Virus record (IMG/VR): IMGVR_UViG_3300031088_000819
Source of the DNA: a virus
Lineage: Duplodnaviria; Heunggongvirae; Uroviricota; Caudoviricetes
DNA length: 64,000 bases
Strand: one strand, 5' to 3'
Shown here: positions 1 to 64,000 of the stretch, in pieces
Layout of the letters: every line of letters begins with the position of its first letter
Position numbering within the stretch: position 1 is the stretch's first letter
The notes under the pieces: generated by a model
What the model was told of the DNA's origin: nothing
Database searches by the model: none
What the model saw: only the letters and a program-made list of their open reading frames with translations
Translations under genes and position numbers: made by a program

Positions 1-249
1 GAGCCCAAGCTCAACTACGAGGATTCCCCTGAGTTTCAAGCTGCTGTTTACAGAGCTGTTAGCAGCATCCTCAAAGCTGCTCCCGACGGAGAGCTGCTAG
101 ATCGAGTGGCTCAGGGAGCGGGCTTGGACCATTCGACGCTAGAGAAAAGGGCTCAGCTCTCTCAGGCGGTGGTTCGGCAGCTCTCCCGGATCTTTGAGAG
201 CTACGACAGCGCCTCTCCAACAGATCTTAGCCATCCAGGAAAGAACTAA
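1..249 (+). CDS. 3' fragment of a hypothetical protein (start lies outside the window)
   Basis: Frame 1 is open from position 1 to TAA at 247-249. GC-rich third codon positions. Confidence 0.4.
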   Translation, partial: EPKLNYEDSPEFQAAVYRAVSSILKAAPDGELLDRVAQGAGLDHSTLEKRAQLSQAVVRQLSRIFESYDSASPTDLSHPGKN

Positions 250-254
250 AGCCC

Positions 255-695
255 ATGGGTTACTACTACCACATCACAGACGCCAACTTTGAGCCGATGC
301 CGTTGAGATCTGAGCTGCAGTCCCTAGAGGAGATAAAGGATCTTCTGTTGTCCAACTCCATGGCATATGCGGATGGCGAAGAGCTGTTGGAGCACTTCCA
401 CTTTGCCCTGAACTGCGAAGTGGAAAATGGTGAGCTCCATTTGGAGCCCTTGGAGAGCTTCAAAGGCGAGCAGGCGTTTCTCGACAGCTTGGCTATTTTC
501 CTGGAGGCAACCAAGGGGATGAGACCCAGGGAGCGGGGCGGCAATCGGGGAATGGTCTTCGACTTTACCCTCGTGGGGGAAGAGTTCCCCGATTTTCAAA
601 GAGTGTCGTCGGACGGCTCAAAGTTCACCATCGCTCAGGGCCAACCCAGCTTTGGTGAGGCTAGGGATTTCCGGGGACCCCAGAGCATAGTTTGA
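255..695 (+). CDS. hypothetical protein
   Basis: 146 aa ORF with + strand codon bias. No recognisable motif. Confidence 0.5.
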   Translation: MGYYYHITDANFEPMPLRSELQSLEEIKDLLLSNSMAYADGEELLEHFHFALNCEVENGELHLEPLESFKGEQAFLDSLAIFLEATKGMRPRERGGNRGMVFDFTLVGEEFPDFQRVSSDGSKFTIAQGQPSFGEARDFRGPQSIV

Positions 696-773
696 GCGAA
701 CTAGAAACCCGCCTTTAGCACAGCTCCTAGTGGTATAGTTGCGAAGCTAGCACAGTTGATGTAGGATCATTCT

Positions 774-995
774 ATGACCACCACTGATACCACCGCCCCT
801 GAGCTGATCTGCGTGGGCTGCTCGAAGCGCCCCGTGGACATTCCCGAATATGTGGGCATGGCGGAGCTAGAGGGACTCTCCAGCGCCGACGAGTTCGTTC
901 GCCAAGAGGAAGGCACCCTCAACAGCTCCAACGGCCACTTCTGGTGCACCGATTGCTACATTGGAGCTGGCATGCCGTTGGGGGTGGCTCCCTGA
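774..995 (+). CDS. small CxxC...CxxC zinc-ribbon protein
   Basis: 73 aa with two Cys pairs. TAGGAT is 6 nt upstream of the ATG, which fits a leaderless promoter. Confidence 0.5.
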   Translation: MTTTDTTAPELICVGCSKRPVDIPEYVGMAELEGLSSADEFVRQEEGTLNSSNGHFWCTDCYIGAGMPLGVAP

Positions 996-1303
996 TGGCC
1001 GCGAAGCCGCTAACGGATGCGGAAGCCCAGCGGATTCTGCTGGCAGCTGAGAAGCAGCTCGACGCTATTCTTACGGGTAGTGATCCCGAGGATAATCCAC
1101 GATTGCAGCTGCTCCTGGCGGCCCTCCGGGCCATTCGGATCTACTCCAAGAGTGGCAATGAGATTCCAGGCTATGGTGGACTAGGTCTCCATGAGGCCGT
1201 GGCCACTGCCCAATGGGTCCTCGAGGCACAGCCCCAATCCGATCGAGAAGTCTCTGTTTTTAGCTACAAGGGGATTTTCCAACAGTTTTTGGGCATCCGA
1301 TGA
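995..1303 (+). CDS. hypothetical protein, translationally coupled to the upstream ORF
   Basis: ATG at 995 overlaps the upstream TGA (TGATG). 102 aa. Confidence 0.45.
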   Translation: MAAKPLTDAEAQRILLAAEKQLDAILTGSDPEDNPRLQLLLAALRAIRIYSKSGNEIPGYGGLGLHEAVATAQWVLEAQPQSDREVSVFSYKGIFQQFLGIR

Positions 1304-1459
1304 GTGGCTCCATCTATGAGTTTGCGGGAGTTGCCGAGGGAGACCTTAAAGCGCTGCATAGTAGTGGTCACACGATTTGGGATTGCGGGCGCTGTGGTGC
1401 GGATCCCGAAGACTGCTATTGCGAGGATTTGAGCTAATTCAGCTGGTGATTCTGCATGA

Positions 1460-1595
1460 GCTTTTGCTCTAGATTCGCGTCTGTCGCATCATCATGCGAA
1501 GTGCACAGTATCCAACAGCTCTTGGTCTTAGAGCGTGGAGATTCGATCTAGAGATGCACTGAGAGGGCCGCTCTAGCGATGATATTCAGATTGCG
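1460..1595 (+). repeat. copy A of a ~130 bp conserved intergenic element
   Basis: Near-identical to 9789-9923. More diverged copies at 46970-47103 and 56851-56990. All four are in the same orientation. Confidence 0.8.
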
Positions 1596-1830
1596 TTTTT
1601 CTCCTCTCCGGATGGCTGAGCTTTTACTCTTAGCTCCACTTGGATTTCCATCCCTGCTGGATTTTGGTGTTAATCTCATCAGGTGTGAGATTAGAGCCGT
1701 GGCGCACCACATCCGACTTAAGTCGGCATCAGCATTTGAAGGAAATATGGTCATCAGCACTTTCGAAGCCGAAGCCTTTGGCGCCGGGCCCAAACAGGTA
1801 CAGCTTAAGCTTTCGAAGATCTTTAAGCTT

Positions 1831-3096
1831 ATGATGGGACTCTCCATTGCGGCGACATTTATCGCTATCAGCATTGGTTTGGGATCCACTGAAGCCCATG
1901 CGGCGGGTATCGCCACCGAAGCAGTTCCGGTAGTAGACGCTGCAGAGATCAGCGCAGATACCTACGAAACGATTTTTGGCGAATCTGAAGCTAGTGCTAT
2001 CGCAAATGGCACAAAAGCTGACTCGATCTCTTCGGCTTCTCGCAAGGCTGCAGAAAATGAAGCCGCTCGGCTCAAGGTGAAGGTGAAGTGGATTCCCGAC
2101 GGCCAGGGCTGTGGAAGCTTCAAGCATATCCTGGGCTGCTATATCCAGGGCAATGGCCCCGAGATTCAGCTCGCTATGCGAGCCCAAAAGCTACCCGCCA
2201 AAGATGCCCGCGATGTCGTGCGCCACGAGGCCGCCCACCATGCGATTGCGGTGATGTGTGGAACTTCGTCGCCGTCGATTATCCCCAGCGGCCGTGTCGA
2301 AAATGTAACCAATGCCTATGCCAAGATCTACTACGGCATGGGAGGCCGGGAAGAGCAGATCACGAGCACTGATAGATACGTAGCTCGCCAGATCCACGAT
2401 GAGAAGCTCTGCACCAAAGAGCAGAAGCCAATGGTCGTTGTTGCCTCCGACGCAAAACTGCTGATGTGGTACGACAATAGGGACTACATTAAGCATGGCG
2501 CTGCTGTTCCACTAGCCAAAGGTTCAACCGTCACCTACTACCGCACAGAGATGGGATTCGGCTATGTGAAAGATAGCTCTGGCCGCAAGGGCTTCGTTCA
2601 TCTTTCTGCACTAACCAACAGGGATTCCAGCACCACGGTAGCCTCTGTTCCGGTTCATCGCTTTTGGAGCCCCAAGTTCGCCAACGCTCATTTCTATACC
2701 GCCGATGGCGTAGAGGCCGAGGGAGTTCGCGCAAACGACAAGAATTGGACATACGAAGGATCGAGCTTTCGCGCATATCTCCCGAAGAACGGCACCTGTC
2801 GAGAGGGCACCACAGGTGTCTACCGCTTTTGGAGTGCGAAGTTCTCCTCCCATTTCTACACGAAGAATGCAAGTGAGATGAAAAATCTCCGAGCTAAAGA
2901 TCCAAACTGGGCCTATGAGGGACTGATGTTCTGTGAGCCCACATCGGCTTCGGGAAACATTCCAGTTTACCGCTTTTGGAGCCCAAGGTATCAGAAGCAT
3001 TTCTACACAGCCAATGCTGCTGAGATGCGTTCGCTGAAGAGTAACGACCCCGCTTGGAACTACGAAGGCATCGCTTGGTACTCACCGAAAAAATAG
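1831..3096 (+). CDS. secreted protein with an HExxHH motif, an SH3b-like segment and four C-terminal YRFWSxx..HFYT repeats (DUF5648-type)
   Basis: Signal-peptide-like MMGLSIAATFIAISIGLGSTEAHAAG. HEAAHH motif. Four tandem YRFWS(P/A)KF..HFYT repeats. The longer ORF 1579-3096 shares this frame but would place the signal peptide internally. Confidence 0.6.
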   Translation: MMGLSIAATFIAISIGLGSTEAHAAGIATEAVPVVDAAEISADTYETIFGESEASAIANGTKADSISSASRKAAENEAARLKVKVKWIPDGQGCGSFKHILGCYIQGNGPEIQLAMRAQKLPAKDARDVVRHEAAHHAIAVMCGTSSPSIIPSGRVENVTNAYAKIYYGMGGREEQITSTDRYVARQIHDEKLCTKEQKPMVVVASDAKLLMWYDNRDYIKHGAAVPLAKGSTVTYYRTEMGFGYVKDSSGRKGFVHLSALTNRDSSTTVASVPVHRFWSPKFANAHFYTADGVEAEGVRANDKNWTYEGSSFRAYLPKNGTCREGTTGVYRFWSAKFSSHFYTKNASEMKNLRAKDPNWAYEGLMFCEPTSASGNIPVYRFWSPRYQKHFYTANAAEMRSLKSNDPAWNYEGIAWYSPKK

Positions 3097-3118
3097 CTAA
3101 CAGCAATGGCAATGCGTG

Positions 3119-3181
3119 TTGCATGTGGCGCTAATTCATGTATGATGGAACTACACCGCAACACCAAAGCTAAGGACTATC
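3119..3181 (+). promoter_or_regulatory. sigma70-like promoter with conserved ACACC leader
   Basis: TTGCAT at 3119-3124, N16, TATGAT at 3141-3146, then GAACTACACCGCAACACCAAAGC. Same class as 7535, 19395, 25703 and 40385. Confidence 0.5.
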
Positions 3182-3427
3182 ATGGCTGAGAACACCGCCG
3201 CCCACCAGCTGGCTCCGAGCATCACCACGATTTCCGAAGATCTCAGCCTCTCCAACATGGAGGGAACGGGAGTCTTCCAGTACTTTCTCAAAGATGGAAA
3301 GCTCGTCGCAGTTCACTACTCGGATCTTGGCGAAGTGGATGCCGCCTTCGAGCTCAACTTTACCGCTAGGGAGCTTCCCGTCACCGAGGATATTCTCGAT
3401 GGAGCCCGAGAGGCTACCGGCTATTAG
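3182..3427 (+). CDS. hypothetical protein
   Basis: 81 aa ORF downstream of the leadered promoter. Confidence 0.5.
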   Translation: MAENTAAHQLAPSITTISEDLSLSNMEGTGVFQYFLKDGKLVAVHYSDLGEVDAAFELNFTARELPVTEDILDGAREATGY

Positions 3428-3569
3428 GCCCTAGTGACTCAAACGGGGAGCATATTCCCCACAGAAACTCAATAGACTTGGCGAGGGGAGTGGTGTCCCT
3501 GAGCCAACGGGTGCAGAGTCCATCGCCATTTTTGGTTGGTGTTCAGTGGGCGATGTTGACCGCATCCAA

Positions 3570-3613
3570 GGGGCCTCCCAGGTGTTCATAGCGGGAGGCC
3601 CCATTTCTTTTTG
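3570..3613 (+). terminator. intrinsic terminator
   Basis: GGGGCCTCCC ... GGGAGGCCCC stem followed by ATTTCTTTTT. Confidence 0.7.
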
Positions 3614-3723
3614 GAGCGGCAGTTTCAGCGGCTAGATAGCAAAAGAACGTCTAAAGCTGAACTCAGCTGTCTATTGGATGATGAGCTTGTTTTGGAATAT
3701 TTCGGGCGTGTCGAGCTTTTTCC

Positions 3724-3736
3724 ATGTGTATAATAG
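3724..3736 (+). promoter_or_regulatory. extended -10 promoter
   Basis: TGTGTATAAT lies about 28 nt upstream of the ATG at 3764. Confidence 0.5.
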
Positions 3737-3763
3737 AGCTCGTATTCATATTCAGATGAATGC

Positions 3764-4435
3764 ATGATCCGGAGAGAAGCTCTGGACAGACCTTTGGAGA
3801 ATCCAATGGAAACCTCGAAGAGGAGACGACCCAATCACATCGTAGCTCTTCTGGCGGGCATCGTAGCGGTGCTCGCAGTTGCTGTACTCATTCTCAGCGT
3901 CGCTGTTGCTGGTCTTTCGGTCGGTCACAAGTCGACCGCAGCTAAGGCTGAACCTTCGAAGATGTCCCGGCAGCTCCATAAGATCCAGGACTCTTTGGTT
4001 CCCAGCTATTGGAGGGGAGACCTCGAGGGAAAGCCTGGCGCCGTCGAGCTCGAACTTCGCAGGGATGATAAGCTCGTCGCCGATGATGGCTGTAACAGAG
4101 GTTGGGGCTCCTGGAGTTCCTATGACGGTGTTCATATCCGCTTTGGCACATTTGTAAGCACCCTCAAGGGCTGTCCCGGCCTGGCGGATCTCTGGCTCTA
4201 CGATGCCTCCTACGGGGAGGTGAGCGAGGATGGTTCCACCATGGATGTCTACAACGCTGACGGCAGCTTTTTGGGGCAGCTCCATCGGATCAAGGGAATC
4301 CCTCGAGACAGCGGTGACGAGGGGAGAGCACTGGGAATGGATTGGAAACTCCAAAAGGGCATCAAGTTTCGGCCATATTTTCTTCACCACTACCACCATC
4401 CCCGTCCTCAGCCAGAGCTATCCTCCAATCGCTGA
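3764..4435 (+). CDS. membrane-anchored META (HslJ-like, DUF306) domain protein
   Basis: N-terminal TM helix IVALLAGIVAVLAVAVLILSVAVAGL. GCNRGWGSW and LKGCPG motifs typical of the META domain. Confidence 0.6.
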   Translation: MIRREALDRPLENPMETSKRRRPNHIVALLAGIVAVLAVAVLILSVAVAGLSVGHKSTAAKAEPSKMSRQLHKIQDSLVPSYWRGDLEGKPGAVELELRRDDKLVADDGCNRGWGSWSSYDGVHIRFGTFVSTLKGCPGLADLWLYDASYGEVSEDGSTMDVYNADGSFLGQLHRIKGIPRDSGDEGRALGMDWKLQKGIKFRPYFLHHYHHPRPQPELSSNR

Positions 4436-4665
4436 TTGCTGTAGCCCTGAAATTTTTGCCAGAAAAGAGTTGCGCAGCAGCTATTTCTCACATATTATGG
4501 AGCCATAAGCCAGAAGGATTCAAAAATCAGCCTGGTGGTGTAAGCTGAGCTTACAGAGCTCAATGGACAACTCAATAGCTGAGAAGGCGAAGATGGTGCT
4601 TCGCTTTCTTAGGGGTGAAAGAGTCCTCCGCCGGAGTTTGGTGTTCACATATGCCGGCGGGGTTG

Positions 4666-4706
4666 ACCTACCCCAGGGCCCGGTGGGAAACAAATCCCAT
4701 CGGGCC
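4666..4706 (+). terminator. intrinsic terminator
   Basis: GGGCCCGGTGGG ... CCCATCGGGCCC stem followed by ATTTTCTTT. Confidence 0.55.
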
Positions 4707-4830
4707 CATTTTCTTTGGACTTCGATATGCTAGCTCCGTGCGTGAACCAGCACTCCCATTCATCTGAGACTGTGTCTCCTCTCTCTAAGGATATTCCTCT
4801 ACCGTGACTACATAGGCGATTCCGTTTACA

Positions 4831-4883
4831 GTTCACCGCCCTCTGGGCAAATCTGCACCAGCAGTGGATTTCGGTGAACTGTG
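4831..4883 (+). promoter_or_regulatory. long hairpin just upstream of the Shine-Dalgarno of a small ORF
   Basis: Perfect 11 bp inverted repeat ACAGTTCACCG ... CGGTGAACTGT, 31 nt apart, ending 8 nt before the AAGGAG at 4887-4892 and 15 nt before the ATG at 4899. Confidence 0.45.
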
Positions 4884-4898
4884 GATAAGGAGAATCTC

Positions 4899-5048
4899 AT
4901 GGTAGTTGTATATGGCCCCCGCCGCATCGTCCGGGTATTCGGACGGAACTCTCAGGCGGCCTATGATTTGGCCGCTAGTCTCATGGCCAAGGGGGTGGAA
5001 GTCTGGCTGCTAAGCCAGAGAGCCGCCCACTTGGCTGAGCTGGCCTAA
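4899..5048 (+). CDS. small hypothetical protein (49 aa)
   Basis: Strong SD AAGGAG 7 nt upstream of the ATG. Followed by a GC-rich hairpin at 5056-5086. Confidence 0.4.
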   Translation: MVVVYGPRRIVRVFGRNSQAAYDLAASLMAKGVEVWLLSQRAAHLAELA

Positions 5049-5252
5049 AAGTTTTGGGGCGGAGCCCATTTAGACGGCTCCGCCCCAAAGCCCCTACCCC
5101 AGAAGTTGCGCTGCATCTATTTCTGTAGAATCGATAGGGTTAGCTAAACTCTACTTCTAGACTAAGAGGAACCCCATGAGCGCGAACTACCCCTCCTATG
5201 AGAATCCCCCTGGGGAAGTCCCCACGGCGCTCTCCCCCAGAAGAACTGGCTG

Positions 5253-5447
5253 GTGGCTGTGCTCCTATCCATTTTCCTGGGAACCCTAGGCATCGACCGT
5301 TTCTACTTGGGCCACGTTGGGCTTGGAATCGCCAAGCTGCTGCTTTCTTGGGCAACTTTTGGAATCTGGCAGATCATCGATCTCATTCTCATCTGTATCC
5401 GTAGGGTGGACTCCCGGGGATTCCGCTGGGACGATCAGCCTTACTAA
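5253..5447 (+). CDS. TM2-domain membrane protein, probably N-terminally truncated by a frameshift
   Basis: LSIFLGTLGIDRFYLGH plus a second TM helix matches the TM2 family. An upstream ORF 5176-5288 (MSANYPSYENPPGEVPTALSP) is in the +1 frame and joins across a C5 run at 5234-5238. Confidence 0.55.
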   Translation: MAVLLSIFLGTLGIDRFYLGHVGLGIAKLLLSWATFGIWQIIDLILICIRRVDSRGFRWDDQPY

Positions 5448-5567
5448 TAATCGACAGCCGTCCTTGGTCTAGCCCAACCATAGCGTAGTTGGTTGTTTTC
5501 AGCCAGGGTTCCACATATGATGGAACCATGAACGCCAGCGAAGAACTATTGTGGAAGAGGGGCTCTG

Positions 5568-5789
5568 ATGGCTAGATGCTACGGCTGGGATACCGACTAC
5601 ATCTACAATGTTTTCGGGGCAGATGAGCATCTGAGGGTAAATCTCTACAAACTCTCTAAGAGCGGTAAGCACTGGAAGCCCATAGCCTCCTGGACATATA
5701 GCACCTTTATGGCTTCCAGCATTGCTCACATGAGAGCCGAACGGCGAATCCGGAAGCTCCGACAGACCTATAACGCAGAACCTATCTAA
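5568..5789 (+). CDS. hypothetical protein
   Basis: 73 aa ORF preceded by a 15-codon mini-ORF (5528-5575) that starts at a leaderless promoter. Confidence 0.4.
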   Translation: MARCYGWDTDYIYNVFGADEHLRVNLYKLSKSGKHWKPIASWTYSTFMASSIAHMRAERRIRKLRQTYNAEPI

Positions 5790-5807
5790 ACCAGTTGGAG
5801 AATAGCA

Positions 5808-6125
5808 ATGGGCGTAGAATCCATCAAAGGAGTAGCTGAAGCTCAGTTAAATCCTAGCGCTGAGACGCTTTGGCGATTCAGCTGGGACAGCCGCATGGGG
5901 CTCGTAGAGTCCTATTTCGTGGCCACCGCCAAAGAGATCCAAGAGGCCCTGGGCGAAGAGATCTATTTCGGCGAGATCCTAGGTAAGCACTCCGAGGTTC
6001 AGGGAATCCTAGAGGCGGGAGACTTTGAGCTCATCTCTACGGATCAGCGCTTTGTCAGCTCTTTCAAGGAGCTGGTTGGCTCAACGGGCCATTGCCCACT
6101 GGACTATCTCGAAGAAGAGGGCTAA
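5808..6125 (+). CDS. hypothetical protein
   Basis: SD GGAGAAT upstream of the ATG. 105 aa. Confidence 0.5.
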   Translation: MGVESIKGVAEAQLNPSAETLWRFSWDSRMGLVESYFVATAKEIQEALGEEIYFGEILGKHSEVQGILEAGDFELISTDQRFVSSFKELVGSTGHCPLDYLEEEG

Positions 6126-6131
6126 ATGTAG

Positions 6132-6170
6132 TTGACAGGCCCCTGAGGTTCAATGTATAGTTGAACTATG
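6132..6170 (+). promoter_or_regulatory. sigma70-like leaderless promoter
   Basis: TTGACA at 6132-6137, N18, TATAGT at 6156-6161, N6, ATG at 6168. Confidence 0.55.
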
Positions 6171-6425
6171 AACGCCAACGCTACCCCTGCTACCTCCAAC
6201 ATGAGCTATAAGCTCATCTCAGCCTACGGCAATGCTGCGGCCTATGTCTGCTGGATTGCCATGGCCCTCGTGGTTCCCGGCTTCTTCCTCATCCTCGTTA
6301 ACTACGACAATGCCGTGATCCTCGACGCCATCCGGCCCTGGTTTGCTGGGCTTGCAGGCGTCTGGATCTTCTCCATCGCCTCTATGATCGCCTGCTGGAA
6401 GTTCATCCGGCGAGCTGAGGGTTGA
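6168..6425 (+). CDS. small membrane protein
   Basis: Begins MNANATPA (ATGAACGCC). Two hydrophobic helices. Confidence 0.55.
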   Translation: MNANATPATSNMSYKLISAYGNAAAYVCWIAMALVVPGFFLILVNYDNAVILDAIRPWFAGLAGVWIFSIASMIACWKFIRRAEG

Positions 6426-6550
6426 CATCTCCGGAAAAGATTGTTAGCATAGATTTGTGGGCTCCTAGAAGCATCTACTTATGAGAAAATAGTTCACGTA
6501 TTACCCCCGATGTTTCGATTTTCCCACCTTTGATTTCAAAGCTCCCCGGC

Positions 6551-6588
6551 CCACAAGGGCCGGGGAGCTTTATGCTTTAGCTCCAAAA
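6551..6588 (+). terminator. intrinsic terminator
   Basis: GCTCCCCGGCCC acaa GGGCCGGGGAGC stem followed by TTTATGCTTT. Confidence 0.7.
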
Positions 6589-6690
6589 CCTAAGACGGAG
6601 CGGCCAAAGTAGCGAGCCACTCGATATAGCTAACATTCGATGCTCAAACCGAGTGTAGATGTGGCACACATGCCAATAAAATAGGAGCTA

Positions 6691-7521
6691 ATGATGGCGC
6701 CAGAAAGCATAGCTAGCAACTCCACGCGGTCCCGAAAAACCCTCGCTGGCATAGCCATGGGCTCCATCGCCATCGCGGGAGTGCTAGCGGCTGCGGCAGT
6801 TGCCCTCGGTGGAGACATCTGGAAGGCTTCAAGCACAGCTGGAATCATTTTCCTAGCTACTATGCTGCTTCTCGTCTCCTTCGTGGCTGTCCACCGCTGG
6901 CTCAGGGTGAGCCAATGGGTGCTTGCGCCGATAGTAGCGCTGCTGAGCTCAATTCAGATCTGGTGGGATGGGGACTATGGGGTTGAGCGGGTAGGCCCCA
7001 CTGGAGAGCTCGCCTATATGAGAACTGATTATGGCATATTCTCAGACTGGTCTATGGGGCTCTGGTGGATAGTAGGCGCCTTAGTGCTGCTTTCTTTCTT
7101 CTCTCGGACCTGGGAGGCTCTAAAAAATAGCCCAAGCCATCGGGCGGCTATCTCTTTGGTCTACTACGCTGTATTTGCCATCACCTTGGTGGCCGCCACA
7201 GTCGCCCTGGTGAGCTCCGGCCTAGAGATCGAAGGCGATTCGGTCTATTTGCTCCAGAGCGTGCTTGCGATTCTGGGGCTCACGGGTGCTACTATAGTTA
7301 TCATTAGCGCCTTCGTGAATAGGCCAAAGAGGCAGAGCCAAGAAATCCAAATCCCCGCCAATAGTCCTCAACTACCGGAGGCCGTCATAGCTCGGATTGT
7401 GGATGCGAGAATCGCAGAGCTCCTGGATAGCCCAGCCTGGAGGGATCTTTTTAGAGAGAAGCTCCAGCTAGAGCGCAGCGAAGATAGCGCCAAATCCCTT
7501 CCCGAAGACCTGGAGAAATAG
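6691..7521 (+). CDS. polytopic membrane protein
   Basis: SD AGGAG upstream. About six hydrophobic helices. Confidence 0.6.
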   Translation: MMAPESIASNSTRSRKTLAGIAMGSIAIAGVLAAAAVALGGDIWKASSTAGIIFLATMLLLVSFVAVHRWLRVSQWVLAPIVALLSSIQIWWDGDYGVERVGPTGELAYMRTDYGIFSDWSMGLWWIVGALVLLSFFSRTWEALKNSPSHRAAISLVYYAVFAITLVAATVALVSSGLEIEGDSVYLLQSVLAILGLTGATIVIISAFVNRPKRQSQEIQIPANSPQLPEAVIARIVDARIAELLDSPAWRDLFREKLQLERSEDSAKSLPEDLEK

Positions 7522-7534
7522 TTCCTCGAAGTAG

Positions 7535-7601
7535 TTGCATTTGATCTGTTTCTGTGTTAGAGTAGGTATCACACCAAACCAACCACAGAGATGGAGCAAC
7601 C
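7535..7601 (+). promoter_or_regulatory. sigma70-like promoter with CA-rich leader
   Basis: TTGCAT at 7535-7540, N17, TAGAGT at 7558-7563, then leader CACACCAAACCAACCAC. Confidence 0.5.
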
Positions 7602-9725
7602 ATGTCTCAGATCACAGCCGCTTTCCGACAGGCAGCACTACGCCGAGGATTCCTCGTTACTCCTCGTAGGACCAAGGGTTCTGTCAACCCTGCCCTCAAG
7701 TTCGCTGCAGCTATTGAGCTCGCCAACCTGGGTTTCATCGTGGATCCCCAGGAACTCGCTGGTGTGGCCGGCAAAGATCTCTCTGCAGTGATCTCAGAGG
7801 CTCGCACTGTCATCGGCGCTGATCGGGACATGGAGCCCATCTACCCGGGCTTCCCCAAGCAGGTGGAGGAGCTCTCCACGCTCACTCTCCTGGTGGAGCA
7901 GATTCTCCACTACTGGACCGGCGGCGCATTCCTGCCGGATTACCCCAAGGAGGTCCGCGAAGGACTGCCCCTCGAGGACATGCTCCGAAACGCCCGTGAG
8001 CTCAAGGTGCTTCCCGCCGCCGATGTTGCCCGGGAGCTGACTAAGGCTCTCGTGCAGTCTCCCGTCGCGATTTCCGATGATGACCGCAACCTTCTCCTCG
8101 AGGGAGCTAAGCTCATCGATTCGAGCACTGTCAGCATCGTAGAGATCGCTTCTGGCGCGGCCAATGGAGAGAATCTCCAGGCCTTCCAGCGAGCGCTCAT
8201 CGCTGCGGGTGTGGCGGACGGAGCTGACGTCTTCCTGGCTCTCGCACCTCAGGTCAAGACCCTGGATCACCTTCTCCGGCTCTTCCTGGGCAGCTTTGCT
8301 CTGCCCTCGGCAGAGAAGTGGCAGAAGAACTTCGAGCAGGCCGTTGGCAATCTCGCAGATCGCCACGCTCGTTCGGTGGCCTTCGGAGCGGTTCCCCGAG
8401 CTGCCCGCAAGGTCTTCGTGGAGCAGACTGGGAAGCTTTCCCGGGGTTTCTTTGCCGACAGCTTCATCGGTCGACAGGGGCTCTGGCGCCGGGCTCTGAA
8501 GGCCGTCCACTCCTTTGAGCTCGCAAAGGACGACGCGGGCCGCAGGGCTCTTGCCATCGTCCACTCCAACGTTGAGTACCAGACGCTCAACTCCCTCATC
8601 GAGTCCGCTAAGGCCCAGCGAGATGTGGCCAAGGCTGTAGCTCTTCTCAAGGAGCACCGTCCCGGTCAGCTGCTTCGAGAGGTCGTTTCTCTGCTCCGGC
8701 TCGTGGATTCCCACGCAGCGGCCATCGAGCTCGCAGAAGCGCTGCGGGCAACTGCAGGCAAGGCCCGCGTGGACACGCTTGTGAGTGCCTACAATGGCAT
8801 TCTGAGCGCCAACGACGAGGGGCCGCGGGTGAACCGCGTTGCGGGTCTCAACAACACCATGCTTGATCGCTCCAACGTGGCCAAGGTGGACGAGGCCCAC
8901 CTCGCCATCGCCCTGGATGCCATCAAGGTTGCCCTGGTGGAGGCCCTGGCTTCCAAGAAGGCCCCCGAGGGTCCTGTGGCTGTGGGTGGAGCTATGGCTC
9001 TGCCTCTGGTGCGCCGGGACGCCTCTACGGCTGACCGCCAGATGAGCCGTGGTGAAAGCTTCGGTCTCGTGGGCGAGGGAGATGTGATCCGCATCTTCGG
9101 CCACTGGAACAACAACATGGGCCGCCACGGCTACATGGACATCGGTGCAGTGCTTCTCGATGGCGACTTCAAGGAGCTGGCTGTGCTCACCTGGGACACA
9201 TGGAACAACCACCGCTCCTGGGGAACCTACTCGGGCGACAAGAACGTGGCTCCCGGAGACTCCGCTGCTGAGTTCTTCGATCTGAAGCTGGCGGAAATCC
9301 GCAAGCAGAAGCCCGAGGCCAAGTGGATCGCTATGACGGTTCAGTCCTGGTCGGGATTCCCCATCGATGATGTGGACTTCATCGCTGGAGCTATGCTCCG
9401 GTCGAAGGATGGAGTTCAGAAGGGCGAGGTCTTCGACGCTCGGGCGGTCACTACCGCTTTCCACCCCACTACGAAGTCTCTCCAGGCCGTCCCCTTCGCA
9501 GTGGATCTCGAAGAGGGTAAGTTCGTTTGGGTGGATAGCTCCAACGGCTCCACAGAGACCGGAGTTTCTTCCTCCAGGGACAGCTCCATTGGGGCAATCG
9601 TCTACGATGAGATCTCCCGGCCTCGGCTCACTGTCGGAAAGTTCGCGGCGCTCTGGGCCCAGGCCCACGGCGCTGAGACCACCGAGGCAGAGGCCGACGT
9701 GGAGCTGCTCACAGGGCTGCTCTAA
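7602..9725 (+). CDS. large protein (707 aa) with a C-terminal TerD-like domain
   Basis: The C-terminal ~200 aa (DIGAVLLDGDF ... YSGDKNVAPGDSAAEFFDLKL ... IAMTVQSW) match the TerD/TerE beta-sandwich with its GDN-type calcium motif. The N-terminal ~480 aa are alpha-helical and unrecognised. Confidence 0.7.
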   Translation: MSQITAAFRQAALRRGFLVTPRRTKGSVNPALKFAAAIELANLGFIVDPQELAGVAGKDLSAVISEARTVIGADRDMEPIYPGFPKQVEELSTLTLLVEQILHYWTGGAFLPDYPKEVREGLPLEDMLRNARELKVLPAADVARELTKALVQSPVAISDDDRNLLLEGAKLIDSSTVSIVEIASGAANGENLQAFQRALIAAGVADGADVFLALAPQVKTLDHLLRLFLGSFALPSAEKWQKNFEQAVGNLADRHARSVAFGAVPRAARKVFVEQTGKLSRGFFADSFIGRQGLWRRALKAVHSFELAKDDAGRRALAIVHSNVEYQTLNSLIESAKAQRDVAKAVALLKEHRPGQLLREVVSLLRLVDSHAAAIELAEALRATAGKARVDTLVSAYNGILSANDEGPRVNRVAGLNNTMLDRSNVAKVDEAHLAIALDAIKVALVEALASKKAPEGPVAVGGAMALPLVRRDASTADRQMSRGESFGLVGEGDVIRIFGHWNNNMGRHGYMDIGAVLLDGDFKELAVLTWDTWNNHRSWGTYSGDKNVAPGDSAAEFFDLKLAEIRKQKPEAKWIAMTVQSWSGFPIDDVDFIAGAMLRSKDGVQKGEVFDARAVTTAFHPTTKSLQAVPFAVDLEEGKFVWVDSSNGSTETGVSSSRDSSIGAIVYDEISRPRLTVGKFAALWAQAHGAETTEAEADVELLTGLL

Positions 9726-9746
9726 GCTCTAGGCAGCTGCCTCCAG

Positions 9747-9781
9747 GTGGAGCCCCGCACCGCGGGGCTCCACCTTTCCAT
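9747..9781 (+). terminator. intrinsic terminator
   Basis: GGTGGAGCCCCGC acc GCGGGGCTCCACC stem followed by TTTCC. Confidence 0.65.
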
Positions 9782-9788
9782 TGGCCGG

Positions 9789-9923
9789 CTTTTGCTCTAG
9801 ATTCGCGTCTGTCGCATCATCATGCGAAGCGCATAGTATCCAACAGCTCTTGGTCTTAGAGCGTGGAGATTCGATCTAGAGATGCACTGAGAGGGCCGCT
9901 CTAGCGATGGCGTTGAGATCGTG
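9789..9923 (+). repeat. copy B of the ~130 bp intergenic element
   Basis: About 98% identical to copy A. Confidence 0.8.
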
Positions 9924-10025
9924 TTTCCCTGCTAGCGATAGCCAGCAGAAAACGGGTTTAGAGCAACCGTTGCTTGAACTTTCCCCCTGGTGTACTATCT
10001 TATTACACTAACCGTAAGGATCACC

Positions 10026-10475
10026 GTGCTTCAGCTTCATCTCATCATCGTGCCCCTGGTCTTTGCTGCGCTGCTGGCGGCCACCATTTTCTTCCACTCC
10101 AAGGCTCGCAAGAAGAGCCTCGAATCAGGTAAGGAATACACGGATTCAATCCATGCCCTTTTTGGCTTTATGGGTATGGTTTTCAGCGCTATCATGGGGA
10201 TCGCTATTCTGATTTCCCTCATCCCCTTCCAGCCGAAGTTCTGGTTCGTCCACAGCGAGGCAGGAACCATCACGGAGATCGATTCCCGCAGCGCCTCCGA
10301 CGGCAGCAACCTCATCACCGACTTCGCTATCAAGCTGGACAGCGTGGAAGATGTGCTGATTTCAAATGATCCCCGCTTCCTTCAGGTCGAAAAGGGCGAT
10401 TCGGTGGATCTCATCTGCACATGGGAATGGGTTCCCTACGGCAAGGATATCTACAACTGCCAGCTCGGAGGCTAA
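10026..10475 (+). CDS. membrane protein
   Basis: GTG start with SD AAGGA 6 nt upstream. N-terminal TM helix plus a second helix. Confidence 0.5.
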   Translation: MLQLHLIIVPLVFAALLAATIFFHSKARKKSLESGKEYTDSIHALFGFMGMVFSAIMGIAILISLIPFQPKFWFVHSEAGTITEIDSRSASDGSNLITDFAIKLDSVEDVLISNDPRFLQVEKGDSVDLICTWEWVPYGKDIYNCQLGG

Positions 10476-10488
10476 GGTAAACTTCCCA

Positions 10489-10521
10489 GGGGGCCGAGAG
10501 AATATCTCGGCCCCCTTTTTG
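10489..10521 (+). terminator. intrinsic terminator
   Basis: GGGGGCCGAGAG aatat CTCGGCCCCC stem followed by TTTTT. Confidence 0.75.
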
Positions 10522-10569
10522 GCCCATTAGAGCCCAGTTGAAGCACCCGTTGAAAAATGGGAATCTATC

Positions 10570-11031
10570 ATGTATGGTTTAACTATGACCACAAGCTTTG
10601 AGAGCCGACTGATGGTTTCCAAGGGATCCTTCGTTGCCCTGGAGGTCCCCGTCGAAGCCGTGGAGAGCTACAGCCCTAGTCTTCGGAGGGAACTCGGCAG
10701 CCGCTACGATCAGCTGGTCGCCAACAGAGATGCCCGTTCGGGAGCTGGAAGCTACCACATGACTGTGATCAAGCCCCGCGAGTTCCGCCAGCTCAGGAAG
10801 AGCCACGGGGCACTGGAGCTTCCCTCGGGGCACTTCCGGGTTGTGGTCCACGGAGTGGGCACCGTTTCCGACGATAGCTCACAGACTTGGTATCTCGTGG
10901 CGGACTGCCCGGAGCTCAACCAGTGGCGCCGTAGCCTTGGGCTGCCAGCCCATGATTTCCACATCACGCTCGCCTTCGAAGCCGGAGGGGATGTCCACGG
11001 GCCATCCAAGGGCATCGAGACTCTGCTCTAG
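10570..11031 (+). CDS. 2H phosphoesterase (LigT/Acb1-like fold)
   Basis: Two H-x-T-x motifs (YHMTVI and FHITLA) about 90 aa apart in a 153 aa protein. Confidence 0.55.
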   Translation: MYGLTMTTSFESRLMVSKGSFVALEVPVEAVESYSPSLRRELGSRYDQLVANRDARSGAGSYHMTVIKPREFRQLRKSHGALELPSGHFRVVVHGVGTVSDDSSQTWYLVADCPELNQWRRSLGLPAHDFHITLAFEAGGDVHGPSKGIETLL

Positions 11032-11062
11032 GGCCCAGGTGGATAGGGATTTGGGAGAAGTC

Positions 11063-11368
11063 ATGGATAACGGAGGAAGAGCCATCTCGGGAGAGACCTT
11101 CGAGGACGGAGCCAAAGCTAAGCCCTGGCGGGAAGCAGAGCCTGGCGAGGTCTGGCAGGTGGACTACGTGGATGATCTCTACGCCCGGAGTGGCTTTACT
11201 CACAAGTCAGGACTCCATGAGGTCTATGATGCCAATGGCGGCCAGCGCTACTTCAGCCGGTTGGTGGAAGACCGATCGGGCGGGAATCTGTCAGTTGGCA
11301 ATGAGCTGATCAAGTCAGCAAAGCTCGTGGCTGTTCCATCGGATCATGGCGCTATTCTTGTGGAATAG
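11063..11368 (+). CDS. hypothetical protein
   Basis: SD GGGAGAAG upstream of the ATG. Confidence 0.45.
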   Translation: MDNGGRAISGETFEDGAKAKPWREAEPGEVWQVDYVDDLYARSGFTHKSGLHEVYDANGGQRYFSRLVEDRSGGNLSVGNELIKSAKLVAVPSDHGAILVE

Positions 11369-11406
11369 TTGCGTAGTTCCACCCTGTGGCATATGATTGA
11401 ACTATG
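11369..11406 (+). promoter_or_regulatory. sigma70-like leaderless promoter
   Basis: TTGCGT, N17, TATGAT at 11392-11397, N6, ATG at 11404. Confidence 0.55.
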
Positions 11407-11751
11407 AACGCCACCACCGCAACCCAGATCCTGCCGACTTCCGAGTTCAACCCCAGCCAGCGCCGGCTGGAGGCCCGCATGGAGACCGCCCGCGAGGGTG
11501 TCTATCTCTCCGTCATCACCACCCACACCAATGGCGCCTACTGGAGCCGTCTGGACCGAGTTCAGATCGAAGACGGCATCCTCACCATGAAGATCGACCG
11601 GGCCCGCTTCCAGGACATGGCTCCCGTGAGCCAGCGGAGCCAGGCCACGAAGCGCTATTCCGCAAAGGCTCTCCAGGAGGCCCACGAGAGCTTCCGCGCC
11701 ACCGTGAAGGACCACCTCGCCGTCACTCTGGAGTGGGCCGAGCGCTACTGA
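11404..11751 (+). CDS. hypothetical protein (begins MNATTATQ)
   Basis: Leaderless start. 115 aa. Confidence 0.5.
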   Translation: MNATTATQILPTSEFNPSQRRLEARMETAREGVYLSVITTHTNGAYWSRLDRVQIEDGILTMKIDRARFQDMAPVSQRSQATKRYSAKALQEAHESFRATVKDHLAVTLEWAERY

Positions 11752-11818
11752 CCCAACGGATAGAAGAATCCCTGGCCGTGCAGTTGACGGCCAGGGATTC
11801 TTCGTATAGCGTGGAACT

Positions 11819-12496
11819 ATGAACGCCACCATTCGCACCCGTCTGGCCCGAGCCGCCGCCACTATTGCCGCCGCCGCAGTTGCTTTCGGCATGCTGACGG
11901 CATGTTCAAGCGCTCCCGAGAGCCGTCCCGAGTCCGACCCCCAGGCTGTGGCTTCGGTGTTCGAGGCTCTCGATGGCGCCGATCAGGTCGTGGCCCAGAA
12001 GTCGCCGATCTCCTTTGGTGACAAGTGGACAATCACGGCCGACGGCCAGGAGATCGGTGAGATCCGCGGCGAGGTGATCTACCTCATCGGTGACACCTAT
12101 ACTCTCTTCGCTCCGGATGGTTCCATTGTGGCCTCCGAGGAAGAGCAGTTCAAGGTCGTAACCCGCAAGGCGAATCTCTACGACAGCACGGGGCAGATCT
12201 ATGGTGCCCTCGACCAGCAGTTCACCCTGTTCATGGCGAAGTATTCGATCCTCGATGGCGAGGGTGTAGCTATTGGAACCGCTGAGCAGAAGCTCAACTG
12301 GACCATGAAGTTCGATGTGATGAGCGCTTCGGGCTCCAAGGACTACCAGATCAGCAAGGCCGCCATCTCGATGGGCTCCAAGGTGACTGTGGATCGGCTC
12401 ACCACTGACACGAAGATCTCCATGCTGGACGCTCTCTGGGTGGCAGTTGTGGCCTCCGAGGTTGAGGACGCTCAGAGCGAGGATTCCAACAGCTAA
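11819..12496 (+). CDS. lipoprotein
   Basis: MNATIRTR ... signal peptide with lipobox LTAC. TATAGC is 6 nt upstream of the ATG. Confidence 0.6.
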   Translation: MNATIRTRLARAAATIAAAAVAFGMLTACSSAPESRPESDPQAVASVFEALDGADQVVAQKSPISFGDKWTITADGQEIGEIRGEVIYLIGDTYTLFAPDGSIVASEEEQFKVVTRKANLYDSTGQIYGALDQQFTLFMAKYSILDGEGVAIGTAEQKLNWTMKFDVMSASGSKDYQISKAAISMGSKVTVDRLTTDTKISMLDALWVAVVASEVEDAQSEDSNS

Positions 12497-12524
12497 TTTG
12501 GTATTTACTACAGGTAGGATATCT

Positions 12525-13271
12525 ATGAGCAACAACAACTCAATCGACAAACAGCCTTGGCTCAAAGTAGCGGATTGGGCAAATTTGCCTAGCTTGGGAG
12601 ATGTGGCAGCTAGGGCCATCTCCAATTTTAATGGTGGCCTTCAAGGGCAACCAGCTGGAGCTTTGACCTATGGCAGAGACTCTATAGGAAATGTTCTCAA
12701 CGTTGGTGATCTTGTAGCACCACTTTCTTCTGCTAGGAGCCTCGCTCGCGTCACTAAAATTGTGCCTCATTTCCAGCGCAATTCCCATTGGCGGCAGCGC
12801 TTTGGAGGTCGAACAGATCCTCTAGGCAGCGTAGAGCTCACTAGCAAACTCTACGTTTCGCTTCTAAGCGGAGAAGTTTTCATGGCCACAGATCAGCCCA
12901 TTGAGCACTTCAACAATTTGTACCACTACAAGCGCCATGATGTGGATGACTCTTCCTTCGAGCTCTGGGAAGTGGATCCCACATGGAAGCTCGGTGCTTT
13001 CGTGGGTGGCTACTGTGAAGAAATGACCACCTATAACGATGACTATGCAACAGTTTCATCGCCCTTGGCGAAGGAATTTGCTATTCTGAATCTCTATGGC
13101 TCTAAAATCACAGCTAAATCTATTGTGCCATCGGAGCTTGGTAAATTTTCCTCTACCAGCTCTCAATCTAGCACCTATCTCAGCTGCGAGGGAGCGCTAC
13201 AGCCAAATGAGCTGGAACTTCGACAGCTCTCCATGTCAGTGCCGCTAGTGGGCAACAAACGGCCGATCTAG
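12525..13271 (+). CDS. hypothetical protein
   Basis: TAGGAT immediately upstream of the ATG. 248 aa. Somewhat lower GC than the neighbours. Confidence 0.5.
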   Translation: MSNNNSIDKQPWLKVADWANLPSLGDVAARAISNFNGGLQGQPAGALTYGRDSIGNVLNVGDLVAPLSSARSLARVTKIVPHFQRNSHWRQRFGGRTDPLGSVELTSKLYVSLLSGEVFMATDQPIEHFNNLYHYKRHDVDDSSFELWEVDPTWKLGAFVGGYCEEMTTYNDDYATVSSPLAKEFAILNLYGSKITAKSIVPSELGKFSSTSSQSSTYLSCEGALQPNELELRQLSMSVPLVGNKRPI

Positions 13272-13404
13272 CGCCCTCAAGGCATCCTGAAGCGAAGAAA
13301 AGTTCAAAGCGCATTCATCCTGTGATTTTGCCTTTGTAGTCGCTTAGATCGATGTCTAGCGTGTTAATTTGCCCACAGACTCTAAAGGACGTAGCGTAGG
13401 AACC

Positions 13405-14037
13405 ATGACCAATCTCACACTTTCCCACGGCGAGCTCGTGCTGAAGAACCGAGTCGCAGCCAGTGCCTTCCTTCTGGAGGCCATTGAGAAGACCGGCGGC
13501 AACCGCAAGTTCTCGGGCACCATCGCAGAGCTGGAGCAGATCGCTGAGGTCAATCTCGACAGCTGGGAGCCCGGCACGGGTGCCGTTGATGGAGACGTGC
13601 GGCTACTTCAGGTGCCCACCGAGGGGTTCCTCACGGACATTGTGGAAATCACCGAAGCCAATCGGGATCGACTCGAGGTGAGCTTCAATGCCCGTCGAGA
13701 TGGGGAAGCTCCTGTGCCCACTATCTTCATCCGTGGTGGCGAGCCATCGGCCGCGGCCCGTGTTCAGCTCGTTGTCTATCGGGCCGATGTTCTTGCACGG
13801 GACGAGGACCGCTCTTCGGAAGCCGAGTGGGAAATCGTCGCTATTCTGGCAGACCCCGAGCTCCCCGAGGGGCTTACGATGGTACCCATGAACCCCCACA
13901 CCATGGCTCGCAATGCTGCCCACGCGAAGGGCGGCACCCTGCGGAGCTACACCAACGAGGAGTGGTTCCAAGCGGTGAACTTCTGGGCTAACCACGCTCG
14001 TGTGGTTCCCCTGGATGAGGAGCCCGAAGTTGGCTGA
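13405..14037 (+). CDS. hypothetical protein
   Basis: TAGCGT, N7, ATG. 210 aa. Confidence 0.5.
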   Translation: MTNLTLSHGELVLKNRVAASAFLLEAIEKTGGNRKFSGTIAELEQIAEVNLDSWEPGTGAVDGDVRLLQVPTEGFLTDIVEITEANRDRLEVSFNARRDGEAPVPTIFIRGGEPSAAARVQLVVYRADVLARDEDRSSEAEWEIVAILADPELPEGLTMVPMNPHTMARNAAHAKGGTLRSYTNEEWFQAVNFWANHARVVPLDEEPEVG

Positions 14038-14464
14038 TTATCTAAAAAGCCCACTAGCGGTCGCTAAGGCGGTGAAGCCAAAGGTTCAGCACCAAAGCTC
14101 CTCCTATGCCGATTCTGAAGCGGAATCGGAGTGGTCTCCTCAGGAGCGGCTAGCCCGTGAGCTCTGGGACGCCTTGTTGTATAGATCACACAAAAAGATT
14201 CCAGATCACTACGATTCCGTGCGCATTGGCGACAAAGTGATAGTTCGCAGCGCTACCCGAGAGGGTGGCTCAATCCTCGTGGGCGCCGATCTCACTGTGC
14301 TCTACTACGGCAAGTACCTCTCCGACCAGCGGGCGATAGAAGCCTTCGACGCGGGTAGAAGAACTCCGCTGAAAAAGTTTGGTCACCATTTTGCTAAGAT
14401 GGAGCCACAAGCCAATCACCAACCAAGGAAAGAGGCCACCAATGTCCCACGCTCTAACCGATAA
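14000..14464 (+). CDS. hypothetical protein (start uncertain)
   Basis: ORF from the track. Overlaps the upstream gene. A TTG start near 14029 is possible. Confidence 0.3.
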   Translation: MWFPWMRSPKLADYLKSPLAVAKAVKPKVQHQSSSYADSEAESEWSPQERLARELWDALLYRSHKKIPDHYDSVRIGDKVIVRSATREGGSILVGADLTVLYYGKYLSDQRAIEAFDAGRRTPLKKFGHHFAKMEPQANHQPRKEATNVPRSNR

Positions 14465-15281
14465 ACAGATTTCCGCATTAGACGCTCTAGAGGTTAGGCT
14501 TGGAGATCTTGGAACTCTGATCCCCCTTTCTGCAACTGGCGGCTTCATTGCTATCTTCGATGTTGCCTCCATCAACAGCACTCTCTTCTTGGAGATCGAT
14601 GAGGAGGCGCAGCTGCTGAAGCTCACCGAGCAGTCTGCCCACACTAACTGGAAGAGCTGGGAGTTCGAGCCCGAAAGCGCCTGTTTTAGGGCTGTGAAAG
14701 CCATCATCGATGGCACTCATGGATCCATTCCCTTCAAGGAGCTCGTAGGGAAGATCTTCGAGGAGGATCTCGCTGGAGCCAATAGCGAAGATCGGGACGA
14801 GCTCGCACAGAAGTTCCTCGATGAGCTCACGAGCTTCGGTTTTGGCCTTGTAGACAAGCTCTATGAAGCTGGCGACAGGCTCAGCAGCTGGGTAGAGGAG
14901 TTCGCAGAGGGCTTCGAGGGCAAGCTTGCGGAAGAAGGCAGCGAGGAAGCGGCTGAGAAGGAACCTCAGGAGTCTTCAGATAGAGCCGATGGAGCTAACT
15001 CCGGAGACTCCACCTCCGAAGAGAAGATCATTGAGTTCCTTTTGGGTGATGGATTTGTGGGTGGTAGCTGTTGCGGAAACGGCTGCTGTGCAGCTGCCGA
15101 GGAGGGCACCGATGAAGAGGCGAGCGAGCCCAGCTCTAAGCTGAAGAGCTCTGTGCAGGACTTCCTCAATGAGGCCTTCAAATCATTTCCCCAGGTTCCT
15201 GGAGTAAGCAATGTGAGCAAAGATTCTCGGGAATCTGTAGCTAAGCTCATCGACCTCCTTGGCTCTAAGCGCAGGGGCTAA
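14442..15281 (+). CDS. acidic protein with a C-terminal Cys cluster (GGSCCGNGCC)
   Basis: SD AGGAAAGAGG upstream of the ATG. 279 aa. Confidence 0.5.
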   Translation: MSHALTDKQISALDALEVRLGDLGTLIPLSATGGFIAIFDVASINSTLFLEIDEEAQLLKLTEQSAHTNWKSWEFEPESACFRAVKAIIDGTHGSIPFKELVGKIFEEDLAGANSEDRDELAQKFLDELTSFGFGLVDKLYEAGDRLSSWVEEFAEGFEGKLAEEGSEEAAEKEPQESSDRADGANSGDSTSEEKIIEFLLGDGFVGGSCCGNGCCAAAEEGTDEEASEPSSKLKSSVQDFLNEAFKSFPQVPGVSNVSKDSRESVAKLIDLLGSKRRG

Positions 15282-15747
15282 AAATCCGACTAGGTTGAGG
15301 GGCTTCCATGGTGGCCTTTCTACTGACAGGCCGCCGCTGGAAGCTCTTCCCCTAGATTCCAAAGAAAAGCAGATAAACGCACTACGACAGCAGCCCAGAT
15401 GGGCTGGAAGAACTACTGGAAGAAGCTGGAAGCGTGAAATCCGTTGCCGTCTACAAGGACAAGGATGGTAGGCTCCTTGAGCTCACCTCTCTCCTAGAAC
15501 CTCGGAATGGGGGTCTAGTCCACGAGCTATCCCTGAAGCGAAAGCGCCGCTGGGCTGGAGCCTGGCTGCTCGAATCGGCCGTCCACAAGAAAAGCAGCTC
15601 CTGGGAGTCGAGCCTTCTCCAGCTCATGGTGGTTAGTGAGAAGAGGGAGCTCCTTGGTCGCCACGGCGTGGAGCTTCCCGAGTGGGGTCTCCCGCCCCAG
15701 GTCAGCTAGCAGTTGCCCAAATCTCTACTGCAGGATATGATGGAACT

Positions 15748-15996
15748 ATGACTACTTCAGCAACCCTCACGAAGCCCGAGGCCGATTTCGCAGCTCCCGC
15801 CCGGCAGCTCCCGGACGGCCGAGGTCCGCTCACCAATCAGGACCGCTGCGACAGCTGCGGCGCTCAGGCCTACCTCGCAGCAGTTGTCAATGGCACGGAG
15901 CTGCTCTTCTGCGGCCACCACGCGAACAAGGGCGAAAGCCGACTTATCCAGCTGGCCACGAGCTGGCACGACGAGAGGGCGAAGCTCTATGGCTGA
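15748..15996 (+). CDS. small Cys/His protein
   Basis: TATGAT, N6, ATG. Contains CDSCG ... FCGHH. Confidence 0.5.
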   Translation: MTTSATLTKPEADFAAPARQLPDGRGPLTNQDRCDSCGAQAYLAAVVNGTELLFCGHHANKGESRLIQLATSWHDERAKLYG

Positions 15997-16270
15997 CTCC
16001 GATAGTGCCAATGAGGCGGCGGTCGACTACATCGAAGCCAAGCTAGCAGAGCTTGAAGCTAGCAAGGCCCACTCTGACGAGTGGCATGAGGGCCACGCTA
16101 TTGGCTATCAGGCCTCTCTGGAAGACACCTACGAGTGGGCCCAGGAGCTGGAGACCGACTGGTCGATGCTGGGAGGCTACACGGCCGAGGAGCTCGTGGC
16201 TTTCCGAAAGTTTTTGGAGGAGCTTCGGATCAGGACTTTCTACGTGCCACGGGAGACGACAGATGATTGA
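15989..16270 (+). CDS. hypothetical protein
   Basis: Start overlaps the upstream stop (ATGGCTGA). Confidence 0.45.
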   Translation: MADSDSANEAAVDYIEAKLAELEASKAHSDEWHEGHAIGYQASLEDTYEWAQELETDWSMLGGYTAEELVAFRKFLEELRIRTFYVPRETTDD

Positions 16271-16309
16271 TTTTGAAGAGCTGAAGCGGCGAACTCCAGA
16301 GGAGGGGCG

Positions 16310-16732
16310 ATGAGCTGGATTCCTTTCCACGAGCAATCCGAAGCCCAGAGGTTCTTCCTGGACATCTACGATGGCCGCACTATGAGGGCTCGCGTGGATT
16401 CCCTGCTGGGAGATCTCCGCCATTTCAACAGCTGGACCTTTGCTTCGGTGGATCTTCCAGCCTACAACGCCAAGGCGCAGGACTGGATGGAGCGCTACAT
16501 CCTTGCCCTCGTCGGCAGGATCCATAGGTCCAGCGGTGACGATCAGACGGACTATAGCCAGTGGGGCATGGATGAGCTCCGGGAGCACTTCGGTAGTCTA
16601 CCAGTGCTCGATTACGGGCTGAGCTGGTGGCAGCTGAAGGAAAGCTGGGAGAGCCAGGAGGCGAATATGCTCTGGCGCACAGCGGAGCTCCTAGAAGCGC
16701 TGTCGGAATCCACAAAGCCCGAGGCCTCTTAG
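16310..16732 (+). CDS. hypothetical protein
   Basis: SD GGAGG 7 nt upstream of the ATG. Confidence 0.5.
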   Translation: MSWIPFHEQSEAQRFFLDIYDGRTMRARVDSLLGDLRHFNSWTFASVDLPAYNAKAQDWMERYILALVGRIHRSSGDDQTDYSQWGMDELREHFGSLPVLDYGLSWWQLKESWESQEANMLWRTAELLEALSESTKPEAS

Positions 16733-16795
16733 GATACCTTCTGGTCAACCGAGATATACCTGTTGTTCATTGGTTACAAAAAGTAGCCACTAGCT

Positions 16796-17263
16796 TTGGA
16801 GGTCGCCATGTTTGCAGACAGGGTTGTGGCCACCTACGGCACCTTTGATCTTTTCCACGAAGGACATCTAAATCTCCTTAGGAGAGCTAGAGAGCTCGCC
16901 GGTGGCATGGGCCGGGGCATGCTCTTTGTGGGCGTGTCCACCGATGAGTTCAACGCCACCAAGGGCAAGAAAGCGGTGGAATCCTTTCGGCAGCGGAAGC
17001 TAGCTGTGGAGCGAAGCGGCTTAGCTTCCGTGGTTTTCGCCGAGAAGAACTGGGAGCAGAAACCCCGGGACTTCCGGAGATTCGGCGTGGAGCTGCTTGT
17101 GATGGGTAGCGACCACGAAACCAATCCGAAATTCACCCATCTCGAAGACCAGACTGGCGTTCCCGTGCTCTTCCTTCCCCGCACGCCAGAAATCAGCAGC
17201 AGCCTGCTCCGTTCGCGGCTCTTGGATGCCCGCTTTGAGTCAGGGCTCCCCACGCTAGCTTAG
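16796..17263 (+). CDS. cytidylyltransferase-fold nucleotidyltransferase (TagD/NMNAT-like)
   Basis: GTFDLFHEGH (HxGH motif), GVSTDEF, EKNWEQK and LPRTPEISSS align along the glycerol-3-phosphate cytidylyltransferase family. SD GGAGG upstream. Confidence 0.75.
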   Translation: MEVAMFADRVVATYGTFDLFHEGHLNLLRRARELAGGMGRGMLFVGVSTDEFNATKGKKAVESFRQRKLAVERSGLASVVFAEKNWEQKPRDFRRFGVELLVMGSDHETNPKFTHLEDQTGVPVLFLPRTPEISSSLLRSRLLDARFESGLPTLA

Positions 17264-17336
17264 GATAAGTTAGATATAGTGATGCTATGGATCATGAAGA
17301 AAAGCACCACTCCAGCGACCAAGGAACAGCAAGCTG

Positions 17337-17897
17337 GTGGCAACTGTGAAGATCGCCACTGACGGCAGCTGTCTGAAGAATCCCGGTGGTAAAACGGGTT
17401 GGGCTTGGGTTGCAGAGAACGGCCAATGGCAGTCCGGAAGCGTAGCCGAGGGCTCCAATAACATCGGTGAACTCATGGCAGCTATAGCTGCGCTCAAGGC
17501 CTCCAGGAAAGTGGCGGAAGTCCATCTGGAGATCGACTCCCAGTATGTGCTCAACATCATCCAGAAGTGGGGCAAGGCGTGGCGTCGCAGGGGCTGGAAG
17601 AAAGCCAATGGGGAGCCCGTAGCAAATGCCGATCTCGTGGCGAAGCTCATGGAGCTAGCCGATAGGCCGGGGCTGACTATGGAGTGGGTAAAGGGCCACA
17701 ACGGCCACTGGCTCAACGAGTTCGCCGATGAGCAGGCGGGACTCGCAGCTCGGAATCAGACCCCGACGCTCAAAGGCCGCTACACTAGAGAGCAGATCGA
17801 GGCCCAGAAACTGGCCGACACAAAGAAGCGGCCGAAGGATCGCCGCACGGCCTCTGGCTTCAAGCCACCCAAGGGTAGGACTCCCAAGAAGAGCTGA
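17337..17897 (+). CDS. rnhA: ribonuclease HI
   Basis: TDGSCLKNPG, ELMAAIAAL, DSQYV, GW and EWVKGHNGH..NE.AD motifs match RNase HI throughout. Probable GTG start. Confidence 0.85.
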   Translation: MATVKIATDGSCLKNPGGKTGWAWVAENGQWQSGSVAEGSNNIGELMAAIAALKASRKVAEVHLEIDSQYVLNIIQKWGKAWRRRGWKKANGEPVANADLVAKLMELADRPGLTMEWVKGHNGHWLNEFADEQAGLAARNQTPTLKGRYTREQIEAQKLADTKKRPKDRRTASGFKPPKGRTPKKS

Positions 17898-17910
17898 CAT
17901 GGCCCCGTGG

Positions 17911-17948
17911 TTGCGAAAAGTCCATTGGTGGCATATGATGGAACTATG
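17911..17948 (+). promoter_or_regulatory. sigma70-like leaderless promoter
   Basis: TTGCGA, N17, TATGAT at 17934-17939, N6, ATG at 17946. Confidence 0.55.
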
Positions 17949-18296
17949 ACCGCAAACCCTCAGCAGTTGCTCATCGAAGCACTCGCCCAGAGTGCAGCCG
18001 CCCGTGACGCCATGGAGAGCTACACTCTGGCTTTTCTGACAGATCCTGAGTTCTCCACGGAGTATGCTCTGGAGGCCGCCAACGCTGGTGGCATGCTGCA
18101 GACAAAGGGCTACTATCAGCTCCAAGATCTCACAGACGAGCATGATCGGCTGCTTCAGTTTCTCAGCGCCTTCATGGGCGACTTCTCTCAGGAGCTGGGA
18201 GCGCTGTTGAAGGAGAGCGATCTCCTCGGTGTAGCCTACAACCGAGCACTGGATAAGCTCAAGGCCATGGATCCCAACAGCTTCGATGAGAACTAG
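17946..18296 (+). CDS. hypothetical protein
   Basis: Leaderless start. 116 aa. Confidence 0.5.
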   Translation: MTANPQQLLIEALAQSAAARDAMESYTLAFLTDPEFSTEYALEAANAGGMLQTKGYYQLQDLTDEHDRLLQFLSAFMGDFSQELGALLKESDLLGVAYNRALDKLKAMDPNSFDEN

Positions 18297-18305
18297 GAGG
18301 TAGCT

Positions 18306-18668
18306 ATGAGCAGTTTCACTAGCCAAAATCTCTCCGAAGTAAGGGGAGAAGATGCTCCTGCGGGAAGCTACAAGATCACCACCGTCAATGGCTCGATCTA
18401 TTTCGTGGAGGTTCCCGAAGAGGGACCTGCGCTGATGACTCGCTCCAAGGATGGCTTCCCTAGGGACCCCGAACACGGCGTTGCTAGTCTCGATCTTTAC
18501 CGGGATGGAGAGGCTGTGGAGCTCATGGGTTGGTATGCCCACGTGGGTGGCTATGGCGCTCATTTCCTCTACTTTGATCCCGCAGCGAGGGCTGAGGTTT
18601 CGGAAGCCAACTACTCGGGAACTCGCCGTTGGACTTCTGCGGTTGTATCCATCGAAAAGGTTGCCTAA
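18306..18668 (+). CDS. hypothetical protein
   Basis: SD GGAGG upstream. Confidence 0.5.
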   Translation: MSSFTSQNLSEVRGEDAPAGSYKITTVNGSIYFVEVPEEGPALMTRSKDGFPRDPEHGVASLDLYRDGEAVELMGWYAHVGGYGAHFLYFDPAARAEVSEANYSGTRRWTSAVVSIEKVA

Positions 18669-18669
18669 G

Positions 18670-18996
18670 ATGAGCTCCAATGATCCCCTCCAGGGCCCCG
18701 ACGGCTCGGCCGAAGAAAACGGCTTCCAGCTCACAGATGCTGACATGGCCTATGTGGCCAATGCCCGCGATCTCCACGAGCTCACCGACGGGGTTTTTCT
18801 AGAGCCCATGCTAGAGCTCATCGAGGGGTCTGCGTCCGTGATCTTTGCTAATCCAGCTATCGGTGCTTCTGTCATCAGCTCAATCCGCAAGCTCAGCGAA
18901 GAGGATCGTAGCAGCTCCTTCGCGGCGGGCTTCTCCAGTGGATTGGGCTACTCCAGGGAACTTCTTGACAGAGCTGTTGGCGAGTCTGAGCTCTAA
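18670..18996 (+). CDS. hypothetical protein
   Basis: ATG overlaps the upstream TAA (TAAGATG). Confidence 0.4.
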   Translation: MSSNDPLQGPDGSAEENGFQLTDADMAYVANARDLHELTDGVFLEPMLELIEGSASVIFANPAIGASVISSIRKLSEEDRSSSFAAGFSSGLGYSRELLDRAVGESEL

Positions 18997-19035
18997 CACC
19001 ACCCATTTTAGAAAATAGATTAGAACGGATAGATC

Positions 19036-19365
19036 ATGGTAAACTCCAAAACTTCTGAAACCGACGACACCAAGCGCTTCCCCCGAGGTAAGGCCATCGG
19101 AGGGGTAGCCCTCCTGGTGGTCTACGTGGTTGGCTGCATGCTCTTCGATCCCGATGTGGATGCACTGAGGCTCTACGAAGGTCCAGGAGGAAGCGTTCTC
19201 ACTGGAGTCTTCGCTGTAGCGCTTCTGGCTTCCCTCGTAGTGGCGGTAATGCTCCTGGCTAAGGTGGTTGGGCCACTGGGCACTAAGCTCTCCTCCTGGA
19301 TGGAGCGGAACATGGCAGAGCTCACCGAAGAGATGGAAAATCAGGCCAAGAATAACCGCCGCTAG
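19036..19365 (+). CDS. small membrane protein
   Basis: Two TM helices. 109 aa. Confidence 0.5.
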   Translation: MVNSKTSETDDTKRFPRGKAIGGVALLVVYVVGCMLFDPDVDALRLYEGPGGSVLTGVFAVALLASLVVAVMLLAKVVGPLGTKLSSWMERNMAELTEEMENQAKNNRR

Positions 19366-19394
19366 ATCTTCTGCTAGCCTCGGCGGCATTGGAG

Positions 19395-19462
19395 TTGCTC
19401 CAATATTTCGGATAGTGTAGAGTGGCTTTCAACTACACCACAACCAAACCTAGAAAGTTGCC
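19395..19462 (+). promoter_or_regulatory. sigma70-like promoter with CA-rich leader
   Basis: TTGCTC, N17, TAGAGT at 19418-19423, then leader AACTACACCACAACCAAACC. Confidence 0.5.
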
Positions 19463-20779
19463 ATGAGTAAGAAAATCTCAGAGCTCACCAGCGAAGAGCT
19501 CCAGGGCGCCAACCACGGAGCTCTAGCGTCAGCCTACGGACAGCTCGTCGGGGCCTCCCTCGCCGAAGACGGCAGCTATTTCACCACAAAGATGCTAGAA
19601 GAGTTCATCTATGCCCTAACCAAGGGCATGAGGCCTTCTCAGCCAAGTGGGCTTCCACCCCACTTCGACGCGATCATCGAGGAGCGCGAGCAGAGCCGCC
19701 ACGATGTGGACAGCTTCTGGAAGAGCGTGTGGCTGAGCCGCATGGAGAAGCTCTTCCTCCACTCCGATGACTGGGAGCGGGGCTATGAGCACAAGACCTT
19801 CACCGCAACCACTCGCCACATCGAGACTGGACGCAAGGTGAGCACGCTCGCGGAGGGTACTCAGGAGTACTTCTACCGCAAGAAAGATGGGGCTTTCATC
19901 TCTATCCATCGGGATAGCTACGGAGATATCTACCTCACCGTTTGGCATGAGAGCGGAGTAGATTCCTCCGCAGCTATCGATCCCATCCTCGACTACGTGG
20001 AGGATCCTGACCCCTACGATGGAAAGGTGCTTCGGCTCTCAGCTTCGGGCATTAAGATCATGGATCTTGCCGAAGAGGAGCTTACACCCTACGATGAGAG
20101 TGTAGAGTCGGCTATCTCCTGGATGAGCTCCATCGGGAAAGAATCGGTGCGAGAGGCGCTCAAGAAGGCCAAGCTACCAGCCCGCGCGGGGCTTCTGCTC
20201 GATGGCCCTCCCGGCTCTGGTAAGACCACACTAGCCCGTCGGGTTGCACGGGACCTCTCAGTCCAGGGAACTACTGTCGTCTATGCAACGCCTGAGCTAG
20301 ACATCGAAAGCATCTTCTCCTTCGCAGACAGCTACGAGCCCGTGCTCATCATTCTCGAGGATGTGGAGTCCTTCTTCGGCGAGCGGGGCATGAGTGATTT
20401 CAGCAGCTTCCTCAACGTGCTGGATGGCATGGATCAGGAGGGCGGCAAGATGGTGCTCGCAACCACCAACGATTCTTCGAAGTTCGATGAGGCCGTGAAG
20501 CGTCCCGGTCGCCTCGAGCGCCGAGCTGTTATCTCTGACATCAAAGCCGGAGCCCACGAGGAGATGCTTTCCACACGGCTTCCCCTCGAGGATGAGCTCA
20601 CCATTAGCGCACTGGTGAAGGTCATTCGGATGAAGATGGAGGGCAAGACAATCACTCCAGCGGTGGTGGATTCCCTCGCACGCCATGCGATCATGCTGGG
20701 CATCGAGGGCGACGAACTCATCACCTACGCTTCGAAGGAATGGGAGCCCCACTACGATGGAGCTTCCTACATCGATTGA
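19463..20779 (+). CDS. AAA-family ATPase with an unknown N-terminal domain
   Basis: Walker A GPPGSGKTT, Walker B LIILEDVESF, sensor-1 ATTND, and Arg finger in RPGRLERR. Confidence 0.8.
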   Translation: MSKKISELTSEELQGANHGALASAYGQLVGASLAEDGSYFTTKMLEEFIYALTKGMRPSQPSGLPPHFDAIIEEREQSRHDVDSFWKSVWLSRMEKLFLHSDDWERGYEHKTFTATTRHIETGRKVSTLAEGTQEYFYRKKDGAFISIHRDSYGDIYLTVWHESGVDSSAAIDPILDYVEDPDPYDGKVLRLSASGIKIMDLAEEELTPYDESVESAISWMSSIGKESVREALKKAKLPARAGLLLDGPPGSGKTTLARRVARDLSVQGTTVVYATPELDIESIFSFADSYEPVLIILEDVESFFGERGMSDFSSFLNVLDGMDQEGGKMVLATTNDSSKFDEAVKRPGRLERRAVISDIKAGAHEEMLSTRLPLEDELTISALVKVIRMKMEGKTITPAVVDSLARHAIMLGIEGDELITYASKEWEPHYDGASYID

Positions 20780-20795
20780 GCAAAAGGAAAACACT

Positions 20796-20996
20796 ATGGC
20801 TGAGAATAGCCGAAATGTGCTAGAAGTTGCCGATGGTAAGTACACCATCGTAGGCATCGAAGATGGCAAGCTCCATGCCCTTCGCCACGGAGAGCCTTGG
20901 AGAGATCTCGTTGGAGACAAGCTAGTGCTTTCTCTGGCCCAAGAGCTCCTAGAGGCCAGAGAGGCCCTCCGGGAAAGGAACCACGTAGAGCCATGA
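20796..20996 (+). CDS. hypothetical protein
   Basis: SD AAAGGA upstream of the ATG. Confidence 0.4.
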   Translation: MAENSRNVLEVADGKYTIVGIEDGKLHALRHGEPWRDLVGDKLVLSLAQELLEAREALRERNHVEP

Positions 20997-21421
20997 CGGA
21001 AAAGCGTTCAGCATCTGCAGATGAGGTTGCGCTTCGAGCGCTGAAGGCCACAGCTTTTAGGACCGGAGACTGGCTTTTCTATAGGTATTGGCCCGAAGGC
21101 TCCGATGAGCTAGTGCTCATGGTGAATGCCAGCGATTTCTTCCATTGGGCTAGCGCAGATGCCGTGGAGATCACGCCCGAAAACATCGAGCTCTTCGAAG
21201 CCACAATCGCCGAGGTTAAGGCGCTGGGAGCTAAGCTCGGACAGAACTTCGAAGATGATGATGTGCTCCTCTTCGCAGCTAGAGCCAGGGGCATGAGACC
21301 CCAGGGTGCCTACTATAAGCATCTTCCAAAGGAGCTCTGGAGTCTCTTTGATGGAGCGGGACCCGCCCGCGATGTGGACAAGTCTGCCTTTGGAAACCCC
21401 GTGGCGCAGCCTTCCTCCTAA
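20993..21421 (+). CDS. hypothetical protein
   Basis: ATGA start/stop overlap with the upstream gene. Confidence 0.5.
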   Translation: MTEKRSASADEVALRALKATAFRTGDWLFYRYWPEGSDELVLMVNASDFFHWASADAVEITPENIELFEATIAEVKALGAKLGQNFEDDDVLLFAARARGMRPQGAYYKHLPKELWSLFDGAGPARDVDKSAFGNPVAQPSS

Positions 21422-21425
21422 TCCC

Positions 21426-21950
21426 ATGCAAACTTTCCTACCCTACAGTAATTTCCAGAGAACCGCTGAAGTTCTAGACGGGAAGAGACTGGGCAAACAG
21501 CGAGTGGAGACCTACCAGCTGCTTCTACAGCTCTGCGGCGTGAAAATGCTCGACTATCCCCACTGGGAACCTCGCCTGGGAGGATGGGATCATCCAGCTG
21601 CAGCTATGTGGGCTGGCCATGAGCGCTCACTATTGGACTACCAGAAGGCCATCTGCAATGAATGGACTAGCAGAGGCTTCCGGGACACTACCCTAGAAAA
21701 ATCTTCCCTTGTCTTGGAGCTCATCGGTGAAAGCTCTTGGACCGAAGAACCACCTCCTTGGCTAGGCATAGAGGATGTCCATCGCTCTCACAGGTCAAAT
21801 CTCCTAAGGAAAGACCCCGACTACTACAGCAAGTTCTTCGATGAATCTCCAGAGCTTCCCTACATCTGGCCCACAACTAGCTGGGATCTCTTGGAGCGAA
21901 AGAGAAGTAACTTCCAGAGAGCCAAGGAGCTCTTTGAAGATTTTAGATAG
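21426..21950 (+). CDS. hypothetical protein (begins MQTFLPYSNFQRTAEVLDGKRLGKQRVE)
   Basis: 174 aa. Weak resemblance to N-termini of pyrimidine-dimer glycosylase-like families; not secure. Confidence 0.45.
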   Translation: MQTFLPYSNFQRTAEVLDGKRLGKQRVETYQLLLQLCGVKMLDYPHWEPRLGGWDHPAAAMWAGHERSLLDYQKAICNEWTSRGFRDTTLEKSSLVLELIGESSWTEEPPPWLGIEDVHRSHRSNLLRKDPDYYSKFFDESPELPYIWPTTSWDLLERKRSNFQRAKELFEDFR

Positions 21951-22037
21951 CCTAGTGCTTGTAGCTCCGTTGCTCTAGGATGTTAGAACCTATTTAAAGA
22001 TTCTGGGGATCTTGTTTCCACTACCATCGAGGTTGTT

Positions 22038-22850
22038 TTGAGTGCTGCCAAATACCACATAAGCCCTAAAGTGGGCGTGGCTCTCTGCAGAGCAAAGGAA
22101 CGGAAATGCAGATATGGGGAAGCCAGCGAGCACTATAGCTCCGCAGAGGAAGCCCTTGCGGCCTATGAGAAGCAGCAATCCGCCTCTCTCTTCCCCGAGC
22201 CAAGCAGCAGGAAAGAGCTCTGGGGAGAAGTTGGAGAAGATGGATGGCTCACAGATGAGTCCGCCCAGAAAGCTCTTCCCCACGGAGTGTACTGCCCCAG
22301 CTGCAATCAGACGCCATCTCTAGAAAACTGCCAACAGCTATTGTTGAATGATTATGCAACATGTAGCTGTGGGAAATGGTATGACATTGGAGAGGCGAAG
22401 GTTGAGCTGCTTCCAGACAACCCATCCCACAAATTCCTAAAGCCAGAGGCGGTCTACGAAGCAACTTGGTATCACGCTACTTGGAAAGATAATTGGCTTG
22501 AAACCAATGATGATGGGGATGAATCCTTCAGCATCCACGTGGGAACGGAACAGGCCTCCTATGATCGTGGAATTGGCGAATATGTGAGCAGGGTGCCAAA
22601 ACACGACGGCGAGTTCTATCTCTATGAGGTGAGAGTGAAACCCGAAGCGCCGATAGCTAAGGACATAGCGGATGATGACAATGGGGTTGAGGCGGAAGAC
22701 GGTGAAGTGGTCCGCTACATAAACCGCTGGGAGGACATGGCCTCTATCTCGTTGGCAGTTCCTTCTGACAAGGTGGAGATCGTCTCTAAGAAGGTCGTGG
22801 GTGGAGCCAAGGCGAAGACTCGGATTTCGCTCTACAATGTGCGGCCATAG
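22038..22850 (+). CDS. member 1 of a paralog family with an N-terminal Cys-Cys-His module
   Basis: N-terminal KYHISPKVGVALCRAKERKCRYGEASEHY..AYE. Probable TTG start. The C-terminal domain resembles that of 37279-38016. Confidence 0.5.
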   Translation: MSAAKYHISPKVGVALCRAKERKCRYGEASEHYSSAEEALAAYEKQQSASLFPEPSSRKELWGEVGEDGWLTDESAQKALPHGVYCPSCNQTPSLENCQQLLLNDYATCSCGKWYDIGEAKVELLPDNPSHKFLKPEAVYEATWYHATWKDNWLETNDDGDESFSIHVGTEQASYDRGIGEYVSRVPKHDGEFYLYEVRVKPEAPIAKDIADDDNGVEAEDGEVVRYINRWEDMASISLAVPSDKVEIVSKKVVGGAKAKTRISLYNVRP

Positions 22851-22994
22851 GTAGCTGCTTAGTCCCTCGCCAATGCGTATAGATTGCGATCTGAGTGACT
22901 TTTGCCCGTGATTGCCACAACCCTATTAGCTGAGCATTCTGTCGTCTTAGATCGCCGCCATTGCCTTTCCGCTATCTTTGTGTAGCATAGTGCT

Positions 22995-23285
22995 ATGGCC
23001 ATATTAGATGTAGACACAGCTGACAAAGAGCTGCTCGAAGCCGATTGCGATCTCGAAGATCTCTTCGGCGATAGGCTCGCCTGTGAGCAAAAGGACCACG
23101 ATGTGGACAGCGCTCACCACGATGTGGGTGCTCCTGCCACGGTGCGGGGCTATGCGCCTTGTGGCGACACCATGAACATCTGCGCAAAGTTCGCAAAGGC
23201 CTATCTCAATGACGGATGGCGAGTTGTAAGCTGCGAATGTGGCGCACGCCATCTCAGCAGCCAGTTCCGCTTCATAGCGATCTAA
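22995..23285 (+). CDS. small Cys-rich protein
   Basis: TAGCAT, N6, ATG. 96 aa. Confidence 0.45.
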   Translation: MAILDVDTADKELLEADCDLEDLFGDRLACEQKDHDVDSAHHDVGAPATVRGYAPCGDTMNICAKFAKAYLNDGWRVVSCECGARHLSSQFRFIAI

Positions 23286-23480
23286 GGAGAGCCATTGTGG
23301 ATGATCTCGTAAGGAGAATGCTTGAGCTCGCCTGGCAGCAGAAAATAGACAGTGGGCTCATTGCCCACTTGGACTTTCCCACTCCAGTAATAGATTCTGA
23401 TTTGGGCGGCGAAGAGTAGCTGCACAGATTCTCCGTGTGAGCATTTTGCCCTCGGGCGCAGCGTGGTGTATGGTAAATCC

Positions 23481-23864
23481 ATGCGCACCACCAAGCAGAT
23501 GAGCAGCAAGGATAAGACTCTTCTCTCTCGGGCGTCTGAGCTCGCATCCCACTCCAGTGAAAAGTACCGCCACGGTGCTATCATCACCCGCGGAGGTAAG
23601 ACGCTGGCCATCGGCATCAACAGGGCCATCAACAATCCCAACCACGTCACTGACCCTAAGACCGGCGCCTCTATCCATGCCGAAATCGCTGCTCTCAACG
23701 CTTGCCGCAAGTCCAATCTCGAGGGCGCTACGATCTACGTGGCTCGCATCCTCAAGGATGGCTCCCCGGCCATGAGCAAGCCCTGTCTGCGGTGCCAGAA
23801 GGCTCTCCGCAAGGCTGGCATCAAGAAGGTTTTCTACACCATCGACTCGGAGCTGGAGCTCTGA
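23481..23864 (+). CDS. dCMP/cytidine deaminase
   Basis: Zinc-binding HAEIAAL and PCLRCQKAL (H-A-E ... P-C-x-x-C) motifs. Start could be GTG at 23463. Confidence 0.8.
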   Translation: MRTTKQMSSKDKTLLSRASELASHSSEKYRHGAIITRGGKTLAIGINRAINNPNHVTDPKTGASIHAEIAALNACRKSNLEGATIYVARILKDGSPAMSKPCLRCQKALRKAGIKKVFYTIDSELEL

Positions 23865-24060
23865 GTTGTGGTCAACTATCCATCATAGGTGATACAATCT
23901 AACTATGAGTCCGCGGATTGGGCTCGTGATTTCAGTGCTCCTGCGCAGCATTGAGCTAAATCGAAAGCTACTTGGTAGACAGCCGCCATCCATTTTTGTT
24001 GAGCTATTTGAAACATGGATAGTCTAGGCGCAGGTTGGCTGTTCAAGATTTGATTTCAAC

Positions 24061-24999
24061 ATGGCAAAAAACAACAAACTCAAGCGAAGTGCCCAGCTCT
24101 TTTCCAAGGAGTATGGCCTCCCCTATCTCGCCTCTTTGAGAGCTGTGGACGAGCCGCTCCATGGCCTCCGAGACTACCTCTCCGTTGGCTCAGCTTTGAA
24201 AAGCTCAATCTCTAGGGGCCACTTCCAGGTCGTTGGGTCTAAAAGCATCTACGCTAGGGGCTTCGAAGTTCCATTTCATCCCGCCGGTGGCAGAGGCTAC
24301 AGAGGATTCATCAAAGAGCAAGATCTAACCCACTACTCCACAGACGGCGACTTCTTCAGAGACCTAGCTCGAAGAGTTTCCCTATTAGAGCGCTATGGCG
24401 CCAAGGATATATGGCACTATAGGACTCTCAGACGGGCTGGAATGCTTCCAGAATCTGCAGATGAACTTGAGCCATTCTTCGACCACTACGGATTCCATAG
24501 CTCTCGTCTAGAGGGATCCCTCTGGGGAGAAACCATGCGCGTGGGTATCTATGGAGTCAGTCTAAGCTCCTATCTTGAATCAGCTCCCGGTTCGACACTT
24601 CTTCCCCTAGAAATCAGCCAGCATGAGCTGCTCATTGCTGGCAAGAACCCCGATGGAGCTCTGAGCCGATTCTTGGAGCACTACAATAGCCAAAGAGAAC
24701 TATTGGAAGACAGAGGAAGCGCCTATAGCCATCTCGCCACATCCCAGCCGAGTTCAGCTTTCTATCCCGGCTCAAATGTCCCTCGCCTTCTGGTGCTTTT
24801 CAGGGAAGGGGAAAATGCCAATGGAAAGTCCCCCGAGGAGAGACTGGAATCTCTGGGGCTAAATCCGAATAGCTTTAGAACGGAGAGATTCTCCAAGAAC
24901 GAAAAGGCTGAAACTGCGCTCGTGAGGGGAGTGGCCACTCTAAGGGTTAATGGAGCTGTCGTCCGGCAGGGAGATCCCCTGGGGCTGCTCATAGCTTAG
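24061..24999 (+). CDS. hypothetical protein
   Basis: 312 aa ORF with mid GC. No motif recognised. Confidence 0.5.
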   Translation: MAKNNKLKRSAQLFSKEYGLPYLASLRAVDEPLHGLRDYLSVGSALKSSISRGHFQVVGSKSIYARGFEVPFHPAGGRGYRGFIKEQDLTHYSTDGDFFRDLARRVSLLERYGAKDIWHYRTLRRAGMLPESADELEPFFDHYGFHSSRLEGSLWGETMRVGIYGVSLSSYLESAPGSTLLPLEISQHELLIAGKNPDGALSRFLEHYNSQRELLEDRGSAYSHLATSQPSSAFYPGSNVPRLLVLFREGENANGKSPEERLESLGLNPNSFRTERFSKNEKAETALVRGVATLRVNGAVVRQGDPLGLLIA

Positions 25000-25068
25000 A
25001 GCTCTAAACCAGGAAGTGTGGCCATTGTTAGAACAGTTGCCACACTTTTCCGCTTCCAAGGAGCTCCC

Positions 25069-25701
25069 ATGGCCAAGTGGCACTACAACCCGGAGACGGG
25101 CGACACCGGCAGATGCCGCGCTGTCTACAAGTGCAGATATGAGCTCTCCGAAGATGAGCACTACGGCTCCGCCCGGGAGGCCTCTCGGGCCTACGAGGAG
25201 CACCAGTCGGCAGCTGTTTTCAAGACTGTAAGCAAGCTGCCGGACTACCCCCAGGTGAGCGAGCCCCGAATAGCTGCAGAGAAGAGTTCTAATAGCTACC
25301 ACTATCAGGAGCTCTGGCTGAGAGATGAGAATGGGAAGCCTGCGGCCTATGTGAAGGTCAATAGGCTCACCTGGGGTGAGCTCGCCGATGGGTCCTATGG
25401 CTACAAGCCGGGAATAGTTGTCTGTGACATCGAGATCAGCCCCGACCACCGGGGCCAGAACTACGCTCTAGCTGCCATACGGAAGCTCCAGGAATCCAAT
25501 GGTGGAGAGCCCGTGGAGTTCACCGGTACTTTTTCGGAAGCTGGCTACAGGATGTACCAGCGGTTGGAGAAGCTGGGCCAAGAGGCGGGAACTCCCCTGG
25601 TGAAGATCTCCCACGGTGAGCGACTCAAAGAGCCAAGCCCTGGAGAAGAGTACAGCTTCGTGGACGATTGGGCAGAAGAGCGGGGCAAGTATCAGCTCTG
25701 A
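25069..25701 (+). CDS. Cys-Cys-His module fused to a GNAT acetyltransferase-like domain
   Basis: N-terminal KWHYNPETGDTGRCRAVYKCRYELSEDEHY..AYE. C-terminal VCDIEISPDHRGQNYALAAIRKL resembles GNAT motif A. SD AAGGAG. Confidence 0.55.
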   Translation: MAKWHYNPETGDTGRCRAVYKCRYELSEDEHYGSAREASRAYEEHQSAAVFKTVSKLPDYPQVSEPRIAAEKSSNSYHYQELWLRDENGKPAAYVKVNRLTWGELADGSYGYKPGIVVCDIEISPDHRGQNYALAAIRKLQESNGGEPVEFTGTFSEAGYRMYQRLEKLGQEAGTPLVKISHGERLKEPSPGEEYSFVDDWAEERGKYQL

Positions 25702-25702
25702 G

Positions 25703-25768
25703 TTGCATGGCTTGGCTGCTTGGTGTACTGTAGAACTACACCAACCAAACACGATCCTAGAAGGAATC
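25703..25768 (+). promoter_or_regulatory. sigma70-like promoter with CA-rich leader
   Basis: TTGCAT, N17, TACTGT at 25726-25731, then GAACTACACCAACCAAACAC leader and SD GAAGGAA. Confidence 0.55.
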
Positions 25769-26197
25769 ATGAAGATCACTGTTGCTAACACTGTCGAGGC
25801 TGTCAACATTGTTAAGAACGATGATGGCACTGTGAGCATCGAGCTCAAGGGCGTGGACGCTGTCCGAGCTGAGGTGAAGCAGATCGCAAAGAAGCCCGCT
25901 GGCGGCATCAAGCTCATTCACAGTGGAGTTCGAGGCATTCCCGTGCTCTCCCGGGCCCAGAACGAGAAGATCACAGCCAGCAAGTGTGGCGTTCCCTTCA
26001 TGGACAGCAAGCTTCGACAGAAGCTCATTGAGAACGGCGCCCCCATGCTCGTTCGCGTCAATGTCTCTGATGCTAATATGTATACCAGCCAGAAGTCCGC
26101 TGCGAAGCACGGCATTCAGCTTCGCTTTGAGGCCACTCACAAGATTGAGGGAGACACCAACGCTCGAGGTAACGTCTACGCTGAGCTCGTCTGGTAG
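25769..26197 (+). CDS. hypothetical protein, probably strongly expressed
   Basis: 142 aa ORF framed by a consensus promoter and a strong terminator. Confidence 0.55.
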   Translation: MKITVANTVEAVNIVKNDDGTVSIELKGVDAVRAEVKQIAKKPAGGIKLIHSGVRGIPVLSRAQNEKITASKCGVPFMDSKLRQKLIENGAPMLVRVNVSDANMYTSQKSAAKHGIQLRFEATHKIEGDTNARGNVYAELVW

Positions 26198-26207
26198 AAA
26201 GCACTAT

Positions 26208-26241
26208 AAGAGGGGCGCCGCTGCGGCGCCCCCTCTTATTA
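26208..26241 (+). terminator. intrinsic terminator
   Basis: AAGAGGGGCGCCG ctgc GGCGCCCCCTCTT, a perfect 13 bp stem, followed by ATTAGC. Confidence 0.7.
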
Positions 26242-26585
26242 GCATGAGCCAATGTTTTGAAGTCTAAAAGCAGTCTAGCAATGTTGTAGATGGCGATCTA
26301 TATGCCCTATGGTAGCCTTAGCAGCACGAGACAAATGAATAACATCATGGAGATTTTCTAGCGCCTCCTAGATGTTTTCAGCATCGAGAAATTTCTCCTC
26401 GCTTGAGAAAATCTCATTTATCTTCCCCTGGCTATCGCAGCATCTTTGTAGTTCACTATAGATTTGGTTCAATGTGGTGTAATTCTGGTTCAATATGGCG
26501 CATTATGCGACCATCTTCTAATCCGTGTATGCAAACAGAACTCGCTTTGATATAGCTATTGTCTTTATTTTATAGCGAGGTTAGC

Positions 26586-27863
26586 ATGGACACCACATTT
26601 ACCATCATTGAAGAAAATAAATCTACCATTGCTGGACTAGGTGATTTACAGCTCACAATAGAATTAGGTATTCCCTATTACTTGCCGTCACACCGGGGTG
26701 ACTATCAGGGCCTCTGGAATCTTCTAGAGGAATTCGAAACCTTAGTGCTAAGCACCAAGAGAAACGAACTCTTAGAAAAAGAGAGAAATTTTTTGAGAGA
26801 GGCCAAGTCCAAGGGTTTCGTGGTGGTATTAGCTGGTCCAAGTCCATTCTTTTGGGAAAAGGGTGACGGAGAACTAATAGATCACAAAATATCTCTGGAT
26901 CCATTCCAAGAACAAGATCACTCACCACAGAGAGATGTGGCTTTCTTTTTCGAAGGATCAGGTTTAAAGTCTGATTTCCATAGAAGAGATGTCCAAGTTA
27001 CCATCTCTATATCTAAATTTCTGATTTCCTCTATGCGCAAATCTAAGAGTGAGATCGAAGAGGCTTCCTACGAAATTACTAAATATTTCCCCACAAGCGG
27101 GAAACTTTATATTTCAGAAATTGACTCCATACCTAATTGGCTTATTTTACAACTTTTGAAAGAACTTGAAAGTAAAAATACATCACTTGTGATCCTAAAT
27201 GAAAATCGAAAGATCACAGCAAAGGAATTGGAAGAATTCAGAAATGAGATTAAGCGAAGATGGAGAGATAATCTTCCCAGACAAGTGATTGTTTTAGATC
27301 CAGAGGGCAATAGAGCTAGTAAATTAAAAGGCGCGATAGACGCAGCTAGTAGCTATGAAAATCGATCTGGTCATGTAGATGTAGATTACTACAAGGGTGG
27401 AGATGAAATCGGCTGGAAATGGGAAGGTGCCTTTGAAAAAGCTAGAAACACTCCTAATGTTTTTCTAGTTGTTGAAGATGGCTCAGTTCTTCAACGTAGA
27501 GCAATGGATATACGAAAATATCTCAGTGAAATAGAAGCACTTGGTGGAGGTCTGTCCTTTGCCCACCAATCTAATGCGCTTTTTCACCATTTGGGAGCAG
27601 GATTTTACATTCTAGCAGATGAACCTCTAGCTAAGCTTGTAGAGCATCTTAAAGTAGATTCCTATCTCGACGAAATGAGCCTACAGACTCCCGTAAACCA
27701 AAGCGCCCTTTCAGAATATTCCCAAAATGTCGCTGTCAAACTGAAAGAACAAGGGAAAACTATTCAAGAGACATCGAAGATCATGGGAGTCAATAAATCA
27801 ACCATAAGCCGTTGGTTTAAAACGCTAAGAGGTCAACAAAGCAACCACGAAGATGAAAACTGA
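26586..27863 (+). CDS. protein with a C-terminal helix-turn-helix, in the low-GC island
   Basis: C-terminal KTIQETSKIMGVNKSTISRWFK is a resolvase/transposase-type HTH. Paralogous to 28633-29280. AT-rich codon usage. Confidence 0.55.
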   Translation: MDTTFTIIEENKSTIAGLGDLQLTIELGIPYYLPSHRGDYQGLWNLLEEFETLVLSTKRNELLEKERNFLREAKSKGFVVVLAGPSPFFWEKGDGELIDHKISLDPFQEQDHSPQRDVAFFFEGSGLKSDFHRRDVQVTISISKFLISSMRKSKSEIEEASYEITKYFPTSGKLYISEIDSIPNWLILQLLKELESKNTSLVILNENRKITAKELEEFRNEIKRRWRDNLPRQVIVLDPEGNRASKLKGAIDAASSYENRSGHVDVDYYKGGDEIGWKWEGAFEKARNTPNVFLVVEDGSVLQRRAMDIRKYLSEIEALGGGLSFAHQSNALFHHLGAGFYILADEPLAKLVEHLKVDSYLDEMSLQTPVNQSALSEYSQNVAVKLKEQGKTIQETSKIMGVNKSTISRWFKTLRGQQSNHEDEN

Positions 27864-27930
27864 TAGCTCCAATAACAGATAAACAAACAATTCACAGCTG
27901 TCCGAAATGCTCTCAATATAAGGAAATACT

Positions 27931-28377
27931 ATGAAAAGTAAGAAGAAACCTATGAGCCAATTTGTGGCATCGACACTGATGGATCTGGATGAACTGATAC
28001 TACGGCCACATTCGGGTTGGGTAGACGGAGCAGGCGTCCTCAACGAAGTTGACTGGTTCAGCACCGATGAACACAAAGCGAACAAGGAGAAAGGTCTATC
28101 CCACTCCTACAAGGAACCGTTCAGATCGAGAGGCTACCAAATAGCTCAGAGCCTGTCAGACAGCTCCTGGTGGGGAATCCGCTGGAACGATGCCTATGAG
28201 TTCATCAGCGAACACAAGGGGAAAGAAGCCGCAGCAAAGTTCGTTGAGATCAGGTTGGATCTAGCCGACAGGCAAGGCTGGTCTGGATATGGCCGGGACG
28301 GAGAGAGGCGACCACGAATAACTGTGTTTAGCGCTCCAAACATCGTCGTGCCTACGGAGGATGATGAAAAATCCTAA
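27931..28377 (+). CDS. hypothetical protein
   Basis: 148 aa. SD AAGGAAATA upstream. Confidence 0.45.
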   Translation: MKSKKKPMSQFVASTLMDLDELILRPHSGWVDGAGVLNEVDWFSTDEHKANKEKGLSHSYKEPFRSRGYQIAQSLSDSSWWGIRWNDAYEFISEHKGKEAAAKFVEIRLDLADRQGWSGYGRDGERRPRITVFSAPNIVVPTEDDEKS

Positions 28378-28392
28378 ACTAGTGCTATAAAA

Positions 28393-28424
28393 ATAGCCCC
28401 GAGCTTCAGCTCGGGGCTATTTAG
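28393..28424 (+). terminator. intrinsic terminator
   Basis: ATAGCCCCGAGC ttca GCTCGGGGCTAT stem followed by TTAGTG. Confidence 0.6.
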
Positions 28425-28632
28425 TGATGCCAATAACAGAATATTTATCTTTGAAATTAACTAAAAATTCAAAAGTTTGCTAACATTCCCACTTATGAGT
28501 ATCTAGATGCAAAATCTTATTTCGATTGATCTAAGGAACAAGATATTCTATGTCCTATTTTTAGCAATAGTTGCTTTGATATGGTAATTGATCGTTCCGG
28601 AAATTCCACGATCTTATTACATGGAGTAATTT

Positions 28633-29280
28633 ATGTCCAATCAAAGAACATACGCCCTAGTAGTAGATAGCCAAGAAGAACTTCAAAGATTTATAGGTCT
28701 TAGAGGTATCATAAGTGATGCTGAAGGCATGAGCGGAATAAGAAATTTAGATACTCTACAAGCTCAAGGCAATTTCAAAATCTACGGTGAACTCGAAGAA
28801 GATTCTTTCGGTAAGAAACGCAGTGGTACCAATATAGCAGAAGCCATCAAATATGTAACCACTCATCGCAATAGTGTCCTAGGAGTCACCTCTATTGAAC
28901 AAATTTCTAACAATATCCAAACTATTGTAGAAATACTGCAAGACATCCATGCAGCAGGAAGCGGAATCGTAATTAGATTTTCCTCCAGGGGCCTAGAGTT
29001 GAAATTTAGTCAGAGCGGTGAATACAATGGTTGGATCTGGATTGGTCAGGCTCTAGCCGATTTCATCGAACAAGTAAAGATTGCTGCCTACTTCGATGAG
29101 ATGTTCCACCCAAGTGCTTGGGCTAAGATTCCTAATTCTAAAATGTATCAGGTTTGGGATCAGATCAGTGCTGAAAAGAGCAATGCAGCTGTGTCTAGAG
29201 CTACCGGCATTTCAGAAAAAACAGTAGCTAAGCTAAGGCGCCGATTCAAAAATTTGGAAACCATCTATCGGAATAGATGA
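28633..29280 (+). CDS. protein with a C-terminal helix-turn-helix, paralog of 26586-27863
   Basis: C-terminal AAVSRATGISEKTVAKLRRRFK is an HTH. Shared block LA(K/D)..E..K..(S/A)Y(L/F)DEM. AT-rich. Confidence 0.55.
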   Translation: MSNQRTYALVVDSQEELQRFIGLRGIISDAEGMSGIRNLDTLQAQGNFKIYGELEEDSFGKKRSGTNIAEAIKYVTTHRNSVLGVTSIEQISNNIQTIVEILQDIHAAGSGIVIRFSSRGLELKFSQSGEYNGWIWIGQALADFIEQVKIAAYFDEMFHPSAWAKIPNSKMYQVWDQISAEKSNAAVSRATGISEKTVAKLRRRFKNLETIYRNR

Positions 29281-30881
29281 TGGTGCTAACACAAAGAAAA
29301 GAGTCCGCCAATAGCGATGCTGAATTAGTGGCGGTGGACTCCGCTACGGCTCTATCTTTTCTAGAAGAGCACTCCACCTCGGACAAAGATAGGCCAGGCA
29401 GCAATCTACGAAGCTGGGGCATAGAGGGGAATGGACAGCTCTTAGCAGTAATAGCAATCTGTAATCCTCGCACCCTAGAGCTTCAGAAAAGCTATACAAC
29501 TGAGCTCTATGGACTAGCTGTCTCAAATCAAAAGGCCAGTGGAGAGCTGATCAACTCTCTCATGAGCATAGCGATGGAATCAGGCATTCCAGACCTTTTC
29601 ATCCAAGGAGAACGAGCAAAAGAATATGGACAATACGGATTCGAGCGATCAACTGTTAGCAGTGATAATTCTGAGAGCTCAATCTATCATTGGCGTGATC
29701 CCTCAGTTCGATTTTACACCTACAAAATCACTAGCTCAAAGGGCAAAGGTTACTACATAGGCCGCCACAGAACAAGCCTGGAAACCATCGAAGAAATGGT
29801 CACCGATGGCTACATGGGCAGTGGGGGAGTGAAGTATAAAAACTGGATAGCCTCAGTTGGCGAAGAGACACTCTCCAAGGAAATTACAGGAGTCTATGGC
29901 ACTTGGAAGGAAGTAGTAGCTGCAGAAGAACAGCTCATCGGAAATCTCTATAAAACAGACAGCAATTGTAAGAACAGCAAACCGGGAGGCATAGGGCTTA
30001 CCAGCTATATGCCTGCATACACTATAGATTTTTGTCCCATACATGGGAAAACGAAGTTCAGAGGAAGGTGCCATAAATGCACAGTAGGTGATGCCCAGTC
30101 TCTGAAGGAATGCACTATACATGGACTCGTACTACATCGTGGTGATTCTTGTTTTACCTGCGTTAGAAGCAAAACTAACACTAAAAAGGAATGTTTAGTT
30201 CATGGTTTAGCTATCCACTATGGTGACACTTGTTCAAACTGCGCTAGCGCAGCAGCTAAACAGCTAGCAGAGTGCGAAATTCATGGATTTGTCATTCACC
30301 AGGGTAGCTCTTGTGCAACATGCGTAGCTGAAAAATCTGTTTCCCTTAAAATTTGCGCCATCCATGGAGAGACCAAGCATGTTGGCCAACACTGTCGTAA
30401 ATGTCTTAATGGCAGCGTAATAACTGAAAGCAATTGTCCCATTCATGGTCTAACCTCTTTCAAGGGCGAGAGCTGCGTCAAGTGCTCTGCAGCAAAGAGT
30501 TGGGCTATCTTTGAGTGTCCTATCCACGGTCAGACCAAACATCGAGGCAACAGCTGTGAAAAATGCACTCAGCAACAACGAGCTGCAGAGCAAAGAGCCC
30601 TTGAAGTGGTTCAAAGCTGCGCCACGCATGGCGAAACCGCTTTTCTCAAAGGTGAGTGCAAGCGCTGCGTAGCTCAAAAGAAAATATCCCTGAAGAAGTG
30701 CCCCACTCACGGGAAAACCAAACACACGGGGAATACTTGTGGAAAGTGTCTGGTGGCAAAGGTATGGACCACCGAAGAGTGCTCCATCCACGGTCTAGTT
30801 AAGCACCGCTCTGGCAAGTGTCAAAAGTGTGCTGCTCTCGCTAGCTGGGCAAAGCGCAAAGCCAAGGCGAAGGTAGATTAG
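29277..30881 (+). CDS. GIY-YIG-like domain protein with ~9-12 tandem zinc-ribbon repeats
   Basis: FYTYKITSSKGKGYYIGRH resembles a GIY-YIG nuclease motif. It is followed by a tandem array of C-x-x-HG-x3-(H/F)-x4-C-x-x-C units (~18 aa each). ATGA overlap with the upstream gene. AT-rich. Confidence 0.6.
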   Translation: MMVLTQRKESANSDAELVAVDSATALSFLEEHSTSDKDRPGSNLRSWGIEGNGQLLAVIAICNPRTLELQKSYTTELYGLAVSNQKASGELINSLMSIAMESGIPDLFIQGERAKEYGQYGFERSTVSSDNSESSIYHWRDPSVRFYTYKITSSKGKGYYIGRHRTSLETIEEMVTDGYMGSGGVKYKNWIASVGEETLSKEITGVYGTWKEVVAAEEQLIGNLYKTDSNCKNSKPGGIGLTSYMPAYTIDFCPIHGKTKFRGRCHKCTVGDAQSLKECTIHGLVLHRGDSCFTCVRSKTNTKKECLVHGLAIHYGDTCSNCASAAAKQLAECEIHGFVIHQGSSCATCVAEKSVSLKICAIHGETKHVGQHCRKCLNGSVITESNCPIHGLTSFKGESCVKCSAAKSWAIFECPIHGQTKHRGNSCEKCTQQQRAAEQRALEVVQSCATHGETAFLKGECKRCVAQKKISLKKCPTHGKTKHTGNTCGKCLVAKVWTTEECSIHGLVKHRSGKCQKCAALASWAKRKAKAKVD

Positions 30882-30943
30882 TTCCGTGATCTTCGTTAGA
30901 ATGGTTCTGTCTCATTGAACACTAACTAGAGGGGCTGGTAACC

Positions 30944-32035
30944 TTGGCTGTAGGACGGATGTATCCACAAACCATCGACAACGCAATAGCGATGCTGGAA
31001 AAGGTCTTCAAGAATTTTGAAAAAGCAGATTCTGGAGATGAAGATCGCTTCGTGTCAATTCTCATTAGCCGCCCTGGCCTCGGGAAATCTGCAACCATCG
31101 CAAAGATGGCAAAGCGCATGGGCTATGATTTGGTAGACCTTAATCTTGCCCAGTTAGATCCTACTGACGCACTAGGACTTGGAGCGAGAGAAAAAATTAA
31201 TGGCAAATGGGAAACTCACGTAGCTCTTCCCCAATGGGTTCATCGTGCAATGGCCGGAAAGTGCATCATTCTTGTGGATGAGTTCAATATGGGAACTCAA
31301 GATGTGCTTGGATCTTTCCAAAAGATGTTCTCGGATTTCGTCATCGATGGTGAAAAGCTCCCGAGGACTACCCACATCATCGGTGCCTGCAATCCTCCCG
31401 GCAAGGATGCTATCTTCGCAGCAAAGCGGCTCTCGGGAGCCTTCCGGCGTCGTCTTTGCATGATTCCCATCATCGATGACTTCGAGTACGTGCAGAAAAA
31501 GCACGGCTTCATCATGCCTCGGGGCTTTGTGAAGCCCAACTACGAGGACATCATCAACTATTGCAGCTACGATGAGATCTCCTCGGCAGTTGTGGATAAT
31601 GTCTTCAACATCGCCTCCTACGATGGACTCAAGGACGCAGAGAAGATCTCCCTCGTGGCGGGCTTCGGAGAAAAGGCCTTGGAGTTCGCCCAGGAGCTGG
31701 ACCTCTTCGCTAGCCACCTCTTCGCCTCCAGCTACAAGGCCACCAACTCGGAGCTCACCTACGTGGAGTGGAAGCGCAACCCCGAAGACTCCATCCCCGA
31801 GTACCAGCAGATCCTCTGGGGCCAAGAGTCCATCAAGAACAGCAGCTCCTACAACAACCAGAAGAAGTTCCTTTCCAGAATCGAGAACAACAGGGTCTAT
31901 GTGGCTCTCTATGCGCTCGTCAAGGAGAAGTTCGATGTGGATTACGAGGTAGATGAGGCCAAGCTGCCCGACTCAAAGGAGGACCCCACGGGTCAGCTGT
32001 CTGCTGTCGGTTCCACTGTCGAGGAGCAGGGCTAA
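30944..32035 (+). CDS. MoxR-like AAA+ ATPase (AAA_5 type)
   Basis: Walker A RPGLGKSAT, Walker B CIILVDEFN, sensor IIGACNP. Confidence 0.75.
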   Translation: MAVGRMYPQTIDNAIAMLEKVFKNFEKADSGDEDRFVSILISRPGLGKSATIAKMAKRMGYDLVDLNLAQLDPTDALGLGAREKINGKWETHVALPQWVHRAMAGKCIILVDEFNMGTQDVLGSFQKMFSDFVIDGEKLPRTTHIIGACNPPGKDAIFAAKRLSGAFRRRLCMIPIIDDFEYVQKKHGFIMPRGFVKPNYEDIINYCSYDEISSAVVDNVFNIASYDGLKDAEKISLVAGFGEKALEFAQELDLFASHLFASSYKATNSELTYVEWKRNPEDSIPEYQQILWGQESIKNSSSYNNQKKFLSRIENNRVYVALYALVKEKFDVDYEVDEAKLPDSKEDPTGQLSAVGSTVEEQG

Positions 32036-32036
32036 A

Positions 32037-33905
32037 ATGGCGCGGCTCCAGAAGAACTTTTCCTACGGTGAGCTCTGGACTGATCAGCCCGTTCGTAAAA
32101 GCGAAGTAGAGGGACTCCACGGCAGGGTAGAGGAGAGCCTTGCAAAGTTCACCACCAATGACGCCTTTGTGGACTTCGCAGAGCAGCATGGCTACAGGTT
32201 CTACATCGACTACGACTTCGACGGCGTAGCTCGTACCAACGTGACTGCCCGCGAGATCATTGTCAATGGCAACTATCCCGATGAGCTACTGAGTTCCTTC
32301 ATCCAGCACGAGATGGGCCACCTCATGCTCTTCGACGTGAACCAGTTTGTGACAGTGGGTAAAACCACCATGCGCTCTACAATCGCCGATGTGATCTACA
32401 CGCCAGAAAATCTCTCCACCTACGGCATGAGGCAGCTGCTACTCCTGGAGAACATCATCCAGGACATCATCATTGAGACCGTTTCGGATGGTTTCTGCGT
32501 TTGCAGCAATAGCCTCACCCACCTGGGTGGCAACATGGGCGTAAAGCACCTCCCCAGCCTCGAAGACACGAAGATCATTGCTCGAGAAGCCGCCAAAACG
32601 GTTCTCCGGGTAGAGGACAACTCCGACTTCAGCTCCGAGGAACTCGGCGACCTTCGGGGACTTTTGGAATCCATGCTAAAAGATCTCGAAGCGGATATGG
32701 GCGAGATCGGCGAGGAGATCAAGAAGAATTCCACCACCAACAAGTTCTCCGCCGAGAAGAGTCTTCAGAGATTCCGGAAGCTCCACGCTAAGAAGCAGCA
32801 GCTGGAAAAAGTTGAGAAAAAGCTCGCTAAAAAGTGGAACTCCAAGCTCCAAGCTCTCGCTGACAGGTTGGAGGGGGAAATCGAAGAGCTCGAAAGCCCC
32901 GAAAGAATAGAGAAGGACGCCGAGGAGGCGGAAGCGGAGCGGGCCAAGGAGGGGAAGAGACTCTCGGATAAGCTCGAAGCTGCGGGAGAGCTTCATAAGG
33001 CCCTCGAAGAACAACTCCGCAAGGCCGAAGAAGCGGAGGCCGAGCGAGACGCCTCCGGGGAGGATAAGAAAGCTGGTGGCGAGGCGAGCAAAGAGCTCAT
33101 CAAGAACTACACTGACCGCAACAGCTCCGACGATGAGGCCCCCGAAAATCCAGGCCACTCCTTCGATTGCGGGTTCCCTCATCCCGTCACCGTCGACCGC
33201 AGTGAGTCCCATGGGAATGAGCGCCATCTTCGCAAGATCAGTGGTGGCGTGAGAATCAAGACTTTGAGGCTCACCGAAGATGACGCTGATAACTCCATCG
33301 GCGGCAGAAGAAAAGCCCAAACGAGCGAGTACACCTATTTCAAGTCTGCCAAGAAGGAATTCGATGAGACAGACATGCTCAAGGGTAAGCGGAGGGAGAA
33401 GCTCACTGGCATCAATGTGCTCATTGGACTGGATGTCTCGGGTTCTATGACCAATGAATGGACTTCCATGTTCAGTGAGATCTCTAGGCTGGTGGAGGAA
33501 CTCAAAGAAACTCTTGACATCGAAGAAATCATCTACTTCACCTACAACCATAGGCTCCGGCAGCACTCCAGGGAGTTCTCCGACCTGAAGCTCACAGCTA
33601 GCGGCGGCAACGCATTTGGCTATGTCTACCAGGATATGATGACGCGGCTCCCCATGCTCCAAAAAAATGAGATCATTCTGGTGACAGACTGTGGAGATAG
33701 TCTAGGGTTCAAGCTCAACTCTGTCTGCCAGGCGGAGCGCAATGGCGTGGAGGTGGAGAACCACATCTCCATCATTGACACGGAGGGCGCTGGTTTCTAC
33801 GCTAAGAGTGACTTCCAGGCTGAAGATTGGGACATCTATTCGGCCAAGGACAAAAAGCTCTACAAGGGCATCAAGGATCGCATAGAAGAGCTCATCGAGC
33901 GATAG
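32037..33905 (+). CDS. zincin-like (HExxH) plus C-terminal vWA (MIDAS) protein with a central charged coiled coil
   Basis: FIQHEMGHLM near the N-terminus. LIGLDVSGSM MIDAS motif near the C-terminus. About 130 aa of E/K-rich coiled coil between them. Starts 2 nt after the AAA gene. Confidence 0.7.
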   Translation: MARLQKNFSYGELWTDQPVRKSEVEGLHGRVEESLAKFTTNDAFVDFAEQHGYRFYIDYDFDGVARTNVTAREIIVNGNYPDELLSSFIQHEMGHLMLFDVNQFVTVGKTTMRSTIADVIYTPENLSTYGMRQLLLLENIIQDIIIETVSDGFCVCSNSLTHLGGNMGVKHLPSLEDTKIIAREAAKTVLRVEDNSDFSSEELGDLRGLLESMLKDLEADMGEIGEEIKKNSTTNKFSAEKSLQRFRKLHAKKQQLEKVEKKLAKKWNSKLQALADRLEGEIEELESPERIEKDAEEAEAERAKEGKRLSDKLEAAGELHKALEEQLRKAEEAEAERDASGEDKKAGGEASKELIKNYTDRNSSDDEAPENPGHSFDCGFPHPVTVDRSESHGNERHLRKISGGVRIKTLRLTEDDADNSIGGRRKAQTSEYTYFKSAKKEFDETDMLKGKRREKLTGINVLIGLDVSGSMTNEWTSMFSEISRLVEELKETLDIEEIIYFTYNHRLRQHSREFSDLKLTASGGNAFGYVYQDMMTRLPMLQKNEIILVTDCGDSLGFKLNSVCQAERNGVEVENHISIIDTEGAGFYAKSDFQAEDWDIYSAKDKKLYKGIKDRIEELIER

Positions 33906-34050
33906 ATTCGGCCACTAGAGGTGCCACATGGCGATCTGAAGAACTTTCAGCCAATCTAGCGAGGGATGTTGTTCTTCGCTATTCTAGGTTCTCAGAACAC
34001 ATTCCTCAGCCCTGTTGTGGAATCGCTGCCTTTAGCGTAAAATAGCTGCT

Positions 34051-34434
34051 ATGAACTTTAGACGAATCCTTGGTGCAGCTGCGGTAGTGGTTTTAGGAAG
34101 CGCTGCGCTCGCGGGCTGCACGATGAGCCTCGAAGAGGTGCAGGAATCGCCTCACAAGGTCATTGAGACAGATACGGATTTCTGGGCTGGACGCAGTTGG
34201 AGCTATGTGTCCCCCGATGGTGCTGAAAAGCCTCTCACTGAAAATTGTGGTGGCTTCTGGGAGGGAAGATGTCTTTCTACTTCTGATGGCTCCGTTGAGT
34301 TTCGCTGGAGCACACGCAAGGGTGGAGTGATCGCCAATGAGAGACTCACCATCGATGGCACTGAGTATCCGCTTGAATGTGTTTCCACTGATTTTTGGGA
34401 TGGAACCTATGTCTGCGGCATGGAAAACCACTAG
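34051..34434 (+). CDS. lipoprotein
   Basis: Signal peptide with lipobox LAGC. TAAAAT, N7, ATG. Confidence 0.6.
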   Translation: MNFRRILGAAAVVVLGSAALAGCTMSLEEVQESPHKVIETDTDFWAGRSWSYVSPDGAEKPLTENCGGFWEGRCLSTSDGSVEFRWSTRKGGVIANERLTIDGTEYPLECVSTDFWDGTYVCGMENH

Positions 34435-34470
34435 CTCTTACATTTTTAGCAGTTGAAGAGAAAGAAACCT

Positions 34471-35379
34471 ATGGAGAAGAAATTCCACGCGGCAGTTGGC
34501 AAAGTGAAGTCCAGCCATCCCCTCATCAATGAAGTTTACCACTTGATCTTCGTAGTAGCTGGTGGTGTGCTCGCGGCTCTGGGGCTCGAAGCCTTCCTCA
34601 TCCCCCACGGCTTCCTTGACGGTGGACTCACTGGTATCTCCATCATCCTCTCCAAGTTCATCAACATTCCCGTCGGCGTATTCATCGCTGCCCTCAACCT
34701 GCCATTCATTGCCCTCACCTGGTGGAAACTGGGTAGACGCTCGGCCTTTAGGACCACCGTGGGCGTGGCTACCCTAGCTGTTTTTGCTGTGCTGCTACAC
34801 CACATGGATCCCTGGACTGACAACTATGTGCTAGCGCTCTTCTATGGTGGTGCGCTCTTGGGCTTCGGCGTGGGCATCGCTCTGCGAAATGGTGGAGCCC
34901 TGGATGGCACAGAAGCCCTCGCCACCATGATCTCCAACAAGAGCCGCTACTCTGTAGATCAGCTCATTCTAGGCATTAACGTGGTGGTCTTTGTAGTAGC
35001 GGGCTTTGTCATGGACTGGCAATCGGCCATGTCTTCGGCGCTACTCTTCTACATCGTCGTCTCTACGCTCATCGACAAGATCGTGAATGGTACCCACGAT
35101 TTCAAGAACGCTGTGATTTCTACAGTCCATCCCGATGAAGTGGCTGCCGCCGCACTAGCTGTCACTAAGCGCCATGTTCTCGTGGATCGCAAGAAGATCT
35201 GGCACCACGATGATAGGGAAGACGACTGTGTCTATCAGCTGCGCCTAGTCATCACTCGACTGGAGGCTTCGGAGCTCTCGGAGAAGGTCATCGAAGTGGA
35301 CAAAGATGCCGTCATTGTCTTCAACGAGATCAGCTCTCTCCGAGGCGGAGTCTATGAAGATCTCAACAGTAGCCACTAA
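34471..35379 (+). CDS. YitT-family (DUF161/DUF2179) membrane protein
   Basis: GGVLAALGLEAFLIPHGFLDGGLTGISIIL and ALNLPFIAL are characteristic of YitT. Confidence 0.7.
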   Translation: MEKKFHAAVGKVKSSHPLINEVYHLIFVVAGGVLAALGLEAFLIPHGFLDGGLTGISIILSKFINIPVGVFIAALNLPFIALTWWKLGRRSAFRTTVGVATLAVFAVLLHHMDPWTDNYVLALFYGGALLGFGVGIALRNGGALDGTEALATMISNKSRYSVDQLILGINVVVFVVAGFVMDWQSAMSSALLFYIVVSTLIDKIVNGTHDFKNAVISTVHPDEVAAAALAVTKRHVLVDRKKIWHHDDREDDCVYQLRLVITRLEASELSEKVIEVDKDAVIVFNEISSLRGGVYEDLNSSH

Positions 35380-35403
35380 GAAGTAGAAAACTAGGAGAAT
35401 AAA

Positions 35404-35679
35404 ATGACCGCATTTGTGGAAAAGGCCAATCGCGGCGATGATCTGGTGCCTAACGAGGAAAGCGTTCCTGTGATCCAGACCATCGATCCAGAAACCCGCT
35501 GGGAAGATGGTGTGGACCACGATCCTCGAACCGAAGAGCTATGGGACTGGCTGCAGGAATATGATCGCAAGTTCTGCGGCTATGAGTACAGTGACCTTCT
35601 CAGTAGCGGTGGAGACGGTGATCCCGGAGAGGGAATCATGTATCTCATCGATGAGTACTTTGCTGCAAGGGGGGATTAG
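35404..35679 (+). CDS. hypothetical acidic protein
   Basis: SD AGGAG upstream. Confidence 0.5.
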   Translation: MTAFVEKANRGDDLVPNEESVPVIQTIDPETRWEDGVDHDPRTEELWDWLQEYDRKFCGYEYSDLLSSGGDGDPGEGIMYLIDEYFAARGD

Positions 35680-35681
35680 GC

Positions 35682-35969
35682 GTGGTAAATAGAACAACAA
35701 TTGTCTGCCTGGACTGTAGAACTCAGAGCTGCGCCAACGAAAATCATCGGCACATGGCCTGGTCTCCCAAGCTCACGGTGCCAGCCAAGGGCAATGTCAG
35801 GGCATGGAAACTCATCGAGCAGGGCGACTACCACTGGGACAAGAGAAAGGTCTCCCGCAGGGCAACTAGGCGGGCGCAAATCATGGCGGCCAACAGACAG
35901 AGGCGAATCGCGAGCCGACGCCAGGCTGATTCGGGACTACTCCAATCCGGAAAATGGAATCGAGCTTAA
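35682..35969 (+). CDS. small zinc-finger protein with a basic tail
   Basis: CLDC...C..H followed by an Arg-rich C-terminus. GTG start. Confidence 0.4.
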   Translation: MVNRTTIVCLDCRTQSCANENHRHMAWSPKLTVPAKGNVRAWKLIEQGDYHWDKRKVSRRATRRAQIMAANRQRRIASRRQADSGLLQSGKWNRA

Positions 35970-36000
35970 TCGATAGTGTGGCAAAGGAGGGAGAATCGAC

Positions 36001-36315
36001 ATGCTTTTTCTATTTGTGGTGGCGCTGATCGCTCTCAGTGGCTATCTCGTCTATCGGGGTAGGCGCGGCTTTGACCAGCCCACGATCTGGGAAGACATCA
36101 AAGCTCTCTTTGGCTTTGGCGAACGTAGCAAAGAGCCCCATCAGGGGCAGAAAGAATCCCAGCCACACCAAGAGGCAATTAGTTCCAGAGATGGCTACAC
36201 AATAGAGGAAGACCCAGAGCTTTCAGACATTGACAGGCTCGATGAAATCATGAGCCTCAATGATCTCTGGAATCAGAGCCCCGAAGCGGAAGCTAATAAG
36301 ACAGACGAAAAATGA
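36001..36315 (+). CDS. membrane-anchored acidic protein
   Basis: N-terminal TM helix. SD GGAGGG upstream. Confidence 0.45.
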   Translation: MLFLFVVALIALSGYLVYRGRRGFDQPTIWEDIKALFGFGERSKEPHQGQKESQPHQEAISSRDGYTIEEDPELSDIDRLDEIMSLNDLWNQSPEAEANKTDEK

Positions 36316-36770
36316 CTACAGCTACTCGAGATGTCAGGGAAGAACTCGCCCGGGCAATGGCTAAGCTCGGAGGCGTCTCCTATGCAAATCAATTGGACGA
36401 TGGAGCTGAAGAGCTGTTCCCCTACTACAGCCAAGCGGATGAGCTCATCGAAGAGGGCTTTGGGAAACCCACAGAAGTCACCGAGGACCTCGTCTGGGAA
36501 GCCCTAGAACCTCACCTAGAGACAGTCATAGATCTAGATCTCAATAGCTACAAGGATAACAGAGCTTTTCAGAAGCTCGTGGAAGATGTAACTTTGGTTC
36601 TTCGATCAGGTGGCGAGGAACAAAGCACTATTAGCTTAGATAGCGCAAGACGCAGAGAAATGATTGCCCGCATTCTCCACGATGCTAACACTGGTAGAAT
36701 CACTCCCGATCCAGATGATCCCACAAGATATGGCGCTATGGCGGATGCAATCATCGCTGCGGGGCTCTGA
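36312..36770 (+). CDS. hypothetical protein
   Basis: ATGA overlap with the upstream gene. Confidence 0.5.
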   Translation: MTTATRDVREELARAMAKLGGVSYANQLDDGAEELFPYYSQADELIEEGFGKPTEVTEDLVWEALEPHLETVIDLDLNSYKDNRAFQKLVEDVTLVLRSGGEEQSTISLDSARRREMIARILHDANTGRITPDPDDPTRYGAMADAIIAAGL

Positions 36771-36790
36771 AGCACAGGAGGCATACGTCT

Positions 36791-37216
36791 ATGGCTGAAC
36801 ACACCAAACATCTCACCATTTCCAACGCTTTAGCTGCTGATTGCCTCTATGGAGAATGCGAGCATCTCAACGAAGATGGTGAGCCCAGCGACTACTCTGC
36901 TTGCCCCTCTATCTCTATTGAGGTTTGCATTGATTGCATGGTAGAAAGAGGCCAAGGGAATGACCCTACCTATTGGGAAGAAGAGCTCATTTCTTGGCCC
37001 CATGAAGTTAGAGCAGTAGAGCCCGAGAAGGTGGCTATCCCAAAGTTGCTAAAAGCTCCACCAGAAAACATCCGCTGCGGCCACGGCTATGACCATCATT
37101 CTGGGCCACACTCCTGTGATAGCTGTGATAGGCAAGAGTGTGCCTATTGGGCATGGGTGAAAGACCACGAGAGAGCAGTAGCTCGGATAGTGAAAGATTT
37201 TTCAAGGGATAGCTAG
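36791..37216 (+). CDS. Cys/His-rich protein
   Basis: SD AGGAGG upstream. Multiple C/H clusters. Confidence 0.5.
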   Translation: MAEHTKHLTISNALAADCLYGECEHLNEDGEPSDYSACPSISIEVCIDCMVERGQGNDPTYWEEELISWPHEVRAVEPEKVAIPKLLKAPPENIRCGHGYDHHSGPHSCDSCDRQECAYWAWVKDHERAVARIVKDFSRDS

Positions 37217-37278
37217 TAGCTCTAAAATTAGCGCTCACCCTAGTTTACGTAGCGCTATTTGTGGTGTATCATTGACCC

Positions 37279-38016
37279 ATGAACGCCAAGCGGTATAGCC
37301 TCAAGGACATCTCAGAGGATCGGCACTACTGGGTTTCGCAAGTGCTCACGGATGATGATCTCAATGAGCCCACTGGGGTAAGCTGCGACAGCTGCGGTGT
37401 TCGACTCCTCCTCGGCGCTTGGCTCGGCTCCGGCGTATGGAAGGAAGGTGACAATGCTGGCTGCAACGGCTGCGGACAGACTGTTTACCACGATGCTCTT
37501 GCCTGGCAGACAGAGGTGCCCCAGGAGCTGCTTGGCATTGTGGCGGCTGACGATTTCTGGCGCCAGCGCTGGTACCACGCAACGACGAATAGCAGCTGGG
37601 CCACCGACGCTAGAGAGGCAACCGGCCCTCTCATCGGGGACTCGGGCCTTCTGATCCATGCGGGCTCTCGGCTGGCCGCCCTCAATCGAGCTGATGACAT
37701 CTACGGCGAACGGGGTGGCGCCGAAATCTATCTCTACAGCTTCCAGCTTCGAGGCATTTCCGCGGTAGCTCGCAACTTTATCCTCAAGGATGACAACAGC
37801 TGGCAAGAGTGGCTCTCTGGTTCCTACGACATGCCCATCGGCGCATCCAGCGGAAAGCACAAGGGCGGCGATAGGGCCCACCTCGAGGCAGATGGCCACA
37901 GGGCTGCAGCTTACTACAACTGCTATGAGATGCCCGGTGAGCTCTCGCTGATCCTCGACAGCAAGCTGGTTCAGCTCAACACTGTGACCCGAGAAAAGCT
38001 CACTCGCCCAATCTGA
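37279..38016 (+). CDS. hypothetical protein sharing the WYHAT / IH.GS / E.YLY domain with the C-terminus of 22038-22850
   Basis: TATCAT, N6, ATG. Begins MNAK. Contains CDSCG and CNGCG pairs. Confidence 0.5.
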   Translation: MNAKRYSLKDISEDRHYWVSQVLTDDDLNEPTGVSCDSCGVRLLLGAWLGSGVWKEGDNAGCNGCGQTVYHDALAWQTEVPQELLGIVAADDFWRQRWYHATTNSSWATDAREATGPLIGDSGLLIHAGSRLAALNRADDIYGERGGAEIYLYSFQLRGISAVARNFILKDDNSWQEWLSGSYDMPIGASSGKHKGGDRAHLEADGHRAAAYYNCYEMPGELSLILDSKLVQLNTVTREKLTRPI

Positions 38017-38030
38017 CGGAACAGGAGGAA

Positions 38031-38333
38031 ATGATGGTAACCCCCAATCTCGATCAAGTTGATTCTCCGGGCGCTTTGGCGATGATCCTATTTCTTTGCA
38101 TCTCCATAGCGGTTGGAATCGCCTTGAGCTTTCTGGGCTATTTCCTAGCTAAGAGACTTCTGAAAAATTGGAATGTCACTGAGGGCTCAAATGCCAATGT
38201 GCCACCAATTCCCATGGCGGCTGAGTTTGATCCAGAGGTTTCTCCAGATCAGAGAGTGGCTGAGCTTCGCTGGCTTGAGGCGCTCATGGAGTCGCCCTCT
38301 AGAGGTGAAGACGTAGAGGGCCCCCAGAGATAG
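38031..38333 (+). CDS. small membrane protein
   Basis: One TM helix. SD GGAGGAAATG. Confidence 0.45.
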   Translation: MMVTPNLDQVDSPGALAMILFLCISIAVGIALSFLGYFLAKRLLKNWNVTEGSNANVPPIPMAAEFDPEVSPDQRVAELRWLEALMESPSRGEDVEGPQR

Positions 38334-38378
38334 TAGCGCCCCGTTGCCTTTCAATGGACTATGGCATATGATAGCACT

Positions 38379-38759
38379 ATGAACACCGCGACAGCTACCC
38401 TCAAGCTGAGCCACACGGGCCCCGACGAGGGGCTCCACTTCTGGCTAGTCGTGGATGGGGTTCCCGTGAGCTATGCTAAAATCTATGAGCGCACCACCGC
38501 CCATGGCACAGAGCTCACGCTCTGCGACATCGAAACTCGCGAGGGCCACAGGAACAGAGGCCATGCTCGAAGGCTTCTGGAGCTGCTCGCAGAGGGCTAT
38601 GGCGTTGCTAAGGTTATCCACGGAGGAAGCTACACTCCAGATGGTTTCAGCTACATTTCGCAGCTCGTTGAGCGCAGGGGAGCGCCGGCCGTTGGACCCA
38701 GCTGTGGTCCCATGAACTTTGTCCACGACTGGGATTCGTTCCAGCCAAAATACGCTTGA
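38379..38759 (+). CDS. GNAT acetyltransferase-like protein
   Basis: TATGAT, N6, ATG. Begins MNTATATL. RNRGHARRLLELLAEGYG resembles GNAT motif A. Confidence 0.45.
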   Translation: MNTATATLKLSHTGPDEGLHFWLVVDGVPVSYAKIYERTTAHGTELTLCDIETREGHRNRGHARRLLELLAEGYGVAKVIHGGSYTPDGFSYISQLVERRGAPAVGPSCGPMNFVHDWDSFQPKYA

Positions 38760-38773
38760 GATCGGAAAACAAA

Positions 38774-39070
38774 ATGGCTCAGAGTGAGTTCACTATTTTG
38801 AGGAATGGGAAGCCCATTCTCATCATCGTTGGCATTTTTGGCCCCACTTGGATCGATGAGCGCTACGGATTCCAACAGGACATCAACAAGATCGGAGCAA
38901 ACATGGCGCTGCTCCAGGATGGGGTGGTCATCTCGCAGGATAGGGCACATATCCAAAAGCTGCTTTCCCACTGGAGGAAGATCCTCCGACGGCGGCTCAA
39001 AGCGCTGGGATCGGATGACCTATCCAGCATTGTGGACACGAGTCCCTTCGATGAAACTACCGATAGCTAA
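38774..39070 (+). CDS. hypothetical protein
   Basis: 98 aa. Confidence 0.4.
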   Translation: MAQSEFTILRNGKPILIIVGIFGPTWIDERYGFQQDINKIGANMALLQDGVVISQDRAHIQKLLSHWRKILRRRLKALGSDDLSSIVDTSPFDETTDS

Positions 39071-39079
39071 GGAATAGCA

Positions 39080-39394
39080 ATGGATGAGCCAACAGAAAAA
39101 TTCCTCATCGAAGTAGAGCTTCGTAGCCACCCCTCCAATGAAGCCAGCACTCTTGATCCCGAGGATTTTGTGGACTTTCTTCAGCGCTTTGTAGTTGACG
39201 CTGGTGCCTCTTACGGCCTCGACGCCTACAATAAAGATGCACCACAGCTCGTGGCGGGAATTAGGCTGCTGGAGAAGCCTAAAGATTCCTCTTCTGGCGC
39301 AGAGCCGGTAGATGCAGTAGAGGAACGCTGTGTGCCAAAGAAGGACGGGCTTGCAGCTAATGTGGAAACAATTCTTGCACGCTATCGAAAATGA
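39080..39394 (+). CDS. hypothetical protein
   Basis: SD AAGGAATAGCA upstream. Confidence 0.5.
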   Translation: MDEPTEKFLIEVELRSHPSNEASTLDPEDFVDFLQRFVVDAGASYGLDAYNKDAPQLVAGIRLLEKPKDSSSGAEPVDAVEERCVPKKDGLAANVETILARYRK

Positions 39395-39414
39395 TCGCTG
39401 ATCTAGAGAAGCGC

Positions 39415-39454
39415 GGTTGCCAGCTCTGAGCTTTCAGCGTATGATGGTGCTATG
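39415..39454 (+). promoter_or_regulatory. sigma70-like leaderless promoter
   Basis: TTGCCA, N17, TATGAT at 39440-39445, N6, ATG at 39452. Confidence 0.55.
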
Positions 39455-39985
39455 AATGCCACCACCCTAGAAGCGCAGGCCTATCTCGCAGCCTCCACCG
39501 GCAGCTACGAAAAGCGCTGCACTCGCTATCGGCTTGCTTCTCAGCAGCTTGGCCTTGGCCTCCACACTCCCCTAACGGATCTGGGCTCTGGCCGCAGGGA
39601 GCTCGAGCGCTACCTCAGGGAAGACCACGGCTGGCGAGGTCTCTACACTCCCGTCGATGCGGCCGAGGATGGCACTGATCTCAACTCTTGGCAGCCGAAG
39701 CGCCACAAGGGTCACCGCTACTATTCTGCCCTCGAGGTCCTCGAGCATCTTCCCAGCTGGCGGAATCTTCTGGAAAACCTCCGTGCAGCGGGTCCCCACA
39801 CCCTCGTGGCGACTGTGCCCGACCCCGAACAGGTGGACATCTTTGCTATGGATGACACCCACGTTAGCGCAATCACTGCGGCCGATCTCCGCAGTTTGAG
39901 CTTCGAGGTTGAGCGGGTGAGCCTCTACGGTGGCTACTACGGTGGCGATGGCACGGACGCCCTTCTGGCTGTCTACAGGGGCTAA
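39452..39985 (+). CDS. class I SAM-dependent methyltransferase-like protein
   Basis: LTDLGSGRRE resembles motif I. ALEVLEHLP resembles the Methyltransf_11 motif. Confidence 0.5.
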   Translation: MNATTLEAQAYLAASTGSYEKRCTRYRLASQQLGLGLHTPLTDLGSGRRELERYLREDHGWRGLYTPVDAAEDGTDLNSWQPKRHKGHRYYSALEVLEHLPSWRNLLENLRAAGPHTLVATVPDPEQVDIFAMDDTHVSAITAADLRSLSFEVERVSLYGGYYGGDGTDALLAVYRG

Positions 39986-40024
39986 CAGATTTCCAGCACA
40001 GAACTCTAGCTACAGGACTGAACT

Positions 40025-40363
40025 ATGAGCAGCGAAACCACTTGGGGCTTTTCTCGGCCAGCAGCACTCCCCGCTATTCCCCTCGGCGAACGCCAGCGTT
40101 TCTTCGAGGAAGCTCCGGCGGGAACCGTGATCCGCAGCTATCCCACGAATCAGCCACTGAATCCCGACTGGACCGAGTACTATCGGCGCCTCGAGGATGG
40201 CAATTGGCGCCACTTGGATGAGCTCACAACGGTGGGGCCCGCCTATCTGAGCTACGAGACCTGGGAGACCAGCAGTCCCGCGGTCTTCTGGAGCTACCCC
40301 GGCAGCTCTGAATACACTATTTTTGAAGTGGTGCAGCTGCCCGAAGGTGTTTTTGGTGGCTGA
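40025..40363 (+). CDS. hypothetical protein
   Basis: 112 aa. Confidence 0.45.
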   Translation: MSSETTWGFSRPAALPAIPLGERQRFFEEAPAGTVIRSYPTNQPLNPDWTEYYRRLEDGNWRHLDELTTVGPAYLSYETWETSSPAVFWSYPGSSEYTIFEVVQLPEGVFGG

Positions 40364-40384
40364 AAAGACATGCTTTTTCTGGTG

Positions 40385-40447
40385 TTGACAGAGGGGTTCT
40401 CTGTGTGTAGCATTGAACTACACCAACAAACACCACTTGGAGAACTC
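40385..40447 (+). promoter_or_regulatory. sigma70-like promoter with CA-rich leader
   Basis: TTGACA, N17, TAGCAT at 40408-40413, then GAACTACACCAACAAACACC leader and SD GGAGA. Confidence 0.55.
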
Positions 40448-41083
40448 ATGTCTTACCACTGGGAAAATGTGATCTGGCAGTCCAAGGATGGTAGCTGGAA
40501 CCGCGGCTACTACAAGAGGATCTCCATGGCTTCCACGGGTGGTTACTACGACGAAGAGTACGACTCCGAGTGGGATGACGACTTCGACTTCACCGGCTTC
40601 GACTACCTCCAAACCGGATTCCGTAGCGAAAATGACGCTGACCGCTACCAGCCCCACGGCAACCCCGGCGGCGCTACGGAGGTCTACCCCTACAAGGGCA
40701 ACTCCAAGGAGTGCAAGCGGCTCGATCAGCTCGCCTTCTTCCACAAGTTCCCCGCTGAGAAGGTGAAGTTCGAGCGCAAGGAGCTCCTCCGCAAGAACCG
40801 CGAGCACTTCAAGAAGCTGGCGGAAGAGTGGCACGCTGAGCGGGTGGGTGAGGCTTCACGGAACATGCGGAAGGTTCGAGTGACGCTCAAGTCCGACGAG
40901 CGGGCCTACGACTACTTCGGCGCTCAGCTTATCCTCGAGGGAAACTTCCGAAAGAACGGCGACTGGCTCGAAGTTGAGGGCCGCCGAATCTACAACATGG
41001 AGACCAACAAGTTCGAGAAGCATGTCCACAAGCTGGAGGAAGTTGTCTTCCGGGCGCCGAGCTACTACGGCCGCCGCTGGTGA
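40448..41083 (+). CDS. hypothetical protein
   Basis: 211 aa with an acidic, Tyr-rich N-terminus. Confidence 0.55.
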   Translation: MSYHWENVIWQSKDGSWNRGYYKRISMASTGGYYDEEYDSEWDDDFDFTGFDYLQTGFRSENDADRYQPHGNPGGATEVYPYKGNSKECKRLDQLAFFHKFPAEKVKFERKELLRKNREHFKKLAEEWHAERVGEASRNMRKVRVTLKSDERAYDYFGAQLILEGNFRKNGDWLEVEGRRIYNMETNKFEKHVHKLEEVVFRAPSYYGRRW

Positions 41084-41093
41084 GGAGAGTGGT

Positions 41094-41540
41094 ATGACGG
41101 CGAAGTTTGACGGGAAAGTCCAACCTGGCGAGTGGGTAGTGGCTATCCAAGGATCTCTACGACTTCGGGCTATGGTTCTCTCGGAGTTTCACGGAGGTCC
41201 CGGTCAGCTCTCAGCGATCTCTCTGGGCACCATCGAAGTTCAGATGGGGAACTTTCCCAGTGGCATCGAAGAACTCACCATCAATGCCAACAGCTGGGAT
41301 ATCTACCGAGATAGCGATGGGTCTGCTCCTGGGCTTTCCGAACTTGGATACTACGATGAGCTTCAGGTGGCGCTCTCTATTTTCAAGAGCTATGGCGGTT
41401 CCCAATGGCTATCGGCTGAGCACGATGAGATCCATGCTGGTCCCGATCCTAAGATCGTCTCCAAAGAGCACATTCGTAAGCTCGAAGCTCTAGGCTGGCA
41501 TCCTGATGAGAGCTACGGTTCGTTCTACTATTTTACCTGA
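41094..41540 (+). CDS. hypothetical protein
   Basis: SD GAGGAGAG upstream. Confidence 0.5.
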   Translation: MTAKFDGKVQPGEWVVAIQGSLRLRAMVLSEFHGGPGQLSAISLGTIEVQMGNFPSGIEELTINANSWDIYRDSDGSAPGLSELGYYDELQVALSIFKSYGGSQWLSAEHDEIHAGPDPKIVSKEHIRKLEALGWHPDESYGSFYYFT

Positions 41541-41575
41541 GCCTCCCTTTAAATACCCCATTGGAGTCCATAGCT

Positions 41576-41911
41576 ATGCCCACAAGCACTAAGAGTGACA
41601 AGTCTAATAAGACAGCTCATCTCTTCGGACTCAATGGCTTCCTGAGGCGCTATGTGAGGCTCCGTGGGGTTTCCTGGCGCCGCTACTCGAGGCGCTCAAA
41701 GCTCACCGAAGAGTACGGAGAGCTGCTAGAAGCCTTGAAGCACTATGATCGCAAGCCCTCCCGGAAGAACTATCTGCATCTCCAGGAGGAAATGGCAGAC
41801 GTCTTTTTCTGCCTTCTGGGACTATCCGAGCGCCGGGGCTTCGATCTCAATGATGCGGTGGAGCACAAGATCGCCAAGGACACGGGCCGCAACGGTGGCT
41901 CCGCCGAGTGA
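41576..41911 (+). CDS. MazG-like nucleotide pyrophosphohydrolase
   Basis: EEYGELLEA ... EEMADVFFCLLGLSERRGFDLNDAVEHKIAKDTGR matches the all-alpha MazG/NTP-PPase EExxE ... K..R pattern. Confidence 0.6.
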   Translation: MPTSTKSDKSNKTAHLFGLNGFLRRYVRLRGVSWRRYSRRSKLTEEYGELLEALKHYDRKPSRKNYLHLQEEMADVFFCLLGLSERRGFDLNDAVEHKIAKDTGRNGGSAE

Positions 41912-42016
41912 TCTACTGGAGCTAAGAGTTAACTTCTTTGTCATCTGGGGGAATCGCAGCTTCGTAGCCCTAGCGATAGATTGGCTGAAACAGCCCACTG
42001 AGCTAGGGAGCCACCA

Positions 42017-43180
42017 ATGAACAGTCGACCACTTCGAGTCCTTTCCCTCTATGACGGCTTTTTCGTGGGCGGCTCTCGCATTGTCCACACGGCCACAGTG
42101 GCGGGACTCCACCGAAGCCCGGAGTTCAACCAGGAGCACAGGGTGATTTCCCTCACCAACAAGGTCCAGAGGGAATACACGGTTCAGCATGCCGTGGACA
42201 CTCCCTCCTGGAGCGAGCTCCAACGGGCCGGAGTCTCCATTCAAGCGCTAGACAGGATGCCCACGAGCCCCTGGAGCGCTACGGATTTCAACCAGCTACG
42301 AGAAGCCATCGAATGGGCAGATGTGGTTTTTAGCCTCAAGGAGCAGCCCCTCGTGGGCCTCAAGGCCCTGGGAGAGCCCCTCGAAAAGCCCCTCGTGGTT
42401 AGCCTCCACCGCTCCGACCCCGAAAACCAAGGCCAGGGCACCGCCGACCTCCTGGACTTCCACAGCTCTGGAGAGCTCACCCGGCTGGTTTCCTGCGCAG
42501 AGTCCGCTCGGGATTCTTACGTGGATATCGGATTGCCGAGGGAGCTCATCGAGGTGATCCACAACGGCGTCGATCTGGATAAGTTCCGGCCCTCCAATGA
42601 TGGCTGGTCATCCCTGAGGGAGGCACTGGGCATACAGAGCCAGAGTCCCGTAGTCGCCATCGTTGCCCGCTTCGACGAGATGAAGAACATTCCCCTCTTC
42701 ATGGAGTCTGCTGGCAAGTTCCTGCAGCTCCATCCGGACAGCCATTTCCTGGCGGTTGGTGCTGGCATGAGCAAAGAGAACGCCGCCTTTGGTGATCTCA
42801 TGGAGCGCTTCATCCCACTGGAGCACTGGCCACAGATCCACGGATTGGGCATATACCCCGATGTGCCATCTGTCTACAGAGCTGCGGACATCGTGGCGCT
42901 GACAAGCGCCTTCGGAGAGGCTGCACCCCTGTGCCTCTTGGAGGCCATGGCCTGCGGCGCCGTTCCTGCCACCACGCCCGTGGGTGATTCCGCGCTGCTG
43001 GTGCGAAAGCCACAGTTCACCACAAACTGGGACTCTTCGGAGATAGCCCAGCGGTGGGGGGAGCTCTTCGACGCCAAGGAAGTCCATCGGGCCACCATCG
43101 CCGAGTTCAGAGAGGAGCTCGGTGAGGTGCCGATGATAAGAGCTTTCGGAAGGGTTCTCGAAGGGGCAGCAAGAGCCTAG
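42017..43180 (+). CDS. family 1 (GT4) glycosyltransferase
   Basis: C-terminal GT1 E-x7-E signature (FGEAAPLCLLEAMACG). Preceded by ARFDEMKN. Confidence 0.8.
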   Translation: MNSRPLRVLSLYDGFFVGGSRIVHTATVAGLHRSPEFNQEHRVISLTNKVQREYTVQHAVDTPSWSELQRAGVSIQALDRMPTSPWSATDFNQLREAIEWADVVFSLKEQPLVGLKALGEPLEKPLVVSLHRSDPENQGQGTADLLDFHSSGELTRLVSCAESARDSYVDIGLPRELIEVIHNGVDLDKFRPSNDGWSSLREALGIQSQSPVVAIVARFDEMKNIPLFMESAGKFLQLHPDSHFLAVGAGMSKENAAFGDLMERFIPLEHWPQIHGLGIYPDVPSVYRAADIVALTSAFGEAAPLCLLEAMACGAVPATTPVGDSALLVRKPQFTTNWDSSEIAQRWGELFDAKEVHRATIAEFREELGEVPMIRAFGRVLEGAARA

Positions 43181-43189
43181 CCTAGCGCG

Positions 43190-43232
43190 GGGCCGATGGG
43201 TGTTGGACGCTCATCGGCCCTTTTCGCATTTT
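43190..43232 (+). terminator. intrinsic terminator
   Basis: GGCCGATG ... CATCGGCC stem followed by CTTTTCGCATTTT. Confidence 0.6.
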
Positions 43233-43288
43233 GGTGCGCTTTTCTGGCGATTTTTGGTGGATGTTGTTAAAACGGTCCTGCACATACC

Positions 43289-43322
43289 TTGACAGGGTGA
43301 AAAACACGAAGGATCTACTATG
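43289..43322 (+). promoter_or_regulatory. sigma70-like promoter
   Basis: Consensus TTGACA at 43289-43294, N17, GATCTA, then the ATG at 43320. Confidence 0.45.
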
Positions 43323-44411
43323 ACAGCTCAGGCTACCATTCGCTACGCCGATTCGAAGGATTCATCTTTCGTGGCGATTGCATTCCAGGAGAAAGCGGAA
43401 AGAGAAGCGCTGATCCACCTTCAAAAAGTTGACCTAGAAGAGCTCACTGATAGTCGCATCGAAGAACTTTTCAAAAAGTCTAGGATTTCGACGAGTCGTA
43501 GGCTCATTGCCAATGGCTCAGTGCGAGATATTTTTGGCGCTATTAATAGCCTTCATCAGGGAAAAGTTCCCGGCAACAAGTTCGGTAAGAAAAAACTCTC
43601 CTTTAAGCTCCATAGGGCACTGGAGGATCAGTCGTTTTCTGAGCTATCTTCCGATGCACAGCGCATTTTACGGAATTGGCACAGTAGTACAGGTTCTCTT
43701 GTGCCTCAGCATTGCAGCATCGAGCCGACACCCATTTCCTCAATCATCGAGCAGGAAAGCCAAATCATTGAAGATTCCGGCACAGACCTGTCCCGGCTCA
43801 CGGCTGAGGATCTAAATGCCAACCTCACCAGCAAGAGATCCATAGAGGTGGGTTGCGGAGAGTGCGGCGAGTTTCAAAAAATGACTGTAGCTTCTTTCAG
43901 GAATGCCATTAGCTATGGCCTCAAAAATCGAACGCTACTCCGGTGCAGAGAGTGCGGTGTCTCCACGGGCAGACTCGAAGATGCGGTGGTGGGCTACTGC
44001 AAGGGTATCACCAAGGGAATGAATCTCAATGGTGGACAAATCGTTTTCAAGGCCCAATATACGATTCCTGGCTCGGAGCACATGCCCTTCGATGGCGCAT
44101 TCATCTTCCCCGACGGATTTGTTTTCCTCGTAGAAGTTGACGGTGGCTATCACTGGAAAAATAGAAACGCCCATGCCCTAGCAGCTAAAATCTCAGCGGA
44201 TCACAAGAAAACCTCGATGATTTTAGCCCGTGGCTGGTCCATGTTGAGAATCGATGAAAGAGCTTTTTCGGGGTTGACGGCCCAGATGGAGCGCGCCCTT
44301 GATTTGGCCGTTCAAAGAAAAGCGCCGCGCTACGAAGTTATCGGAGAAGAATGCCCCGGAGCAGCTCGGGTATCCTCGGCGCTCAAGGGCATCACTACTC
44401 AAAGCTTCTGA
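43320..44411 (+). CDS. zinc-ribbon plus Vsr/DUF559-like (PD-(D/E)xK) endonuclease-like protein
   Basis: CGECGEF...CRECGV pair. The C-terminal VEVDGGYHWKN ... RGWSMLRIDERAF resembles the DUF559/Vsr-type nuclease fold. Lower GC than the neighbours. Confidence 0.5.
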   Translation: MTAQATIRYADSKDSSFVAIAFQEKAEREALIHLQKVDLEELTDSRIEELFKKSRISTSRRLIANGSVRDIFGAINSLHQGKVPGNKFGKKKLSFKLHRALEDQSFSELSSDAQRILRNWHSSTGSLVPQHCSIEPTPISSIIEQESQIIEDSGTDLSRLTAEDLNANLTSKRSIEVGCGECGEFQKMTVASFRNAISYGLKNRTLLRCRECGVSTGRLEDAVVGYCKGITKGMNLNGGQIVFKAQYTIPGSEHMPFDGAFIFPDGFVFLVEVDGGYHWKNRNAHALAAKISADHKKTSMILARGWSMLRIDERAFSGLTAQMERALDLAVQRKAPRYEVIGEECPGAARVSSALKGITTQSF

Positions 44412-44447
44412 GTTGACTTTTAATAGCAGCTCATATAGCGTTCTTCC

Positions 44448-44861
44448 ATGGACACCATCACCCAGAGCTACCTCCTCGAAGAGTCGCCCTGCGACAGCAT
44501 CGACAAGGATACTTTCACCAACGGAGACTGCTGGAAGCTGGCGCGGCTGCTCCATGATCGCGGCGTAGGTGAGCTCGTCATAGTTGCCGACTTCGATGAC
44601 CCCATCGACAGCTGGTGCCACATGGCAGTAGAGCTCCCGGATGGCAACTATCTCGACGTTCTGGGGGTCTACACTCGCCAGCAGTTTGAGGACTACTGGT
44701 TCCGCCACTGCTGGGGAAGCAATCCCGTCGTCTACAAGCCCGAGCTCACCGCGAATCTCTGGAAACGGCTCACGGACGACCAGGAAAAGGACTACACCAG
44801 CCCCGAAGATGTTGAGGCAACTGCTGGCACCCTTGTGGACTGGTTCGAGGACATCCTCTGA
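44448..44861 (+). CDS. hypothetical protein
   Basis: TAGCGT, N6, ATG. 137 aa. Confidence 0.5.
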   Translation: MDTITQSYLLEESPCDSIDKDTFTNGDCWKLARLLHDRGVGELVIVADFDDPIDSWCHMAVELPDGNYLDVLGVYTRQQFEDYWFRHCWGSNPVVYKPELTANLWKRLTDDQEKDYTSPEDVEATAGTLVDWFEDIL

Positions 44862-45018
44862 AAGCTGCCCCTAGCAGCTGGCCAACTTCGCCAGGGGTGA
44901 GGCTTAGCTAAAGCTCATGGGTTTGCTTTCAGAGCTGCTAATAGTGTAACATAGTTCTAACCCACCCATTGGGCTATAAATGTAGTGCTCCATCCTGCTG
45001 GAGCGGAAAGGATCCAAT

Positions 45019-46098
45019 ATGGGTTCCCTTATTCTTACAGTTCTGCTTCTAGTTCTGCTGGTGGCAGGACTCGTATCGGCGCGGCTAGCGTCTCGAAAGA
45101 TCAAGGCAGCCAAGGCTCAGCTGAAAGCTCCAGCGCCCCAGGAGTCCTCTGGCAAAAATCGAGGCTACGACTACGGCTACGAGGAACAGCGCCAGGCTCG
45201 CGCCAAAAAGCTCAAGTCCAAGATCACTGTTCAGTCCTACGTTCGCTGGGGCTCTCGGGCGGTCTCCGTTCTTTCTCTAGCGCTCATCGCCATCATGTGC
45301 TTCACCACCGTTTCCGCGAAGAACGTGGGTGTAGCGGTAACCTTCGGTGCGGTTTCCGAGAACACTCGAGCTCCGGGTATCCAGACAAAGCTACCCTGGA
45401 CGAAGATCATCGAGATCGATGGCACGATTCAGACAGACCAGTATAGTGGCGAGAACTGCATCGCCGTTCGCATCGGCGACGGAAGCCAGGCCTGCGCTGA
45501 AATCGTCAACCGCTGGCAGATCAACCCCGAAAAGGCCGCTGGCATCTACGAGCAGCACCGGTCGGATGATCCTACTCAGTCTTTCCGCTCCGCCATCGTT
45601 AGCACTCAGCTGAAGCAGTCCGTTCAGGAAGCTCTGAAGAACTACAACCCCATCGCTCAGCTCAAGGCTGTGGGAGGGGACGAGCTGTCCACCGATCTGT
45701 CCTTCGCTCCCGACTACGGTGAGATCTCCAAGGTCATCGAAGACGACATGAAGAAGCGGCTATCCGATAAGAACCAGGCTCAGATCGAAGGCATCACTTT
45801 CTCCTATCTGAAGCTCTCCGAGAACACCCAGCGCAAGCTCGATGACTACGTAGCTGCAATCGGTGAGACTCGCATTGCCACCCAGCAGCGAGAGACCGCC
45901 AAGGCTCAGGCTGAGGCCAACAAGGAACTGTCTGCATCTGTTAGCAACGACCCCAACGTGCTCGTGTCGCGCTGCTTCGACATGCTCAAGGATGCAAGCC
46001 AGACTGGCTACCAGCTCCCTGCGGGCTTCAGCTGCTGGCCTGGTGGTGGCTCGGGCGTGGTGATTCCGGGGGTTCCTGGAGCCTCCACTACCGAGTAA
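45019..46098 (+). CDS. SPFH/band-7 (prohibitin-like) domain membrane protein
   Basis: N-terminal TM helix, a basic linker and a second TM. VSAKNVGVAVTFGAVSE..APGIQTKLPWTKIIEID resembles the SPFH core. C-terminal coiled-coil-like region. Confidence 0.55.
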   Translation: MGSLILTVLLLVLLVAGLVSARLASRKIKAAKAQLKAPAPQESSGKNRGYDYGYEEQRQARAKKLKSKITVQSYVRWGSRAVSVLSLALIAIMCFTTVSAKNVGVAVTFGAVSENTRAPGIQTKLPWTKIIEIDGTIQTDQYSGENCIAVRIGDGSQACAEIVNRWQINPEKAAGIYEQHRSDDPTQSFRSAIVSTQLKQSVQEALKNYNPIAQLKAVGGDELSTDLSFAPDYGEISKVIEDDMKKRLSDKNQAQIEGITFSYLKLSENTQRKLDDYVAAIGETRIATQQRETAKAQAEANKELSASVSNDPNVLVSRCFDMLKDASQTGYQLPAGFSCWPGGGSGVVIPGVPGASTTE

Positions 46099-46108
46099 AA
46101 CTGAATAC

Positions 46109-46150
46109 GGGGAGACCTGCGCCATTGCAGGTCTCCCCCCTTTGTGTTTG
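46109..46150 (+). terminator. intrinsic terminator
   Basis: GGGGAGACCTGC gccatt GCAGGTCTCCCC stem followed by CCTTTGTGTTTG. Confidence 0.75.
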
Positions 46151-46186
46151 AATAGCTCAAACTTCGAATGTGAAAGGACTCATCTA

Positions 46187-46639
46187 ATGGCTAACCCCAA
46201 TAGTGCCGAGCCGTCTCCCGACACCCTAAGAGGGGTGGGTGTCCAAGCTAACTCGGTTGCTGAAGTTTACAGCACTAACCCCTTTAGCTCCATCATCAGC
46301 GAAACGCTGGAATCTGTAGCTCCTGGTGCTGATACGAGCGATGATTTCAAGCGAGGCTTCGAGGCCGCTAAGGCGATCATTGAGCTCCGGGGTGCTGCTG
46401 TGCTCGAGGCATTTGTCGCTGCCCATGATTATCAGATCTGGGAATACGGCTGGCGATCATTCTTCGCCAATGGCGAAGAGTACGAGTGGCTGGCTACGAA
46501 TAGCAGGGAAGAGGCTGAGCAGCAGATCAAGGACTACCAGGAGGAAGAGAATCGGAACTTCGGAGATGGTAAACTCACCTACAGCCTTTGGAAGAGACTC
46601 GTAGCAAAACCGGGGCCATGGGTCTCCGTGGAGGATTGA
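46187..46639 (+). CDS. hypothetical protein
   Basis: SD AAAGGA upstream. 150 aa. Confidence 0.5.
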   Translation: MANPNSAEPSPDTLRGVGVQANSVAEVYSTNPFSSIISETLESVAPGADTSDDFKRGFEAAKAIIELRGAAVLEAFVAAHDYQIWEYGWRSFFANGEEYEWLATNSREEAEQQIKDYQEEENRNFGDGKLTYSLWKRLVAKPGPWVSVED

Positions 46640-46730
46640 CTTTAGCGATGAGTGCATTAGATTGCTGCCCTGTCCACAACTGTGATCTTCGGCCACAAGA
46701 TAGCTCAAAAATCTAGAAAGACGAGTCAAG

Positions 46731-46949
46731 ATGTCCAACGAAAAATCTCCAAGTAGAGCCGAAAAGATCCAGGCCATACTCGAAGCTGCAAATGAGCTGA
46801 GAGAGGAGGGAGAGGGTAACCGAGGCGCATTCTATGAGCTCTACGGTTCAGCAATCCATCCAAGTCTCATACCTCTCGCTGATCTTCTAGAGGCAACGGC
46901 GGAGAGCCACACTGATCAAGCCTTTGCGGTCGCTGTTGCTATCTGGTAG
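46731..46949 (+). CDS. hypothetical protein
   Basis: 72 aa. Confidence 0.4.
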   Translation: MSNEKSPSRAEKIQAILEAANELREEGEGNRGAFYELYGSAIHPSLIPLADLLEATAESHTDQAFAVAVAIW

Positions 46950-46969
46950 GATTCTCGGAAAAGCCGAAC

Positions 46970-47103
46970 TTTAGCGATCTATTCGCATCTCTCGCATCAT
47001 CATACGAAGCGTGCATAGTCCAACAAAAGCCGGTTTATCAGCGCAGATCTTCGATCTAGAGACGCGCAGAGAGGGCGTCTGTAGACGCGGCGCTGAGATC
47101 GTG
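46970..47103 (+). repeat. copy C of the ~130 bp intergenic element (diverged)
   Basis: Shares the ATTCGC..TCGCATCATCAT.CGAAGCG.GCATAGT ... TTCGATCTAGAGA.GCG.AGAGAGGGCG ... GCGCTGAGATCGTG blocks. Confidence 0.65.
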
Positions 47104-47215
47104 ACTTTTCATGCTCACAGATTGTGGACATTTGCTTATCCGAAGAGTCGATAGTTTACTTACTGTCCGATCCGTGCTAGGATCCAACTATACCCACTCT
47201 CAGAGGAGCATTTCC

Positions 47216-47389
47216 ATGTCCGCCAAGAAGCCGCCTAGGCCCTATCGGCCTTCGGCTAATCCCGAGCTCGCCGCGGCCATGCGGGAGCTCCGGCGGTCGA
47301 GTGCAACCTCTAAGCACGATAGCAGGCCCCATCGGCAACGAAGCCGGTCGGACGCCCGCAAGGCTGCCATCAGGGCTGCCAGCTACTGA
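47216..47389 (+). CDS. small basic protein (57 aa)
   Basis: SD GAGGAG upstream. Arg/Lys/Pro-rich. Confidence 0.4.
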   Translation: MSAKKPPRPYRPSANPELAAAMRELRRSSATSKHDSRPHRQRSRSDARKAAIRAASY

Positions 47390-47431
47390 CCTATTAAGCA
47401 TTTGCCAAAGACAGCATAGGGGATATTCGAA

Positions 47432-47731
47432 GTGAAGAAACGCCGCAGCTCTATGAACCCTCTGGCCTTTTCTCCCGTGGGAGTGGTGCAGTTCGGCCAA
47501 GCCAACGGCCTCGGCCGCCGCTACGCCGGATCGGGAGACAAGGCAGCCCTTGCCAGCGCAGTTGAGCTCCTCGCTAGCTGCAAGAGTCTCCAAGAGGCCA
47601 GCAACCTCAAGTGGTGGTGGAACGAAGGAGTTCGGTCCTTTGCTGCCAATGCGGAAGAGCTCCGAGCTTTCAACGAAGCTCTTCTAGAGAGGTTCTCAGA
47701 GCTCTTTCCCCACAGTGCCCTCGCAGTTTAG
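47432..47731 (+). CDS. hypothetical protein
   Basis: GTG start. 99 aa. Confidence 0.4.
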   Translation: MKKRRSSMNPLAFSPVGVVQFGQANGLGRRYAGSGDKAALASAVELLASCKSLQEASNLKWWWNEGVRSFAANAEELRAFNEALLERFSELFPHSALAV

Positions 47732-47828
47732 CCGAGAAGCCAAGAGCACTAATAGCCCGAGCCAAGAGCGCCGCAAAGCGGTCGAGACGGCTATAGCCCT
47801 AGCCCGAAACAAGTGCTTTGAACCAAGG

Positions 47829-47867
47829 TTGACTCATCCCGGCGGCTAGTGTATAGTTGTACCCATG
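47829..47867 (+). promoter_or_regulatory. sigma70-like leaderless promoter
   Basis: TTGACT, N18, TATAGT at 47853-47858, N6, ATG at 47865. Confidence 0.55.
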
Positions 47868-48143
47868 AACGCTTCGAACGCCACCACCGTCTACTCGACC
47901 TCCACCAACGGAGAGGTCGATTTCAGCAATCTTGACGAGGATCTGAGCCTTGACCTCGATCTCGTGGAGCCCGACTACTCGCAGTATGATCGGCACCTCT
48001 ACGACGAGTCCGATTTCTACAACGAGTGGTGCTTCATCTGCTCCCGGCCCACTGACCACCGGGGTGAGCACGATGACCTCGTAGAGCAGGGCCTCGCCTC
48101 CTACGGCCAGGGCAATGATGCCATGGTTTACTCAAACCGCTAA
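47865..48143 (+). CDS. hypothetical protein (begins MNASNATT)
   Basis: Leaderless start. 92 aa. Confidence 0.5.
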   Translation: MNASNATTVYSTSTNGEVDFSNLDEDLSLDLDLVEPDYSQYDRHLYDESDFYNEWCFICSRPTDHRGEHDDLVEQGLASYGQGNDAMVYSNR

Positions 48144-48161
48144 GCTGAAAGGTTTATCCCC

Positions 48162-48449
48162 ATGGCAACAATCGTGAAGGTTTCCCGCGACTTTCCCACT
48201 GACCGCACAACGGTTCGCAAGCTGAAGACCGCCGTCGTAGCCTCCCAGGGCCATAATCGCTTCAAGGAACTGGGCGGCGGCCGCTATCTCTTCCTCAAGC
48301 GAGAGCTTGGATTCATGGAGTCCATCTACCATGTGGCGCTCTACATTGAGAATCCCGGACTATTCCAGAAGGACCGACTTCAGATCATTGCCAACAAGTC
48401 CTTCGAAAATATTGAGGACGCGCTAACGCTCTTTGAACGAGTGAACTAG
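48162..48449 (+). CDS. hypothetical protein
   Basis: 95 aa. Confidence 0.45.
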   Translation: MATIVKVSRDFPTDRTTVRKLKTAVVASQGHNRFKELGGGRYLFLKRELGFMESIYHVALYIENPGLFQKDRLQIIANKSFENIEDALTLFERVN

Positions 48450-48460
48450 GCTGCACGGCT

Positions 48461-49063
48461 ATGACTTTCCAAACCACTTCACCCATCATCCATCGATCCA
48501 TGCAGGCCAGCGCTCGATCAGCGCGAGAGCTCGCTCGAATCTTCTCCAATGGCGAAGATGGCGACCTGAATCCCGAGTACCAGCGGGGCTCAGTGTGGAC
48601 CAATGAGCAGCGCATCGGACTCGTGCGCAGCTGGCTCATGGGCGTCCCCATTCCGGCAGTTGTCATCAATGATCGGATCTTCGGTCCTTGGCCCTCAGAT
48701 CGCAACGGGCCGCTCGGTGGCTACGCCTATGCTGCCATTGACGGTAAGCAGCGCATCGAGACCGCCATCGCCTGGTTCTCTGGAGAGCTCGCAGTGCCCG
48801 CCTCCTGGTTCAAGCCCGAAGACCTGGAGGTAACCGAAGAGACCGCAGATGGCCCCTACGTGCGCTACACGGGACTTGCGCTTGCAGAGCAGCGTCACCA
48901 GGGGACATCTTTCCAGCTGCCAGCAGTTGAAGCAAAGGTTGCTACGCTGGCAGAAGAGGCGGAAATCTACCTCCTGGTCAATGGCGCTGGCACGCCCCAG
49001 ACCGAAGAATCAATGGCCAACGCAGAGCGAGTGGCCGCCACCAACAGAGAAAGCGACAGCTAA
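48461..49063 (+). CDS. DUF262 (ParB/Srx-fold, GmrSD N-terminal-like) domain protein
   Basis: NPEYQRGSVWTNEQ and AAIDGKQRIET match the DUF262 QR..W and DGxQR motifs. No HNH/DUF1524 partner domain. Confidence 0.6.
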   Translation: MTFQTTSPIIHRSMQASARSARELARIFSNGEDGDLNPEYQRGSVWTNEQRIGLVRSWLMGVPIPAVVINDRIFGPWPSDRNGPLGGYAYAAIDGKQRIETAIAWFSGELAVPASWFKPEDLEVTEETADGPYVRYTGLALAEQRHQGTSFQLPAVEAKVATLAEEAEIYLLVNGAGTPQTEESMANAERVAATNRESDS

Positions 49064-49064
49064 A

Positions 49065-49346
49065 ATGAGCACTGATACCACCACTAAGACCATCACAGAT
49101 CTCGACGACCTGGCAACGGCCACCGTGGTTGAGCTGCTTCTCAACCCCGAACTCGGAAGTCTTATCCCTGAGCTTGCCCGAAAGCTCGGTCTCGAGATCA
49201 CCGAGGCCCAGGAAGACCTCGTGGACTTCTCGGTGCTGCGGCTCATGGATCAGCTTGCTATTCCCTTCGTGGAGTCCCTCCCCGAAGAGCACCGCGCAGA
49301 ATATGTGGCAACCCTTGAGCGTCGCTCGAAGCTCCGGAAGATCTGA
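49065..49346 (+). CDS. hypothetical protein
   Basis: 93 aa. Starts 2 nt after the upstream stop. Confidence 0.45.
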   Translation: MSTDTTTKTITDLDDLATATVVELLLNPELGSLIPELARKLGLEITEAQEDLVDFSVLRLMDQLAIPFVESLPEEHRAEYVATLERRSKLRKI

Positions 49347-49353
49347 GGACCCT

Positions 49354-49968
49354 ATGAGCAAGTTTACAGAATCCGATTTCCCGATGCTCCATGAGCTCTT
49401 GCTCTTGGAGATGACGGTCACCCTGGACTGTGAGAATACACCCGATGAAGATGATGACTCTGATGAGTACATGACTCAACTCTCCATTCCTGGGGCCAGC
49501 TATGAGGATGATGTATGGGGCAACTTTTTTGACTTCCATGTGAGGAGCCCCTCCTACATGTTTGATACAGAAGAGAGCAAGGTCGCCAACGAGAAGAAAC
49601 TCGCTAAGGTTTTCAAGACCTTTGTGCAGCCCGATGGGGAAATTGGGCTCACTTTCACCTATCTGCCTGGCCCGCCCTGGGGTAGCTCGGAGCAAGAGCT
49701 TAAAGCTAATGCGAAGCTTATCTTCGGCGCTACCCGTCTCAGTGAGGCGATGAGCTTTGAAGAATTCCTGCAGGAGCTCGATGAGAATGCTCCTTGGACA
49801 CAGGAGCTCTTCGGGGAGGGTGGGGAAATGTATGCGATGCTCTTCGAGGTTACTAAGGCTGGGCGAAAGCCAGTTCTTGAGGACTACATGGAGGTTCTTG
49901 AGAAGCCGCTGTGGTTCAGGCGCAAGGGTCAGCTCTACAACCTGTATGTTAGCGAGTACTCGGATTAG
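49354..49968 (+). CDS. hypothetical acidic protein
   Basis: 204 aa. Confidence 0.5.
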   Translation: MSKFTESDFPMLHELLLLEMTVTLDCENTPDEDDDSDEYMTQLSIPGASYEDDVWGNFFDFHVRSPSYMFDTEESKVANEKKLAKVFKTFVQPDGEIGLTFTYLPGPPWGSSEQELKANAKLIFGATRLSEAMSFEEFLQELDENAPWTQELFGEGGEMYAMLFEVTKAGRKPVLEDYMEVLEKPLWFRRKGQLYNLYVSEYSD

Positions 49969-49977
49969 GAGATAAGA

Positions 49978-50292
49978 ATGGCAACGCTAACAGTTTTTGG
50001 AAGCTCCGACGATCTCATTGAGGTGGACGGCGTCGAGGGCGCCGACGAGTTCAATGACACTTCAGGCCACTGGCGTGGGATCATCGAAGCGCCCGATGGG
50101 GCAACGGCCATTGTCTATGTGGATCTTCGCAGGAACGGCACTTGGACAGTCGCTCTGGGTCAGTACGAGGAAGACTATCCTCTGCCCAATTGGCCTGTAA
50201 GCATCACTGTTGACGAAGATCTTTGTGCATACTCTACAAAGGCCACCATCGAGGTTCCCGAGGGCACCACGATCCGCAAATACGAAGACTAG
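49978..50292 (+). CDS. hypothetical protein
   Basis: SD GGAGATAAGA upstream. Confidence 0.45.
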   Translation: MATLTVFGSSDDLIEVDGVEGADEFNDTSGHWRGIIEAPDGATAIVYVDLRRNGTWTVALGQYEEDYPLPNWPVSITVDEDLCAYSTKATIEVPEGTTIRKYED

Positions 50293-50300
50293 GGGAACCC

Positions 50301-50627
50301 ATGGCCAAGACACTTGAAGAATACCGAACTATTCTGGCAAAGGGACTCGAAGAGCAGGAGCTTCTCGGAGACTTTGATCTAGATGGGCTCATCGATGAAC
50401 TCTCCAACTTTGGTAGCACAGAGCTTCCCGAGATGAAGCCTGGAGCTCGCTATGTCACCGCCGCAATCGTGAGCTCCGAATCTGGAGACACAGATCTCTT
50501 CCTCGGCCAGGGGCTTCTGACAGCTAGAGACATAGCCGTGGATAGCTTTCTCCTCAGCCCCACCTGGTGGTACGGCTTTGAGAACATGAATGTCTATGAT
50601 GTTAAGCACCTGGAGGTAGGGCCATGA
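50301..50627 (+). CDS. hypothetical protein
   Basis: SD GGGGAA upstream. 108 aa. Confidence 0.45.
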   Translation: MAKTLEEYRTILAKGLEEQELLGDFDLDGLIDELSNFGSTELPEMKPGARYVTAAIVSSESGDTDLFLGQGLLTARDIAVDSFLLSPTWWYGFENMNVYDVKHLEVGP

Positions 50628-50845
50628 GTGAGCTCAAAAAGCACGAGATCAGCATCAGCTACACGAAGAAAGTAGTTGAGAAGACCACTACTACAACCAA
50701 CCAAGAGCTCACACCTAGAGAACTAGCAAAGCGCGCTCTCTGGAACTTCTTCGATAGCCGCTATCCCGGAGAAAACGAGATTCCGGAGACCATCGAAGTG
50801 GATGGTGTGGTGTTCAGCTACAAGGATCTACAGGCCCAGGAGTAA
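50624..50845 (+). CDS. hypothetical protein
   Basis: ATGA overlap with the upstream gene. Confidence 0.4.
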   Translation: MSELKKHEISISYTKKVVEKTTTTTNQELTPRELAKRALWNFFDSRYPGENEIPETIEVDGVVFSYKDLQAQE

Positions 50846-50921
50846 GCTAAAACCGCAACCAACTGTAGCAATGCCCACTCTTGCCACTAAAGCCCTCTAG
50901 CCCGTGTGATAGGATAGACCC

Positions 50922-51866
50922 ATGAACCTAGAGAGCTCCAGAGCGCAGCAAACTAACGCTCTCCGGCCCGTTGTGGCCATTGACGTGGACGGCGTGCTGC
51001 GAATCCATGAGAAAGAGGGGCTGGATCAGCTTCATTTTCTCACCAGAGAGATAACCTACTACCGCAGCGAATATCCCGATCTCTTCCATGGCAAACCTCG
51101 CTGGGATGAGTCTCACAAGATTAGCCATGTGGACACATTCTCCAAGGAGGCCGTAGAGCTCATTCTGGAGCTCGCAGAAGATCCTCGAGTGGATCTCGTC
51201 TGGGCGACTACCTGGCAGCACTATGCCAACAGATACTTCGGACAAGCCCTGGGGCTGCCTCATCTTCCCGTGGCGGTCAAAACTCTTGAGCCCAGGGAGA
51301 GCAACTATTTTCACTGCTCTCCCGCTTGGAAAACATCGCAGCTAGCGCGGCAGTTCGATGGCCGCCCCCTCATCTGGCTAGACGACAACATGCCAGATAG
51401 GCCCGGAGAGGATCTTGCCGAACAAAGGCTACCCGAGGATCGAGCATTTACTCGCTCCTACGCAGTGAATCCCTTCGGTGGAATCACTAGTGAAGATCGG
51501 GTTGAGATCCTTGCTTGGATTGATCAGGTCACAAGTGCAGAGGGTAGGGCATATCTCGAAATGGCCCACGAAAACAAGCTCCAGGAGCAGCGCCGTTGGA
51601 TGGAGGAGAGACGCCTTGCCCACCAAATATCCGAAGACGCTGTGGAAAAAGTCCTAGAGCTCTATCCGGATCAGCCCCATTTCGCTAGATCTCTCGCGGG
51701 AGTTGTTAGGCATAGGATGGGCTTGAGCATCCCCACCATCGAGCTCCATCTCAAGCGCCATAGCCTCAGAGGGGACGCAGAAGAGCTGCTGAGCACCCTC
51801 TGGATTGACGGCTACCACAGGGAAGAGGATGAGACCCCTACTGAGCCCATTGAACTCAACTTCTAG
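50922..51866 (+). CDS. HAD-superfamily hydrolase-like protein
   Basis: VAIDVDGVL (DxDG motif I), VWATTW (motif II) and IWLDDN (motif IV). TAGGAT, N6, ATG. Confidence 0.5.
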   Translation: MNLESSRAQQTNALRPVVAIDVDGVLRIHEKEGLDQLHFLTREITYYRSEYPDLFHGKPRWDESHKISHVDTFSKEAVELILELAEDPRVDLVWATTWQHYANRYFGQALGLPHLPVAVKTLEPRESNYFHCSPAWKTSQLARQFDGRPLIWLDDNMPDRPGEDLAEQRLPEDRAFTRSYAVNPFGGITSEDRVEILAWIDQVTSAEGRAYLEMAHENKLQEQRRWMEERRLAHQISEDAVEKVLELYPDQPHFARSLAGVVRHRMGLSIPTIELHLKRHSLRGDAEELLSTLWIDGYHREEDETPTEPIELNF

Positions 51867-51952
51867 GGCCTAGGTCCGAAGTCGAGAATGGTTCACGGTT
51901 AGATCTAGCCATGGGGTTGACCTCCTTGGCGCTGATGGTTTATCATTGAACC

Positions 51953-52192
51953 ATGGCAATGCGAGGCGCTTACATCGGTGAAGCACACATAGAGAACCGA
52001 GGCATGGTTCGGGTCTACCAGGATCTGGACAACAGCCAGTTCTTCTTCTGTGACCTGAAGCACAGAGACCAAAGCCTCTATGTGGCTCGGAGCCGAGTGA
52101 AGTTCCGCAAAGTCCAGGGGAAGCTCCCTAGGATCCCTTCCCCCAAGAAAGCTGCTCCAACCTTTGAGCAGCCCACGCTCTTCGACTTCTAA
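51953..52192 (+). CDS. hypothetical protein
   Basis: TATCAT, N6, ATG. Confidence 0.4.
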   Translation: MAMRGAYIGEAHIENRGMVRVYQDLDNSQFFFCDLKHRDQSLYVARSRVKFRKVQGKLPRIPSPKKAAPTFEQPTLFDF

Positions 52193-52205
52193 GGACTACG
52201 AGAAC

Positions 52206-52526
52206 ATGATGGTAATCAAGGTGGAGCTCTGGCCCGGAGGCCATGAGCTCGGCGCCCGCGAAATCGGTCGGCTTGGTCTTGCTAACGTCAGCGATCTCAA
52301 CAGCGTTTCCAACTACGTTGGAGTGCTCGCAAAGGACGATGGCTCTTCGGAAAAGCTCTACGTGGCTGGCCACTCTCGCTCGGCGGGCTTTGAGCCCCTC
52401 GTGGCGGCGCTGCTCGGCGACGAAGCAAAGGACATCCCCGAAGCTATCCTCGAAAAGCACGCAGACGACTTCGAGAGCGTCGCTCGGATCATGGGTCCTC
52501 TAGCTAGCCGCCCCAGGTGGAGCTGA
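52206..52526 (+). CDS. hypothetical protein
   Basis: 106 aa. Confidence 0.45.
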   Translation: MMVIKVELWPGGHELGAREIGRLGLANVSDLNSVSNYVGVLAKDDGSSEKLYVAGHSRSAGFEPLVAALLGDEAKDIPEAILEKHADDFESVARIMGPLASRPRWS

Positions 52527-52532
52527 AACGCC

Positions 52533-53006
52533 ATGAATCGAGCAGAGAGAAGATCTAAGCTGAAGAAAGCCAGGGGCTACGCTAAGAGCGAAAAGACCCA
52601 GGAGCTCCCCCTCCGCAGAGAAATAGGGGATCAGGTTATCTACGATTTTGGGAATCTTTCGGAAGATGATCTAGAGCTTCCTCCCAGCTCGGGCACCCAG
52701 GAGCTAGGCGGACTGCTCGTCGATGGAGGGGCTGCCATCAGCGACGACTACCCTCGGCCCAAGGGTAGAACCATAGCTATAGCGGCCAAAGGCGGAGAAG
52801 AGGCATTTAGGGCACTGCGTTACGGTAAAGATCCCGATGGTATCGCCAATAGCGGTGATGAGGCCATCGCGCTAGCTCGTAAGCTTTTGCCCAATGATTT
52901 CACATTTAGCCATTTGGATTTCACCACCCATAGCTACCTCGATAGCTTCAATGAGAAGGTCACCTGTGGTTGGTCAGTGCTATTCCACAGCTCAGCCGGG
53001 GCCTAG
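52533..53006 (+). CDS. hypothetical protein
   Basis: 157 aa. Confidence 0.45.
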   Translation: MNRAERRSKLKKARGYAKSEKTQELPLRREIGDQVIYDFGNLSEDDLELPPSSGTQELGGLLVDGGAAISDDYPRPKGRTIAIAAKGGEEAFRALRYGKDPDGIANSGDEAIALARKLLPNDFTFSHLDFTTHSYLDSFNEKVTCGWSVLFHSSAGA

Positions 53007-53051
53007 CCCAAGCTATTGACTTCTGGTATCTACTTTCATTAGGATAGGATC

Positions 53052-53303
53052 ATGGCATCTAAAAAGACAATCGAAGCTCTAGAAAACCTCCGAGAGGCGC
53101 TCACTGCTGCTGGGCCCCGGCTGACTCCTCAGGAGTTCTGGGACCACGCTGGCCATCTCCCCACGAAGGTGGAGGAGGAGCTCAGGGCTCGGCTCTACAT
53201 CGAGCGGCGCCACGAGCAGGATAGGGCAAGGGCCTCAGAGCCATGGGATCGAAAGATCTCCGTTCCGCTGGTGTTGGAAAAGCTCGAAGAGGAACTTCTC
53301 TGA
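53052..53303 (+). CDS. hypothetical protein
   Basis: TAGGAT, N6, ATG. Confidence 0.45.
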   Translation: MASKKTIEALENLREALTAAGPRLTPQEFWDHAGHLPTKVEEELRARLYIERRHEQDRARASEPWDRKISVPLVLEKLEEELL

Positions 53304-53377
53304 ATAGAGCCAGGGCGCACTCCGCTTTCGTTTAGAAAAGCATGAGTCTTATCATCTGCTAGAAATCGGAGGACTCC

Positions 53378-54694
53378 ATGGGTGCAGGACAGGGCTACAA
53401 TCCCTACAGGGATGGCAATGGCAAGTTCACATCCCCTGAGAATGTGGGCAAAAAGGTGGAGAGCGACTACCAGGAGGCCCTGGAGCAAGGTGATGAGCTA
53501 AGGGCCAGCTCCATCGAAAACTACGCCATGGAGAAGATGCCAGAATCTGAAATTGGCCGCAGGATTTTGGAGCAGAAGTATGGTGTTACTGCGGACCAGA
53601 GGAAGCCAGTAGCCAAAGCTTCCAGGGATCGCAATGACATCCTCAGGGACTATGAAGCCACAGCTAACAACCCCGGCCTACACCAGTATGGCTTCCCCGA
53701 GGATGAGCTCGTCCGCCACAATGTGGGCGAGAAGCTCAATGGCTACAAAAAAGAGCTCGAAGAGTCCCTCAAGGACACAGAGCTAGAAGGCCATGGTGGC
53801 TTCGTTGCCCACAGCCTCACAATCACTCCCCGGGACCGCCGCGAGGCAATCGAAGAACTCTCCGCCAAAGAGGTAGAGCTCAATATAGACTCCTCCTCAT
53901 CGCCGAGCTCTTGGAAAGCAGTGATGGGTGACAGGCGAAAAACCGCTAAGGCAAGATCAGAGTACCGGAGCGCCATTGCGGGCGCCCTGGCTTCCTCCCA
54001 AGGGGAAAAGGTAGATGAGCTAGCCAAAGAAAAGGCCCAATTCAATGCCTTTAGCCGCACAATCGAAGGCAGAGAAACGCTGCCCGAGCCCTACCAGAAG
54101 GCATTCCAGGAGATCTGGGATGGAGATGGCTACGGAAGCAAGGCCCACACCGAAAAGGCGCTCAAGAGAACATGGGATCTCTCCAAGAAGCTCAAGGATG
54201 GAGAAATCGCTCCGTCAAAGATAGTGGGAACTGGCTACAAGGATAGCCGCAAAGCAGCTGAAGACTACCTCAGGAAAGAGGATGAGAGACTTTCGAGGGA
54301 CCTCAACACCAATGGAACCTCCAATGCTGAAAATGTCAGAAAGGTTCTCAAAAAGGCTAAGAAGGAAGGCTGGCCTTTGAGTGATGGAAAGCTCCCCACT
54401 GATCTAAAGCAGCGGCCTCCCCGAAGGCTCACCGAAAGGGAAAAAGTGGCTGAAAACTACGGCCACTTGTCCGTAGATGAGCTCCACGGCATCCAGAGAG
54501 TCCACATCGATGACTACAACAGGATCAAGAAGGAACTCGACGCCGCCGGCGAAGTATACCGCTCGGGCAAAACCAACTCCCAGGAAGCCCGGAAGAAGGT
54601 AGAGGATCTCGCCCGCAGGAAAGTCGCTGTGCTCGAAACCATAAACAGCTTTGGGCATCTCATCGACTCCAAAGACGGCACGATTCGCAGCTGA
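53378..54694 (+). CDS. Lys/Glu-rich hypothetical protein (438 aa)
   Basis: SD GGAGGA upstream. Highly charged, low-complexity segments. Confidence 0.55.
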   Translation: MGAGQGYNPYRDGNGKFTSPENVGKKVESDYQEALEQGDELRASSIENYAMEKMPESEIGRRILEQKYGVTADQRKPVAKASRDRNDILRDYEATANNPGLHQYGFPEDELVRHNVGEKLNGYKKELEESLKDTELEGHGGFVAHSLTITPRDRREAIEELSAKEVELNIDSSSSPSSWKAVMGDRRKTAKARSEYRSAIAGALASSQGEKVDELAKEKAQFNAFSRTIEGRETLPEPYQKAFQEIWDGDGYGSKAHTEKALKRTWDLSKKLKDGEIAPSKIVGTGYKDSRKAAEDYLRKEDERLSRDLNTNGTSNAENVRKVLKKAKKEGWPLSDGKLPTDLKQRPPRRLTEREKVAENYGHLSVDELHGIQRVHIDDYNRIKKELDAAGEVYRSGKTNSQEARKKVEDLARRKVAVLETINSFGHLIDSKDGTIRS

Positions 54695-54725
54695 TCTCCG
54701 AAGAGCCATTAGCCGCCAATCGGAA

Positions 54726-54772
54726 AAGGGCCACAATCTCGACAGTGTTGGAGATTGTGGCCCTTCGCTTTG
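54726..54772 (+). terminator. intrinsic terminator
   Basis: AAGGGCCACAATCTC ... GAGATTGTGGCCCTT, a perfect 15 bp stem, followed by CGCTTTGGG. Confidence 0.7.
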
Positions 54773-54834
54773 GGCAAGCAAATCATGGACTGTGTGAGCC
54801 AGCGTAGTTGATCCTCTAGGGGCCTTCGTGTAAT

Positions 54835-55500
54835 GTGACTATCATGGATCCAAGCTATGACCCCTTCGGGGAGGACTCTAGCTTTCCCGATTCTAGCACC
54901 GTCGGGGAAGAGACTCGATTCAGCAGTGGACAGGTGCTCAAAAATGTCCACAGAGCGGAGAACTGCCACCAGGAGCACTGCCCCATCCACAATCCATCCC
55001 AGCACAAGCTGCGGAATCTTCCACTGGCTCTCCTGGGTGAGGTCATGGTGAGAATCGGAGGGGAAGCTCCAGATGTAGCTGTTGGGGTAGTGCTTCCCTG
55101 GTCCGATGATCCTAGGCCTCGCAAGATCTATCTGGATCCCGACGACTATCATTTCAAGACCCATGAGGTCTCCTACGCGCGCCATTCGAGCTATTGTGGC
55201 CGCTGCGAAAGCCATGTGGTCTACATGTGGAATAGGATCTACGATGGAGAAGTTTCCTGTATCTGTGGCAATGTCAACTATGGTTGGGATAGCGAACCAT
55301 CTGTTAGTGACGAAAACCAATATTGGGATACGTCTATCTACTGGGTGAATGATAATTGGTGGAAATCAGAAAATGATCGGATCGCTAGCCAAGCATTGGA
55401 TCTATTGAGATCCATCCATTCGAGGGGTGGGGTCGCTAAGACCCCAAATGTCAGCGTTCTCAAAGAACTTCTAAGAAAAACATCTGGAGAAAAAACCTAA
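54835..55500 (+). CDS. Cys/His-rich hypothetical protein
   Basis: NCHQEHCPIH plus several CxxC pairs. Confidence 0.5.
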   Translation: MTIMDPSYDPFGEDSSFPDSSTVGEETRFSSGQVLKNVHRAENCHQEHCPIHNPSQHKLRNLPLALLGEVMVRIGGEAPDVAVGVVLPWSDDPRPRKIYLDPDDYHFKTHEVSYARHSSYCGRCESHVVYMWNRIYDGEVSCICGNVNYGWDSEPSVSDENQYWDTSIYWVNDNWWKSENDRIASQALDLLRSIHSRGGVAKTPNVSVLKELLRKTSGEKT

Positions 55501-55649
55501 TTGGATTGCTTCAGCTAAAAGCGCTCTAAACCTATGCTGCTTTCAACGCATTGGAAACGCCCGATGGTGCTAAAATCATGCTTTCTGCACGATGGGTCTT
55601 CTTTTAGATAGAATCCTAGATAGCCAATAAAAATCTAGGAGAAGAATCC

Positions 55650-56291
55650 ATGGCCAAGGCGCAGTTTCATCTAACCCCCAAGGGACCCGAGCGATGCCGC
55701 GTGGATAGCTCCAATCCTCGAAGCACGGGTTGCAAATATGGCGCTACGGGTCATTTCCCCGACGCCCCCACTGCACTGGGCAACTACGCCAAGCTCAATA
55801 GGGTGGACCCCCAAGAGCTTGCAGCTCTAGTCAAGGATGGAGCTCAGCCCCGGGATGCCATTGACCTCATCCGCCAGGGCTACGGCAGTGGCCACGTGGA
55901 AGCCCTGAGGAGAGCTGAAGAGCCACAGCGGAGCTACGAGGATGCCCTTGCAGAGCACATGGACTCCCGCCACCAGGCGCTCATCGAGCTCCGGGAAAAG
56001 ATCACCCCCGAACTACAAATCAGCATCAAGGGAACCTCCCAAGAGCCCGAAATCTCTGTGGCCGCTATGGACCCCTCGAGGCTCCAGCGCTTCGCCTATG
56101 TGGTGAGAGAGAACCCCCAGGGTGGAGTAATGGTGCTCGAAGATTCTAAAATAAAGCTGGGCACCAGCCTCGAAGAGCTCCAGCGCACCATCACCAAAAG
56201 CCCAGAGCTTAAATCCAGCTTCGAAGCCATGCTCAGAACTTCTCGGACAATGCTCCGGGAGGAGGAAAACGGATCGGTCATCGAAGACTGA
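55650..56291 (+). CDS. member of the paralog family with an N-terminal Cys-Cys-His module
   Basis: MAKAQFHLTPKGPERCRVDSSNPRSTGCKYGATGHF. SD AGGAGAAG upstream. Confidence 0.5.
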   Translation: MAKAQFHLTPKGPERCRVDSSNPRSTGCKYGATGHFPDAPTALGNYAKLNRVDPQELAALVKDGAQPRDAIDLIRQGYGSGHVEALRRAEEPQRSYEDALAEHMDSRHQALIELREKITPELQISIKGTSQEPEISVAAMDPSRLQRFAYVVRENPQGGVMVLEDSKIKLGTSLEELQRTITKSPELKSSFEAMLRTSRTMLREEENGSVIED

Positions 56292-56336
56292 GAAGCCACC
56301 GGCGGGAATCGCCAGTAGAAGATAGGAATAGGGTAG

Positions 56337-56831
56337 ATGAGACTTCAGAAAACCAACGCAGTAGGCCACATGGCAAGAGCGGGGTTTAGGCTCAGCTGTT
56401 CGGCCGCTGTCCACAGGGAATCCCATGGCCAAGCCCATGGAGGAACAGCCCCTGCAGCGCCTCTAGCGGAAGAGCCAGACCTCCAGGCGGAATACCGCTA
56501 TGCTTTAGACTGCTATCAGGATGCTAAAACCCTTGCTCTGATTTCTCTCTGGGAAACCTATCCTCAGATCTCCATTGAAACAGCAAAGCGTAAAGGTAGA
56601 GTGAGAGCCAAGTTCTCTTTGGATGACGAGAGCTCCGAAGACATGAGCTTTGAGGTTAGCCTCACCTCTTCGGGGAAGCTCGCCTTTAGCGAAGTGCCAG
56701 AAGCCATGGAAAACCTGGCGAAAGGTCTTCGCGGCGTAGATGGTGAGCTCGTAGAGAATGTTATCTCCATGCTTAAAGCTGCTGAAGTGATGATTCATCT
56801 AGAGGAGATAGGCGTTCCCGACAGGGGATAG
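56337..56831 (+). CDS. hypothetical protein
   Basis: 164 aa. Start uncertain (alternative ATG at 56370). Confidence 0.4.
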   Translation: MRLQKTNAVGHMARAGFRLSCSAAVHRESHGQAHGGTAPAAPLAEEPDLQAEYRYALDCYQDAKTLALISLWETYPQISIETAKRKGRVRAKFSLDDESSEDMSFEVSLTSSGKLAFSEVPEAMENLAKGLRGVDGELVENVISMLKAAEVMIHLEEIGVPDRG

Positions 56832-56850
56832 CTACCAAGATAAAAGAGTG

Positions 56851-56990
56851 GCTTTGGTTCTGGATTCGCGTCTGTCGCATCATCCATGGGAAACATGCAT
56901 AGCTCAGCCAATCATGGTTTTCAGCCCTGGAGATTCGATCTGAAGATGCGCTGAGAGGGCGCTTCTAGCGTTGGCGCTGAGAATGCGATT
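56851..56990 (+). repeat. copy D of the ~130 bp intergenic element (diverged)
   Basis: GGATTCGCGTCTGTCGCATCATC ... GCATAGC ... GAGATTCGATCTGAAGATGCGCTGAGAGGGCGCTTCTAGCGTTGGCGCTGAGAATGCG. Confidence 0.65.
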
Positions 56991-57036
56991 CTCAGCCATG
57001 GAGATCTAACGATAGGGCACAAAATCCTTCCTCGAG

Positions 57037-57312
57037 TTGCCTCCACAGCTCCAAAGCAATATGATTGGAATCATGACACGCATTACCAACAACCTCACTC
57101 CCGCCCAGCTCGCAGAGCAGCTCTTCATCGAAGAGATGACGGAGGATGGTCACAGCGCCCAGTGGGCCGCTCAAGCATGGGCGGACATGACCTTCCCCGC
57201 AGATGATTGGTCCGATGAGGCACTCGAATACCTCTGGGAAGCCGAGGACATCCTCGAGGGTCGAGCTGAGCGAAGCACTCCCCAGACCAAGCCCGTTTCC
57301 TTCTACAGCTGA
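57037..57312 (+). CDS. hypothetical protein (start uncertain)
   Basis: ORF from the track, immediately downstream of repeat copy D. Confidence 0.35.
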   Translation: MPPQLQSNMIGIMTRITNNLTPAQLAEQLFIEEMTEDGHSAQWAAQAWADMTFPADDWSDEALEYLWEAEDILEGRAERSTPQTKPVSFYS

Positions 57313-57372
57313 CCCCTGGTCGATAGACCAACCAAAAGCTGCTAACAGTTCATTCCAGGAGGAGCGATTTCC

Positions 57373-57525
57373 ATGGACATTATCTATCTGATTGTGCTCT
57401 TTAGTGTCGCTGCAGTCCTAGGGTGGATCGGCATTTCTTCCGCTTCAAGGAAGAGAGCTAAGGCGCCTGACTCCTTGGACTGGGAGCTGGAACAAAGGGC
57501 AATACGCGAAGAAAGGAGACGCTGA
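57373..57525 (+). CDS. small membrane protein (50 aa)
   Basis: Strong SD CAGGAGGAG upstream. One TM helix plus a basic tail. Not in the ORF track because it is under 60 aa. Confidence 0.4.
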   Translation: MDIIYLIVLFSVAAVLGWIGISSASRKRAKAPDSLDWELEQRAIREERRR

Positions 57526-57527
57526 CT

Positions 57528-58151
57528 GTGACGAATGAGAATCTCCGGGGACTTCGCAGGGAGCTCCGTAAGCTCATCGGAGAAACACAGTCAACGGACT
57601 CCACGATGGACATCGTCTATAGCCTCATAGATGAACTCACCAGAAAGCCCACTCCCGTAGATGTAGAACTTGTGAGAACCTGTTCTGCTTGTCCAGAGCA
57701 ATACGATCTCTTCAGGGAAGGCCGACAGATCGGCTATCTAAGGCTGAGGCACGGCCGCTACACGGTGGCTTATCCGGACCATCTTGGGCAAACCGTCCAT
57801 GAGGCTTACACTCATGGCGACGGCTCCTTCGAGATCCATGAAAGGGCAGAGCACATTTTCGAAGGCGTGGTTGCCGCCCTCGAAGCTGACGGAGTGGAAA
57901 ATCCCAGTCCCAACTACGAGATTCCCGCCCTCGAAGAAGATGAGCCATGGGACTCAGGATTCCTCGAAGAGCTCGTTGAGCGAGCTAAAGCCCAGAAGGA
58001 AGAGCGCAGCCGCCAGCAGCGCCAACAGATACGCCAGCAGGTTTCGGAAATCCTAGGAGACCTAGGGCTCGACCCGGCTCTCACCCAGAGGGCTATCGCA
58101 GCCCTCGAAGATGGTGAGCTCCTAGCCACAGAGCCTCGGAATGGCATCTGA
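57528..58151 (+). CDS. hypothetical acidic protein
   Basis: 207 aa. Confidence 0.5.
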   Translation: MTNENLRGLRRELRKLIGETQSTDSTMDIVYSLIDELTRKPTPVDVELVRTCSACPEQYDLFREGRQIGYLRLRHGRYTVAYPDHLGQTVHEAYTHGDGSFEIHERAEHIFEGVVAALEADGVENPSPNYEIPALEEDEPWDSGFLEELVERAKAQKEERSRQQRQQIRQQVSEILGDLGLDPALTQRAIAALEDGELLATEPRNGI

Positions 58152-58266
58152 ACTCTAGCTCTTACCGCCGGGCACCTGTTTCAGCCGCACCCTCTTTGGA
58201 GAGAATGTTAGGATGCTTCCAACAGTTCTAGGGCAACCACCTAGGGCGTGAACCGAAAGGCACTCC

Positions 58267-58527
58267 ATGGCGACCACAGAGGATTTTACGGGCACTCAGA
58301 ATGCCAACGCAAAGCTGCTCTTTAGGTTTTCGGTGATTCTGGGACTCCTGGGCTTTGCGCGAGCCATTCTCGGCGCTTGGCAGATCGGTTTGGGGCCCGA
58401 CAAGCTCCACGAGATCATCTTTTTCGCGGGACTAGCAGTCCTCTCTTTGGCGCTCGTGGCCTTTTCCCGCAGGGAGCTCAAGCTCATTGCCGCCGACGAA
58501 GAATTCCTCCCCGTTTTGAAGCCCTAG
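58267..58527 (+). CDS. small membrane protein
   Basis: Two TM helices. Confidence 0.45.
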   Translation: MATTEDFTGTQNANAKLLFRFSVILGLLGFARAILGAWQIGLGPDKLHEIIFFAGLAVLSLALVAFSRRELKLIAADEEFLPVLKP

Positions 58528-58534
58528 CCAACCA

Positions 58535-59239
58535 ATGCTCATTTTCCAACCTCAAACGCTTCCCGGCAGCAGCCGCAGGCTCCAAAAGGCCAGCCGTGAA
58601 GAGTTCGAACGAGAGCTTCCGCCATGGCGCTTCAAAGAGCATCAGATCAAATCGGGTCTCTACGATCCCAGCTTCTCTCTGAAGTTTCCCGGAGCTTGGA
58701 GCAGGGACGCCATCCTCGAAGCGACCTATCTAGCGCCGAGCTACGGATTGCCTCTGGATGAGGTTACCCAAGATCTGTTAGATCGAGCTGCCCATAGGTG
58801 CTTTTCAGAGCTTTCCGCAGGTGGAGGAACAGGTTATCTGAAGGCCGTAGATGGCCAATGGCATAGCCAGCCTTTGGAGTCTCTCTGGAAGATGGCCAAT
58901 GAGCTTTTTCTTGAACATCGCCAGAGAAAGTTTCGGCTCATCATAGCTGCTACAGAATCCCCCATTGACTTGCTCTTGGATAGGTCCCTGCTCTATGATG
59001 GCAATCTCACCCTTGAGAAGCTCACCGGTGATCTCTTCTCCAACTACGTGGTTCCCGTGAGCCTTTCGGGGAGCCTCTGGAGTAGAGCTCGACTCAAGGG
59101 CCAACAGAGGAAAGCCATGAAGCACTTTGATAGGTTAGCGAAATCCATATTTGAGGATAGCCGTAGACGGTTGGAGCTTTTGAGCGCTATCCAGGAAAAC
59201 CACCCTAAAACCGACGCGGCAGCTCTCACCGCGATATGA
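58535..59239 (+). CDS. hypothetical protein
   Basis: 234 aa. Confidence 0.5.
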   Translation: MLIFQPQTLPGSSRRLQKASREEFERELPPWRFKEHQIKSGLYDPSFSLKFPGAWSRDAILEATYLAPSYGLPLDEVTQDLLDRAAHRCFSELSAGGGTGYLKAVDGQWHSQPLESLWKMANELFLEHRQRKFRLIIAATESPIDLLLDRSLLYDGNLTLEKLTGDLFSNYVVPVSLSGSLWSRARLKGQQRKAMKHFDRLAKSIFEDSRRRLELLSAIQENHPKTDAAALTAI

Positions 59240-59272
59240 TTTACTTAGAGCCCACTTAGTGAGGAAGACACA

Positions 59273-59521
59273 ATGGTCCACATCGACGAACTGACTCTAG
59301 CCAACGCTCTTGAAGCTCTCGAAGAGTCGGGGTTTAAGCTCTATACGAACTCTAGCCACGCCCTAGAGGTGGGACGAGATGGGATGATCTATCAGGCCCT
59401 CATCCTGGAGACGGGCGAATGGAGGGTTTCCGCCATCGAGCGGGATACCAACGTCACACAGGAAAGCCGCGTGCTCCCCGAAGAGGGCGAAGTGGCCAAG
59501 TGGCTGCTGAAGCTACTTTAA
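59273..59521 (+). CDS. hypothetical protein
   Basis: SD GAGGAAG upstream. Confidence 0.45.
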   Translation: MVHIDELTLANALEALEESGFKLYTNSSHALEVGRDGMIYQALILETGEWRVSAIERDTNVTQESRVLPEEGEVAKWLLKLL

Positions 59522-59627
59522 ATCTGCTCAGATTGCCCGCCTGTTGCGCTTAGCTGTGTAGCTTAGTGATTTCCGCGTGTTAGATAATCTTATAAGATTT
59601 TTACCATAATGAGCAGCGGAGATTCCC

Positions 59628-60770
59628 ATGGCCACTAGATACCACATCAGCGATAACGGCATGCCCGGCAAGTGTAGCGCGGCATCTCCGGAGTCCTGCC
59701 CTAAGACCCAAGCGGGGGACTCTTTTCACGGTACTCTCGAGGAAGCCAGCAGTGAATCCCAAAGGCGCTTTGAGGAAAAGCTGGGCGGCTTCGTCACCAA
59801 GTCTAAGACTGACGAGCGAGTAGAGGAACAGAACTCTATTCGTGAAAGGCAAAACCAGGCCATACGGCAGGTTGCCAATGATGGTGACGAGATCTATGTC
59901 CACCCCCAGGGGAAAATCATCACCATTGACAGCCGTGGCTATCTATCCGCGTTCAAGGATGGCCGAGAGCTGGGCACATCTGCAACTGCAGAAAAACTCC
60001 GCAAGGGCTATGGCGCATGGAAGCGAGTAGACTACCCCTCTAGCGGCCCTGAAACTCCCAAGAAAGGTGCACTTGAACATCTCGACGTGCTCAATCTCAG
60101 CGAAAAAGAGCTCGAAGATGCACAAAGTAATCTCACGGATCTAACTAAAAAACAGATCGCCTATGACGAGCTCAATGCCGCCAAAGAGGGTAGAGCCTAT
60201 TACTACAACTACAGTGTCCCCTATGGCCAACCAGGCTGGGGAGAAAAAGTCAAAGGAATAAGCCCCAGTGGCCGCGGAACTCGCTATGAATCCACCCCCG
60301 AACAGAAGCAGGAACTTCAGGCGGCAATGGATAGGAGAATAGCGGCTAGCGAAGCTCGGGATAGAGCCCAAACGGAAATGGAAGAAGCAGGCTACGGCCA
60401 TTACATTCCCGAAAGTTTCCCCAACCACTTGGGAGAGAATGGAACTATTCGGGTTCGCACCCAAGCTCAGAAGAGGCTGCTCGAAGATGAACTCAAGGGG
60501 CAGATATCAGATGGCAAATGGGAGAACTCATCCAATACGGGTTGGGCCCAATGGACTTCCGCTAAAGTGGTAGTGGACCCCAAAAATGTGGGTAGAAACT
60601 TCCACGCTATTAAGGACAACTTCCAGCTCAACGCGAAGGATCTCCTCGATGTGGTGGGCGACAGAATGATCGAAAACGTCCGAGAGAAAACTGGCAACAC
60701 TGCCTACAACGAAAGACAGCTCAACGAGGATCTCAAAGATCTTCGAACCATCTTCAAAACCAAGCGGTAA
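59628..60770 (+). CDS. member of the paralog family with an N-terminal Cys-Cys-His module
   Basis: MATRYHISDNGMPGKCSAASPESCPKTQAGDSFHG. SD GGAG upstream. 380 aa. Confidence 0.55.
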   Translation: MATRYHISDNGMPGKCSAASPESCPKTQAGDSFHGTLEEASSESQRRFEEKLGGFVTKSKTDERVEEQNSIRERQNQAIRQVANDGDEIYVHPQGKIITIDSRGYLSAFKDGRELGTSATAEKLRKGYGAWKRVDYPSSGPETPKKGALEHLDVLNLSEKELEDAQSNLTDLTKKQIAYDELNAAKEGRAYYYNYSVPYGQPGWGEKVKGISPSGRGTRYESTPEQKQELQAAMDRRIAASEARDRAQTEMEEAGYGHYIPESFPNHLGENGTIRVRTQAQKRLLEDELKGQISDGKWENSSNTGWAQWTSAKVVVDPKNVGRNFHAIKDNFQLNAKDLLDVVGDRMIENVREKTGNTAYNERQLNEDLKDLRTIFKTKR

Positions 60771-60799
60771 GCTCCAACGATCAAAACAGGAGAAAAATA

Positions 60800-61615
60800 A
60801 TGGCTAAGAGATACCACGTATCCCAGGACGGAGTTTCGCGAGTTTGTGCCGCTAAAACCGTTGAGAGTTGCACAGCTATTGGTGTGGATGGTGAATCAGC
60901 TCCCCACGGAGAGTTTGCTAACGCCAAGGAGGCTTCGCGATTCGCTGAAGCTATCCTAGAGAAAAACTTCGGTGCCGATAGCCTTAGCAGCAAGGCCAAG
61001 CCGGTAGTTTCTGACAGACCTGCCTACACCACCGACATGAGTGACGATTCAGAATACCGGGTAGAGGGTGGTCGCCTAGTGGCCTATGCCGAGGGTGAGG
61101 ACTTCGATCTGGGAGAGCTTCGGGAGATTTCCACAGAGGAAATGAACCGCTGGAGCCAGGAGACTTTTAGCCAAGATGCCAGCTTCCAAGACGGTGAGAT
61201 CTTCCCCGTCTACGATGAGGATGGTGACGAGGCAGGAGCCTTCGCCCGCTTCGGAGATAAGTACTACCGGGCAGGAACTGGCAACAGCTTCTATCAGGTT
61301 GACGGAGAGCCTTCCAGCGCCGATAGTGGCTCTGCACCCCAGGGCCCCCTCGGCACCCCTACCAGCTGGCCTATGGGGAAAGAAGAGTTTGACAGTCGCT
61401 TCGATCAGGGAATGTTCTCTATGGCCTCCGAAGGTGACTCAGCAGATCAGTGGATCATAGAGGAGCGCGATGAAGATCTCATGGCGGAGCTCAAGTCCAT
61501 TGAGGGCCTCCCCTCTGACAAAAGACAGGTGGAGTTCGATGAGATCATGGATGAATGGGGCGGCGGCTATCTTCTCAAGGATGGTAGAACCATTCGCTAC
61601 AAGACTAACAGGTAG
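60800..61615 (+). CDS. member of the paralog family with an N-terminal Cys-Cys-His module
   Basis: MAKRYHVSQDGVSRVCAAKTVESCTAIGVDGESAPHG. SD AGGAG upstream. Acidic C-terminus. Confidence 0.55.
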   Translation: MAKRYHVSQDGVSRVCAAKTVESCTAIGVDGESAPHGEFANAKEASRFAEAILEKNFGADSLSSKAKPVVSDRPAYTTDMSDDSEYRVEGGRLVAYAEGEDFDLGELREISTEEMNRWSQETFSQDASFQDGEIFPVYDEDGDEAGAFARFGDKYYRAGTGNSFYQVDGEPSSADSGSAPQGPLGTPTSWPMGKEEFDSRFDQGMFSMASEGDSADQWIIEERDEDLMAELKSIEGLPSDKRQVEFDEIMDEWGGGYLLKDGRTIRYKTNR

Positions 61616-61633
61616 GGACAAGTAGCTCCCCAA

Positions 61634-61680
61634 GGGCTAGCTTCGCTGATTTTCGGTCGAAGCTAGCCCCTTCTGTTTTC
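61634..61680 (+). terminator. intrinsic terminator
   Basis: GGGCTAGCTTCG ... CGAAGCTAGCCC stem followed by CTTCTGTTTTC. Confidence 0.65.
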
Positions 61681-61718
61681 ACATTGTGGAAAATGTCCAA
61701 AAGGTGTATCGTAGTAAT

Positions 61719-63038
61719 ATGGACAACAGAAACCCAACCGAGAGCACTGCGCTACTCACCGACTTCTATGAGCTCACTATGAGCCTTGCCGCCCTCAATG
61801 CTGGCACAGCCCATCGACAGACAACCTTCGAGCTCTTCGCTCGCAAGCTGCCCGAAGGTCGTCGCTATGGCGTGGTTGCAGGCACCTCTCGGATGATTGA
61901 AGCCGTGGAGAACTTTCGATTCACGGAAGACCAGCTTTCCTACCTCTCCCGCCAGAAAGTGATTTCCCCTGAAATCCTCAATGAGCTCAAGAACTTCAGG
62001 TTCCGCGGCACAATCCACGCTTACCCAGATGGAGAGCTCTACTTCCCCTACTCTCCAGTCGTCACCGTGGAGGGCATTTTCCTTGAGTGCGTGCTCCTGG
62101 AGACACTTCTCCTCTCCATCTACAACCACGATTCGGCCATTGCTTCTGCTGCATCTCGCATGGTAGAGGCGACTCAAAACAAGTTCTCTCTCATTGAGAT
62201 GGGCTCTCGCCGCACCCACGAGGCCGCCGCAGTTGACGCTGCCCGCATTGCCTATGTGAACGGCTTTGGAAGCACCTCCAACGTGGAGGCAGGATTCCGC
62301 CACGGCATCCCCATTTCGGGCACTTCTGCCCACGCTTTCACTCTCTCCTTCGGTGACGAACGGGAAGCCTTCGCTGCCCAGGTGGCCGCTCTTGGCACAG
62401 CTACCACTCTTCTCGTGGACACCTACGACATTCCCCAGGGCATTCGCAACGCCATCGAAGTTGCGGGCCCTCAGCTCGGGGCAATCCGCATCGACTCGGG
62501 TGATCTCGTGGAGGAGACCTTTAGGGCCCGCGCTCTTCTCGATTCCCTGGGCGCCACCGAAACGAAGATCATCCTCTCCTCGGACATGGATGAGTATTCC
62601 CTCGACAGACTTCTGAAGGCAGGCGCTCCCGTGGGCGGCGCTGGCGTGGGAACTAGACTTGTCACTGGATCGGGCCACCCCACAGCGAGCATGGTCTACA
62701 AGCTGGTGGAACGGGAAGCCTCCAACGGCGAAATGGTCCCGGTGGCCAAGAAGGCAGAGGGCAAGAAGTCCATCGGTGGCCGCAAGTTCCCCTACCGAAC
62801 TGTGAGCGAAGATGGCGTCTACACTGCTGAAATCTTCCAGAATCGTGCAGAAAATGGCACCGAACCGGCCGGAAACGACATGGTGCACTTCCCCTCGAAG
62901 CCGCTGGAGCAGCTCGCTGAGCTCACCATCCAAGATGACCGAATCAATGCCCAGCGGAACCGCGACATGCTGCCTGAAGCTGTCAAAACTGTAGAGCCCG
63001 GTGAGAGCTATCTCGTAGCTCGCCCCCAGGGAGAGTGA
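61719..63038 (+). CDS. pncB: nicotinate phosphoribosyltransferase (actinobacterial PncB type)
   Basis: STALLTDFYELTM ... RRYGVVAGTSR ... FRF match the family-II NAPRTase N-terminus (LLTDxYELTM) and continue to match downstream. An alternative GTG start lies at 61686. Confidence 0.85.
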   Translation: MDNRNPTESTALLTDFYELTMSLAALNAGTAHRQTTFELFARKLPEGRRYGVVAGTSRMIEAVENFRFTEDQLSYLSRQKVISPEILNELKNFRFRGTIHAYPDGELYFPYSPVVTVEGIFLECVLLETLLLSIYNHDSAIASAASRMVEATQNKFSLIEMGSRRTHEAAAVDAARIAYVNGFGSTSNVEAGFRHGIPISGTSAHAFTLSFGDEREAFAAQVAALGTATTLLVDTYDIPQGIRNAIEVAGPQLGAIRIDSGDLVEETFRARALLDSLGATETKIILSSDMDEYSLDRLLKAGAPVGGAGVGTRLVTGSGHPTASMVYKLVEREASNGEMVPVAKKAEGKKSIGGRKFPYRTVSEDGVYTAEIFQNRAENGTEPAGNDMVHFPSKPLEQLAELTIQDDRINAQRNRDMLPEAVKTVEPGESYLVARPQGE

Positions 63039-63154
63039 ACTTACCATGAGCCCCGAAGCTATTCTTATGGCCCTATTGGGGACTATTGTTCTCATTGCGA
63101 GCTATGTAACCTGGCGGATTAGAGACCTTCCGCGGCTAAGGAAGGAGAAGAACA

Positions 63155-64000
63155 ATGACTCTCCAGATCAGCAATGACATTCCAGAGATCTTTCTTGAGA
63201 TCGCAAAGGAAGCCATTGGTCTAGGCTTCTCCGAAGTCTCCTTGGGCTTCATGTATATGGACTCGGACTTTGTAAGTCCCATTGAGTGGGCACTGTGGCT
63301 CCACAAACGCGAAAGCAAGTCTAGCGCTCGAGAGCACGTAGTACTCACCATGGGCCGAAGTGACGAAGAAGAGAAGCCTCAGGCATATATCCCAAGCGCC
63401 ACTGGCGACTACAGGGATAGCACCTATTGGGGTCCCGAGGGGGTCCGGCCCTGGATGAGAGAGCCACTGGAAGCCGAAGGCGAATATGTGGCCGCTTGGT
63501 CCCCAGTGATTGATCAGACGCTACGTGAAAGGCTCCTTGGCCACTGGGAACTTTTTGAGCTTGGGGTTCGGAATGGGTGGACCATGAAGCACAGAGTGCA
63601 CTGGGAAGACCTCCACAGCATCAACCGAACCCTGGAGACCATGGGCCAAACTACTGAGCTGACCCCAAGAAGATCTCTAGAGTGGTCCATTTCCAACAGT
63701 TTCTACAATATTGCTGGCCACCCAGATCACCATAGCACTGGCGCTGAAGTTTCCCTGATGAGCTTCGGCTCCATCGGCGAAACCGAGGGAGAGAACTACT
63801 CAGTTCCGCGGCTGAAAGACGGGGTTGCACATCTTGTAGCCATCGAGCGCGAACAGGTTGTGAAACTTCTGAGTTCTCCCCATCGCTGGTTTGTTCGGGT
63901 AGCCTACAATGACGAGGAAAATGAGCGTTGGCTCCACTATCCCGAGGCGCTCAAGCCCGCTAGTGATACAATAGATTTCAAAGGAGGAGAAGGACTATGA
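63155..64000 (+). CDS. hypothetical protein, 3' end outside the window
   Basis: SD AGGAAGGAG upstream. The ORF is still open at the window end. Confidence 0.5.
   Translation: MTLQISNDIPEIFLEIAKEAIGLGFSEVSLGFMYMDSDFVSPIEWALWLHKRESKSSAREHVVLTMGRSDEEEKPQAYIPSATGDYRDSTYWGPEGVRPWMREPLEAEGEYVAAWSPVIDQTLRERLLGHWELFELGVRNGWTMKHRVHWEDLHSINRTLETMGQTTELTPRRSLEWSISNSFYNIAGHPDHHSTGAEVSLMSFGSIGETEGENYSVPRLKDGVAHLVAIEREQVVKLLSSPHRWFVRVAYNDEENERWLHYPEALKPASDTIDFKGGEGL

Follow-up and report, generated by a model that had tools for sequence, protein, structure and literature searches.

The window, the whole stretch of 64,000 nt analysed here, is a block of mostly small genes running in one direction, part of the ~475-kb genome of an uncultured phage, and it carries ~33 copies of one bacterial-type promoter, all on the + strand. 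The tally comprises 23 predicted leaderless starts, at least 7 promoters with a leader and 2 driving non-coding RNAs. We consider it likely, at roughly three chances in four, that these sites form a single sigma-70-type family giving leaderless and A/C-leader mRNAs, whose unstructured 5' ends would serve ribosome loading.

A promoter family in register with ATG

The family motif consists of (A)GTTG(C/A)n, a spacer of 17 +/- 1 nt and a T/G-rich stretch directly upstream of TAnnnT (-10 consensus TATGAT), followed by a discriminator near (G/T)GAACT and an A at +1. The -35, the extended -10 with the -10, and the discriminator hold most of the information, and the spacer ~0 bits.

In order to compare the pattern with chance, we counted TTGnnn-N16-18-TAnnnT-N6-7-ATG, which has 21 + strand occurrences and none on the - strand, whereas 200 dinucleotide shuffles averaged 0.49 and never gave more than 3; the enrichment over shuffled sequence that an earlier note had expected is thus present. 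Of the 21 matches, 20 begin an ORF of 40 aa or more. A position weight matrix (score >=12) likewise finds 30 sites on the + strand and none on the - strand. Of 51 bipartite + strand matches, 16 have ATG 6 nt past the -10 hexamer and 5 have it 7 nt past, and no other spacing between 0 and 15 nt accounts for more than one match; GTG, TTG and CTG show no distance peak in the same set. This register agrees with the canonical distance from -10 to +1. An ATG-only register at 6-7 nt also matches the AUG preference of leaderless initiation, which is strong (PMC9031893) and in C. glutamicum amounts to ~79% AUG and ~21% GUG (PMC3890552). A scan with the generic E. coli TTGACA/TATAAT consensus gave no enrichment (7 found, 8.2 expected from shuffles), a point against the sigma-70-type reading. 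The pattern is real and far above chance expectation, and its signal resides in the family-specific motif, the strand bias and the register with ATG.

The leaderless examples first described (6132-6170, 11369-11406, 17911-17948, 39415-39454 and 47829-47867) and eight further cases of a -10 hexamer, N6 and ATG (774, 13405, 34051, 37279, 38379, 50922, 51953 and 53052) were all recovered, although the spacing is N7 at 13405, 34051 and 47865, and 50922 has a TGn-extended -10 and no -35. The statement that at least 15 genes carry the motif is true solely for the relaxed form TTGnnn/TAnnnT, since the strict consensus TTG(A/C)(C/A)(A/T)-N16-18-TAT(G/A)(A/G)T is present at no more than 7 sites.

We compared the sites with relatives, among them L012 (~82% nt identity), L004 (a strain variant, 97.9% identity) and L015 (56% aa identity in a marker protein, GC 60%). 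The leaderless promoters are:

739..776, +, TTGCGA-17-TAGGAT-N6-ATG; ATG 774 (MTTTD, 73 aa), also the public start
5493..5572, +, TTGTTT-17-TATGAT-GGAACC-ATG; ATG 5528, 14-codon mini-ORF MNASEELLWKRGSDG and stop, which overlaps the next gene's ATG at 5568 (ATGGCTAG); in L012 the 22-nt module TATGATGGAACCATGAACGCCA stands at the start of a 473-aa gene, with non-homologous flanks
6132..6170, +, TTGACA-18-TATAGT-TGAACT-ATGAACGCC; ATG 6168, 85 aa; promoter kept in L012, L015 orthologue likewise leaderless
10550..10587, +, TTGAAA-17-TATGGT-TTAACT-ATG; ATG 10585, 2H-SAK protein; L015 orthologue at 13599 likewise leaderless; public start at in-frame ATG 10570, inside the promoter
11369..11406, +, TTGCGT-17-TATGAT-TGAACT-ATGAACGCCACC; ATG 11404, also the public start
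11784..11821, +, TTGACG-17-TAGCGT-GGAACT-ATGAACGCCACC; ATG 11819; L015 orthologue at 14464 likewise leaderless
13369..13407, +, TTGCCC-17-TAGCGT-N7-ATG; ATG 13405, DUF3228, also the public start
15713..15750, +, TTGCCC-17-TATGAT-GGAACT-ATG; ATG 15748, DUF7455; the Pfam domain fits within this 82-aa form, public start at GTG 15682
17911..17948, +, TTGCGA-17-TATGAT-GGAACT-ATG; ATG 17946; public start at GTG 17907, just upstream of the -35
22961..22997, +, TTGCCT-16-TAGCAT-AGTGCT-ATG; ATG 22995
23446..23483, +, TTGCCC-17-TATGGT-AAATCC-ATG; ATG 23481
34015..34053, +, TTGTGG-17-TAAAAT-N7-ATGAAC; ATG 34051; L015 orthologue at 4385 likewise leaderless
37244..37281, +, TTTACG-17-TATCAT-TGACCC-ATGAACGCC; ATG 37279
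38344..38381, +, TTGCCT-17-TATGAT-AGCACT-ATGAACACC; ATG 38379
39417..39454, +, TTGCCA-17-TATGAT-GGTGCT-ATGAATGCCACC; ATG 39452
44413..44450, +, TTGACT-17-TAGCGT-TCTTCC-ATG; ATG 44448
47829..47867, +, TTGACT-17-TATAGT-N7-ATGAACGCT; ATG 47865
50905..50924, +, extended -10 TGTGA-TAGGAT-AGACCC-ATGAAC, no -35; ATG 50922; L004 is identical from CGTGTGATAGGAT into the first codons, with 8 changes in the upstream 25 nt
51917..51955, +, TTGACC-18-TATCAT-TGAACC-ATG; ATG 51953; zero substitutions in L004, on which the public call starts at ATG 52004
53016..53054, +, TTGACT-18-TAGGAT-AGGATC-ATG; ATG 53052
54808..54846, +, TTGATC-17-TAATGT-N7-ATG; ATG 54844, gene model uncertain because the public annotation (made on L004) has a - strand ORF instead
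57037..57075, +, TTGCCT-17-TATGAT-N7-ATG; ATG 57073; public start (made on L004) at ATG 57061, inside the -10
61684..61721, +, TTGTGG-17-TATCGT-AGTAAT-ATG, preceded by a terminator-like hairpin; ATG 61719, NAPRTase/PncB-like

Public gene calls choose another nearby in-frame start for 5 of 14 leaderless candidates and leave one uncalled, which counts against the leaderless assignment.

Predicted 5' ends and leaders

No leaderless gene of 21 reaches a Shine-Dalgarno score of 4, a score attained by 47 of 79 other genes, and 10 of 20 leaderless cases have an in-frame stop no more than 18 nt ahead of the ATG. Judged from the spacing only, the +1 A would be the A of AUG in ~23 cases; such an mRNA would be leaderless, and its translation would then require direct binding of the ribosome with initiator tRNA to the 5'-terminal AUG.

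The sharing of first codons (MNAT) and selection on the first transcribed nucleotides, both proposed earlier, are seen here. Exact ATGAACGCC stands at five predicted starts (5528, 6168, 11404, 11819 and 37279) and close variants at three (38379, 39452 and 47865). The second codon specifies Asn in 9 of 22 leaderless genes and 1 of 79 others (Fisher P = 2e-6). From +4 to +24, A+C reaches 0.69 in leaderless genes compared with 0.57 (P = 4e-5), and the interior of these genes has 0.53. Synonymous sites of codons 2-8 show an A/C excess in leaderless genes (z = 3.6) that neither other genes (z = 1.3) nor the interiors of the leaderless genes (z = 0.5) share. The predicted minimum free energy from +1 to +40 is -4.1 kcal/mol, against -6.3 at other gene starts and -8.0 in random windows, and the first 15 nt are predicted to be unpaired with a probability of 0.78, compared with 0.54-0.60.

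The second class that the earlier note had described, with a leader, was found at all five of its sites (3119, 7535, 19395, 25703 and 40385), and two more were added:

3119..3184, +, TTGCAT-16-(TG)TATGAT-GGAACT, +1 ACACCGCAACACCAAAGCUAAGGACUAUC AUG; AUG 3182, leader 29 nt
7535..7604, +, TTGCAT-17-TAGAGT-AGGTATC, +1 ACACCAAACCAACCACAGAGAUGGAGCAACC AUG; AUG 7602, 707-aa protein; against L012, TGTGTTAGAGT through ATG is 100% identical, the -35/-10 spacer only ~50% and the gene 82.7%
9970..10028, +, short-leader variant TTGCTT-17-TACTAT-CTTATT, +1 ACACUAACCGUAAGGAUCACC GUG; GUG 10026
19395..19465, +, TTGCTC-17-TAGAGT, AACUACACCACAACCAAACC; ATG 19463, AAA ATPase
25703..25771, +, TTGCAT-17-TACTGT-AGAACT, +1 ACACCAACCAAACACGAUCCUAGAAGGAAUC AUG; AUG 25769
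40385..40450, +, TTGACA-17-TAGCAT-TGAACT, +1 ACACCAACAAACACCACUUGGAGAACUC AUG; AUG 40448
44923..45021, +, leadered promoter TTGCTT-18-TAACAT-AGTTCT, +1 AACCCACCCA...; ATG 45019, SPFH protein

The ACACCAACC-type leader is carried by 5 of the 7; in these core sites it is 28-32 nt long and starts with ACACCAACC. The leaders are 80% A+C, and in at least seven transcripts an A/C-rich leader would come first, then a moderate Shine-Dalgarno and the start codon. At 19395, AACUACACCACAACCAAACC is displaced ~4-5 nt downstream relative to the -10, therefore the AACUACACC motif is not simply a polymerase contact.

Both classes carry one signature, namely the discriminator (G/T)GAACT, the +1 A and an A/C-rich initial transcript, which the earlier note had overlooked. 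The first 15-20 nt are A/C-rich and G/U-poor in both kinds of mRNA (AUGAACGCCACCACC or ACACCAACCAAACAC). A and C do not pair with each other, so that such a sequence would keep the 5' end single-stranded, and this probably suits ribosome loading. ACA motifs act as translational enhancers (PMC3879156), and CA repeats raise translation of leadered and leaderless mRNAs according to PMC9031893, which cites Martin-Farmer & Janssen 1999. Because of this work and the predicted lack of structure, it is plausible that the CA-rich leader acts as an enhancer; on the same grounds, the stereotyped MNAT N-termini would mostly be a by-product of selection on RNA.

Conservation and non-coding transcripts

In L012 the -35, -10, leader and first codons are retained while spacers have diverged, and in L004 five of six promoter windows have no substitution, against ~7 expected in total. 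L015 contains 8 motif matches (0.02 expected), all at called gene starts, 5 of them reading ATGAAC; four of four orthologue pairs are leaderless in both genomes, at 29-50% identity, and ACACCAC-type leaders also occur there. In the lower-GC relatives L005 and L013 the pattern is hardly enriched, which counts against the proposed reading.

The sites have the features claimed for them earlier: sigma-70-family anatomy, ATG at the expected start without a Shine-Dalgarno, and an architecture kept in relatives. They would be read, probably early in infection, by a bacterial RNA polymerase carrying a primary-type sigma factor, probably that of the host. Conservation of the discriminator GAAC(T/C) and the AAC second codon, also in L015, exceeds the needs of ordinary sigma-70 promoters, which counts against this reading; lack of structure alone does not explain it. 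It is possible that a phage-encoded sigma factor or polymerase reads the promoters, the window covering 64 kb of 475 kb.

Promoters of the sigma-70-type family also precede non-coding transcripts:

3428..3616, +, 3' UTR of the first leader-class transcript, or a small RNA derived from it
4470..4716, +, family promoter TTGCGC-17-TATTAT-GGAGCC-A and candidate small RNA of ~210 nt (4505-4716)
6422..6580, +, promoter TTGACA-17-TAGCAT and conserved structured RNA (6456-6536), then a terminator hairpin

The candidate small RNA (MFE -97.1, z = -6.6) presents GUUUGGUGUUCACAUAUG in a hairpin at 4625-4662 and has an intrinsic terminator at 4676-4707; against L012 its 3' half is ~99% identical, and its 5' half has frameshifting indels. 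In 3428..3616, the hairpin loop 3529-3546 reads UUUUUGGUUGGUGUUCAG, and the terminator hairpin 3570-3602 has the loop AGGUGUUCAUAGC (3580-3592); when 21,328 + strand windows were ranked by complementarity to predicted 5' ends, this region came first. These three hairpin loops (3529-3546, 3580-3592 and 4625-4662) contain GGUGUUCA, complementary to the stereotyped 5' ends (A)UGAAC(G/A)CC and ACACCAACC, a match from which small-RNA control of the promoter regulon appears possible as an added layer.

Host and known systems

An actinobacterial host, suggested earlier, is plausible and not established. The 707-aa protein shares 45% identity with a Mycobacterium phage WXIN protein and 28% with a Rhodococcus phage Weasels2 protein, the HAD_SAK_2 protein matches Streptomyces phages only, a relative encodes a GH25+LGFP lysin, and the leaderless share of ~23% agrees with Actinobacteria (PMC3160421, PMC3890552). 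On the other hand, Deinococcus-Thermus, Aquificae, delta-proteobacteria and Acidobacteria are likewise rich in leaderless genes (PMC3160421), and the families listed (25 of 27) include neither a WhiB nor an Lsr2 domain. PncB, which had been taken as an actinobacterial-type pointer, does not support such a host, since its phage homologues occur in faecal, Listeria, Bacillus, Staphylococcus and Enterococcus phages and not in actinophages.

In Cluster O mycobacteriophages, SigA-like promoters are likewise predicted to yield leaderless mRNAs (PMC4351075), and the promoter set described here is a dense, clean case of an already known expression strategy.

One putative promoter family and two kinds of predicted transcript

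The pattern TTGnnn-N16-18-TAnnnT-N6-7-ATG, in which the predicted transcription start (+1) is the A of the start codon, occurs 21 times on the + strand of the window and never on the - strand, and 20 of the 21 occurrences open an ORF of at least 40 aa. Dinucleotide shuffles hold a mean of 0.49 matches, with a maximum of 3 in 200, so the enrichment over shuffled sequence that the earlier note anticipated was borne out. Every coordinate it gave holds; its count of at least 15 sites is reached with this relaxed form, whereas its consensus as written matches 7 sites only. Among 51 bipartite matches on the + strand, an ATG lies 6 nt past the hexamer in 16 and 7 nt past it in 5, every other distance being represented at most once, and GTG, TTG and CTG show no positional peak downstream of the -10 in the same 51. 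When the sites are turned into a position weight matrix, a score of at least 12 is reached at 30 places on the + strand and at none on the - strand. A scan of 1-20000 with the generic E. coli sigma-70 consensus returned 7 sites against 8.2 expected, that is, no enrichment; because the family departs from TTGACA/TATAAT at several positions, such a scan is uninformative as to the sites. The signal is family-specific.

Predicted promoters of the family, from the matrix and the site alignment (position, strand, type)
23 sites, + strand, predicted leaderless starts
3119, 7535, 19395, 25703 and 40385, + strand, core leader sites
9970 and 44923, + strand, further leadered promoters
4470 and 6422, + strand, promoters ahead of non-coding RNAs

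Five elements hold the information in the aligned sites: (A)GTTG(C/A), a stretch rich in T and G directly before the -10, TAnnnT, a discriminator of about (G/T)GAACT, and the +1 A. The -35 hexamer is close to TTGACA (consensus (A)GTTG(C/A)(C)n), except at site 50910, which has no -35 and carries a TGn-extended -10. In the -10 hexamer (consensus TATGAT), T1, A2 and T6 are invariant in 31/31 sites. The spacer is 17 bp in most sites and otherwise 16 or 18, and its columns hold ~0-0.25 bits. Judged by sequence, the sites would qualify as sigma-70-family (-35/-10) promoters that point the same way as the genes, lie upstream of gene starts and occur above chance. Huge phages often encode their own transcription factors, and a phage sigma factor or a phage-modified polymerase, in place of the unmodified host primary holoenzyme, would explain why discriminator and flanks are so unusually conserved: positions outside the hexamers (A/G before TTG, T at -5 of the -10 hexamer, the GAAC(T/C) discriminator) are conserved here and also in the relative L015, and the generic sigma-70 scan finds no enrichment. 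We nevertheless regard this as unlikely. Primary sigma factors are typified by just such a set of a TTGACA-like -35, a 17-bp spacer and TAnnnT, and the sigma-A promoters of C. glutamicum, with TAnnnT and a weak ttgnca -35 (PMC3890552), resemble the motif; no sigma or polymerase domain appears in the best 25 of 27 Pfam families matched by the 92 window proteins; and the block resembles an early region, whose transcription would have to precede the first phage proteins.

The discriminator and the +1 A are common to both classes, which differ in what comes after: UGAACGCCACCACC in the leaderless class, and in the leader class CACCAACCAAACAC, then a Shine-Dalgarno sequence (SD) and an ATG 28-32 nt downstream. 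The other genes of the block have clear GGAG or AGGAG ribosome-binding sites. Since many sites hold two GAAC copies at a constant spacing, (G/T)GAACT-ATGAAC over the start site might also be the operator of a DNA-binding regulator (GAAC-N3-GAAC), and inverted repeats of 6-7 bp do bracket the -10 at 5516 (GGTTCCA...TGGAACC), 6156, 11392 and 51941. Across 31 sites, however, inverted repeats around the -10 are not significant against permuted promoter pairs (P = 0.08 to 0.18), and the leader class lacks the second GAAC, so that we give an operator very little credence.

All 23 predicted leaderless starts are ATG, and this exclusive use fits the 5'-terminal AUG that leaderless initiation requires (PMC9031893). 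An SD score of at least 4 was found in 0/21 leaderless genes and in 47/79 other genes. An in-frame stop lies within 18 nt upstream of the ATG in half of the leaderless genes (10/20), and public gene calls choose the same ATG in 8/14 cases. These observations, with four L015 orthologues that begin at an ATG in an equivalent promoter register, point to the predicted leaderless ATGs as the true starts of conserved ORFs, mini-ORFs excepted.

The sequence that follows the start is biased in composition. Between +4 and +24, leaderless genes have an A+C fraction of 0.69, compared with 0.57 for other genes (P = 4e-5) and 0.53 for the interior of the leaderless genes themselves; the leaders reach 0.80 (comparison value 0.51). 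Part of the bias is at the amino-acid level, with Thr, Asn and Ala enriched early in leaderless proteins and Asn as codon 2 in 9/22 of them against 1/79 of the others (P = 2e-6). Synonymous choice in codons 2-8 is also shifted towards A/C (z = 3.6; other genes 1.3; internal codons 0.5), which argues for selection on the nucleic acid and upholds the suggestion of the earlier note that the first transcribed nucleotides are under selection. Predicted leaderless 5' ends fold weakly (MFE -4.1 kcal/mol, compared with -6.3 at the starts of other genes and -8.0 in random windows), and their first 15 nt are unpaired with a probability of 0.78, against 0.54-0.60. An A/C-rich tract beside the initiation site with little predicted structure, as seen here, is what characterises a C/A-rich translational enhancer: CA repeats beside the start codon raise translation of both leadered and leaderless mRNAs (PMC9031893, a review), and ACA motifs upstream of the SD are enhancers (PMC3879156). 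Lack of structure alone is nonetheless an insufficient explanation for the GAAC(T/C) discriminator and the AAC second codon, both of which are kept even in L015, and for site 19395, in which the AACUACACC motif is displaced by 4-5 nt relative to the -10.

Two mini-ORFs, 5528-5572 (14 codons) and 17287-17349 (20 codons), begin at the -10-N6-ATG position, and each has a stop codon that runs into the start codon of the following gene (at 5568 as ATGGCTAG; at 17346, where the RNase H gene begins, as GTGA). The second has no recognisable -35 and is only possibly leaderless. It is possible that both are leaderless upstream ORFs coupled translationally to the downstream genes, an arrangement discussed in PMC9031893.

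On the best-supported reading, a single primary-sigma-type promoter family, lying in a probable early region, would be read by host polymerase to give transcripts that are either leaderless or provided with a short A/C-rich leader. Since a sequence of A and C only is unable to pair with itself, both designs would guarantee a single-stranded 5' end. Start sites, polymerase identity, timing and the effect on translation are what we infer here. The earlier note had read the same region as two promoter classes served by sigma-A of an actinobacterial host, with an enhancer-like leader; its observation was confirmed, and its interpretation is supported in part only.

Conservation in the clade and the host

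The window belongs to a 475,513-bp metagenomic contig (ENA ERZ27247443 k141_1824480), has a GC content of ~54% and carries essentially all of its coding potential on the + strand. No near relative was found among 50,697 deposited phage genomes (INPHARED). Domain matches to RNase H, 2H and HAD 'Swiss Army Knife' RNA-repair proteins, MazG, dCMP deaminase, pyrimidine-dimer glycosylase, NAPRTase, homing-endonuclease-like ORFs and AAA ATPases form a set typical of the non-structural region of a large phage. No tRNA gene was found in the window; Rfam gave no family at gathering score over the whole window, and nothing credible in 3400-6700 at E <= 1. The 707-aa protein encoded by 7602-9725 (phrog_33734), downstream of leader-class promoter 7535, aligns along its full length with a protein of Mycobacterium phage WXIN (Omegavirus) at 45% identity and with one of Rhodococcus phage Weasels2 at 28%, and it has >200 metagenomic homologues at 50-59% identity on contigs of up to ~0.8 Mb. 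Because this protein has both cultured-phage and metagenomic homologues, we place the window in a large uncultured clade; an IMG/VR search with the protein confirmed no relative. It is near-universal in a clade of contigs of 200-830 kb (GC 42 to 60%). The largest known phage genomes are of ~735 kb, and some of these contigs, if they are phage genomes, would be larger.

Several other features of the region were observed. A 122-bp intergenic direct repeat occurs at 1460-1581 and 9788-9909 (98% identical), with weaker, diverged copies near 46981-47096 and 56851-56960 (77-82% to the version in the relative L012) and another diverged copy at the end of L012. Positions 24000-32000 form a low-GC island (0.47-0.48 vs ~0.54-0.60 elsewhere), with large ORFs that have homing-endonuclease/HNH-like matches (29277-30881 and, on the border of the island, 31953-33905) and a gene for an HTH protein (26559-27863); the island has probably been acquired recently or is mobile. 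Genes 59628-60770 and 60800-61615 adjoin, have near-identical N-termini (MATRYHI vs MAKRYHV) and are probably tandem paralogues; the sole phage match of the 380-aa protein at 59628 is a weak one to Bacillus phage G (gp666), and the 438-aa protein at 53378 has no phage match.

We compared the promoters with those of relatives whose GC ranges from 42 to 60%. In L004, a strain variant (97.9% identical), five of six promoter windows carry no substitution, where ~7 would be expected in total, and the changes in the sixth (50910, of the extended -10 type) are confined to the would-be -35 position. L012 (GC 60%) is ~82% identical at the nucleotide level in the gene of the 707-aa protein; upstream of this gene, TGTGTTAGAGT and all that follows up to the ATG match at 100%, the spacer is ~50% identical, and the -35 is preserved as another TTG hexamer. 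At the orthologue of the gene starting at 6168, L012 preserves TTGACA-N17-TATGGT-N6-ATGAACGCCAAC. L015, a syntenic relative (GC 60%) whose marker protein is 56% identical in amino acids, has 8 promoter-ATG matches vs 0.02 expected, all at independently called gene starts and 5/8 with ATGAAC; the orthologue pairs identified (29-50% identity) are leaderless in both genomes in 4/4 cases, and ACACCAC-type leaders are present. L009 gives 4 matches vs 0.12 expected. There is no clear enrichment of the pattern in L005 and L013, which have lower GC, nor in the control region of WXIN (1 match vs 0.13 expected).

Such similarity could have arisen by recombinational copying of a promoter-and-start cassette, in the T4-type style, rather than by site-by-site selection. 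One place looks like such a junction: at 5493-5572 a 22-nt module, TATGATGGAACCATGAACGCCA, is shared with L012 while the flanks on both sides are unrelated, and the module (5516) heads the 14-codon ORF in the window and a 473-aa gene in L012. It is the one junction-like case, though; copying would have preserved the -35/-10 spacers, which share no sequence; upstream hairpins are not enriched (-15.3 vs -15.9 kcal/mol in random windows, P = 0.82); and orthologues at 29-50% identity keep the architecture while their sequence has diverged. Copying is thus a highly improbable source of the family.

The T4-type cassette, said to have been described by Arbiol et al. in 2010, reportedly combines an early promoter with a flanking stem-loop and is repeated at gene-shuffling junctions. 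We rejected it for this family, as the upstream regions fold no better than random windows.

Downstream of the promoter at 6422 we observed a conserved structured RNA of ~75 nt (GGCUCYUUGG..GGYUACU..N20..CCGUUUCGCYUUUCCUGAY), expressed, by prediction, from a sigma-70-like promoter. It has two nested helices with 95% of cells paired, and 9/14 pairs show compensatory changes; 0/500 shuffles were as good, and in slid controls 33-54% of cells were paired. Relatives have one copy as the 5' leader of the 705-721-aa gene and another as a stand-alone unit with a terminator; the window has the stand-alone copy only, its 707-aa gene carrying the CA-rich leader instead. The RNA has no Rfam match.

Copies of the structured RNA (genome, coordinates)
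Window, 6422-6580, + strand
L005, 8190-8262 and 8381-8452
L009, 7640-7710 and 9902-9977
L013, 8109-8181 and 9909-9981
L015, 9903-9975
L012, 3715-3795

The earlier note drew its actinobacterial host in part from an 'actinobacterial-type PncB', and this found no support: phage homologues of PncB are found in faecal, Listeria, Bacillus, Staphylococcus and Enterococcus phages. Other lines do favour such a host. The share of leaderless genes (~23%), the ttgnca-type -35, TAnnnT, AGGAG sites and leaders of ~30 nt resemble Corynebacterium and other Actinobacteria (PMC3890552, PMC3160421), and for two proteins the sole or closest homologues in cultured phages come from actinophages. The relative L013 encodes, at 17081-18733 on the - strand, a lysin-like 550-aa protein with Glyco_hydro_25 and LGFP repeats, which suggests an actinobacterial (mycolata-type) host cell wall for L013. 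Against it stand PncB and the lack of a marker domain, neither WhiB nor Lsr2 being present in the best 25 of 27 Pfam families of the 92 window proteins. Other phyla are rich in leaderless genes (PMC3160421) and are possible hosts as well. In GTDB genomes only two contigs matched, binned to Lysobacter and Pararhizobium MAGs; they are short (3.7-3.9 kb) and therefore uninformative on the host. The literature on Cluster J (Omegavirus) does not mention promoters or leaderless genes.

Candidate small RNAs complementary to the 5' ends

The stereotyped 5' ends may have a further role, in addition to the promoter reading and not in its place, as the shared target of phage small RNAs. We offer this tentatively, and consider it more probably wrong than right. 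G/U-rich seeds in hairpin loops, with GGUGUUCA, would base-pair with (A)UGAAC(G/A)CCA(A)C, the opening 9-12 nt of the leaderless mRNAs with their start codon, and, as a second target, with the ACACCAACCAAA start of the CA-rich leaders; the putative target 5' ends are AUGAACGCC and ACACCAACC. Ribosome binding would be blocked, or 5'-end-dependent decay changed, and the whole promoter regulon would be switched together; the identity of the first codons would then be constrained by seed pairing, beyond A/C content.

GGTGTTCA is the complement of UGAACACC and, given one G-U, can also pair with UGAACGCC. The + strand holds 5 copies and both strands together 6, against 1.04 on both strands in shuffles (0/100 reach 6). 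Three copies fall in non-coding hairpin loops within 1.2 kb.

Seed copies in non-coding hairpin loops (position, strand, location)
3538, + strand, loop 3529-3546, 3' UTR of the first leader-class transcript
3581, + strand, terminator-hairpin loop 3580-3592, 3' UTR of the first leader-class transcript
4640, + strand, hairpin 4625-4662, candidate small RNA of ~210 nt

Ranked by ungapped pairing score over the whole window, the seed loci come 1st and 3rd of 21,328 + strand windows in mean complementarity to the 31 predicted 5' ends (z ~5.7). Duplexes of the three loops average -12.6, -9.7 and -12.3 kcal/mol, where control sets give -7.6 to -10.1, and composition-matched loop shuffles equalled the three loops in 0, 2 and 1 of 200 cases. 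The terminator loop, AGGUGUUCAU, could form a 9-bp duplex from nt 1, AUG included, with eight leaderless mRNAs. The RNA at 4505-4716 is flanked by a family promoter and a terminator of its own, and its fold scores z = -6.6. In the comparison with L012, frameshifting indels occur in the 5' half, whereas seed hairpin and terminator agree at ~99%, the seed hairpin taken alone being identical. GcvB, which silences C/A-rich enhancers through a G/U-rich seed (PMC3879156), is a precedent for such a pairing.

Other observations weigh against it. The pairing emerged post hoc, and a motif common to many targets raises the score of any single complementary sequence. L015, in the 22 kb examined, has no such seed loop (its best-scoring complementarity window is a promoter spacer) and keeps its ATGAAC starts all the same, so that the AAC preference does not require the small RNA. 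Two more GGTGTTCA copies lie inside coding regions, at 4127 and 50809. For 3428-3616, of promoter and terminator the terminator alone is seen; without a promoter, the element may be a mere 3' UTR. Exact-pattern scans of metagenome and viral collections for relatives of the 3.4-4.2 kb region gave only unrelated low-GC contigs, and the 209-aa protein neighbouring the small-RNA region has no homologue except itself. On this balance, it is rather doubtful that the seed RNAs 4505-4716 and 3428-3616 pair with the AUG-covering (A)UGAAC(G/A)CC ends and the ACACCAACC leaders as a post-transcriptional regulon tag. Such a tag, if true, would shut off or stabilise ~15 or more early transcripts jointly, and it may account for part of the otherwise unexplained GAAC/AAC conservation.

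As to the two loci themselves, 4505-4716 spans ~210 nt with a promoter at 4470-4498, a terminator at 4676-4707 and a fold of -97 kcal/mol, and is by these features a candidate non-coding transcript with its own promoter and intrinsic terminator; a low-scoring 56-aa ORF (4563-4733, from an ORF scan) overlies it. The 3428-3616 element is a long structured 3' UTR behind an 81-aa gene (3182-3427), with a G/U-rich hairpin loop at 3529-3546 and a terminator loop, AGGUGUUCAUAGC, that is the exact complement of GCUAUGAACACCU.

Significance and comparison with known systems

If the promoter reading holds, about a quarter of the genes of the block are leaderless and depend on one promoter family, which would offer a model for annotating starts and operons across the clade, where automatic gene callers misplace some leaderless starts. 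The host would be narrowed to lineages that translate leaderless mRNAs efficiently. About 30 natural transcripts would become available for testing A/C-rich, unpairable 5' ends in ribosome loading, a principle so far shown mainly with engineered constructs, and the promoter-and-leader modules would be compact parts reusable for expression in such hosts. The small RNAs, if confirmed, would represent an unusual phage control of a leaderless mRNA set by pairing over the 5'-terminal AUG.

Leaderless genes are common in several phyla and SigA-like cases have been described in actinobacteriophages, so the kind is already known. In the Cluster O mycobacteriophages PL1, PR2 and PL2, SigA-like promoters were predicted, from sequence alone, to give leaderless mRNAs (PMC4351075). 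These phages have 3 such starts per genome, whereas we predict ~23 in 64 kb, about a quarter of the genes, all on one strand, with stereotyped first codons (ATGAAC-GCC/ACC) and a parallel class with a conserved A/C-rich leader, in a genome of ~475 kb. Among bacteria, leaderless genes of Actinobacteria and Deinococcus-Thermus have TAnnnT ~10-12 nt upstream of the start codon (PMC3160421), and C. glutamicum has 33% leaderless mRNAs and a further peak at leader lengths of 26-40 nt (PMC3890552). The phage likewise has TAnnnT 6-7 nt before the AUG, a ttgnca-type -35, AGGAG-type sites for other genes and leaders of ~30 nt. Unlike in such hosts, its -35 is much better conserved and its predicted leaderless starts are ATG only, with no GTG; the A/C-rich 5' signature is a phage feature, not reported for host leaderless genes.

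The tracts are placed like the known CA-repeat enhancers (Martin-Farmer & Janssen 1999, as summarised in PMC9031893) and ACA-motif enhancers (Yang et al. 2014, PMC3879156), just past the AUG in leaderless mRNAs or before the SD in leadered ones. The known cases are engineered repeats or single genes of E. coli and Salmonella, whereas in the window ~30 natural transcripts seem to rely on the principle. The Start-Associated Sequences (SAS/ESAS) of Cluster K each consist of one asymmetric block of 13 bp, GGGATAGGAGCCC, which lies a few bp ahead of the start codon and holds an SD-like GGAG (PMC3203893). Our motif shares with them a short stereotyped sequence at many unrelated phage gene starts, in one orientation and conserved across relatives. 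In contrast to SAS, it is bipartite, with a 17-bp spacer of variable sequence, lacks an SD and includes the start codon; being bipartite and without the GGAG core, it was rejected as a Cluster K SAS. The candidate small RNAs recall GcvB in directing a G/U-rich single-stranded seed against C/A-rich elements near the translation start. They differ in that hairpin loops would carry the seeds, pairing would be aimed at the extreme 5' ends of leaderless mRNAs, AUG included, and both partners would be phage-encoded.

What is new, on the sequence evidence, is the predicted density of about one promoter per 2 kb, the stereotypy, and the A/C-rich 5' signature shared by putative leaderless and leadered transcripts and conserved in a clade of very large uncultured phages, together with candidate small RNAs complementary to the 5' ends.

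Follow-up and report, generated by a model that had tools for sequence, protein, structure and literature searches.

Within the 64-kb window (the whole stretch of DNA analyzed), ORF reading located a 707-aa CDS with an ATG start on the plus strand at 7602..9725, exactly as the initial annotation had claimed. Upstream on the same strand is a promoter-like site (7535..7563) with a -35 element TTGCAT, a 17-nt spacer ending in TGT (extended -10), and a -10 element TAGAGT. This site was found by sequence reading and a regular expression for the promoter family of the window, is absent from the calls of a generic sigma-70 scan, and probably functions as a promoter. A 38-nt CA-rich leader follows (7564..7601, plus strand) with a Shine-Dalgarno GGAG at 7593-7596, and the separate promoter and CA-rich leader described in the initial annotation are thus both present. 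Similar CA-rich leaders follow three other promoters in the window, at 3119, 19395, and 40385, and many other genes of the window appear leaderless. Downstream of the CDS, a perfect 13-bp GC-rich stem (GGTGGAGCCCCGC / GCGGGGCTCCACC) with a 3-nt loop and a following TTTCC makes up a putative terminator hairpin (9746..9779, plus strand), which the generic terminator scan, requiring ≥5 T, did not report. Because the gene has its own promoter and terminator, and because all-against-all BLAST of nine loci found no conserved operon partner, we regard it as a stand-alone unit.

The predicted protein has four parts, all encoded on the plus strand. Conservation, the structural model, and alignment define an acidic N-terminal helical subdomain at residues 1-125 (7602..7976) with the signature (M/I)YPGFPxQV...HY and conserved positions G44, G72, Y81, F84, P85, V88, H103, Y104, and P112; the model has low pLDDT at residues 76-89 and 113-122. 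Residues 126-470 (7977..9011) form a basic, all-helical repeat region without a sequence-detectable domain, in agreement with the initial description of a helical N-terminal region lacking any recognizable motif. A divergent, acidic TerD-type beta-sandwich spans residues ~480-655 (9039..9566) and carries a conserved acidic cluster (D513, D546, E557, D560, D635, D645). The model and alignment with RING-bearing relatives place an acidic helical C-terminal tail at residues 656-707 (9567..9722). The central helical region is basic and the TerD module acidic across the family, in which seven arginines are near-invariant, and alignment with RING and TerD-family relatives gave 35 invariant columns from G44 to D645. 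No hydrophobic membrane-spanning stretch was evident by eye in the sequence or the model. The gene encodes a stand-alone cytoplasmic protein without a RING, from a widespread family that keeps this fixed layout of acidic N-terminal helical subdomain, basic helical-repeat region, divergent TerD beta-sandwich, and helical tail.

Judged from sequence profiles and the predicted structure, residues ~480-655 are a genuine, divergent TerD-type domain. The predicted C-terminal domain is a beta-sandwich superposable on solved TerD structures. Profile-profile comparison with TerD/E/Z/A scored 92.4% with our first profile (hhalign, E 5.3e-7) and 97.1% over 137 columns with 256 family sequences (E 5.9e-11), against 0.0-0.2% for negative controls. 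The motifs quoted in the initial annotation are the ones that hhalign pairs with TerD: LLDGDF, YSGDKNVAPGDSAAEFFDLKL, and IAMTVQSW align with DLDASAFLL, HTGDNRTGEGDGDDESLKIKL, and KIIFVVTIH, respectively. A Pfam search with the 707-aa protein returned no family at E ≤ 1, TerD (PF02342) included; a HMMER profile of the C-terminal domain missed the TerD chains in the PDB; a search with the C-terminal domain only returned just eight fragments; and nothing useful came from querying Pfam, PADLOC, and the PDB with the whole sequence. Among 70 homologs, the Pfam TerD model matched 13 at E ≤ 1 (best 2.8e-7), with homolog P0212 reaching 27.1 bits versus the gathering score of 25.3. The C-terminal TerD-like domain proposed initially was therefore borne out by fold prediction and profile-level homology, but not by a Pfam HMM match on the protein itself. 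The calcium-binding loops proposed with it were retained in part: S544, G545, D546, E557, D560, D513, D635, and D645 are ≥90% conserved, the SGD, E557, and D560 being near-invariant, but PGDSAAE stands in place of the GDGDDE run of TerD. Canonical TerD/TerE/TerZ proteins (PF02342; 2kxt, 2qz7, 3ibz) are ~190-aa single-domain proteins in ter operons, whereas the domain takes up the C-terminal quarter of this 707-aa protein, with a degraded calcium loop, no Pfam match, and no ter operon. The paper on Jug-phage TerD concerns the canonical small TerD proteins, a different family from this one. We are highly confident in the family and TerD assignment of the 707-aa protein.

The family comprises ~2,150 (2,151) representative clusters at 50% identity, nearly all 670-770 aa with the same collinear ~700-aa layout, from phages of Actinobacteria, Firmicutes, Proteobacteria, and Campylobacter as well as bacterial chromosomes and plasmids. 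This conservation contradicts the initial view of a large fusion, and homologs of the N-terminal region were not seen as a separate protein, except as gene fragments on short contigs. An identical protein was present on a 475,513-bp contig (ENA ERZ27247443, k141_1824480), and the best 120 of the 215 homologs found were 49-85% identical. A close-homolog profile search of 185,579 species genomes gave one match, on a 3.7-kb MAG contig; the near absence of the close clade from these genomes fits a phage or mobile origin, and the mobile-element setting proposed initially holds as mobile-element or phage-like. No similar phage turned up in a Megablast search with the first 20 kb of the window, and PHROG scans of ten window ORFs matched only families of unknown function plus one band-7-like 'lipoprotein'. 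Actinobacteria are the likely host group of the element.

At NCBI, the relatives are named either "TerD family protein" or "MXAN_6230/SCO0854 family RING domain-containing protein". The 707-aa protein has its real counterparts in the RING-less 'TerD family protein' entries of ~690-730 aa (Bacillus mycoides p210, Clostridium perfringens pJFP838A, Paenibacillus, Gemmataceae) and phrog_33734, which share the RING-less ~700-aa architecture at just 20-45% identity. The match to phrog_33734 (E 4.6e-50, 171.9 bits) had its best stretch at residues 257-702 versus profile positions 275-737 of 764, and this PHROG carries no functional annotation. Phage peers, whose copies are annotated as hypothetical, include WXIN (45% identical), Weasels2 gp266, RcXuper gp7, RpAliso gp9, XacN1 ORF396, Lactobacillus phage LpeD, and Campylobacter virus IBB35. 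The ~700-aa architecture was probably first described by Burroughs in 2011, Anantharaman in 2012, and Burroughs and Aravind in 2016, and we found no experimental study of any family member in the literature. The 707-aa protein is an ordinary RING-less member of this large, already named family.

The RING-bearing relatives, MXAN_6230/SCO0854 (NF041916), are collinear with the 707-aa protein: the (M/I)YPxFP...HY motif, the basic helical region, and the TerD-type domain follow one another in the same order. The match to NF041916 (141.9 bits, E 2.2e-41, model positions 367-752 of 842) falls far below the curated cutoff of 600 bits. Prok-RING_4 (PF14447) had no match in the 707-aa protein but scored 70.2 bits in a Streptomyces protein and 28.3 bits in a Variovorax protein. 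In the alignment, the finger is an insertion at the loop of residues ~105-122, and the corresponding loop after HY is short here, without Cys/His ligands. The Streptomyces RING proteins also have a ~70-residue C-terminal extension beyond the tail that the 707-aa protein lacks. The Pfam entry PF14447 (Burroughs, Iyer and Aravind 2011) is said to describe the finger fused to an alpha-helical domain with ROT/TROVE-like repeats and a C-terminal TerD, and to suggest a role in RNA processing.

Phage copies of the gene often sit among tRNA, CCA-enzyme, RtcB, or 2H genes, a pattern that applies to the loci observed and is to be read against large-phage accessory regions that are rich in such genes anyway. 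In RcXuper and RpAliso the gene lies inside tRNA arrays and is followed by a nucleotidyltransferase, with one small ORF between in RcXuper and annotated as a tRNA CCA-adding enzyme in RpAliso. tRNAs flank the gene in Weasels2, with RtcB 3 kb downstream, and a nucleotidyltransferase is three genes upstream in XacN1. In the window, a 2H-SAK phosphoesterase lies two genes downstream, and RNase T and RNase H are each ~8 kb away, on the upstream and downstream side, respectively; the 64-kb window contained no tRNA or tmRNA genes and no Rfam family at gathering score, Y RNA included. On Streptomyces plasmids, an RNA ligase and RNB ribonuclease are ≤8 kb from the gene. Two proteobacterial homologs carry perfect sigma-54 promoters. 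In Variovorax, this promoter lies ~55 nt before the ATG of a homolog that is transcribed divergently from an operon with rtcR as its last gene; in the other case, an independent RING-type homolog, the same promoter is ~80 nt upstream. Only one sampled cellular locus had rtcR beside the gene; it was absent at homolog loci L027, L028, and L029 and in Bacillus, Clostridium, and Mycolicibacterium.

The helical part had weak but repeated structural similarity to the Ro60/TROVE ring. In a BFVD structure search, a TROVE protein was the first recognizably named match (E 1.1e-3) that belonged neither to this family nor, apparently, to TerD. Sequence homology to TROVE was rejected at that level in four sequence tests: Pfam TROVE (PF05731) matched none of 70 family members, hhalign of the helical region against six phage Ro-like proteins scored 0.4-2.4% with alignments that shifted between runs, and an apparent motif match between RQ..LWR..AVHP and RQRNGW..RDLLRL.HP was lost with a deeper profile. 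The overall logic is alike: in Ro60 (Rsr), as here, a large module of helical repeats precedes a globular domain, a metal-binding vWA domain with a MIDAS motif in Ro60 and a TerD fold that may bind metal here. The phage Ro-like genes of Sixama and Trina also adjoin tRNA genes, and rsr is part of the RtcR-controlled operon of Salmonella. No Y-RNA-like gene was found in the window. We offer the likeness as a possible similarity in how the proteins work, with no claim of membership in the Ro60 family.

Our best explanation as a whole, at a probability of roughly 0.4, is that this RING-less helical-plus-TerD family member is an RNA-handling scaffold working like Ro60. We propose the RNA-scaffold mechanism because of the basic helical region, the seven arginines, the TROVE structure match, the RNA-gene neighborhoods, and the rtcR/sigma-54 cases, and taken by itself it is a tentative idea about which we are more doubtful than hopeful. 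Against it stand the lack of detectable sequence homology to TROVE, the absence of tRNA genes and Rfam families from the window, the single rtcR case among the cellular loci sampled, and the general richness of large-phage accessory regions in tRNA and RNA-repair genes. The basic helical-repeat module would bind a polyanionic ligand, for which structured or damaged RNA, tRNA for instance, is the likeliest candidate, and the acidic TerD module would stand in for the vWA/MIDAS domain of Ro60 as a docking or sensing module dependent on divalent cations or a small ligand. In a large phage, the gene's own promoter would drive its transcription, and the protein may keep the tRNA/RNA pool usable under attack by host or rival nucleases.

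The strongest alternative is a Ter-type stress or superinfection-exclusion factor, in which TerD would sense Ca2+ or a nucleoside-like signal, in line with proposals for Ter systems, and the protein would alter envelope or stress physiology against rival phages or toxic compounds. The helical region would then serve as a scaffold for protein interactions and would not bind RNA. The genuine TerD domain favors this, as does a survey in which actinobacterial group 3 jumbo phages carried stand-alone TerD genes and Ter components were proposed to act against superinfecting phages (PMC7824862). The flanking genes at 6691-7521, 9990-10475, and 11819-12496 also look membrane- or lipoprotein-like by eye, and the 225-aa lipoprotein-like gene recurs near the homolog in L005. 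Known Ter partners, however, are missing: a Pfam listing found no TerB, TerC, TelA, vWA TerY/TerF, or PRTase/HAD within ±10 kb of the gene here, nor at L005 or L019, and the same holds for TerB, TerC, TelA, PRTase, and HAD at most homolog loci. A TerB-family gene 2 kb from the Deinococcus homolog, which speaks for a Ter-type role, was the only such case among the loci sampled. Together with the apparent lack of a membrane-spanning stretch and the degradation of GDGDDE to PGDSAAE, and with the basic 345-residue helical module and the tRNA and RtcR contexts left unexplained, the missing partners make a Ter-type role unlikely, if still a serious contender.

Exact insertion of Prok-RING_4 where the phage protein has a short loop, with the remainder collinear, could instead point to a protein-targeting adaptor or decoy. 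Cellular RING forms would be E3-like or peptide-binding, and the RING-less phage copy, devoid of RING activity, would bind the same partner and so block a host pathway, which is the closest form of the counter-defense idea in the initial annotation. Actinobacteria encode RING forms on Streptomyces plasmids, vWA and MoxR-like AAA pairs occur near the Streptomyces genes, and 21 kb from our gene in the window a MoxR-like AAA_5 gene precedes a gene with a vWA-like DxSGS motif. Against this, ordinary bacterial chromosomes (Frigoriglobus, Bacillus, Paenibacillus, Armatimonas) commonly carry forms without a RING, which means that its loss is not specific to phages; a RING-bearing copy is present on a 570-kb ORFan-rich, phage-like contig; and E1, E2, Ubl, and JAB genes were not seen near any sampled locus. 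We consider an adaptor or decoy improbable. A virion or other structural protein whose TerD beta-sandwich binds carbohydrates or surfaces is very improbable, for although beta-sandwich domains are common in phage structural proteins and Foldseek gave weak matches to tail-fiber and BACON-domain proteins (ranks 9-10), the neighbors of the gene in WXIN, Weasels2, RcXuper, and the window are small genes of early or accessory type and not structural modules, bacterial chromosomes carry orthologs, some orthologs follow sigma-54 promoters, and phrog_33734 has no structural annotation.

Returning to the RNA-handling scaffold, cellular orthologs on chromosomes (Frigoriglobus, Bacillus, Paenibacillus) and the sigma-54 promoters, one beside rtcR, argue that phages borrowed this gene for stress response or RNA maintenance and did not invent it specifically as an anti-defense device, with the proviso that phage RNA repair would itself count as counter-defense. 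In its broadest form, which we think unlikely but worth stating, the family would be a second, sequence-unrecognizable lineage of Ro60-like RNP scaffolds with a TerD calcium/ligand module in place of vWA/MIDAS, controlled by sigma-54 in bacteria (RtcR in Variovorax), rescuing damaged tRNA/RNA in hundreds of large phages, and maybe having a small RNA partner. What we have is a very large family, found repeatedly in large and jumbo phages whose hosts are unrelated and also in many bacteria, with three functional handles: a real TerD C-terminal domain, RING-less SCO0854-type phage proteins, and a sigma-54-controlled proteobacterial branch with one rtcR case. If the Ro60-like reading fails, the protein is one more 'TerD family protein' annotated by similarity. 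If it is true, the family would be a new player in the conflict between phage and host over tRNA and RNA integrity, and the long-enigmatic TerD domain would gain a defined molecular setting.

The ORF at 7602..9725 (+) proposed in the initial annotation was borne out, with an ATG start and a 707-aa product (hereafter the window protein). Searching 1.84 billion representatives with HMMER recovered 2,151 clusters, 603 of them at E ≤ 1e-30, and nearly all were 670–770 aa and matched end to end, so that the earlier description of a large fusion does not hold for what is a shared ~700-aa layout. The window protein matched the NCBIfam model NF041916 (MXAN_6230/SCO0854 family RING domain-containing protein; E = 2.2e-41, far below the model cutoff) and the phage protein family phrog_33734 (E = 4.6e-50). 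Alignment with cellular RING and TerD-family relatives placed the RING finger as an insertion in the loop after a conserved HY motif, with the remainder collinear. RING relatives carry a Prok-RING_4 finger there, whereas the loop in the window protein is short and low-confidence. Because of the two model matches and this collinearity, we assign the window protein to a known, computationally defined family, as one of its RING-less members. NCBI names the ~700-aa RING-less forms 'TerD family protein' (Bacillus, Clostridium, Paenibacillus, Gemmataceae, Armatimonas) and the Prok-RING_4-bearing forms 'RING finger family 4' or 'MXAN_6230/SCO0854 family RING domain-containing protein'. This is a very large family, enriched in big phages. 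Full-length relatives occurred in Mycobacterium phage WXIN (45% identity), Rhodococcus phage Weasels2, a human-gut phage, Rhodobacter phage RcXuper, Ruegeria phage RpAliso, and Xanthomonas jumbo phage XacN1, as well as on bacterial plasmids and chromosomes, and relatives in Lactobacillus phage LpeD and Campylobacter virus IBB35 were found by structure. As far as could be found, the literature holds no experimental study of the family.

The Pfam TerD model did not match the window protein even at E ≤ 1, and a HMMER profile of the C-terminal domain recovered no TerD chain from the PDB. Read to the letter, this outcome agrees with one half of the refutation test proposed in the initial annotation, but the TerD identity was upheld by Foldseek, profile comparison, and intermediate homologs. 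Streptomyces coelicolor TerD (3ibz) was the only significant PDB match with Foldseek. Reference TerD, TerE, TerZ, and TerA sequences came from the annotation of an E. coli plasmid. The TerD bait sequence used to locate them had no other part in the comparison, and annotated terD genes matched it at 100%. The family C-terminal profile scored 92.4% against the TerD/TerE/TerZ/TerA profile in hhalign, and with 256 family sequences it scored 97.1% (E = 5.9e-11, 137 columns; negative controls 0.0–0.2%), aligning the same motifs that had suggested TerD initially. Among 70 diverse homologs, 13 matched Pfam TerD at E ≤ 1 (best 2.8e-7), one of them at 27.1 bits against a gathering score of 25.3 (P0212), and no other Pfam family recurred. 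The proposed calcium-binding loops fared less evenly: SGD and the acidic residues E557, D560, D513, D635, and D645 were near-invariant in the family, but the GDGDDE run of TerD is PGDSAAE in the window protein.

Pfam, NCBIfam, and PADLOC yielded no domain accounting for the N-terminal two-thirds. Residues 1–125 are acidic with the family signature (M/I)YPGFPxQV...HY, and residues 126–470 form a well-predicted array of helices. The basic character of this array holds throughout the family (median pI 9.2), and R226, R269, W295, H303, and R359 are conserved in it. The modeled array weakly resembles Ro60/TROVE. The likeness is at the level of fold only, and a lead rather than membership, because sequence tests were negative: hhalign against six annotated phage Ro-like proteins gave 0.4–2.4%, with alignments that differed between runs, and Pfam TROVE matched 0/70 family members, which rules out sequence-level membership. 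The Pfam text for Prok-RING_4 reportedly mentions 'ROT/TROVE-like repeats' together with 'a C-terminal TerD domain' and proposes a role in RNA processing.

By sequence reading and regex, a promoter-like site (TTGCAT-17 nt-TAGAGT, with TG one base 5' of the -10 hexamer) lies at 7535–7563 (+), followed by the CA-rich leader noted initially (+, 38 nt), with GGAG six bases 5' of the ATG. A perfect 13-bp GC-rich hairpin and then TTTCC follow the gene at 9746–9779 (+). Generic promoter and terminator scans called neither site. With this putative promoter upstream and putative terminator downstream, the gene looks monocistronic. A regex scan placed the 7535 site in a window-wide promoter family (TTGNNN, 15–19 nt, TATGAT-like), with examples at 5493, 6132, 10550, 11369, 11784, 15713, 17911, 38344, 39417, 47829, and 51917. 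Many members have an ATG 6–7 nt past the -10 box, implying many leaderless mRNAs, in a conserved GGAACT-ATG-AAC-GCC-ACC context, implying similar N-termini (MNAT.., MTT..). Leaderless mRNAs are an Actinobacteria-like trait. Four promoters had a ~35-nt CA-rich leader and Shine-Dalgarno: 3119, 19395, 40385, and the gene's own at 7535. A 624-aa antisense ORF inside the gene (7794–9668, -) matched solely equivalent antisense ORFs within homologous genes; we rejected it as a compositional by-product because all homology sits in the sense frame.

An identical protein occurred on a 475,513-bp metagenomic contig, the source contig of the window (ENA ERZ27247443 k141_1824480). Contigs with close homologs spanned 200–830 kb and held mainly ORFans, along with accessory genes of the sort usual in big phages (RNase T, RNase H, 2H-SAK, HAD-SAK, NadR, NMN transporter, HIT). 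The very large homolog-bearing contigs (0.2–0.83 Mb), with L005 (828,236 bp) and L028 (570,549 bp) among them, consisted chiefly of one-strand ORFans alongside NAD-salvage and nucleic-acid enzymes. Among 185,579 species genomes, the close clade appeared on one tiny MAG contig only. This near-absence and the ORFan-rich contigs argue for a phage-like or otherwise mobile element, in agreement with the mobile-element-like context first described; the large contigs may represent huge phages or giant mobile elements of some other kind.

Two genes downstream is a 2H-SAK phosphoesterase with an RNA-repair type domain (10570–11031). The sole neighbor common to a homologous locus was a 225-aa lipoprotein-like gene (11819–12496; 37% identity to L005 7202–7885, in a different relative position). 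A MoxR-like AAA_5 ATPase gene (30944–32035) is followed by a 650-aa protein (31953–33905) with HEMGH metallopeptidase-like and vWA-like LIGLDVSGSM motifs by eye and no Pfam match; vWA and AAA pairs also occurred near Streptomyces RING homologs (L020, L025). A low-GC island (26000–30900; 0.41–0.44 vs ~0.54 in the rest of the window) may be a recent insertion and encodes an HTH protein (26559–27863) and a 534-aa protein (29277–30881) that lacks a Pfam match and in which C-x-x-HG-x-x-x-H-x-G-x-x-C-x-x-C is repeated in tandem about ten times. The window also contains a band-7/SPFH-like 'lipoprotein' (45019–46098; phrog_200, E = 3.4e-32) and, by eye only, a nicotinate phosphoribosyltransferase-like ORF (61686–63038). 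Rhodococcus phage Trina has a gene for a band-7-like lipoprotein immediately after its Ro-like gene.

No conserved partner gene adjoined the family gene across nine loci, but genes with RNA-related functions turned up repeatedly in the neighborhood, the 2H-SAK gene of the window among them. In RcXuper and RpAliso the gene lies inside tRNA arrays and a nucleotidyltransferase comes next (after one small ORF in RcXuper; annotated as a tRNA CCA-adding enzyme in RpAliso). Weasels2 has tRNAs and RtcB nearby, XacN1 a nucleotidyltransferase three genes upstream, and Streptomyces plasmids an RNA ligase and RNB ribonuclease. The Variovorax homolog (L021) is divergent from an operon of DUF6283, two hypothetical genes, and, last, rtcR, with a perfect sigma-54 promoter, TGGCACgggcaTTGCA (L021 8902–8917), ~55 nt before its ATG. 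A second, independent RING-type homolog has the same promoter ~80 nt before its ATG (L027 7907–7922), and TGGCAC-N5-TTGCW had only one further match across all 29 loci fetched. The absence of rtcR from the other cellular loci sampled, and of any tRNA gene or Rfam family from the 64-kb window, counts against a general RNA link.

The stand-alone protein begins with an acidic head of helices, continues with a basic helical array and a TerD sandwich bearing a conserved acidic cluster, and ends in a helical tail. The best-supported mechanism, still tentative at a probability of about 0.3, is a Ro60-like RNA scaffold with TerD in the vWA/MIDAS place. The array would hold structured or damaged RNA, and TerD would serve as a module for docking or sensing that depends on a cation or ligand. 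Foremost among the rivals is a Ter-type stress or superinfection-exclusion factor, a role put forward for the stand-alone TerD genes that jumbo phages of Actinobacteria carry (PMC7824862); the counter-defense reading of the initial annotation is not established. A protein-targeting adaptor or a RING-less decoy ranks lower, and a structural protein lowest. Under the Ro60-like scaffold, bacterial use of the protein would be governed by sigma-54 (with RtcR in Variovorax), and in large phages it would protect their own RNA and tRNA economy. The sigma-54/RtcR and Ro-like leads make the function of the family directly testable.

Follow-up and report, generated by a model that had tools for sequence, protein, structure and literature searches.

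Hef of phage U5 has been described as a homing endonuclease with nrdB as its cleavage target (PMC2988022, PMC3239194). I-TevI's zinc finger acts as a distance determinant rather than as a reader of sequence (PMC2988022). Here we analysed a 64,000-nucleotide stretch (the window) of the tailed-phage record IMGVR_UViG_3300031088_000819. On balance, we favour the reading that an AT-rich island within it carries a free-standing cassette for a homing endonuclease, in the genome of a huge (~475 kb) phage. While the free-standing GIY-YIG homing endonuclease is a known type of element, the multi-finger array that appears to target this one is novel, and no report of a ten-finger targeting domain was found in the literature and database sources searched. 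The features of the locus are as follows.

26210-26240, + strand: Rho-independent terminator of the upstream backbone gene, at the left edge of the AT-rich island (terminator scan)
26466-26498, + strand: two 12-nt direct repeats, candidate operator sites (exact-match search)
26544-26561, + strand: 18-nt motif GCTTTGATATAGCTATTG, 5′ of the 425-aa HTH gene (repeat search)
26586-27863, + strand: 425-aa HTH protein (HTH_23, RBS)
27869-28440, + strand: GC-normal cassette inside the island (GC3, flanking repeats)
28573-28590, + strand: second copy of the 18-nt motif, GCTTTGATATGGTAATTG, 43 nt 5′ of the 215-aa gene (repeat search)
28633-29280, + strand: 215-aa pseudo-resolvase (Pfam, AF2 model, PDB structure match)
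29277-29711, + strand: degenerate Mom-like GNAT domain, nuclease aa 1-145 (Foldseek, Pfam matches of homologs)
29712-30011, + strand: Seg-type GIY-YIG catalytic domain, nuclease aa 146-245 (PHROG, tblastn, SegC)
30033-30830, + strand: ten tandem zinc fingers, nuclease aa 253-518 (regex and six-frame scans)
30944-32035, + strand: conserved AAA ATPase (KSY1 gp027 / N4 gp24-like), directly 3′ of the nuclease (Pfam AAA, AAA_5)

Base composition sets the island apart from the phage backbone

GC content falls from ~0.55 to 0.37-0.47 across ~26.24-30.9 kb; values calculated in 500-nt windows fall from 0.55-0.57 to 0.37-0.46 from ~26250 to 30500. GC3 is 0.336 for the first HTH gene (26559/26586-27863), 0.352 for the pseudo-resolvase gene (28633-29280) and 0.450 for the nuclease gene (29277-30881), compared with a mean of 0.630 (sd 0.077, minimum 0.457) for the 69 backbone ORFs of the + strand. 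The corresponding z values are -3.8, -3.6 and -2.3, and all three island genes lie below every backbone ORF. These results bear out an earlier note that had placed a low-GC island with AT-rich codon usage at ~26.25-30.9 kb. While the drop in GC is real, the island is not of uniform composition, since it is interrupted by a 148-aa ORF (27931-28377) with a backbone-like GC3 of 0.57 (z = -0.8).

The nuclease combines a degenerate Mom-like domain with a Seg-type GIY-YIG domain

The 534-aa protein encoded at 29277-30881 consists of a Mom-like GNAT domain, a Seg-type GIY-YIG domain and a finger array. The first of these had been overlooked. For aa 1-145, Foldseek ranked GNAT folds highest, Mu Mom (8bv8) coming second, and 22 of 51 nuclease homologs matched Pfam Mom (PF25680). 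The window copy gave no match to this Pfam model; it has ELYGL where ELxRL is expected, leaving no equivalent of R111, and it lacks the RVxGGA motif, the YQD motif and the ~75-aa insertion. Because residues and an insertion needed by Mu Mom have been lost, the domain is probably vestigial in the window copy. It is intact in most members of the nuclease family.

The GIY-YIG-like motif noted previously was upheld: FYTYKITSSKGKGYYIGRH is present in the 534-aa ORF, and the protein is of the Seg type, as judged from its matches to PHROG 314 'homing endonuclease' (7e-11), PADLOC HEase (1.7e-6) and T4 SegC (35% identity, E=4e-12). Matches of the domain in tblastn were to Seg-like homing endonucleases of T4-like phages. 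Residues Y147, Y149, Y160, G162, E217 and N233 are unchanged across the 51 homologs. Their spacing of 11, 57 and 16 mirrors that of I-TevI Y6, Y17, E75 and N90 (11, 58 and 15). No equivalent of I-TevI R27 could be identified unambiguously in the window nuclease, and in a search of all Pfam models the 534-aa protein fell short of E=0.1. The proposal that nuclease, zinc fingers and HTH are arranged as in I-TevI did not hold, because the window nuclease has no HTH of its own; the HTH sits on the separate, co-transcribed pseudo-resolvase.

Ten treble-clef-like fingers form a candidate targeting array

Regex and six-frame scans identified exactly ten units of the pattern C-x2-H-G-x7/8-C-x2-C, with the first cysteines at aa 253, 279, 306, 333, 360, 387, 414, 448, 475 and 502. 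The array is thus as regular as described before, and its count agrees with the ~9-12 units estimated; the unit length of ~18 aa needs correction, as a core of 16-17 aa recurs with a period of 27 aa (one spacing is 26 and one is 34). The array contains ten CxxH and ten CxxC pairs, and since it opens on CxxH and closes on CxxC, all sites are complete. One zinc per finger is predicted, with C, H, C and C as its ligands. In the AF2 model of the array (pLDDT 90.7) each unit comprises a strand, the CxxH turn, a second strand and then CxxC at the N-terminus of a helix. In this model the beta-beta-alpha units look like treble clefs, not the zinc ribbons proposed earlier. A basic C-terminal helix follows the fingers, extending to aa 534.

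The array has a pI of 9.2 and a net charge of +24. This charge, the position of the array in the protein and analogy suggest a DNA-binding domain that may target a long site. Between orthologs, fingers of the same index are 42-48% identical outside the ligand residues, compared with 21-25% for fingers of different indices. The fingers are therefore orthologous by index and keep individual identities, as would be expected if their contacts were site-specific.

It is very improbable that the Cys/His repeats instead form a structural or redox-sensitive spacer, or a scaffold for protein or RNA interaction, with DNA targeting left to the separate HTH protein. The I-TevI zinc finger offers a precedent as a distance determinant (PMC2988022), and at the ATPase locus an HTH protein is coupled to the nuclease in every case. 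However, an HTH partner is missing from most family members (L004, L007, L009, L029), the array is strongly basic, and its fingers have index-specific identities between orthologs. The finger count also ranges from 5 to 14 at a constant period, as it does in repeat arrays that read DNA.

The HTH proteins have a resolvase-like fold without the catalytic residues

The 215-aa protein comprises an alpha/beta domain like that of small serine recombinases, together with a long E-like helix and an HTH at the C-terminus (HTH_23, E=5e-3). Its match to Pfam Resolvase (E=8e-4) is under the curated cutoff, and the same model was matched in five of six members of its family. The best PDB match of its AF2 model (pLDDT 73) was gamma-delta resolvase (1gdt_A, E=1.5e-4), followed by the Tn3 and Sin resolvases. 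In the alignment, read by eye, YALVVDSQ lies opposite YARVSTSQ, so that R8 is replaced by L and S10 by V or A, and KLDRLGR is aligned to TSIEQIS. Orthologs are known at 61-69% identity.

The 425-aa protein, with an RBS (GAGG) 5′ of its ATG at 26586, would be 434 aa long if translation started at the TTG at 26559. A pseudo-resolvase-like domain and an HTH (HTH_23, E=4e-6, aa 392-423) make up its C-terminal ~190 aa, and its N-terminal ~240 aa match no known family. The gene has no nuclease partner. A single other homolog was found (P0096, 37% identity), and over its C-terminal half the 425-aa protein shares 37.5% identity with the 200-aa protein encoded ahead of the nuclease in L003. In both HTH proteins the fold is resolvase-like but the catalytic Ser and Arg are missing. 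Comparison of the two by BLASTP (E=1e-3) and hhalign (E=8.6e-5 over 134 columns) gives weak but real support for distant paralogy, so the earlier description of two paralogs ending in HTH motifs stands, as do their coordinates.

The stop codon of the 215-aa gene overlaps the start codon of the nuclease gene (ATGA), and the two are translationally coupled; between HTH and nuclease genes the distance is -4, +3 and +1 nt in the three genomes with the pair. The pseudo-resolvase most likely binds DNA and does not recombine it, and it could serve as a repressor of the cassette or as a site-binding accessory.

Distribution of the nuclease family

Among 1.84 billion representative proteins the array occurs in 129 clusters, nearly all of which have 5-14 fingers with a 27-aa period, C-terminal to GIY-YIG. 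Across the ~200 family proteins scanned (86 homologs plus 113 cluster representatives), this period is retained with few exceptions. The array is absent from all 50,697 deposited phage genomes searched. More than one family member is present on several source contigs (among them those of 475,513, 828,236 and 300,084 bp), in line with mobility. In another clade of huge phages (L004-L007, L029) the nuclease gene has native GC and no HTH partner, and its position between the SSB and RecA genes is syntenically conserved; there it resembles a resident, functional gene more than a roaming one.

We regard it as rather unlikely that the family represents a single-chain restriction-modification-like weapon instead of a homing element. 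The Mom-like domain would then modify adenines of the phage's own DNA, while the finger-guided GIY-YIG domain would degrade unmodified DNA of the host or of competing phages; the window copy would be either a nuclease-only derivative or protected by a second, intact paralog. Iyer et al. 2021 made just this prediction for Mom domains of jumbo phages that are fused to nucleases of the REase fold (PMC7824862). It accords with the full ~210-aa Mom-like domain of most members, which retains the insertion and the equivalents of H58, R111 and D149, with the conserved SSB-RecA position in one huge-phage clade, and with a second, full-length paralog (P0073) elsewhere in the genome of the source contig. 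The Mom-like domain is nevertheless dispensable: many members have none and start straight at GIY-YIG, in several short forms, the window copy among them, it decayed independently, and the R151 equivalent is not conserved (hhalign alignment). Moreover, arrays of 6-13 fingers imply a very long site, typical of homing rather than restriction enzymes. Intact Mom-like domains also recur in Hef-like homing endonucleases; in Proteus phage Pm5461, a 'Hef-like homing endonuclease' that carries the Mom-like domain splits uvsX, a homing-type behaviour. The patchy presence of the module at the ATPase locus, described below, likewise speaks against a weapon.

The module is a patchy occupant of the AAA ATPase locus

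The AAA ATPase (43% identical to KSY1 gp027, 3e-83) is 55-73% identical in 18 related loci. Its gene anchors the locus and marks a candidate region for the homing target. Counting the window, the pseudo-resolvase and nuclease genes lie directly 5′ of the ATPase gene in 3 of 19 loci. The HTH protein and nuclease of L010 are 67% and 50% identical to those of the window, while L003 pairs a different HTH subtype with a nuclease of 44% identity. A fourth locus (L011) has only a truncated, HTH-less remnant without the nuclease, and the module is entirely absent from the other 15 (L002, and 14 with ATPases 61-73% identical), which have unrelated genes 5′ of the ATPase. Even the nearest relatives have ATPases of no more than 61-73% identity.

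This patchy distribution is that expected of a homing-endonuclease gene, and with three occupied loci and one decayed remnant the mobile cassette proposed in the earlier note remains the best reading. Partly at odds with the recent acquisition proposed alongside it, two distant relatives, L010 and L003, have the module in the same place with GC close to that of the host; this makes the cassette a long-standing and recurrent occupant of the locus. The window copy is compositionally the most deviant, and its low GC may be a signal of transfer only in part.

A non-mobile origin is distinctly unlikely. The island would then be an ancestral AT-rich regulatory module, lost by most relatives, of DNA-binding regulators and a domesticated nuclease-derived DNA-binding protein, its low GC reflecting gene-specific constraints or expression timing rather than transfer. 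Consistent with this, L010 and L003 keep the two-gene module at the same place although their ATPases are only 62-67% identical, the GC of the HTH gene is below that of the genome in L010 and L011 too, and a conserved motif of its own lies upstream of each HTH gene. However, the module is absent altogether from 15 of the 19 loci, where the genes 5′ of the ATPase are unrelated, and the unlike HTH subtype of L003 points to module shuffling. In addition, the GC3 gap of the window (0.35-0.45 against 0.63) far exceeds that in L010 or L003, and the family-wide invariance of the catalytic GIY-YIG residues argues against a non-catalytic, domesticated role.

Taken together, we infer a homing cycle in which the Seg-type GIY-YIG domain of the 534-aa effector would cut DNA, and the basic ten-finger array would recognise a long site and target the nuclease to it, a role resembling that of the zinc finger, helix and HTH region of I-TevI. 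During mixed infection the nuclease would cut a cassette-free allele near the AAA ATPase gene, and repair off the cassette-bearing genome would copy the cassette into the cut allele.

Repeats and terminators within the island

Two pairs of direct repeats had been reported at 26440-26580. The first, GGTTCAATGTGG (26466) and GGTTCAATATGG (26487), is exact; the two copies, 21 nt apart start to start, lie ~100-120 nt 5′ of the first HTH gene, and the 64-kb window has no other zero-mismatch site. The second, TATAGCTATT and TATAGCGAGG, has only TATAGC in common and is not significant on its own. TATAGCTATT falls within the 18-nt motif shared by the regions 5′ of both HTH genes (26544, 28573), which as a degenerate pattern has 3 matches against 0.18 expected; the motif could represent either an extended -10 promoter or an operator.

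The 148-aa ORF, which had zero matches in Pfam, PHROG and PADLOC, is bracketed by the 11-bp direct repeat CCAATAACAGA at 27869-27879 and 28430-28440, present in exactly two copies in the window (0.02 expected). This GC-normal cassette contains a terminator at 28391-28422 (inverted repeat, 15 nt, 100% complementary). At the left edge of the island, the terminator of the upstream backbone gene (stem 26212-26232, 9 GC pairs) is directly preceded by AGCACTATAA (26200-26209), and exact matches to the motif AGYRCTATAA occur in the window only near this terminator and at 28381.

A low-GC island upstream of a conserved ATPase gene

The earlier note proposed an island of low GC content at about 26.25-30.9 kb, and both base composition and codon usage bear this out. 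In 500-nt windows the GC content drops from 0.55-0.57 to 0.37-0.46 at ~26.25-30.5 kb and is back up by ~31.3 kb, with no comparable dip anywhere else in the 64-kb window. The GC content at third codon positions (GC3) is 0.336 for the gene of the 425-aa HTH protein (434 aa from the alternative start), 0.352 for that of the 215-aa protein and 0.450 for that of the 534-aa nuclease, all below the minimum of the 69 other plus-strand ORFs of the window (mean 0.630, sd 0.077, minimum 0.457).

Features of the island (island genes are all on the plus strand)
26210-26240, strong terminator at the left island edge
26466 and 26487, copies of the 12-nt direct repeat GGTTCAATRTGG
26544 and 28573, 18-nt motif common to the upstream regions of both HTH genes
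26586-27863, plus, 425-aa HTH protein (434 aa from TTG at 26559)
27869-27879 and 28430-28440, copies of the exact 11-bp direct repeat CCAATAACAGA
27931-28377, 148-aa ORF
28391-28422, terminator of the 148-aa ORF
28633-29280, plus, 215-aa pseudo-resolvase
29277-30881, plus, 534-aa nuclease
30944-32035, plus, AAA ATPase

The island is not uniform, as the 148-aa ORF within it has a GC3 of 0.57. The 11-bp repeat, present in only two copies in the 64 kb (0.02 expected), brackets exactly this GC-normal ORF and its terminator, which looks like a 561-bp cassette gained or lost via microhomology. The 12-nt repeat pair reported earlier is likewise genuine, its copies being exact and unique in the window. 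The sequence AG(C/T)(A/G)CTATAA stands directly before a GC-rich hairpin terminator at exactly two places (26200-26240 and 28381-28422), both of them left edges of AT-rich segments; it may be a junction signature or mere terminator context. The two AT-rich segments were also aligned at their left and right junctions, which share no extended similarity past the short motifs. A sigma-70 promoter scan gave no enrichment over shuffled sequence, and the window contains no tRNA genes. A search of deposited phages for DNA nearly identical to the island returned no match, nor were the window proteins, or three proteins recorded on contigs of 475,513 and 475,499 bp (P0087, P0073 and P0094), found by exact look-up. 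The gene upstream of the island (25769-26197) has no relative among JGI metagenome contigs.

The nuclease combines a Seg-type GIY-YIG domain with ten CHCC fingers

The GIY-YIG-like motif of the earlier note proved to belong to a Seg-type GIY-YIG domain at residues 146-245 of the 534-aa protein. Membership of the Seg subfamily is indicated by matches to PHROG 314 'homing endonuclease' (7e-11) and PADLOC HEase (1.7e-6) and by pairwise alignment with T4 SegC (35% identity over 95 aa, E=4e-12); tblastn matches are Seg-like genes of T4-type phages. The Pfam profiles GIY-YIG and SegE_GIY-YIG are matched by some homologs only, the window protein giving no match. At the domain N-terminus, the GIY motif (FYTYKIT; Y147, Y149) and the YIG motif (YYIGR; Y159, Y160, G162) are separated by 11 residues from Y149 to Y160, within the 10-11 of the superfamily. 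Across 51 homologs Y147, Y149, Y160, G162, D177, Y179, G181-G183, E217 and N233 are invariant. The predicted catalytic Glu (E217) and the Asn downstream of it (N233) lie 16 residues apart in the segment aligned with SegC (AE...N.K.GGIG), and we take them to be the counterparts of I-TevI E75 and N90. R163, the candidate equivalent of I-TevI R27, is invariant in the seven closest sequences, but its column in the 51-sequence alignment does not reach 90% conservation.

Residues 253-518 consist of exactly ten C-x2-H-G-x7/8-C-x2-C units, with spacings of 26, 27, 27, 27, 27, 27, 34, 27 and 27 residues. The initial description of a regular tandem array of ~9-12 zinc units thus holds in regularity and number, but the period is 27 aa rather than ~18. 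The array is basic (pI 9.2, net charge +24), and 30 of the 32 cysteines of the protein follow residue 250. An AlphaFold model built on the 51-sequence alignment (pLDDT 90.7) shows each unit as a strand leading to the first Cys, a His-Gly turn, a second strand and a CxxC where a helix begins (C292 and C295 and helix 293-300, for instance). A CxxC pair at a helix N-terminus is the treble-clef arrangement, whereas in a zinc ribbon both knuckles lie at beta-hairpin turns. As modelled, the units are therefore treble-clef-like beta-beta-alpha fingers and not the zinc ribbons they had been called.

The zinc-ribbon profile Zn_ribbon_HMPTM was matched only below threshold, and a sequence-profile search of the PDB returned solely the Mdm2 RING, at a non-significant E=0.18. 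Because of the RING matches, we examined an alternative register in which the CxxC of unit n is paired with the CxxH of unit n+1; it was rejected because CxxH comes first and CxxC last in the array, and because of the secondary structure of the model. Such an order of first and last motifs agrees with ten self-contained CHCC sites, at which the fingers are predicted to bind zinc.

With ligand residues excluded, identity between fingers of one protein is only ~20%. Among orthologs, same-index fingers are 42-48% identical against 21-25% for different indices, again without ligand residues; the array is therefore old, each finger retaining its own identity.

Eukaryotic C2H2 arrays and engineered zinc-finger nucleases (ZFNs) are likewise built of beta-beta-alpha zinc modules in tandem, repeating regularly every ~27-28 aa, and fusion to a nuclease is shared too, natural in the window protein and artificial in ZFNs. 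The ligands are placed differently: CxxH at the hairpin and CxxC at the helix N-terminus here, CxxC in the hairpin and HxxxH at the helix C-terminus in C2H2 fingers. With ligands C-x2-H...C-x2-C, no Pfam zf-C2H2 match and no sequence similarity, the array falls outside the C2H2 class. An ambitious reading, which we regard as improbable, is that the 27-residue CHCC fingers form the modular DNA-reading array of a natural huge-phage zinc-finger nuclease, reprogrammable and with a fixed number of base pairs per finger. Specificity would then be set by a few positions, and the most finger-specific yet ortholog-conserved ones lie at about -4, 10, 15 and 18 relative to the first Cys. On this reading the target site would lengthen with the number of fingers (5-14), and the scaffold would be open to reprogramming in the manner of C2H2 fingers or TALEs.

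The N-terminal domain resembles Mu Mom

Residues 1-145 have a GNAT fold according to Foldseek comparison with the PDB, in which acetyltransferases come top and Mu Mom (8bv8_B) ranks second (E=3.8e-5). Pfam Mom (PF25680) is matched by 22 of 51 homologs (best E 9e-8), the window protein having no Pfam match at E<=0.1, Mom included. In most homologs the domain spans ~210 aa and aligns to Mu Mom through H58, R111 and D149. The window copy, together with a minority of others, lacks a ~75-aa insertion of the full-length members; it reads ELYGL where these have ELxRL, so that the R111 equivalent is lost, and the RVxGGA and YQD motifs are gone.

Mu Mom carries out tRNA-dependent adenine N6 modification and shares the GNAT fold (PDB 8bv8) with the window domain. 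Its activity requires R111, S124, D149, R151 and an HTH-like insertion at 175-209 (PMC13219725). The window copy has neither R111 and D149 equivalents nor the HTH-like insertion, and its Mom-like domain is therefore probably vestigial. Intact family members differ from Mu Mom in lacking a conserved R151 and in having a canonical RxxGxA-like motif (RVxGGA). For these intact members the main rival to a homing function comes from Iyer et al. 2021, who interpret Mom-nuclease fusions of jumbo phages as restriction-modification-like systems (PMC7824862). The Mom-like domain is, however, decayed or absent in many members of the family, and a homing cassette is therefore favoured.

A Mom-like GNAT domain and a nuclease also occur together in Hef-type homing genes of phages, as in the full-length members. 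The literature describes phage U5 Hef as a Vsr-like homing endonuclease whose cleavage target is nrdB (PMC2988022, PMC3239194). The 'Hef-like homing endonuclease' gene of Proteus phage Pm5461, gp030, splits uvsX and encodes REase_MTES_1575 and Mom domains (Pfam Mom, 6e-5); the N-terminal domain of the homologous protein P0012 matches it at E=7e-10. In Hef the nuclease is Vsr/REase-like, the domain order is reversed, with Mom at the C-terminus, and the zinc-finger array is absent. These matches provide a further link to homing. That a Mom-like GNAT domain turns up repeatedly beside homing nucleases of unrelated type (Vsr-like in Hef, GIY-YIG here) raises the question of whether it modifies DNA or only binds DNA in such enzymes.

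A pseudo-resolvase precedes the nuclease

The two HTH proteins of the island had been proposed to be paralogs, and profile alignment agrees: the C-terminal ~190 aa of the 425-aa protein align with the 215-aa family (hhalign E=8.6e-5), as they do with a 200-aa protein preceding the nuclease of a related locus, L003. Only one homolog of the 425-aa protein was detectable; the 215-aa protein has orthologs of 61-69% identity. Members of the 215-aa family carry a C-terminal HTH, and five of six give weak Pfam Resolvase matches, below the Pfam threshold. The AlphaFold model of the 215-aa protein (pLDDT 73) best matches gamma-delta resolvase (1gdt_A, E=1.5e-4), Tn3 (5cy1) and Sin (2r0q) in the PDB. 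Like the small serine recombinases (gamma-delta/Tn3 resolvase, Sin, Hin), it comprises an alpha/beta domain, a long helix and a C-terminal HTH, and on this model we assign it with moderate confidence the serine-recombinase fold with its E-helix and HTH layout.

Alignment to gamma-delta resolvase, made by eye and guided by the Pfam and Foldseek matches, showed that R8, S10, R68 and R71 are all replaced in six of six members (Y-A-L-V-(V/A)-D-S-Q against Y-A-R-V-S-T-S-Q, and T-S-I-E-Q-I-S against K-L-D-R-L-G-R). Recombination chemistry is therefore not expected, and the 215-aa protein is predicted to be a resolvase-like DNA binder that has no recombinase chemistry.

A gene annotated 'recombinase' in Proteus phage Pm5461 (gp031; within the region 20-2019 of locus L027) was considered as a parallel of the pseudo-resolvase and rejected, being the C-terminal half of a split UvsX (Pfam T4_UVSX_C 1.4e-35, with a weak intein-splicing match). 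It overlaps the start of gp030 by 4 nt.

The module is patchy at a variable locus

The AAA ATPase encoded downstream of the nuclease is 43% identical to KSY1 gp027 and N4 gp24-like. Together with the next gene it is conserved at 55-73% identity in 18 other loci (27-62% GC, contigs up to 674 kb), and the genes preceding it vary.

Genes directly upstream of the ATPase gene in the window and 18 related loci
Window: 215-aa HTH protein, then 534-aa nuclease
L010: 218-aa HTH protein (67% identity), then 532-aa nuclease (50%)
L003: 200-aa HTH protein of another subtype, then 604-aa nuclease (44%)
L011: only a truncated 167-aa remnant, HTH-less
L002, L013-L026 (15 loci): unrelated genes, no module

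The HTH and nuclease genes abut or overlap in all three complete modules. The GC content of the module tracks that of the host genome yet lags below it, with the largest gap in the window. L002 (IMG/VR, 419 kb) has only the ATPase and the following gene in common with the window. The nuclease gene is thus free-standing, beside a conserved gene and patchy at the same locus, as homing genes are, and this site is a hotspot of variable gene content.

The nuclease family in large phage contigs

A word-indexed search recovered 86 full-length homologs at 28-53% identity, and exhaustive HMMER searching with the array alone as query found 129 clusters among 1.84 billion representative proteins. In nearly all members the array lies behind a GIY-YIG domain of Seg type; some have the whole N-terminal domain, some a shortened one and some none, which places the first finger at about residue 320, 250 or 120, respectively. 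Finger count is 5-14 in nearly all members, with hardly any departure from the 27-residue period. A few distant members give additional pattern matches offset by ~14 aa, which runs of all-Cys CxxC would be expected to produce.

Among the 80 best of 394 Seg-type IMG/VR matches, the full architecture was found only in L029. P0012 and P0068 had no relatives in representative genomes of bacteria and archaea, in scans able to detect close relatives only. The contigs behind the family are frequently of great size (up to 828 kb), and phage replication genes on them include SSB, RecA, DnaB and Pif1. The window itself seems to derive from a contig of about 475,513 bp, since matches of its 215-aa, 425-aa and ATPase proteins are recorded on a contig of this length. 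A second member, P0073 (604 aa, 32% identical to the window nuclease), is recorded on a contig of equal length, outside the window, and has a long N-terminal region, as in full-length members; two members are also listed on each of three contigs of 828,236, 300,084 and 21,323 bp. The family is confined to uncultured, mostly very large phages.

In one clade of huge phages (L004-L007, L029) the nuclease has no HTH partner, native GC content and conserved synteny between the SSB and RecA genes. The order SSB, 354-366 aa gene, nuclease, RecA, also at native GC, is seen at L004 8965-11860, L007 8938-11851 and L029 4917-7836. The 354-366 aa gene is conserved, with a hydrophobic N-terminus and a P-loop-like motif (GGTGGGK), and its end is overlapped by the nuclease gene by 29 nt in L004 and L007.

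A probable homing cassette with a finger array as proposed targeting domain

GIY-YIG homing endonucleases locate long targets through small modules, for example a NUMOD, an HTH motif or one zinc finger. A conserved catalytic domain, a long basic array, a patchy locus with a decayed remnant, shuffled partners and several copies per genome are typical of free-standing homing-endonuclease genes. We therefore lean towards a homing-endonuclease cassette in which the finger array is the targeting domain. Such a cassette would be mobile: its nuclease would be directed by the array, as a zinc- and DNA-binding domain, to cleave a target site, and the pseudo-resolvase may act as a DNA-binding regulator or accessory.

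The free-standing T4 homing endonucleases SegA-G share the catalytic subtype (FYxYxIT...YIGxH(R/K)T...DGYMGSG...AE...N.K.GGIG). The window nuclease resembles them further in being free-standing, between conserved phage genes, patchy among relatives and present in several copies per genome. Similarity to SegC ends where the GIY-YIG domain ends, and tblastn with the array found no match in 50,697 deposited phage genomes; in these comparisons the array and the Mom-like domain therefore have no Seg counterpart. No report of Seg genes preceded by a pseudo-resolvase partner came to light.

I-TevI likewise joins a GIY-YIG domain, N-terminal in its case, to an extended C-terminal DNA-binding region (predicted here) with a zinc finger. 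It uses one Cys4 finger as a ruler and has a minor-groove helix and HTH in the same chain, whereas the window nuclease has ten CHCC fingers, no intron and no in-chain HTH. The suggestion in the earlier note of an I-TevI-type architecture, with zinc fingers and HTH accompanying the nuclease, fails on this last point. I-TevI also represses its own gene (PMC2988022).

The nuclease class and its lifestyle are already known. In the literature and deposited phages searched, we found no description of a multi-finger CHCC array at a fixed 27-aa period, nor of its pairing with a Mom-like domain or a pseudo-resolvase partner. Literature searches on architectures combining Mom, GIY-YIG and zinc ribbons yielded nothing relevant, and we saw no account of homing-endonuclease genes coupled to catalytically dead resolvase-like HTH proteins. 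In this family 5-14 zinc fingers at invariant 27-residue spacing replace the NUMOD, HTH or single-finger modules. Should the array read DNA, engineered zinc-finger or Tev-TALE nucleases would have a natural counterpart in it, and it would be a new repeat scaffold with recognition rules derivable from ~130 sequence clusters.

Other genes around the ATPase

In two low-GC relatives (L016 49-2437, L018 5187-7556) the region upstream of the ATPase contains a stretch with a tRNA-derived-looking translation (GIEPALSAW) and a minus-strand gene for a 617-628 aa protein beginning with Cys-rich motifs (CRICGS...). Upstream of the island, ORF 25018-25701 has a weak Pfam GNAT match (Acetyltransf_1, 2.8e-4). 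A homolog in L013 sits ~8 kb upstream of the ATPase, so that gene order on this side of the ATPase is loose. The 650-aa ORF after the ATPase (31953-33905) has a listed start that overlaps the ATPase gene, the true start probably lying further downstream. It is conserved together with the ATPase in all relatives examined, and contains a long charged coiled region and a weak PHROG 'HNH endonuclease' match (2.9e-8, aa 455-580).
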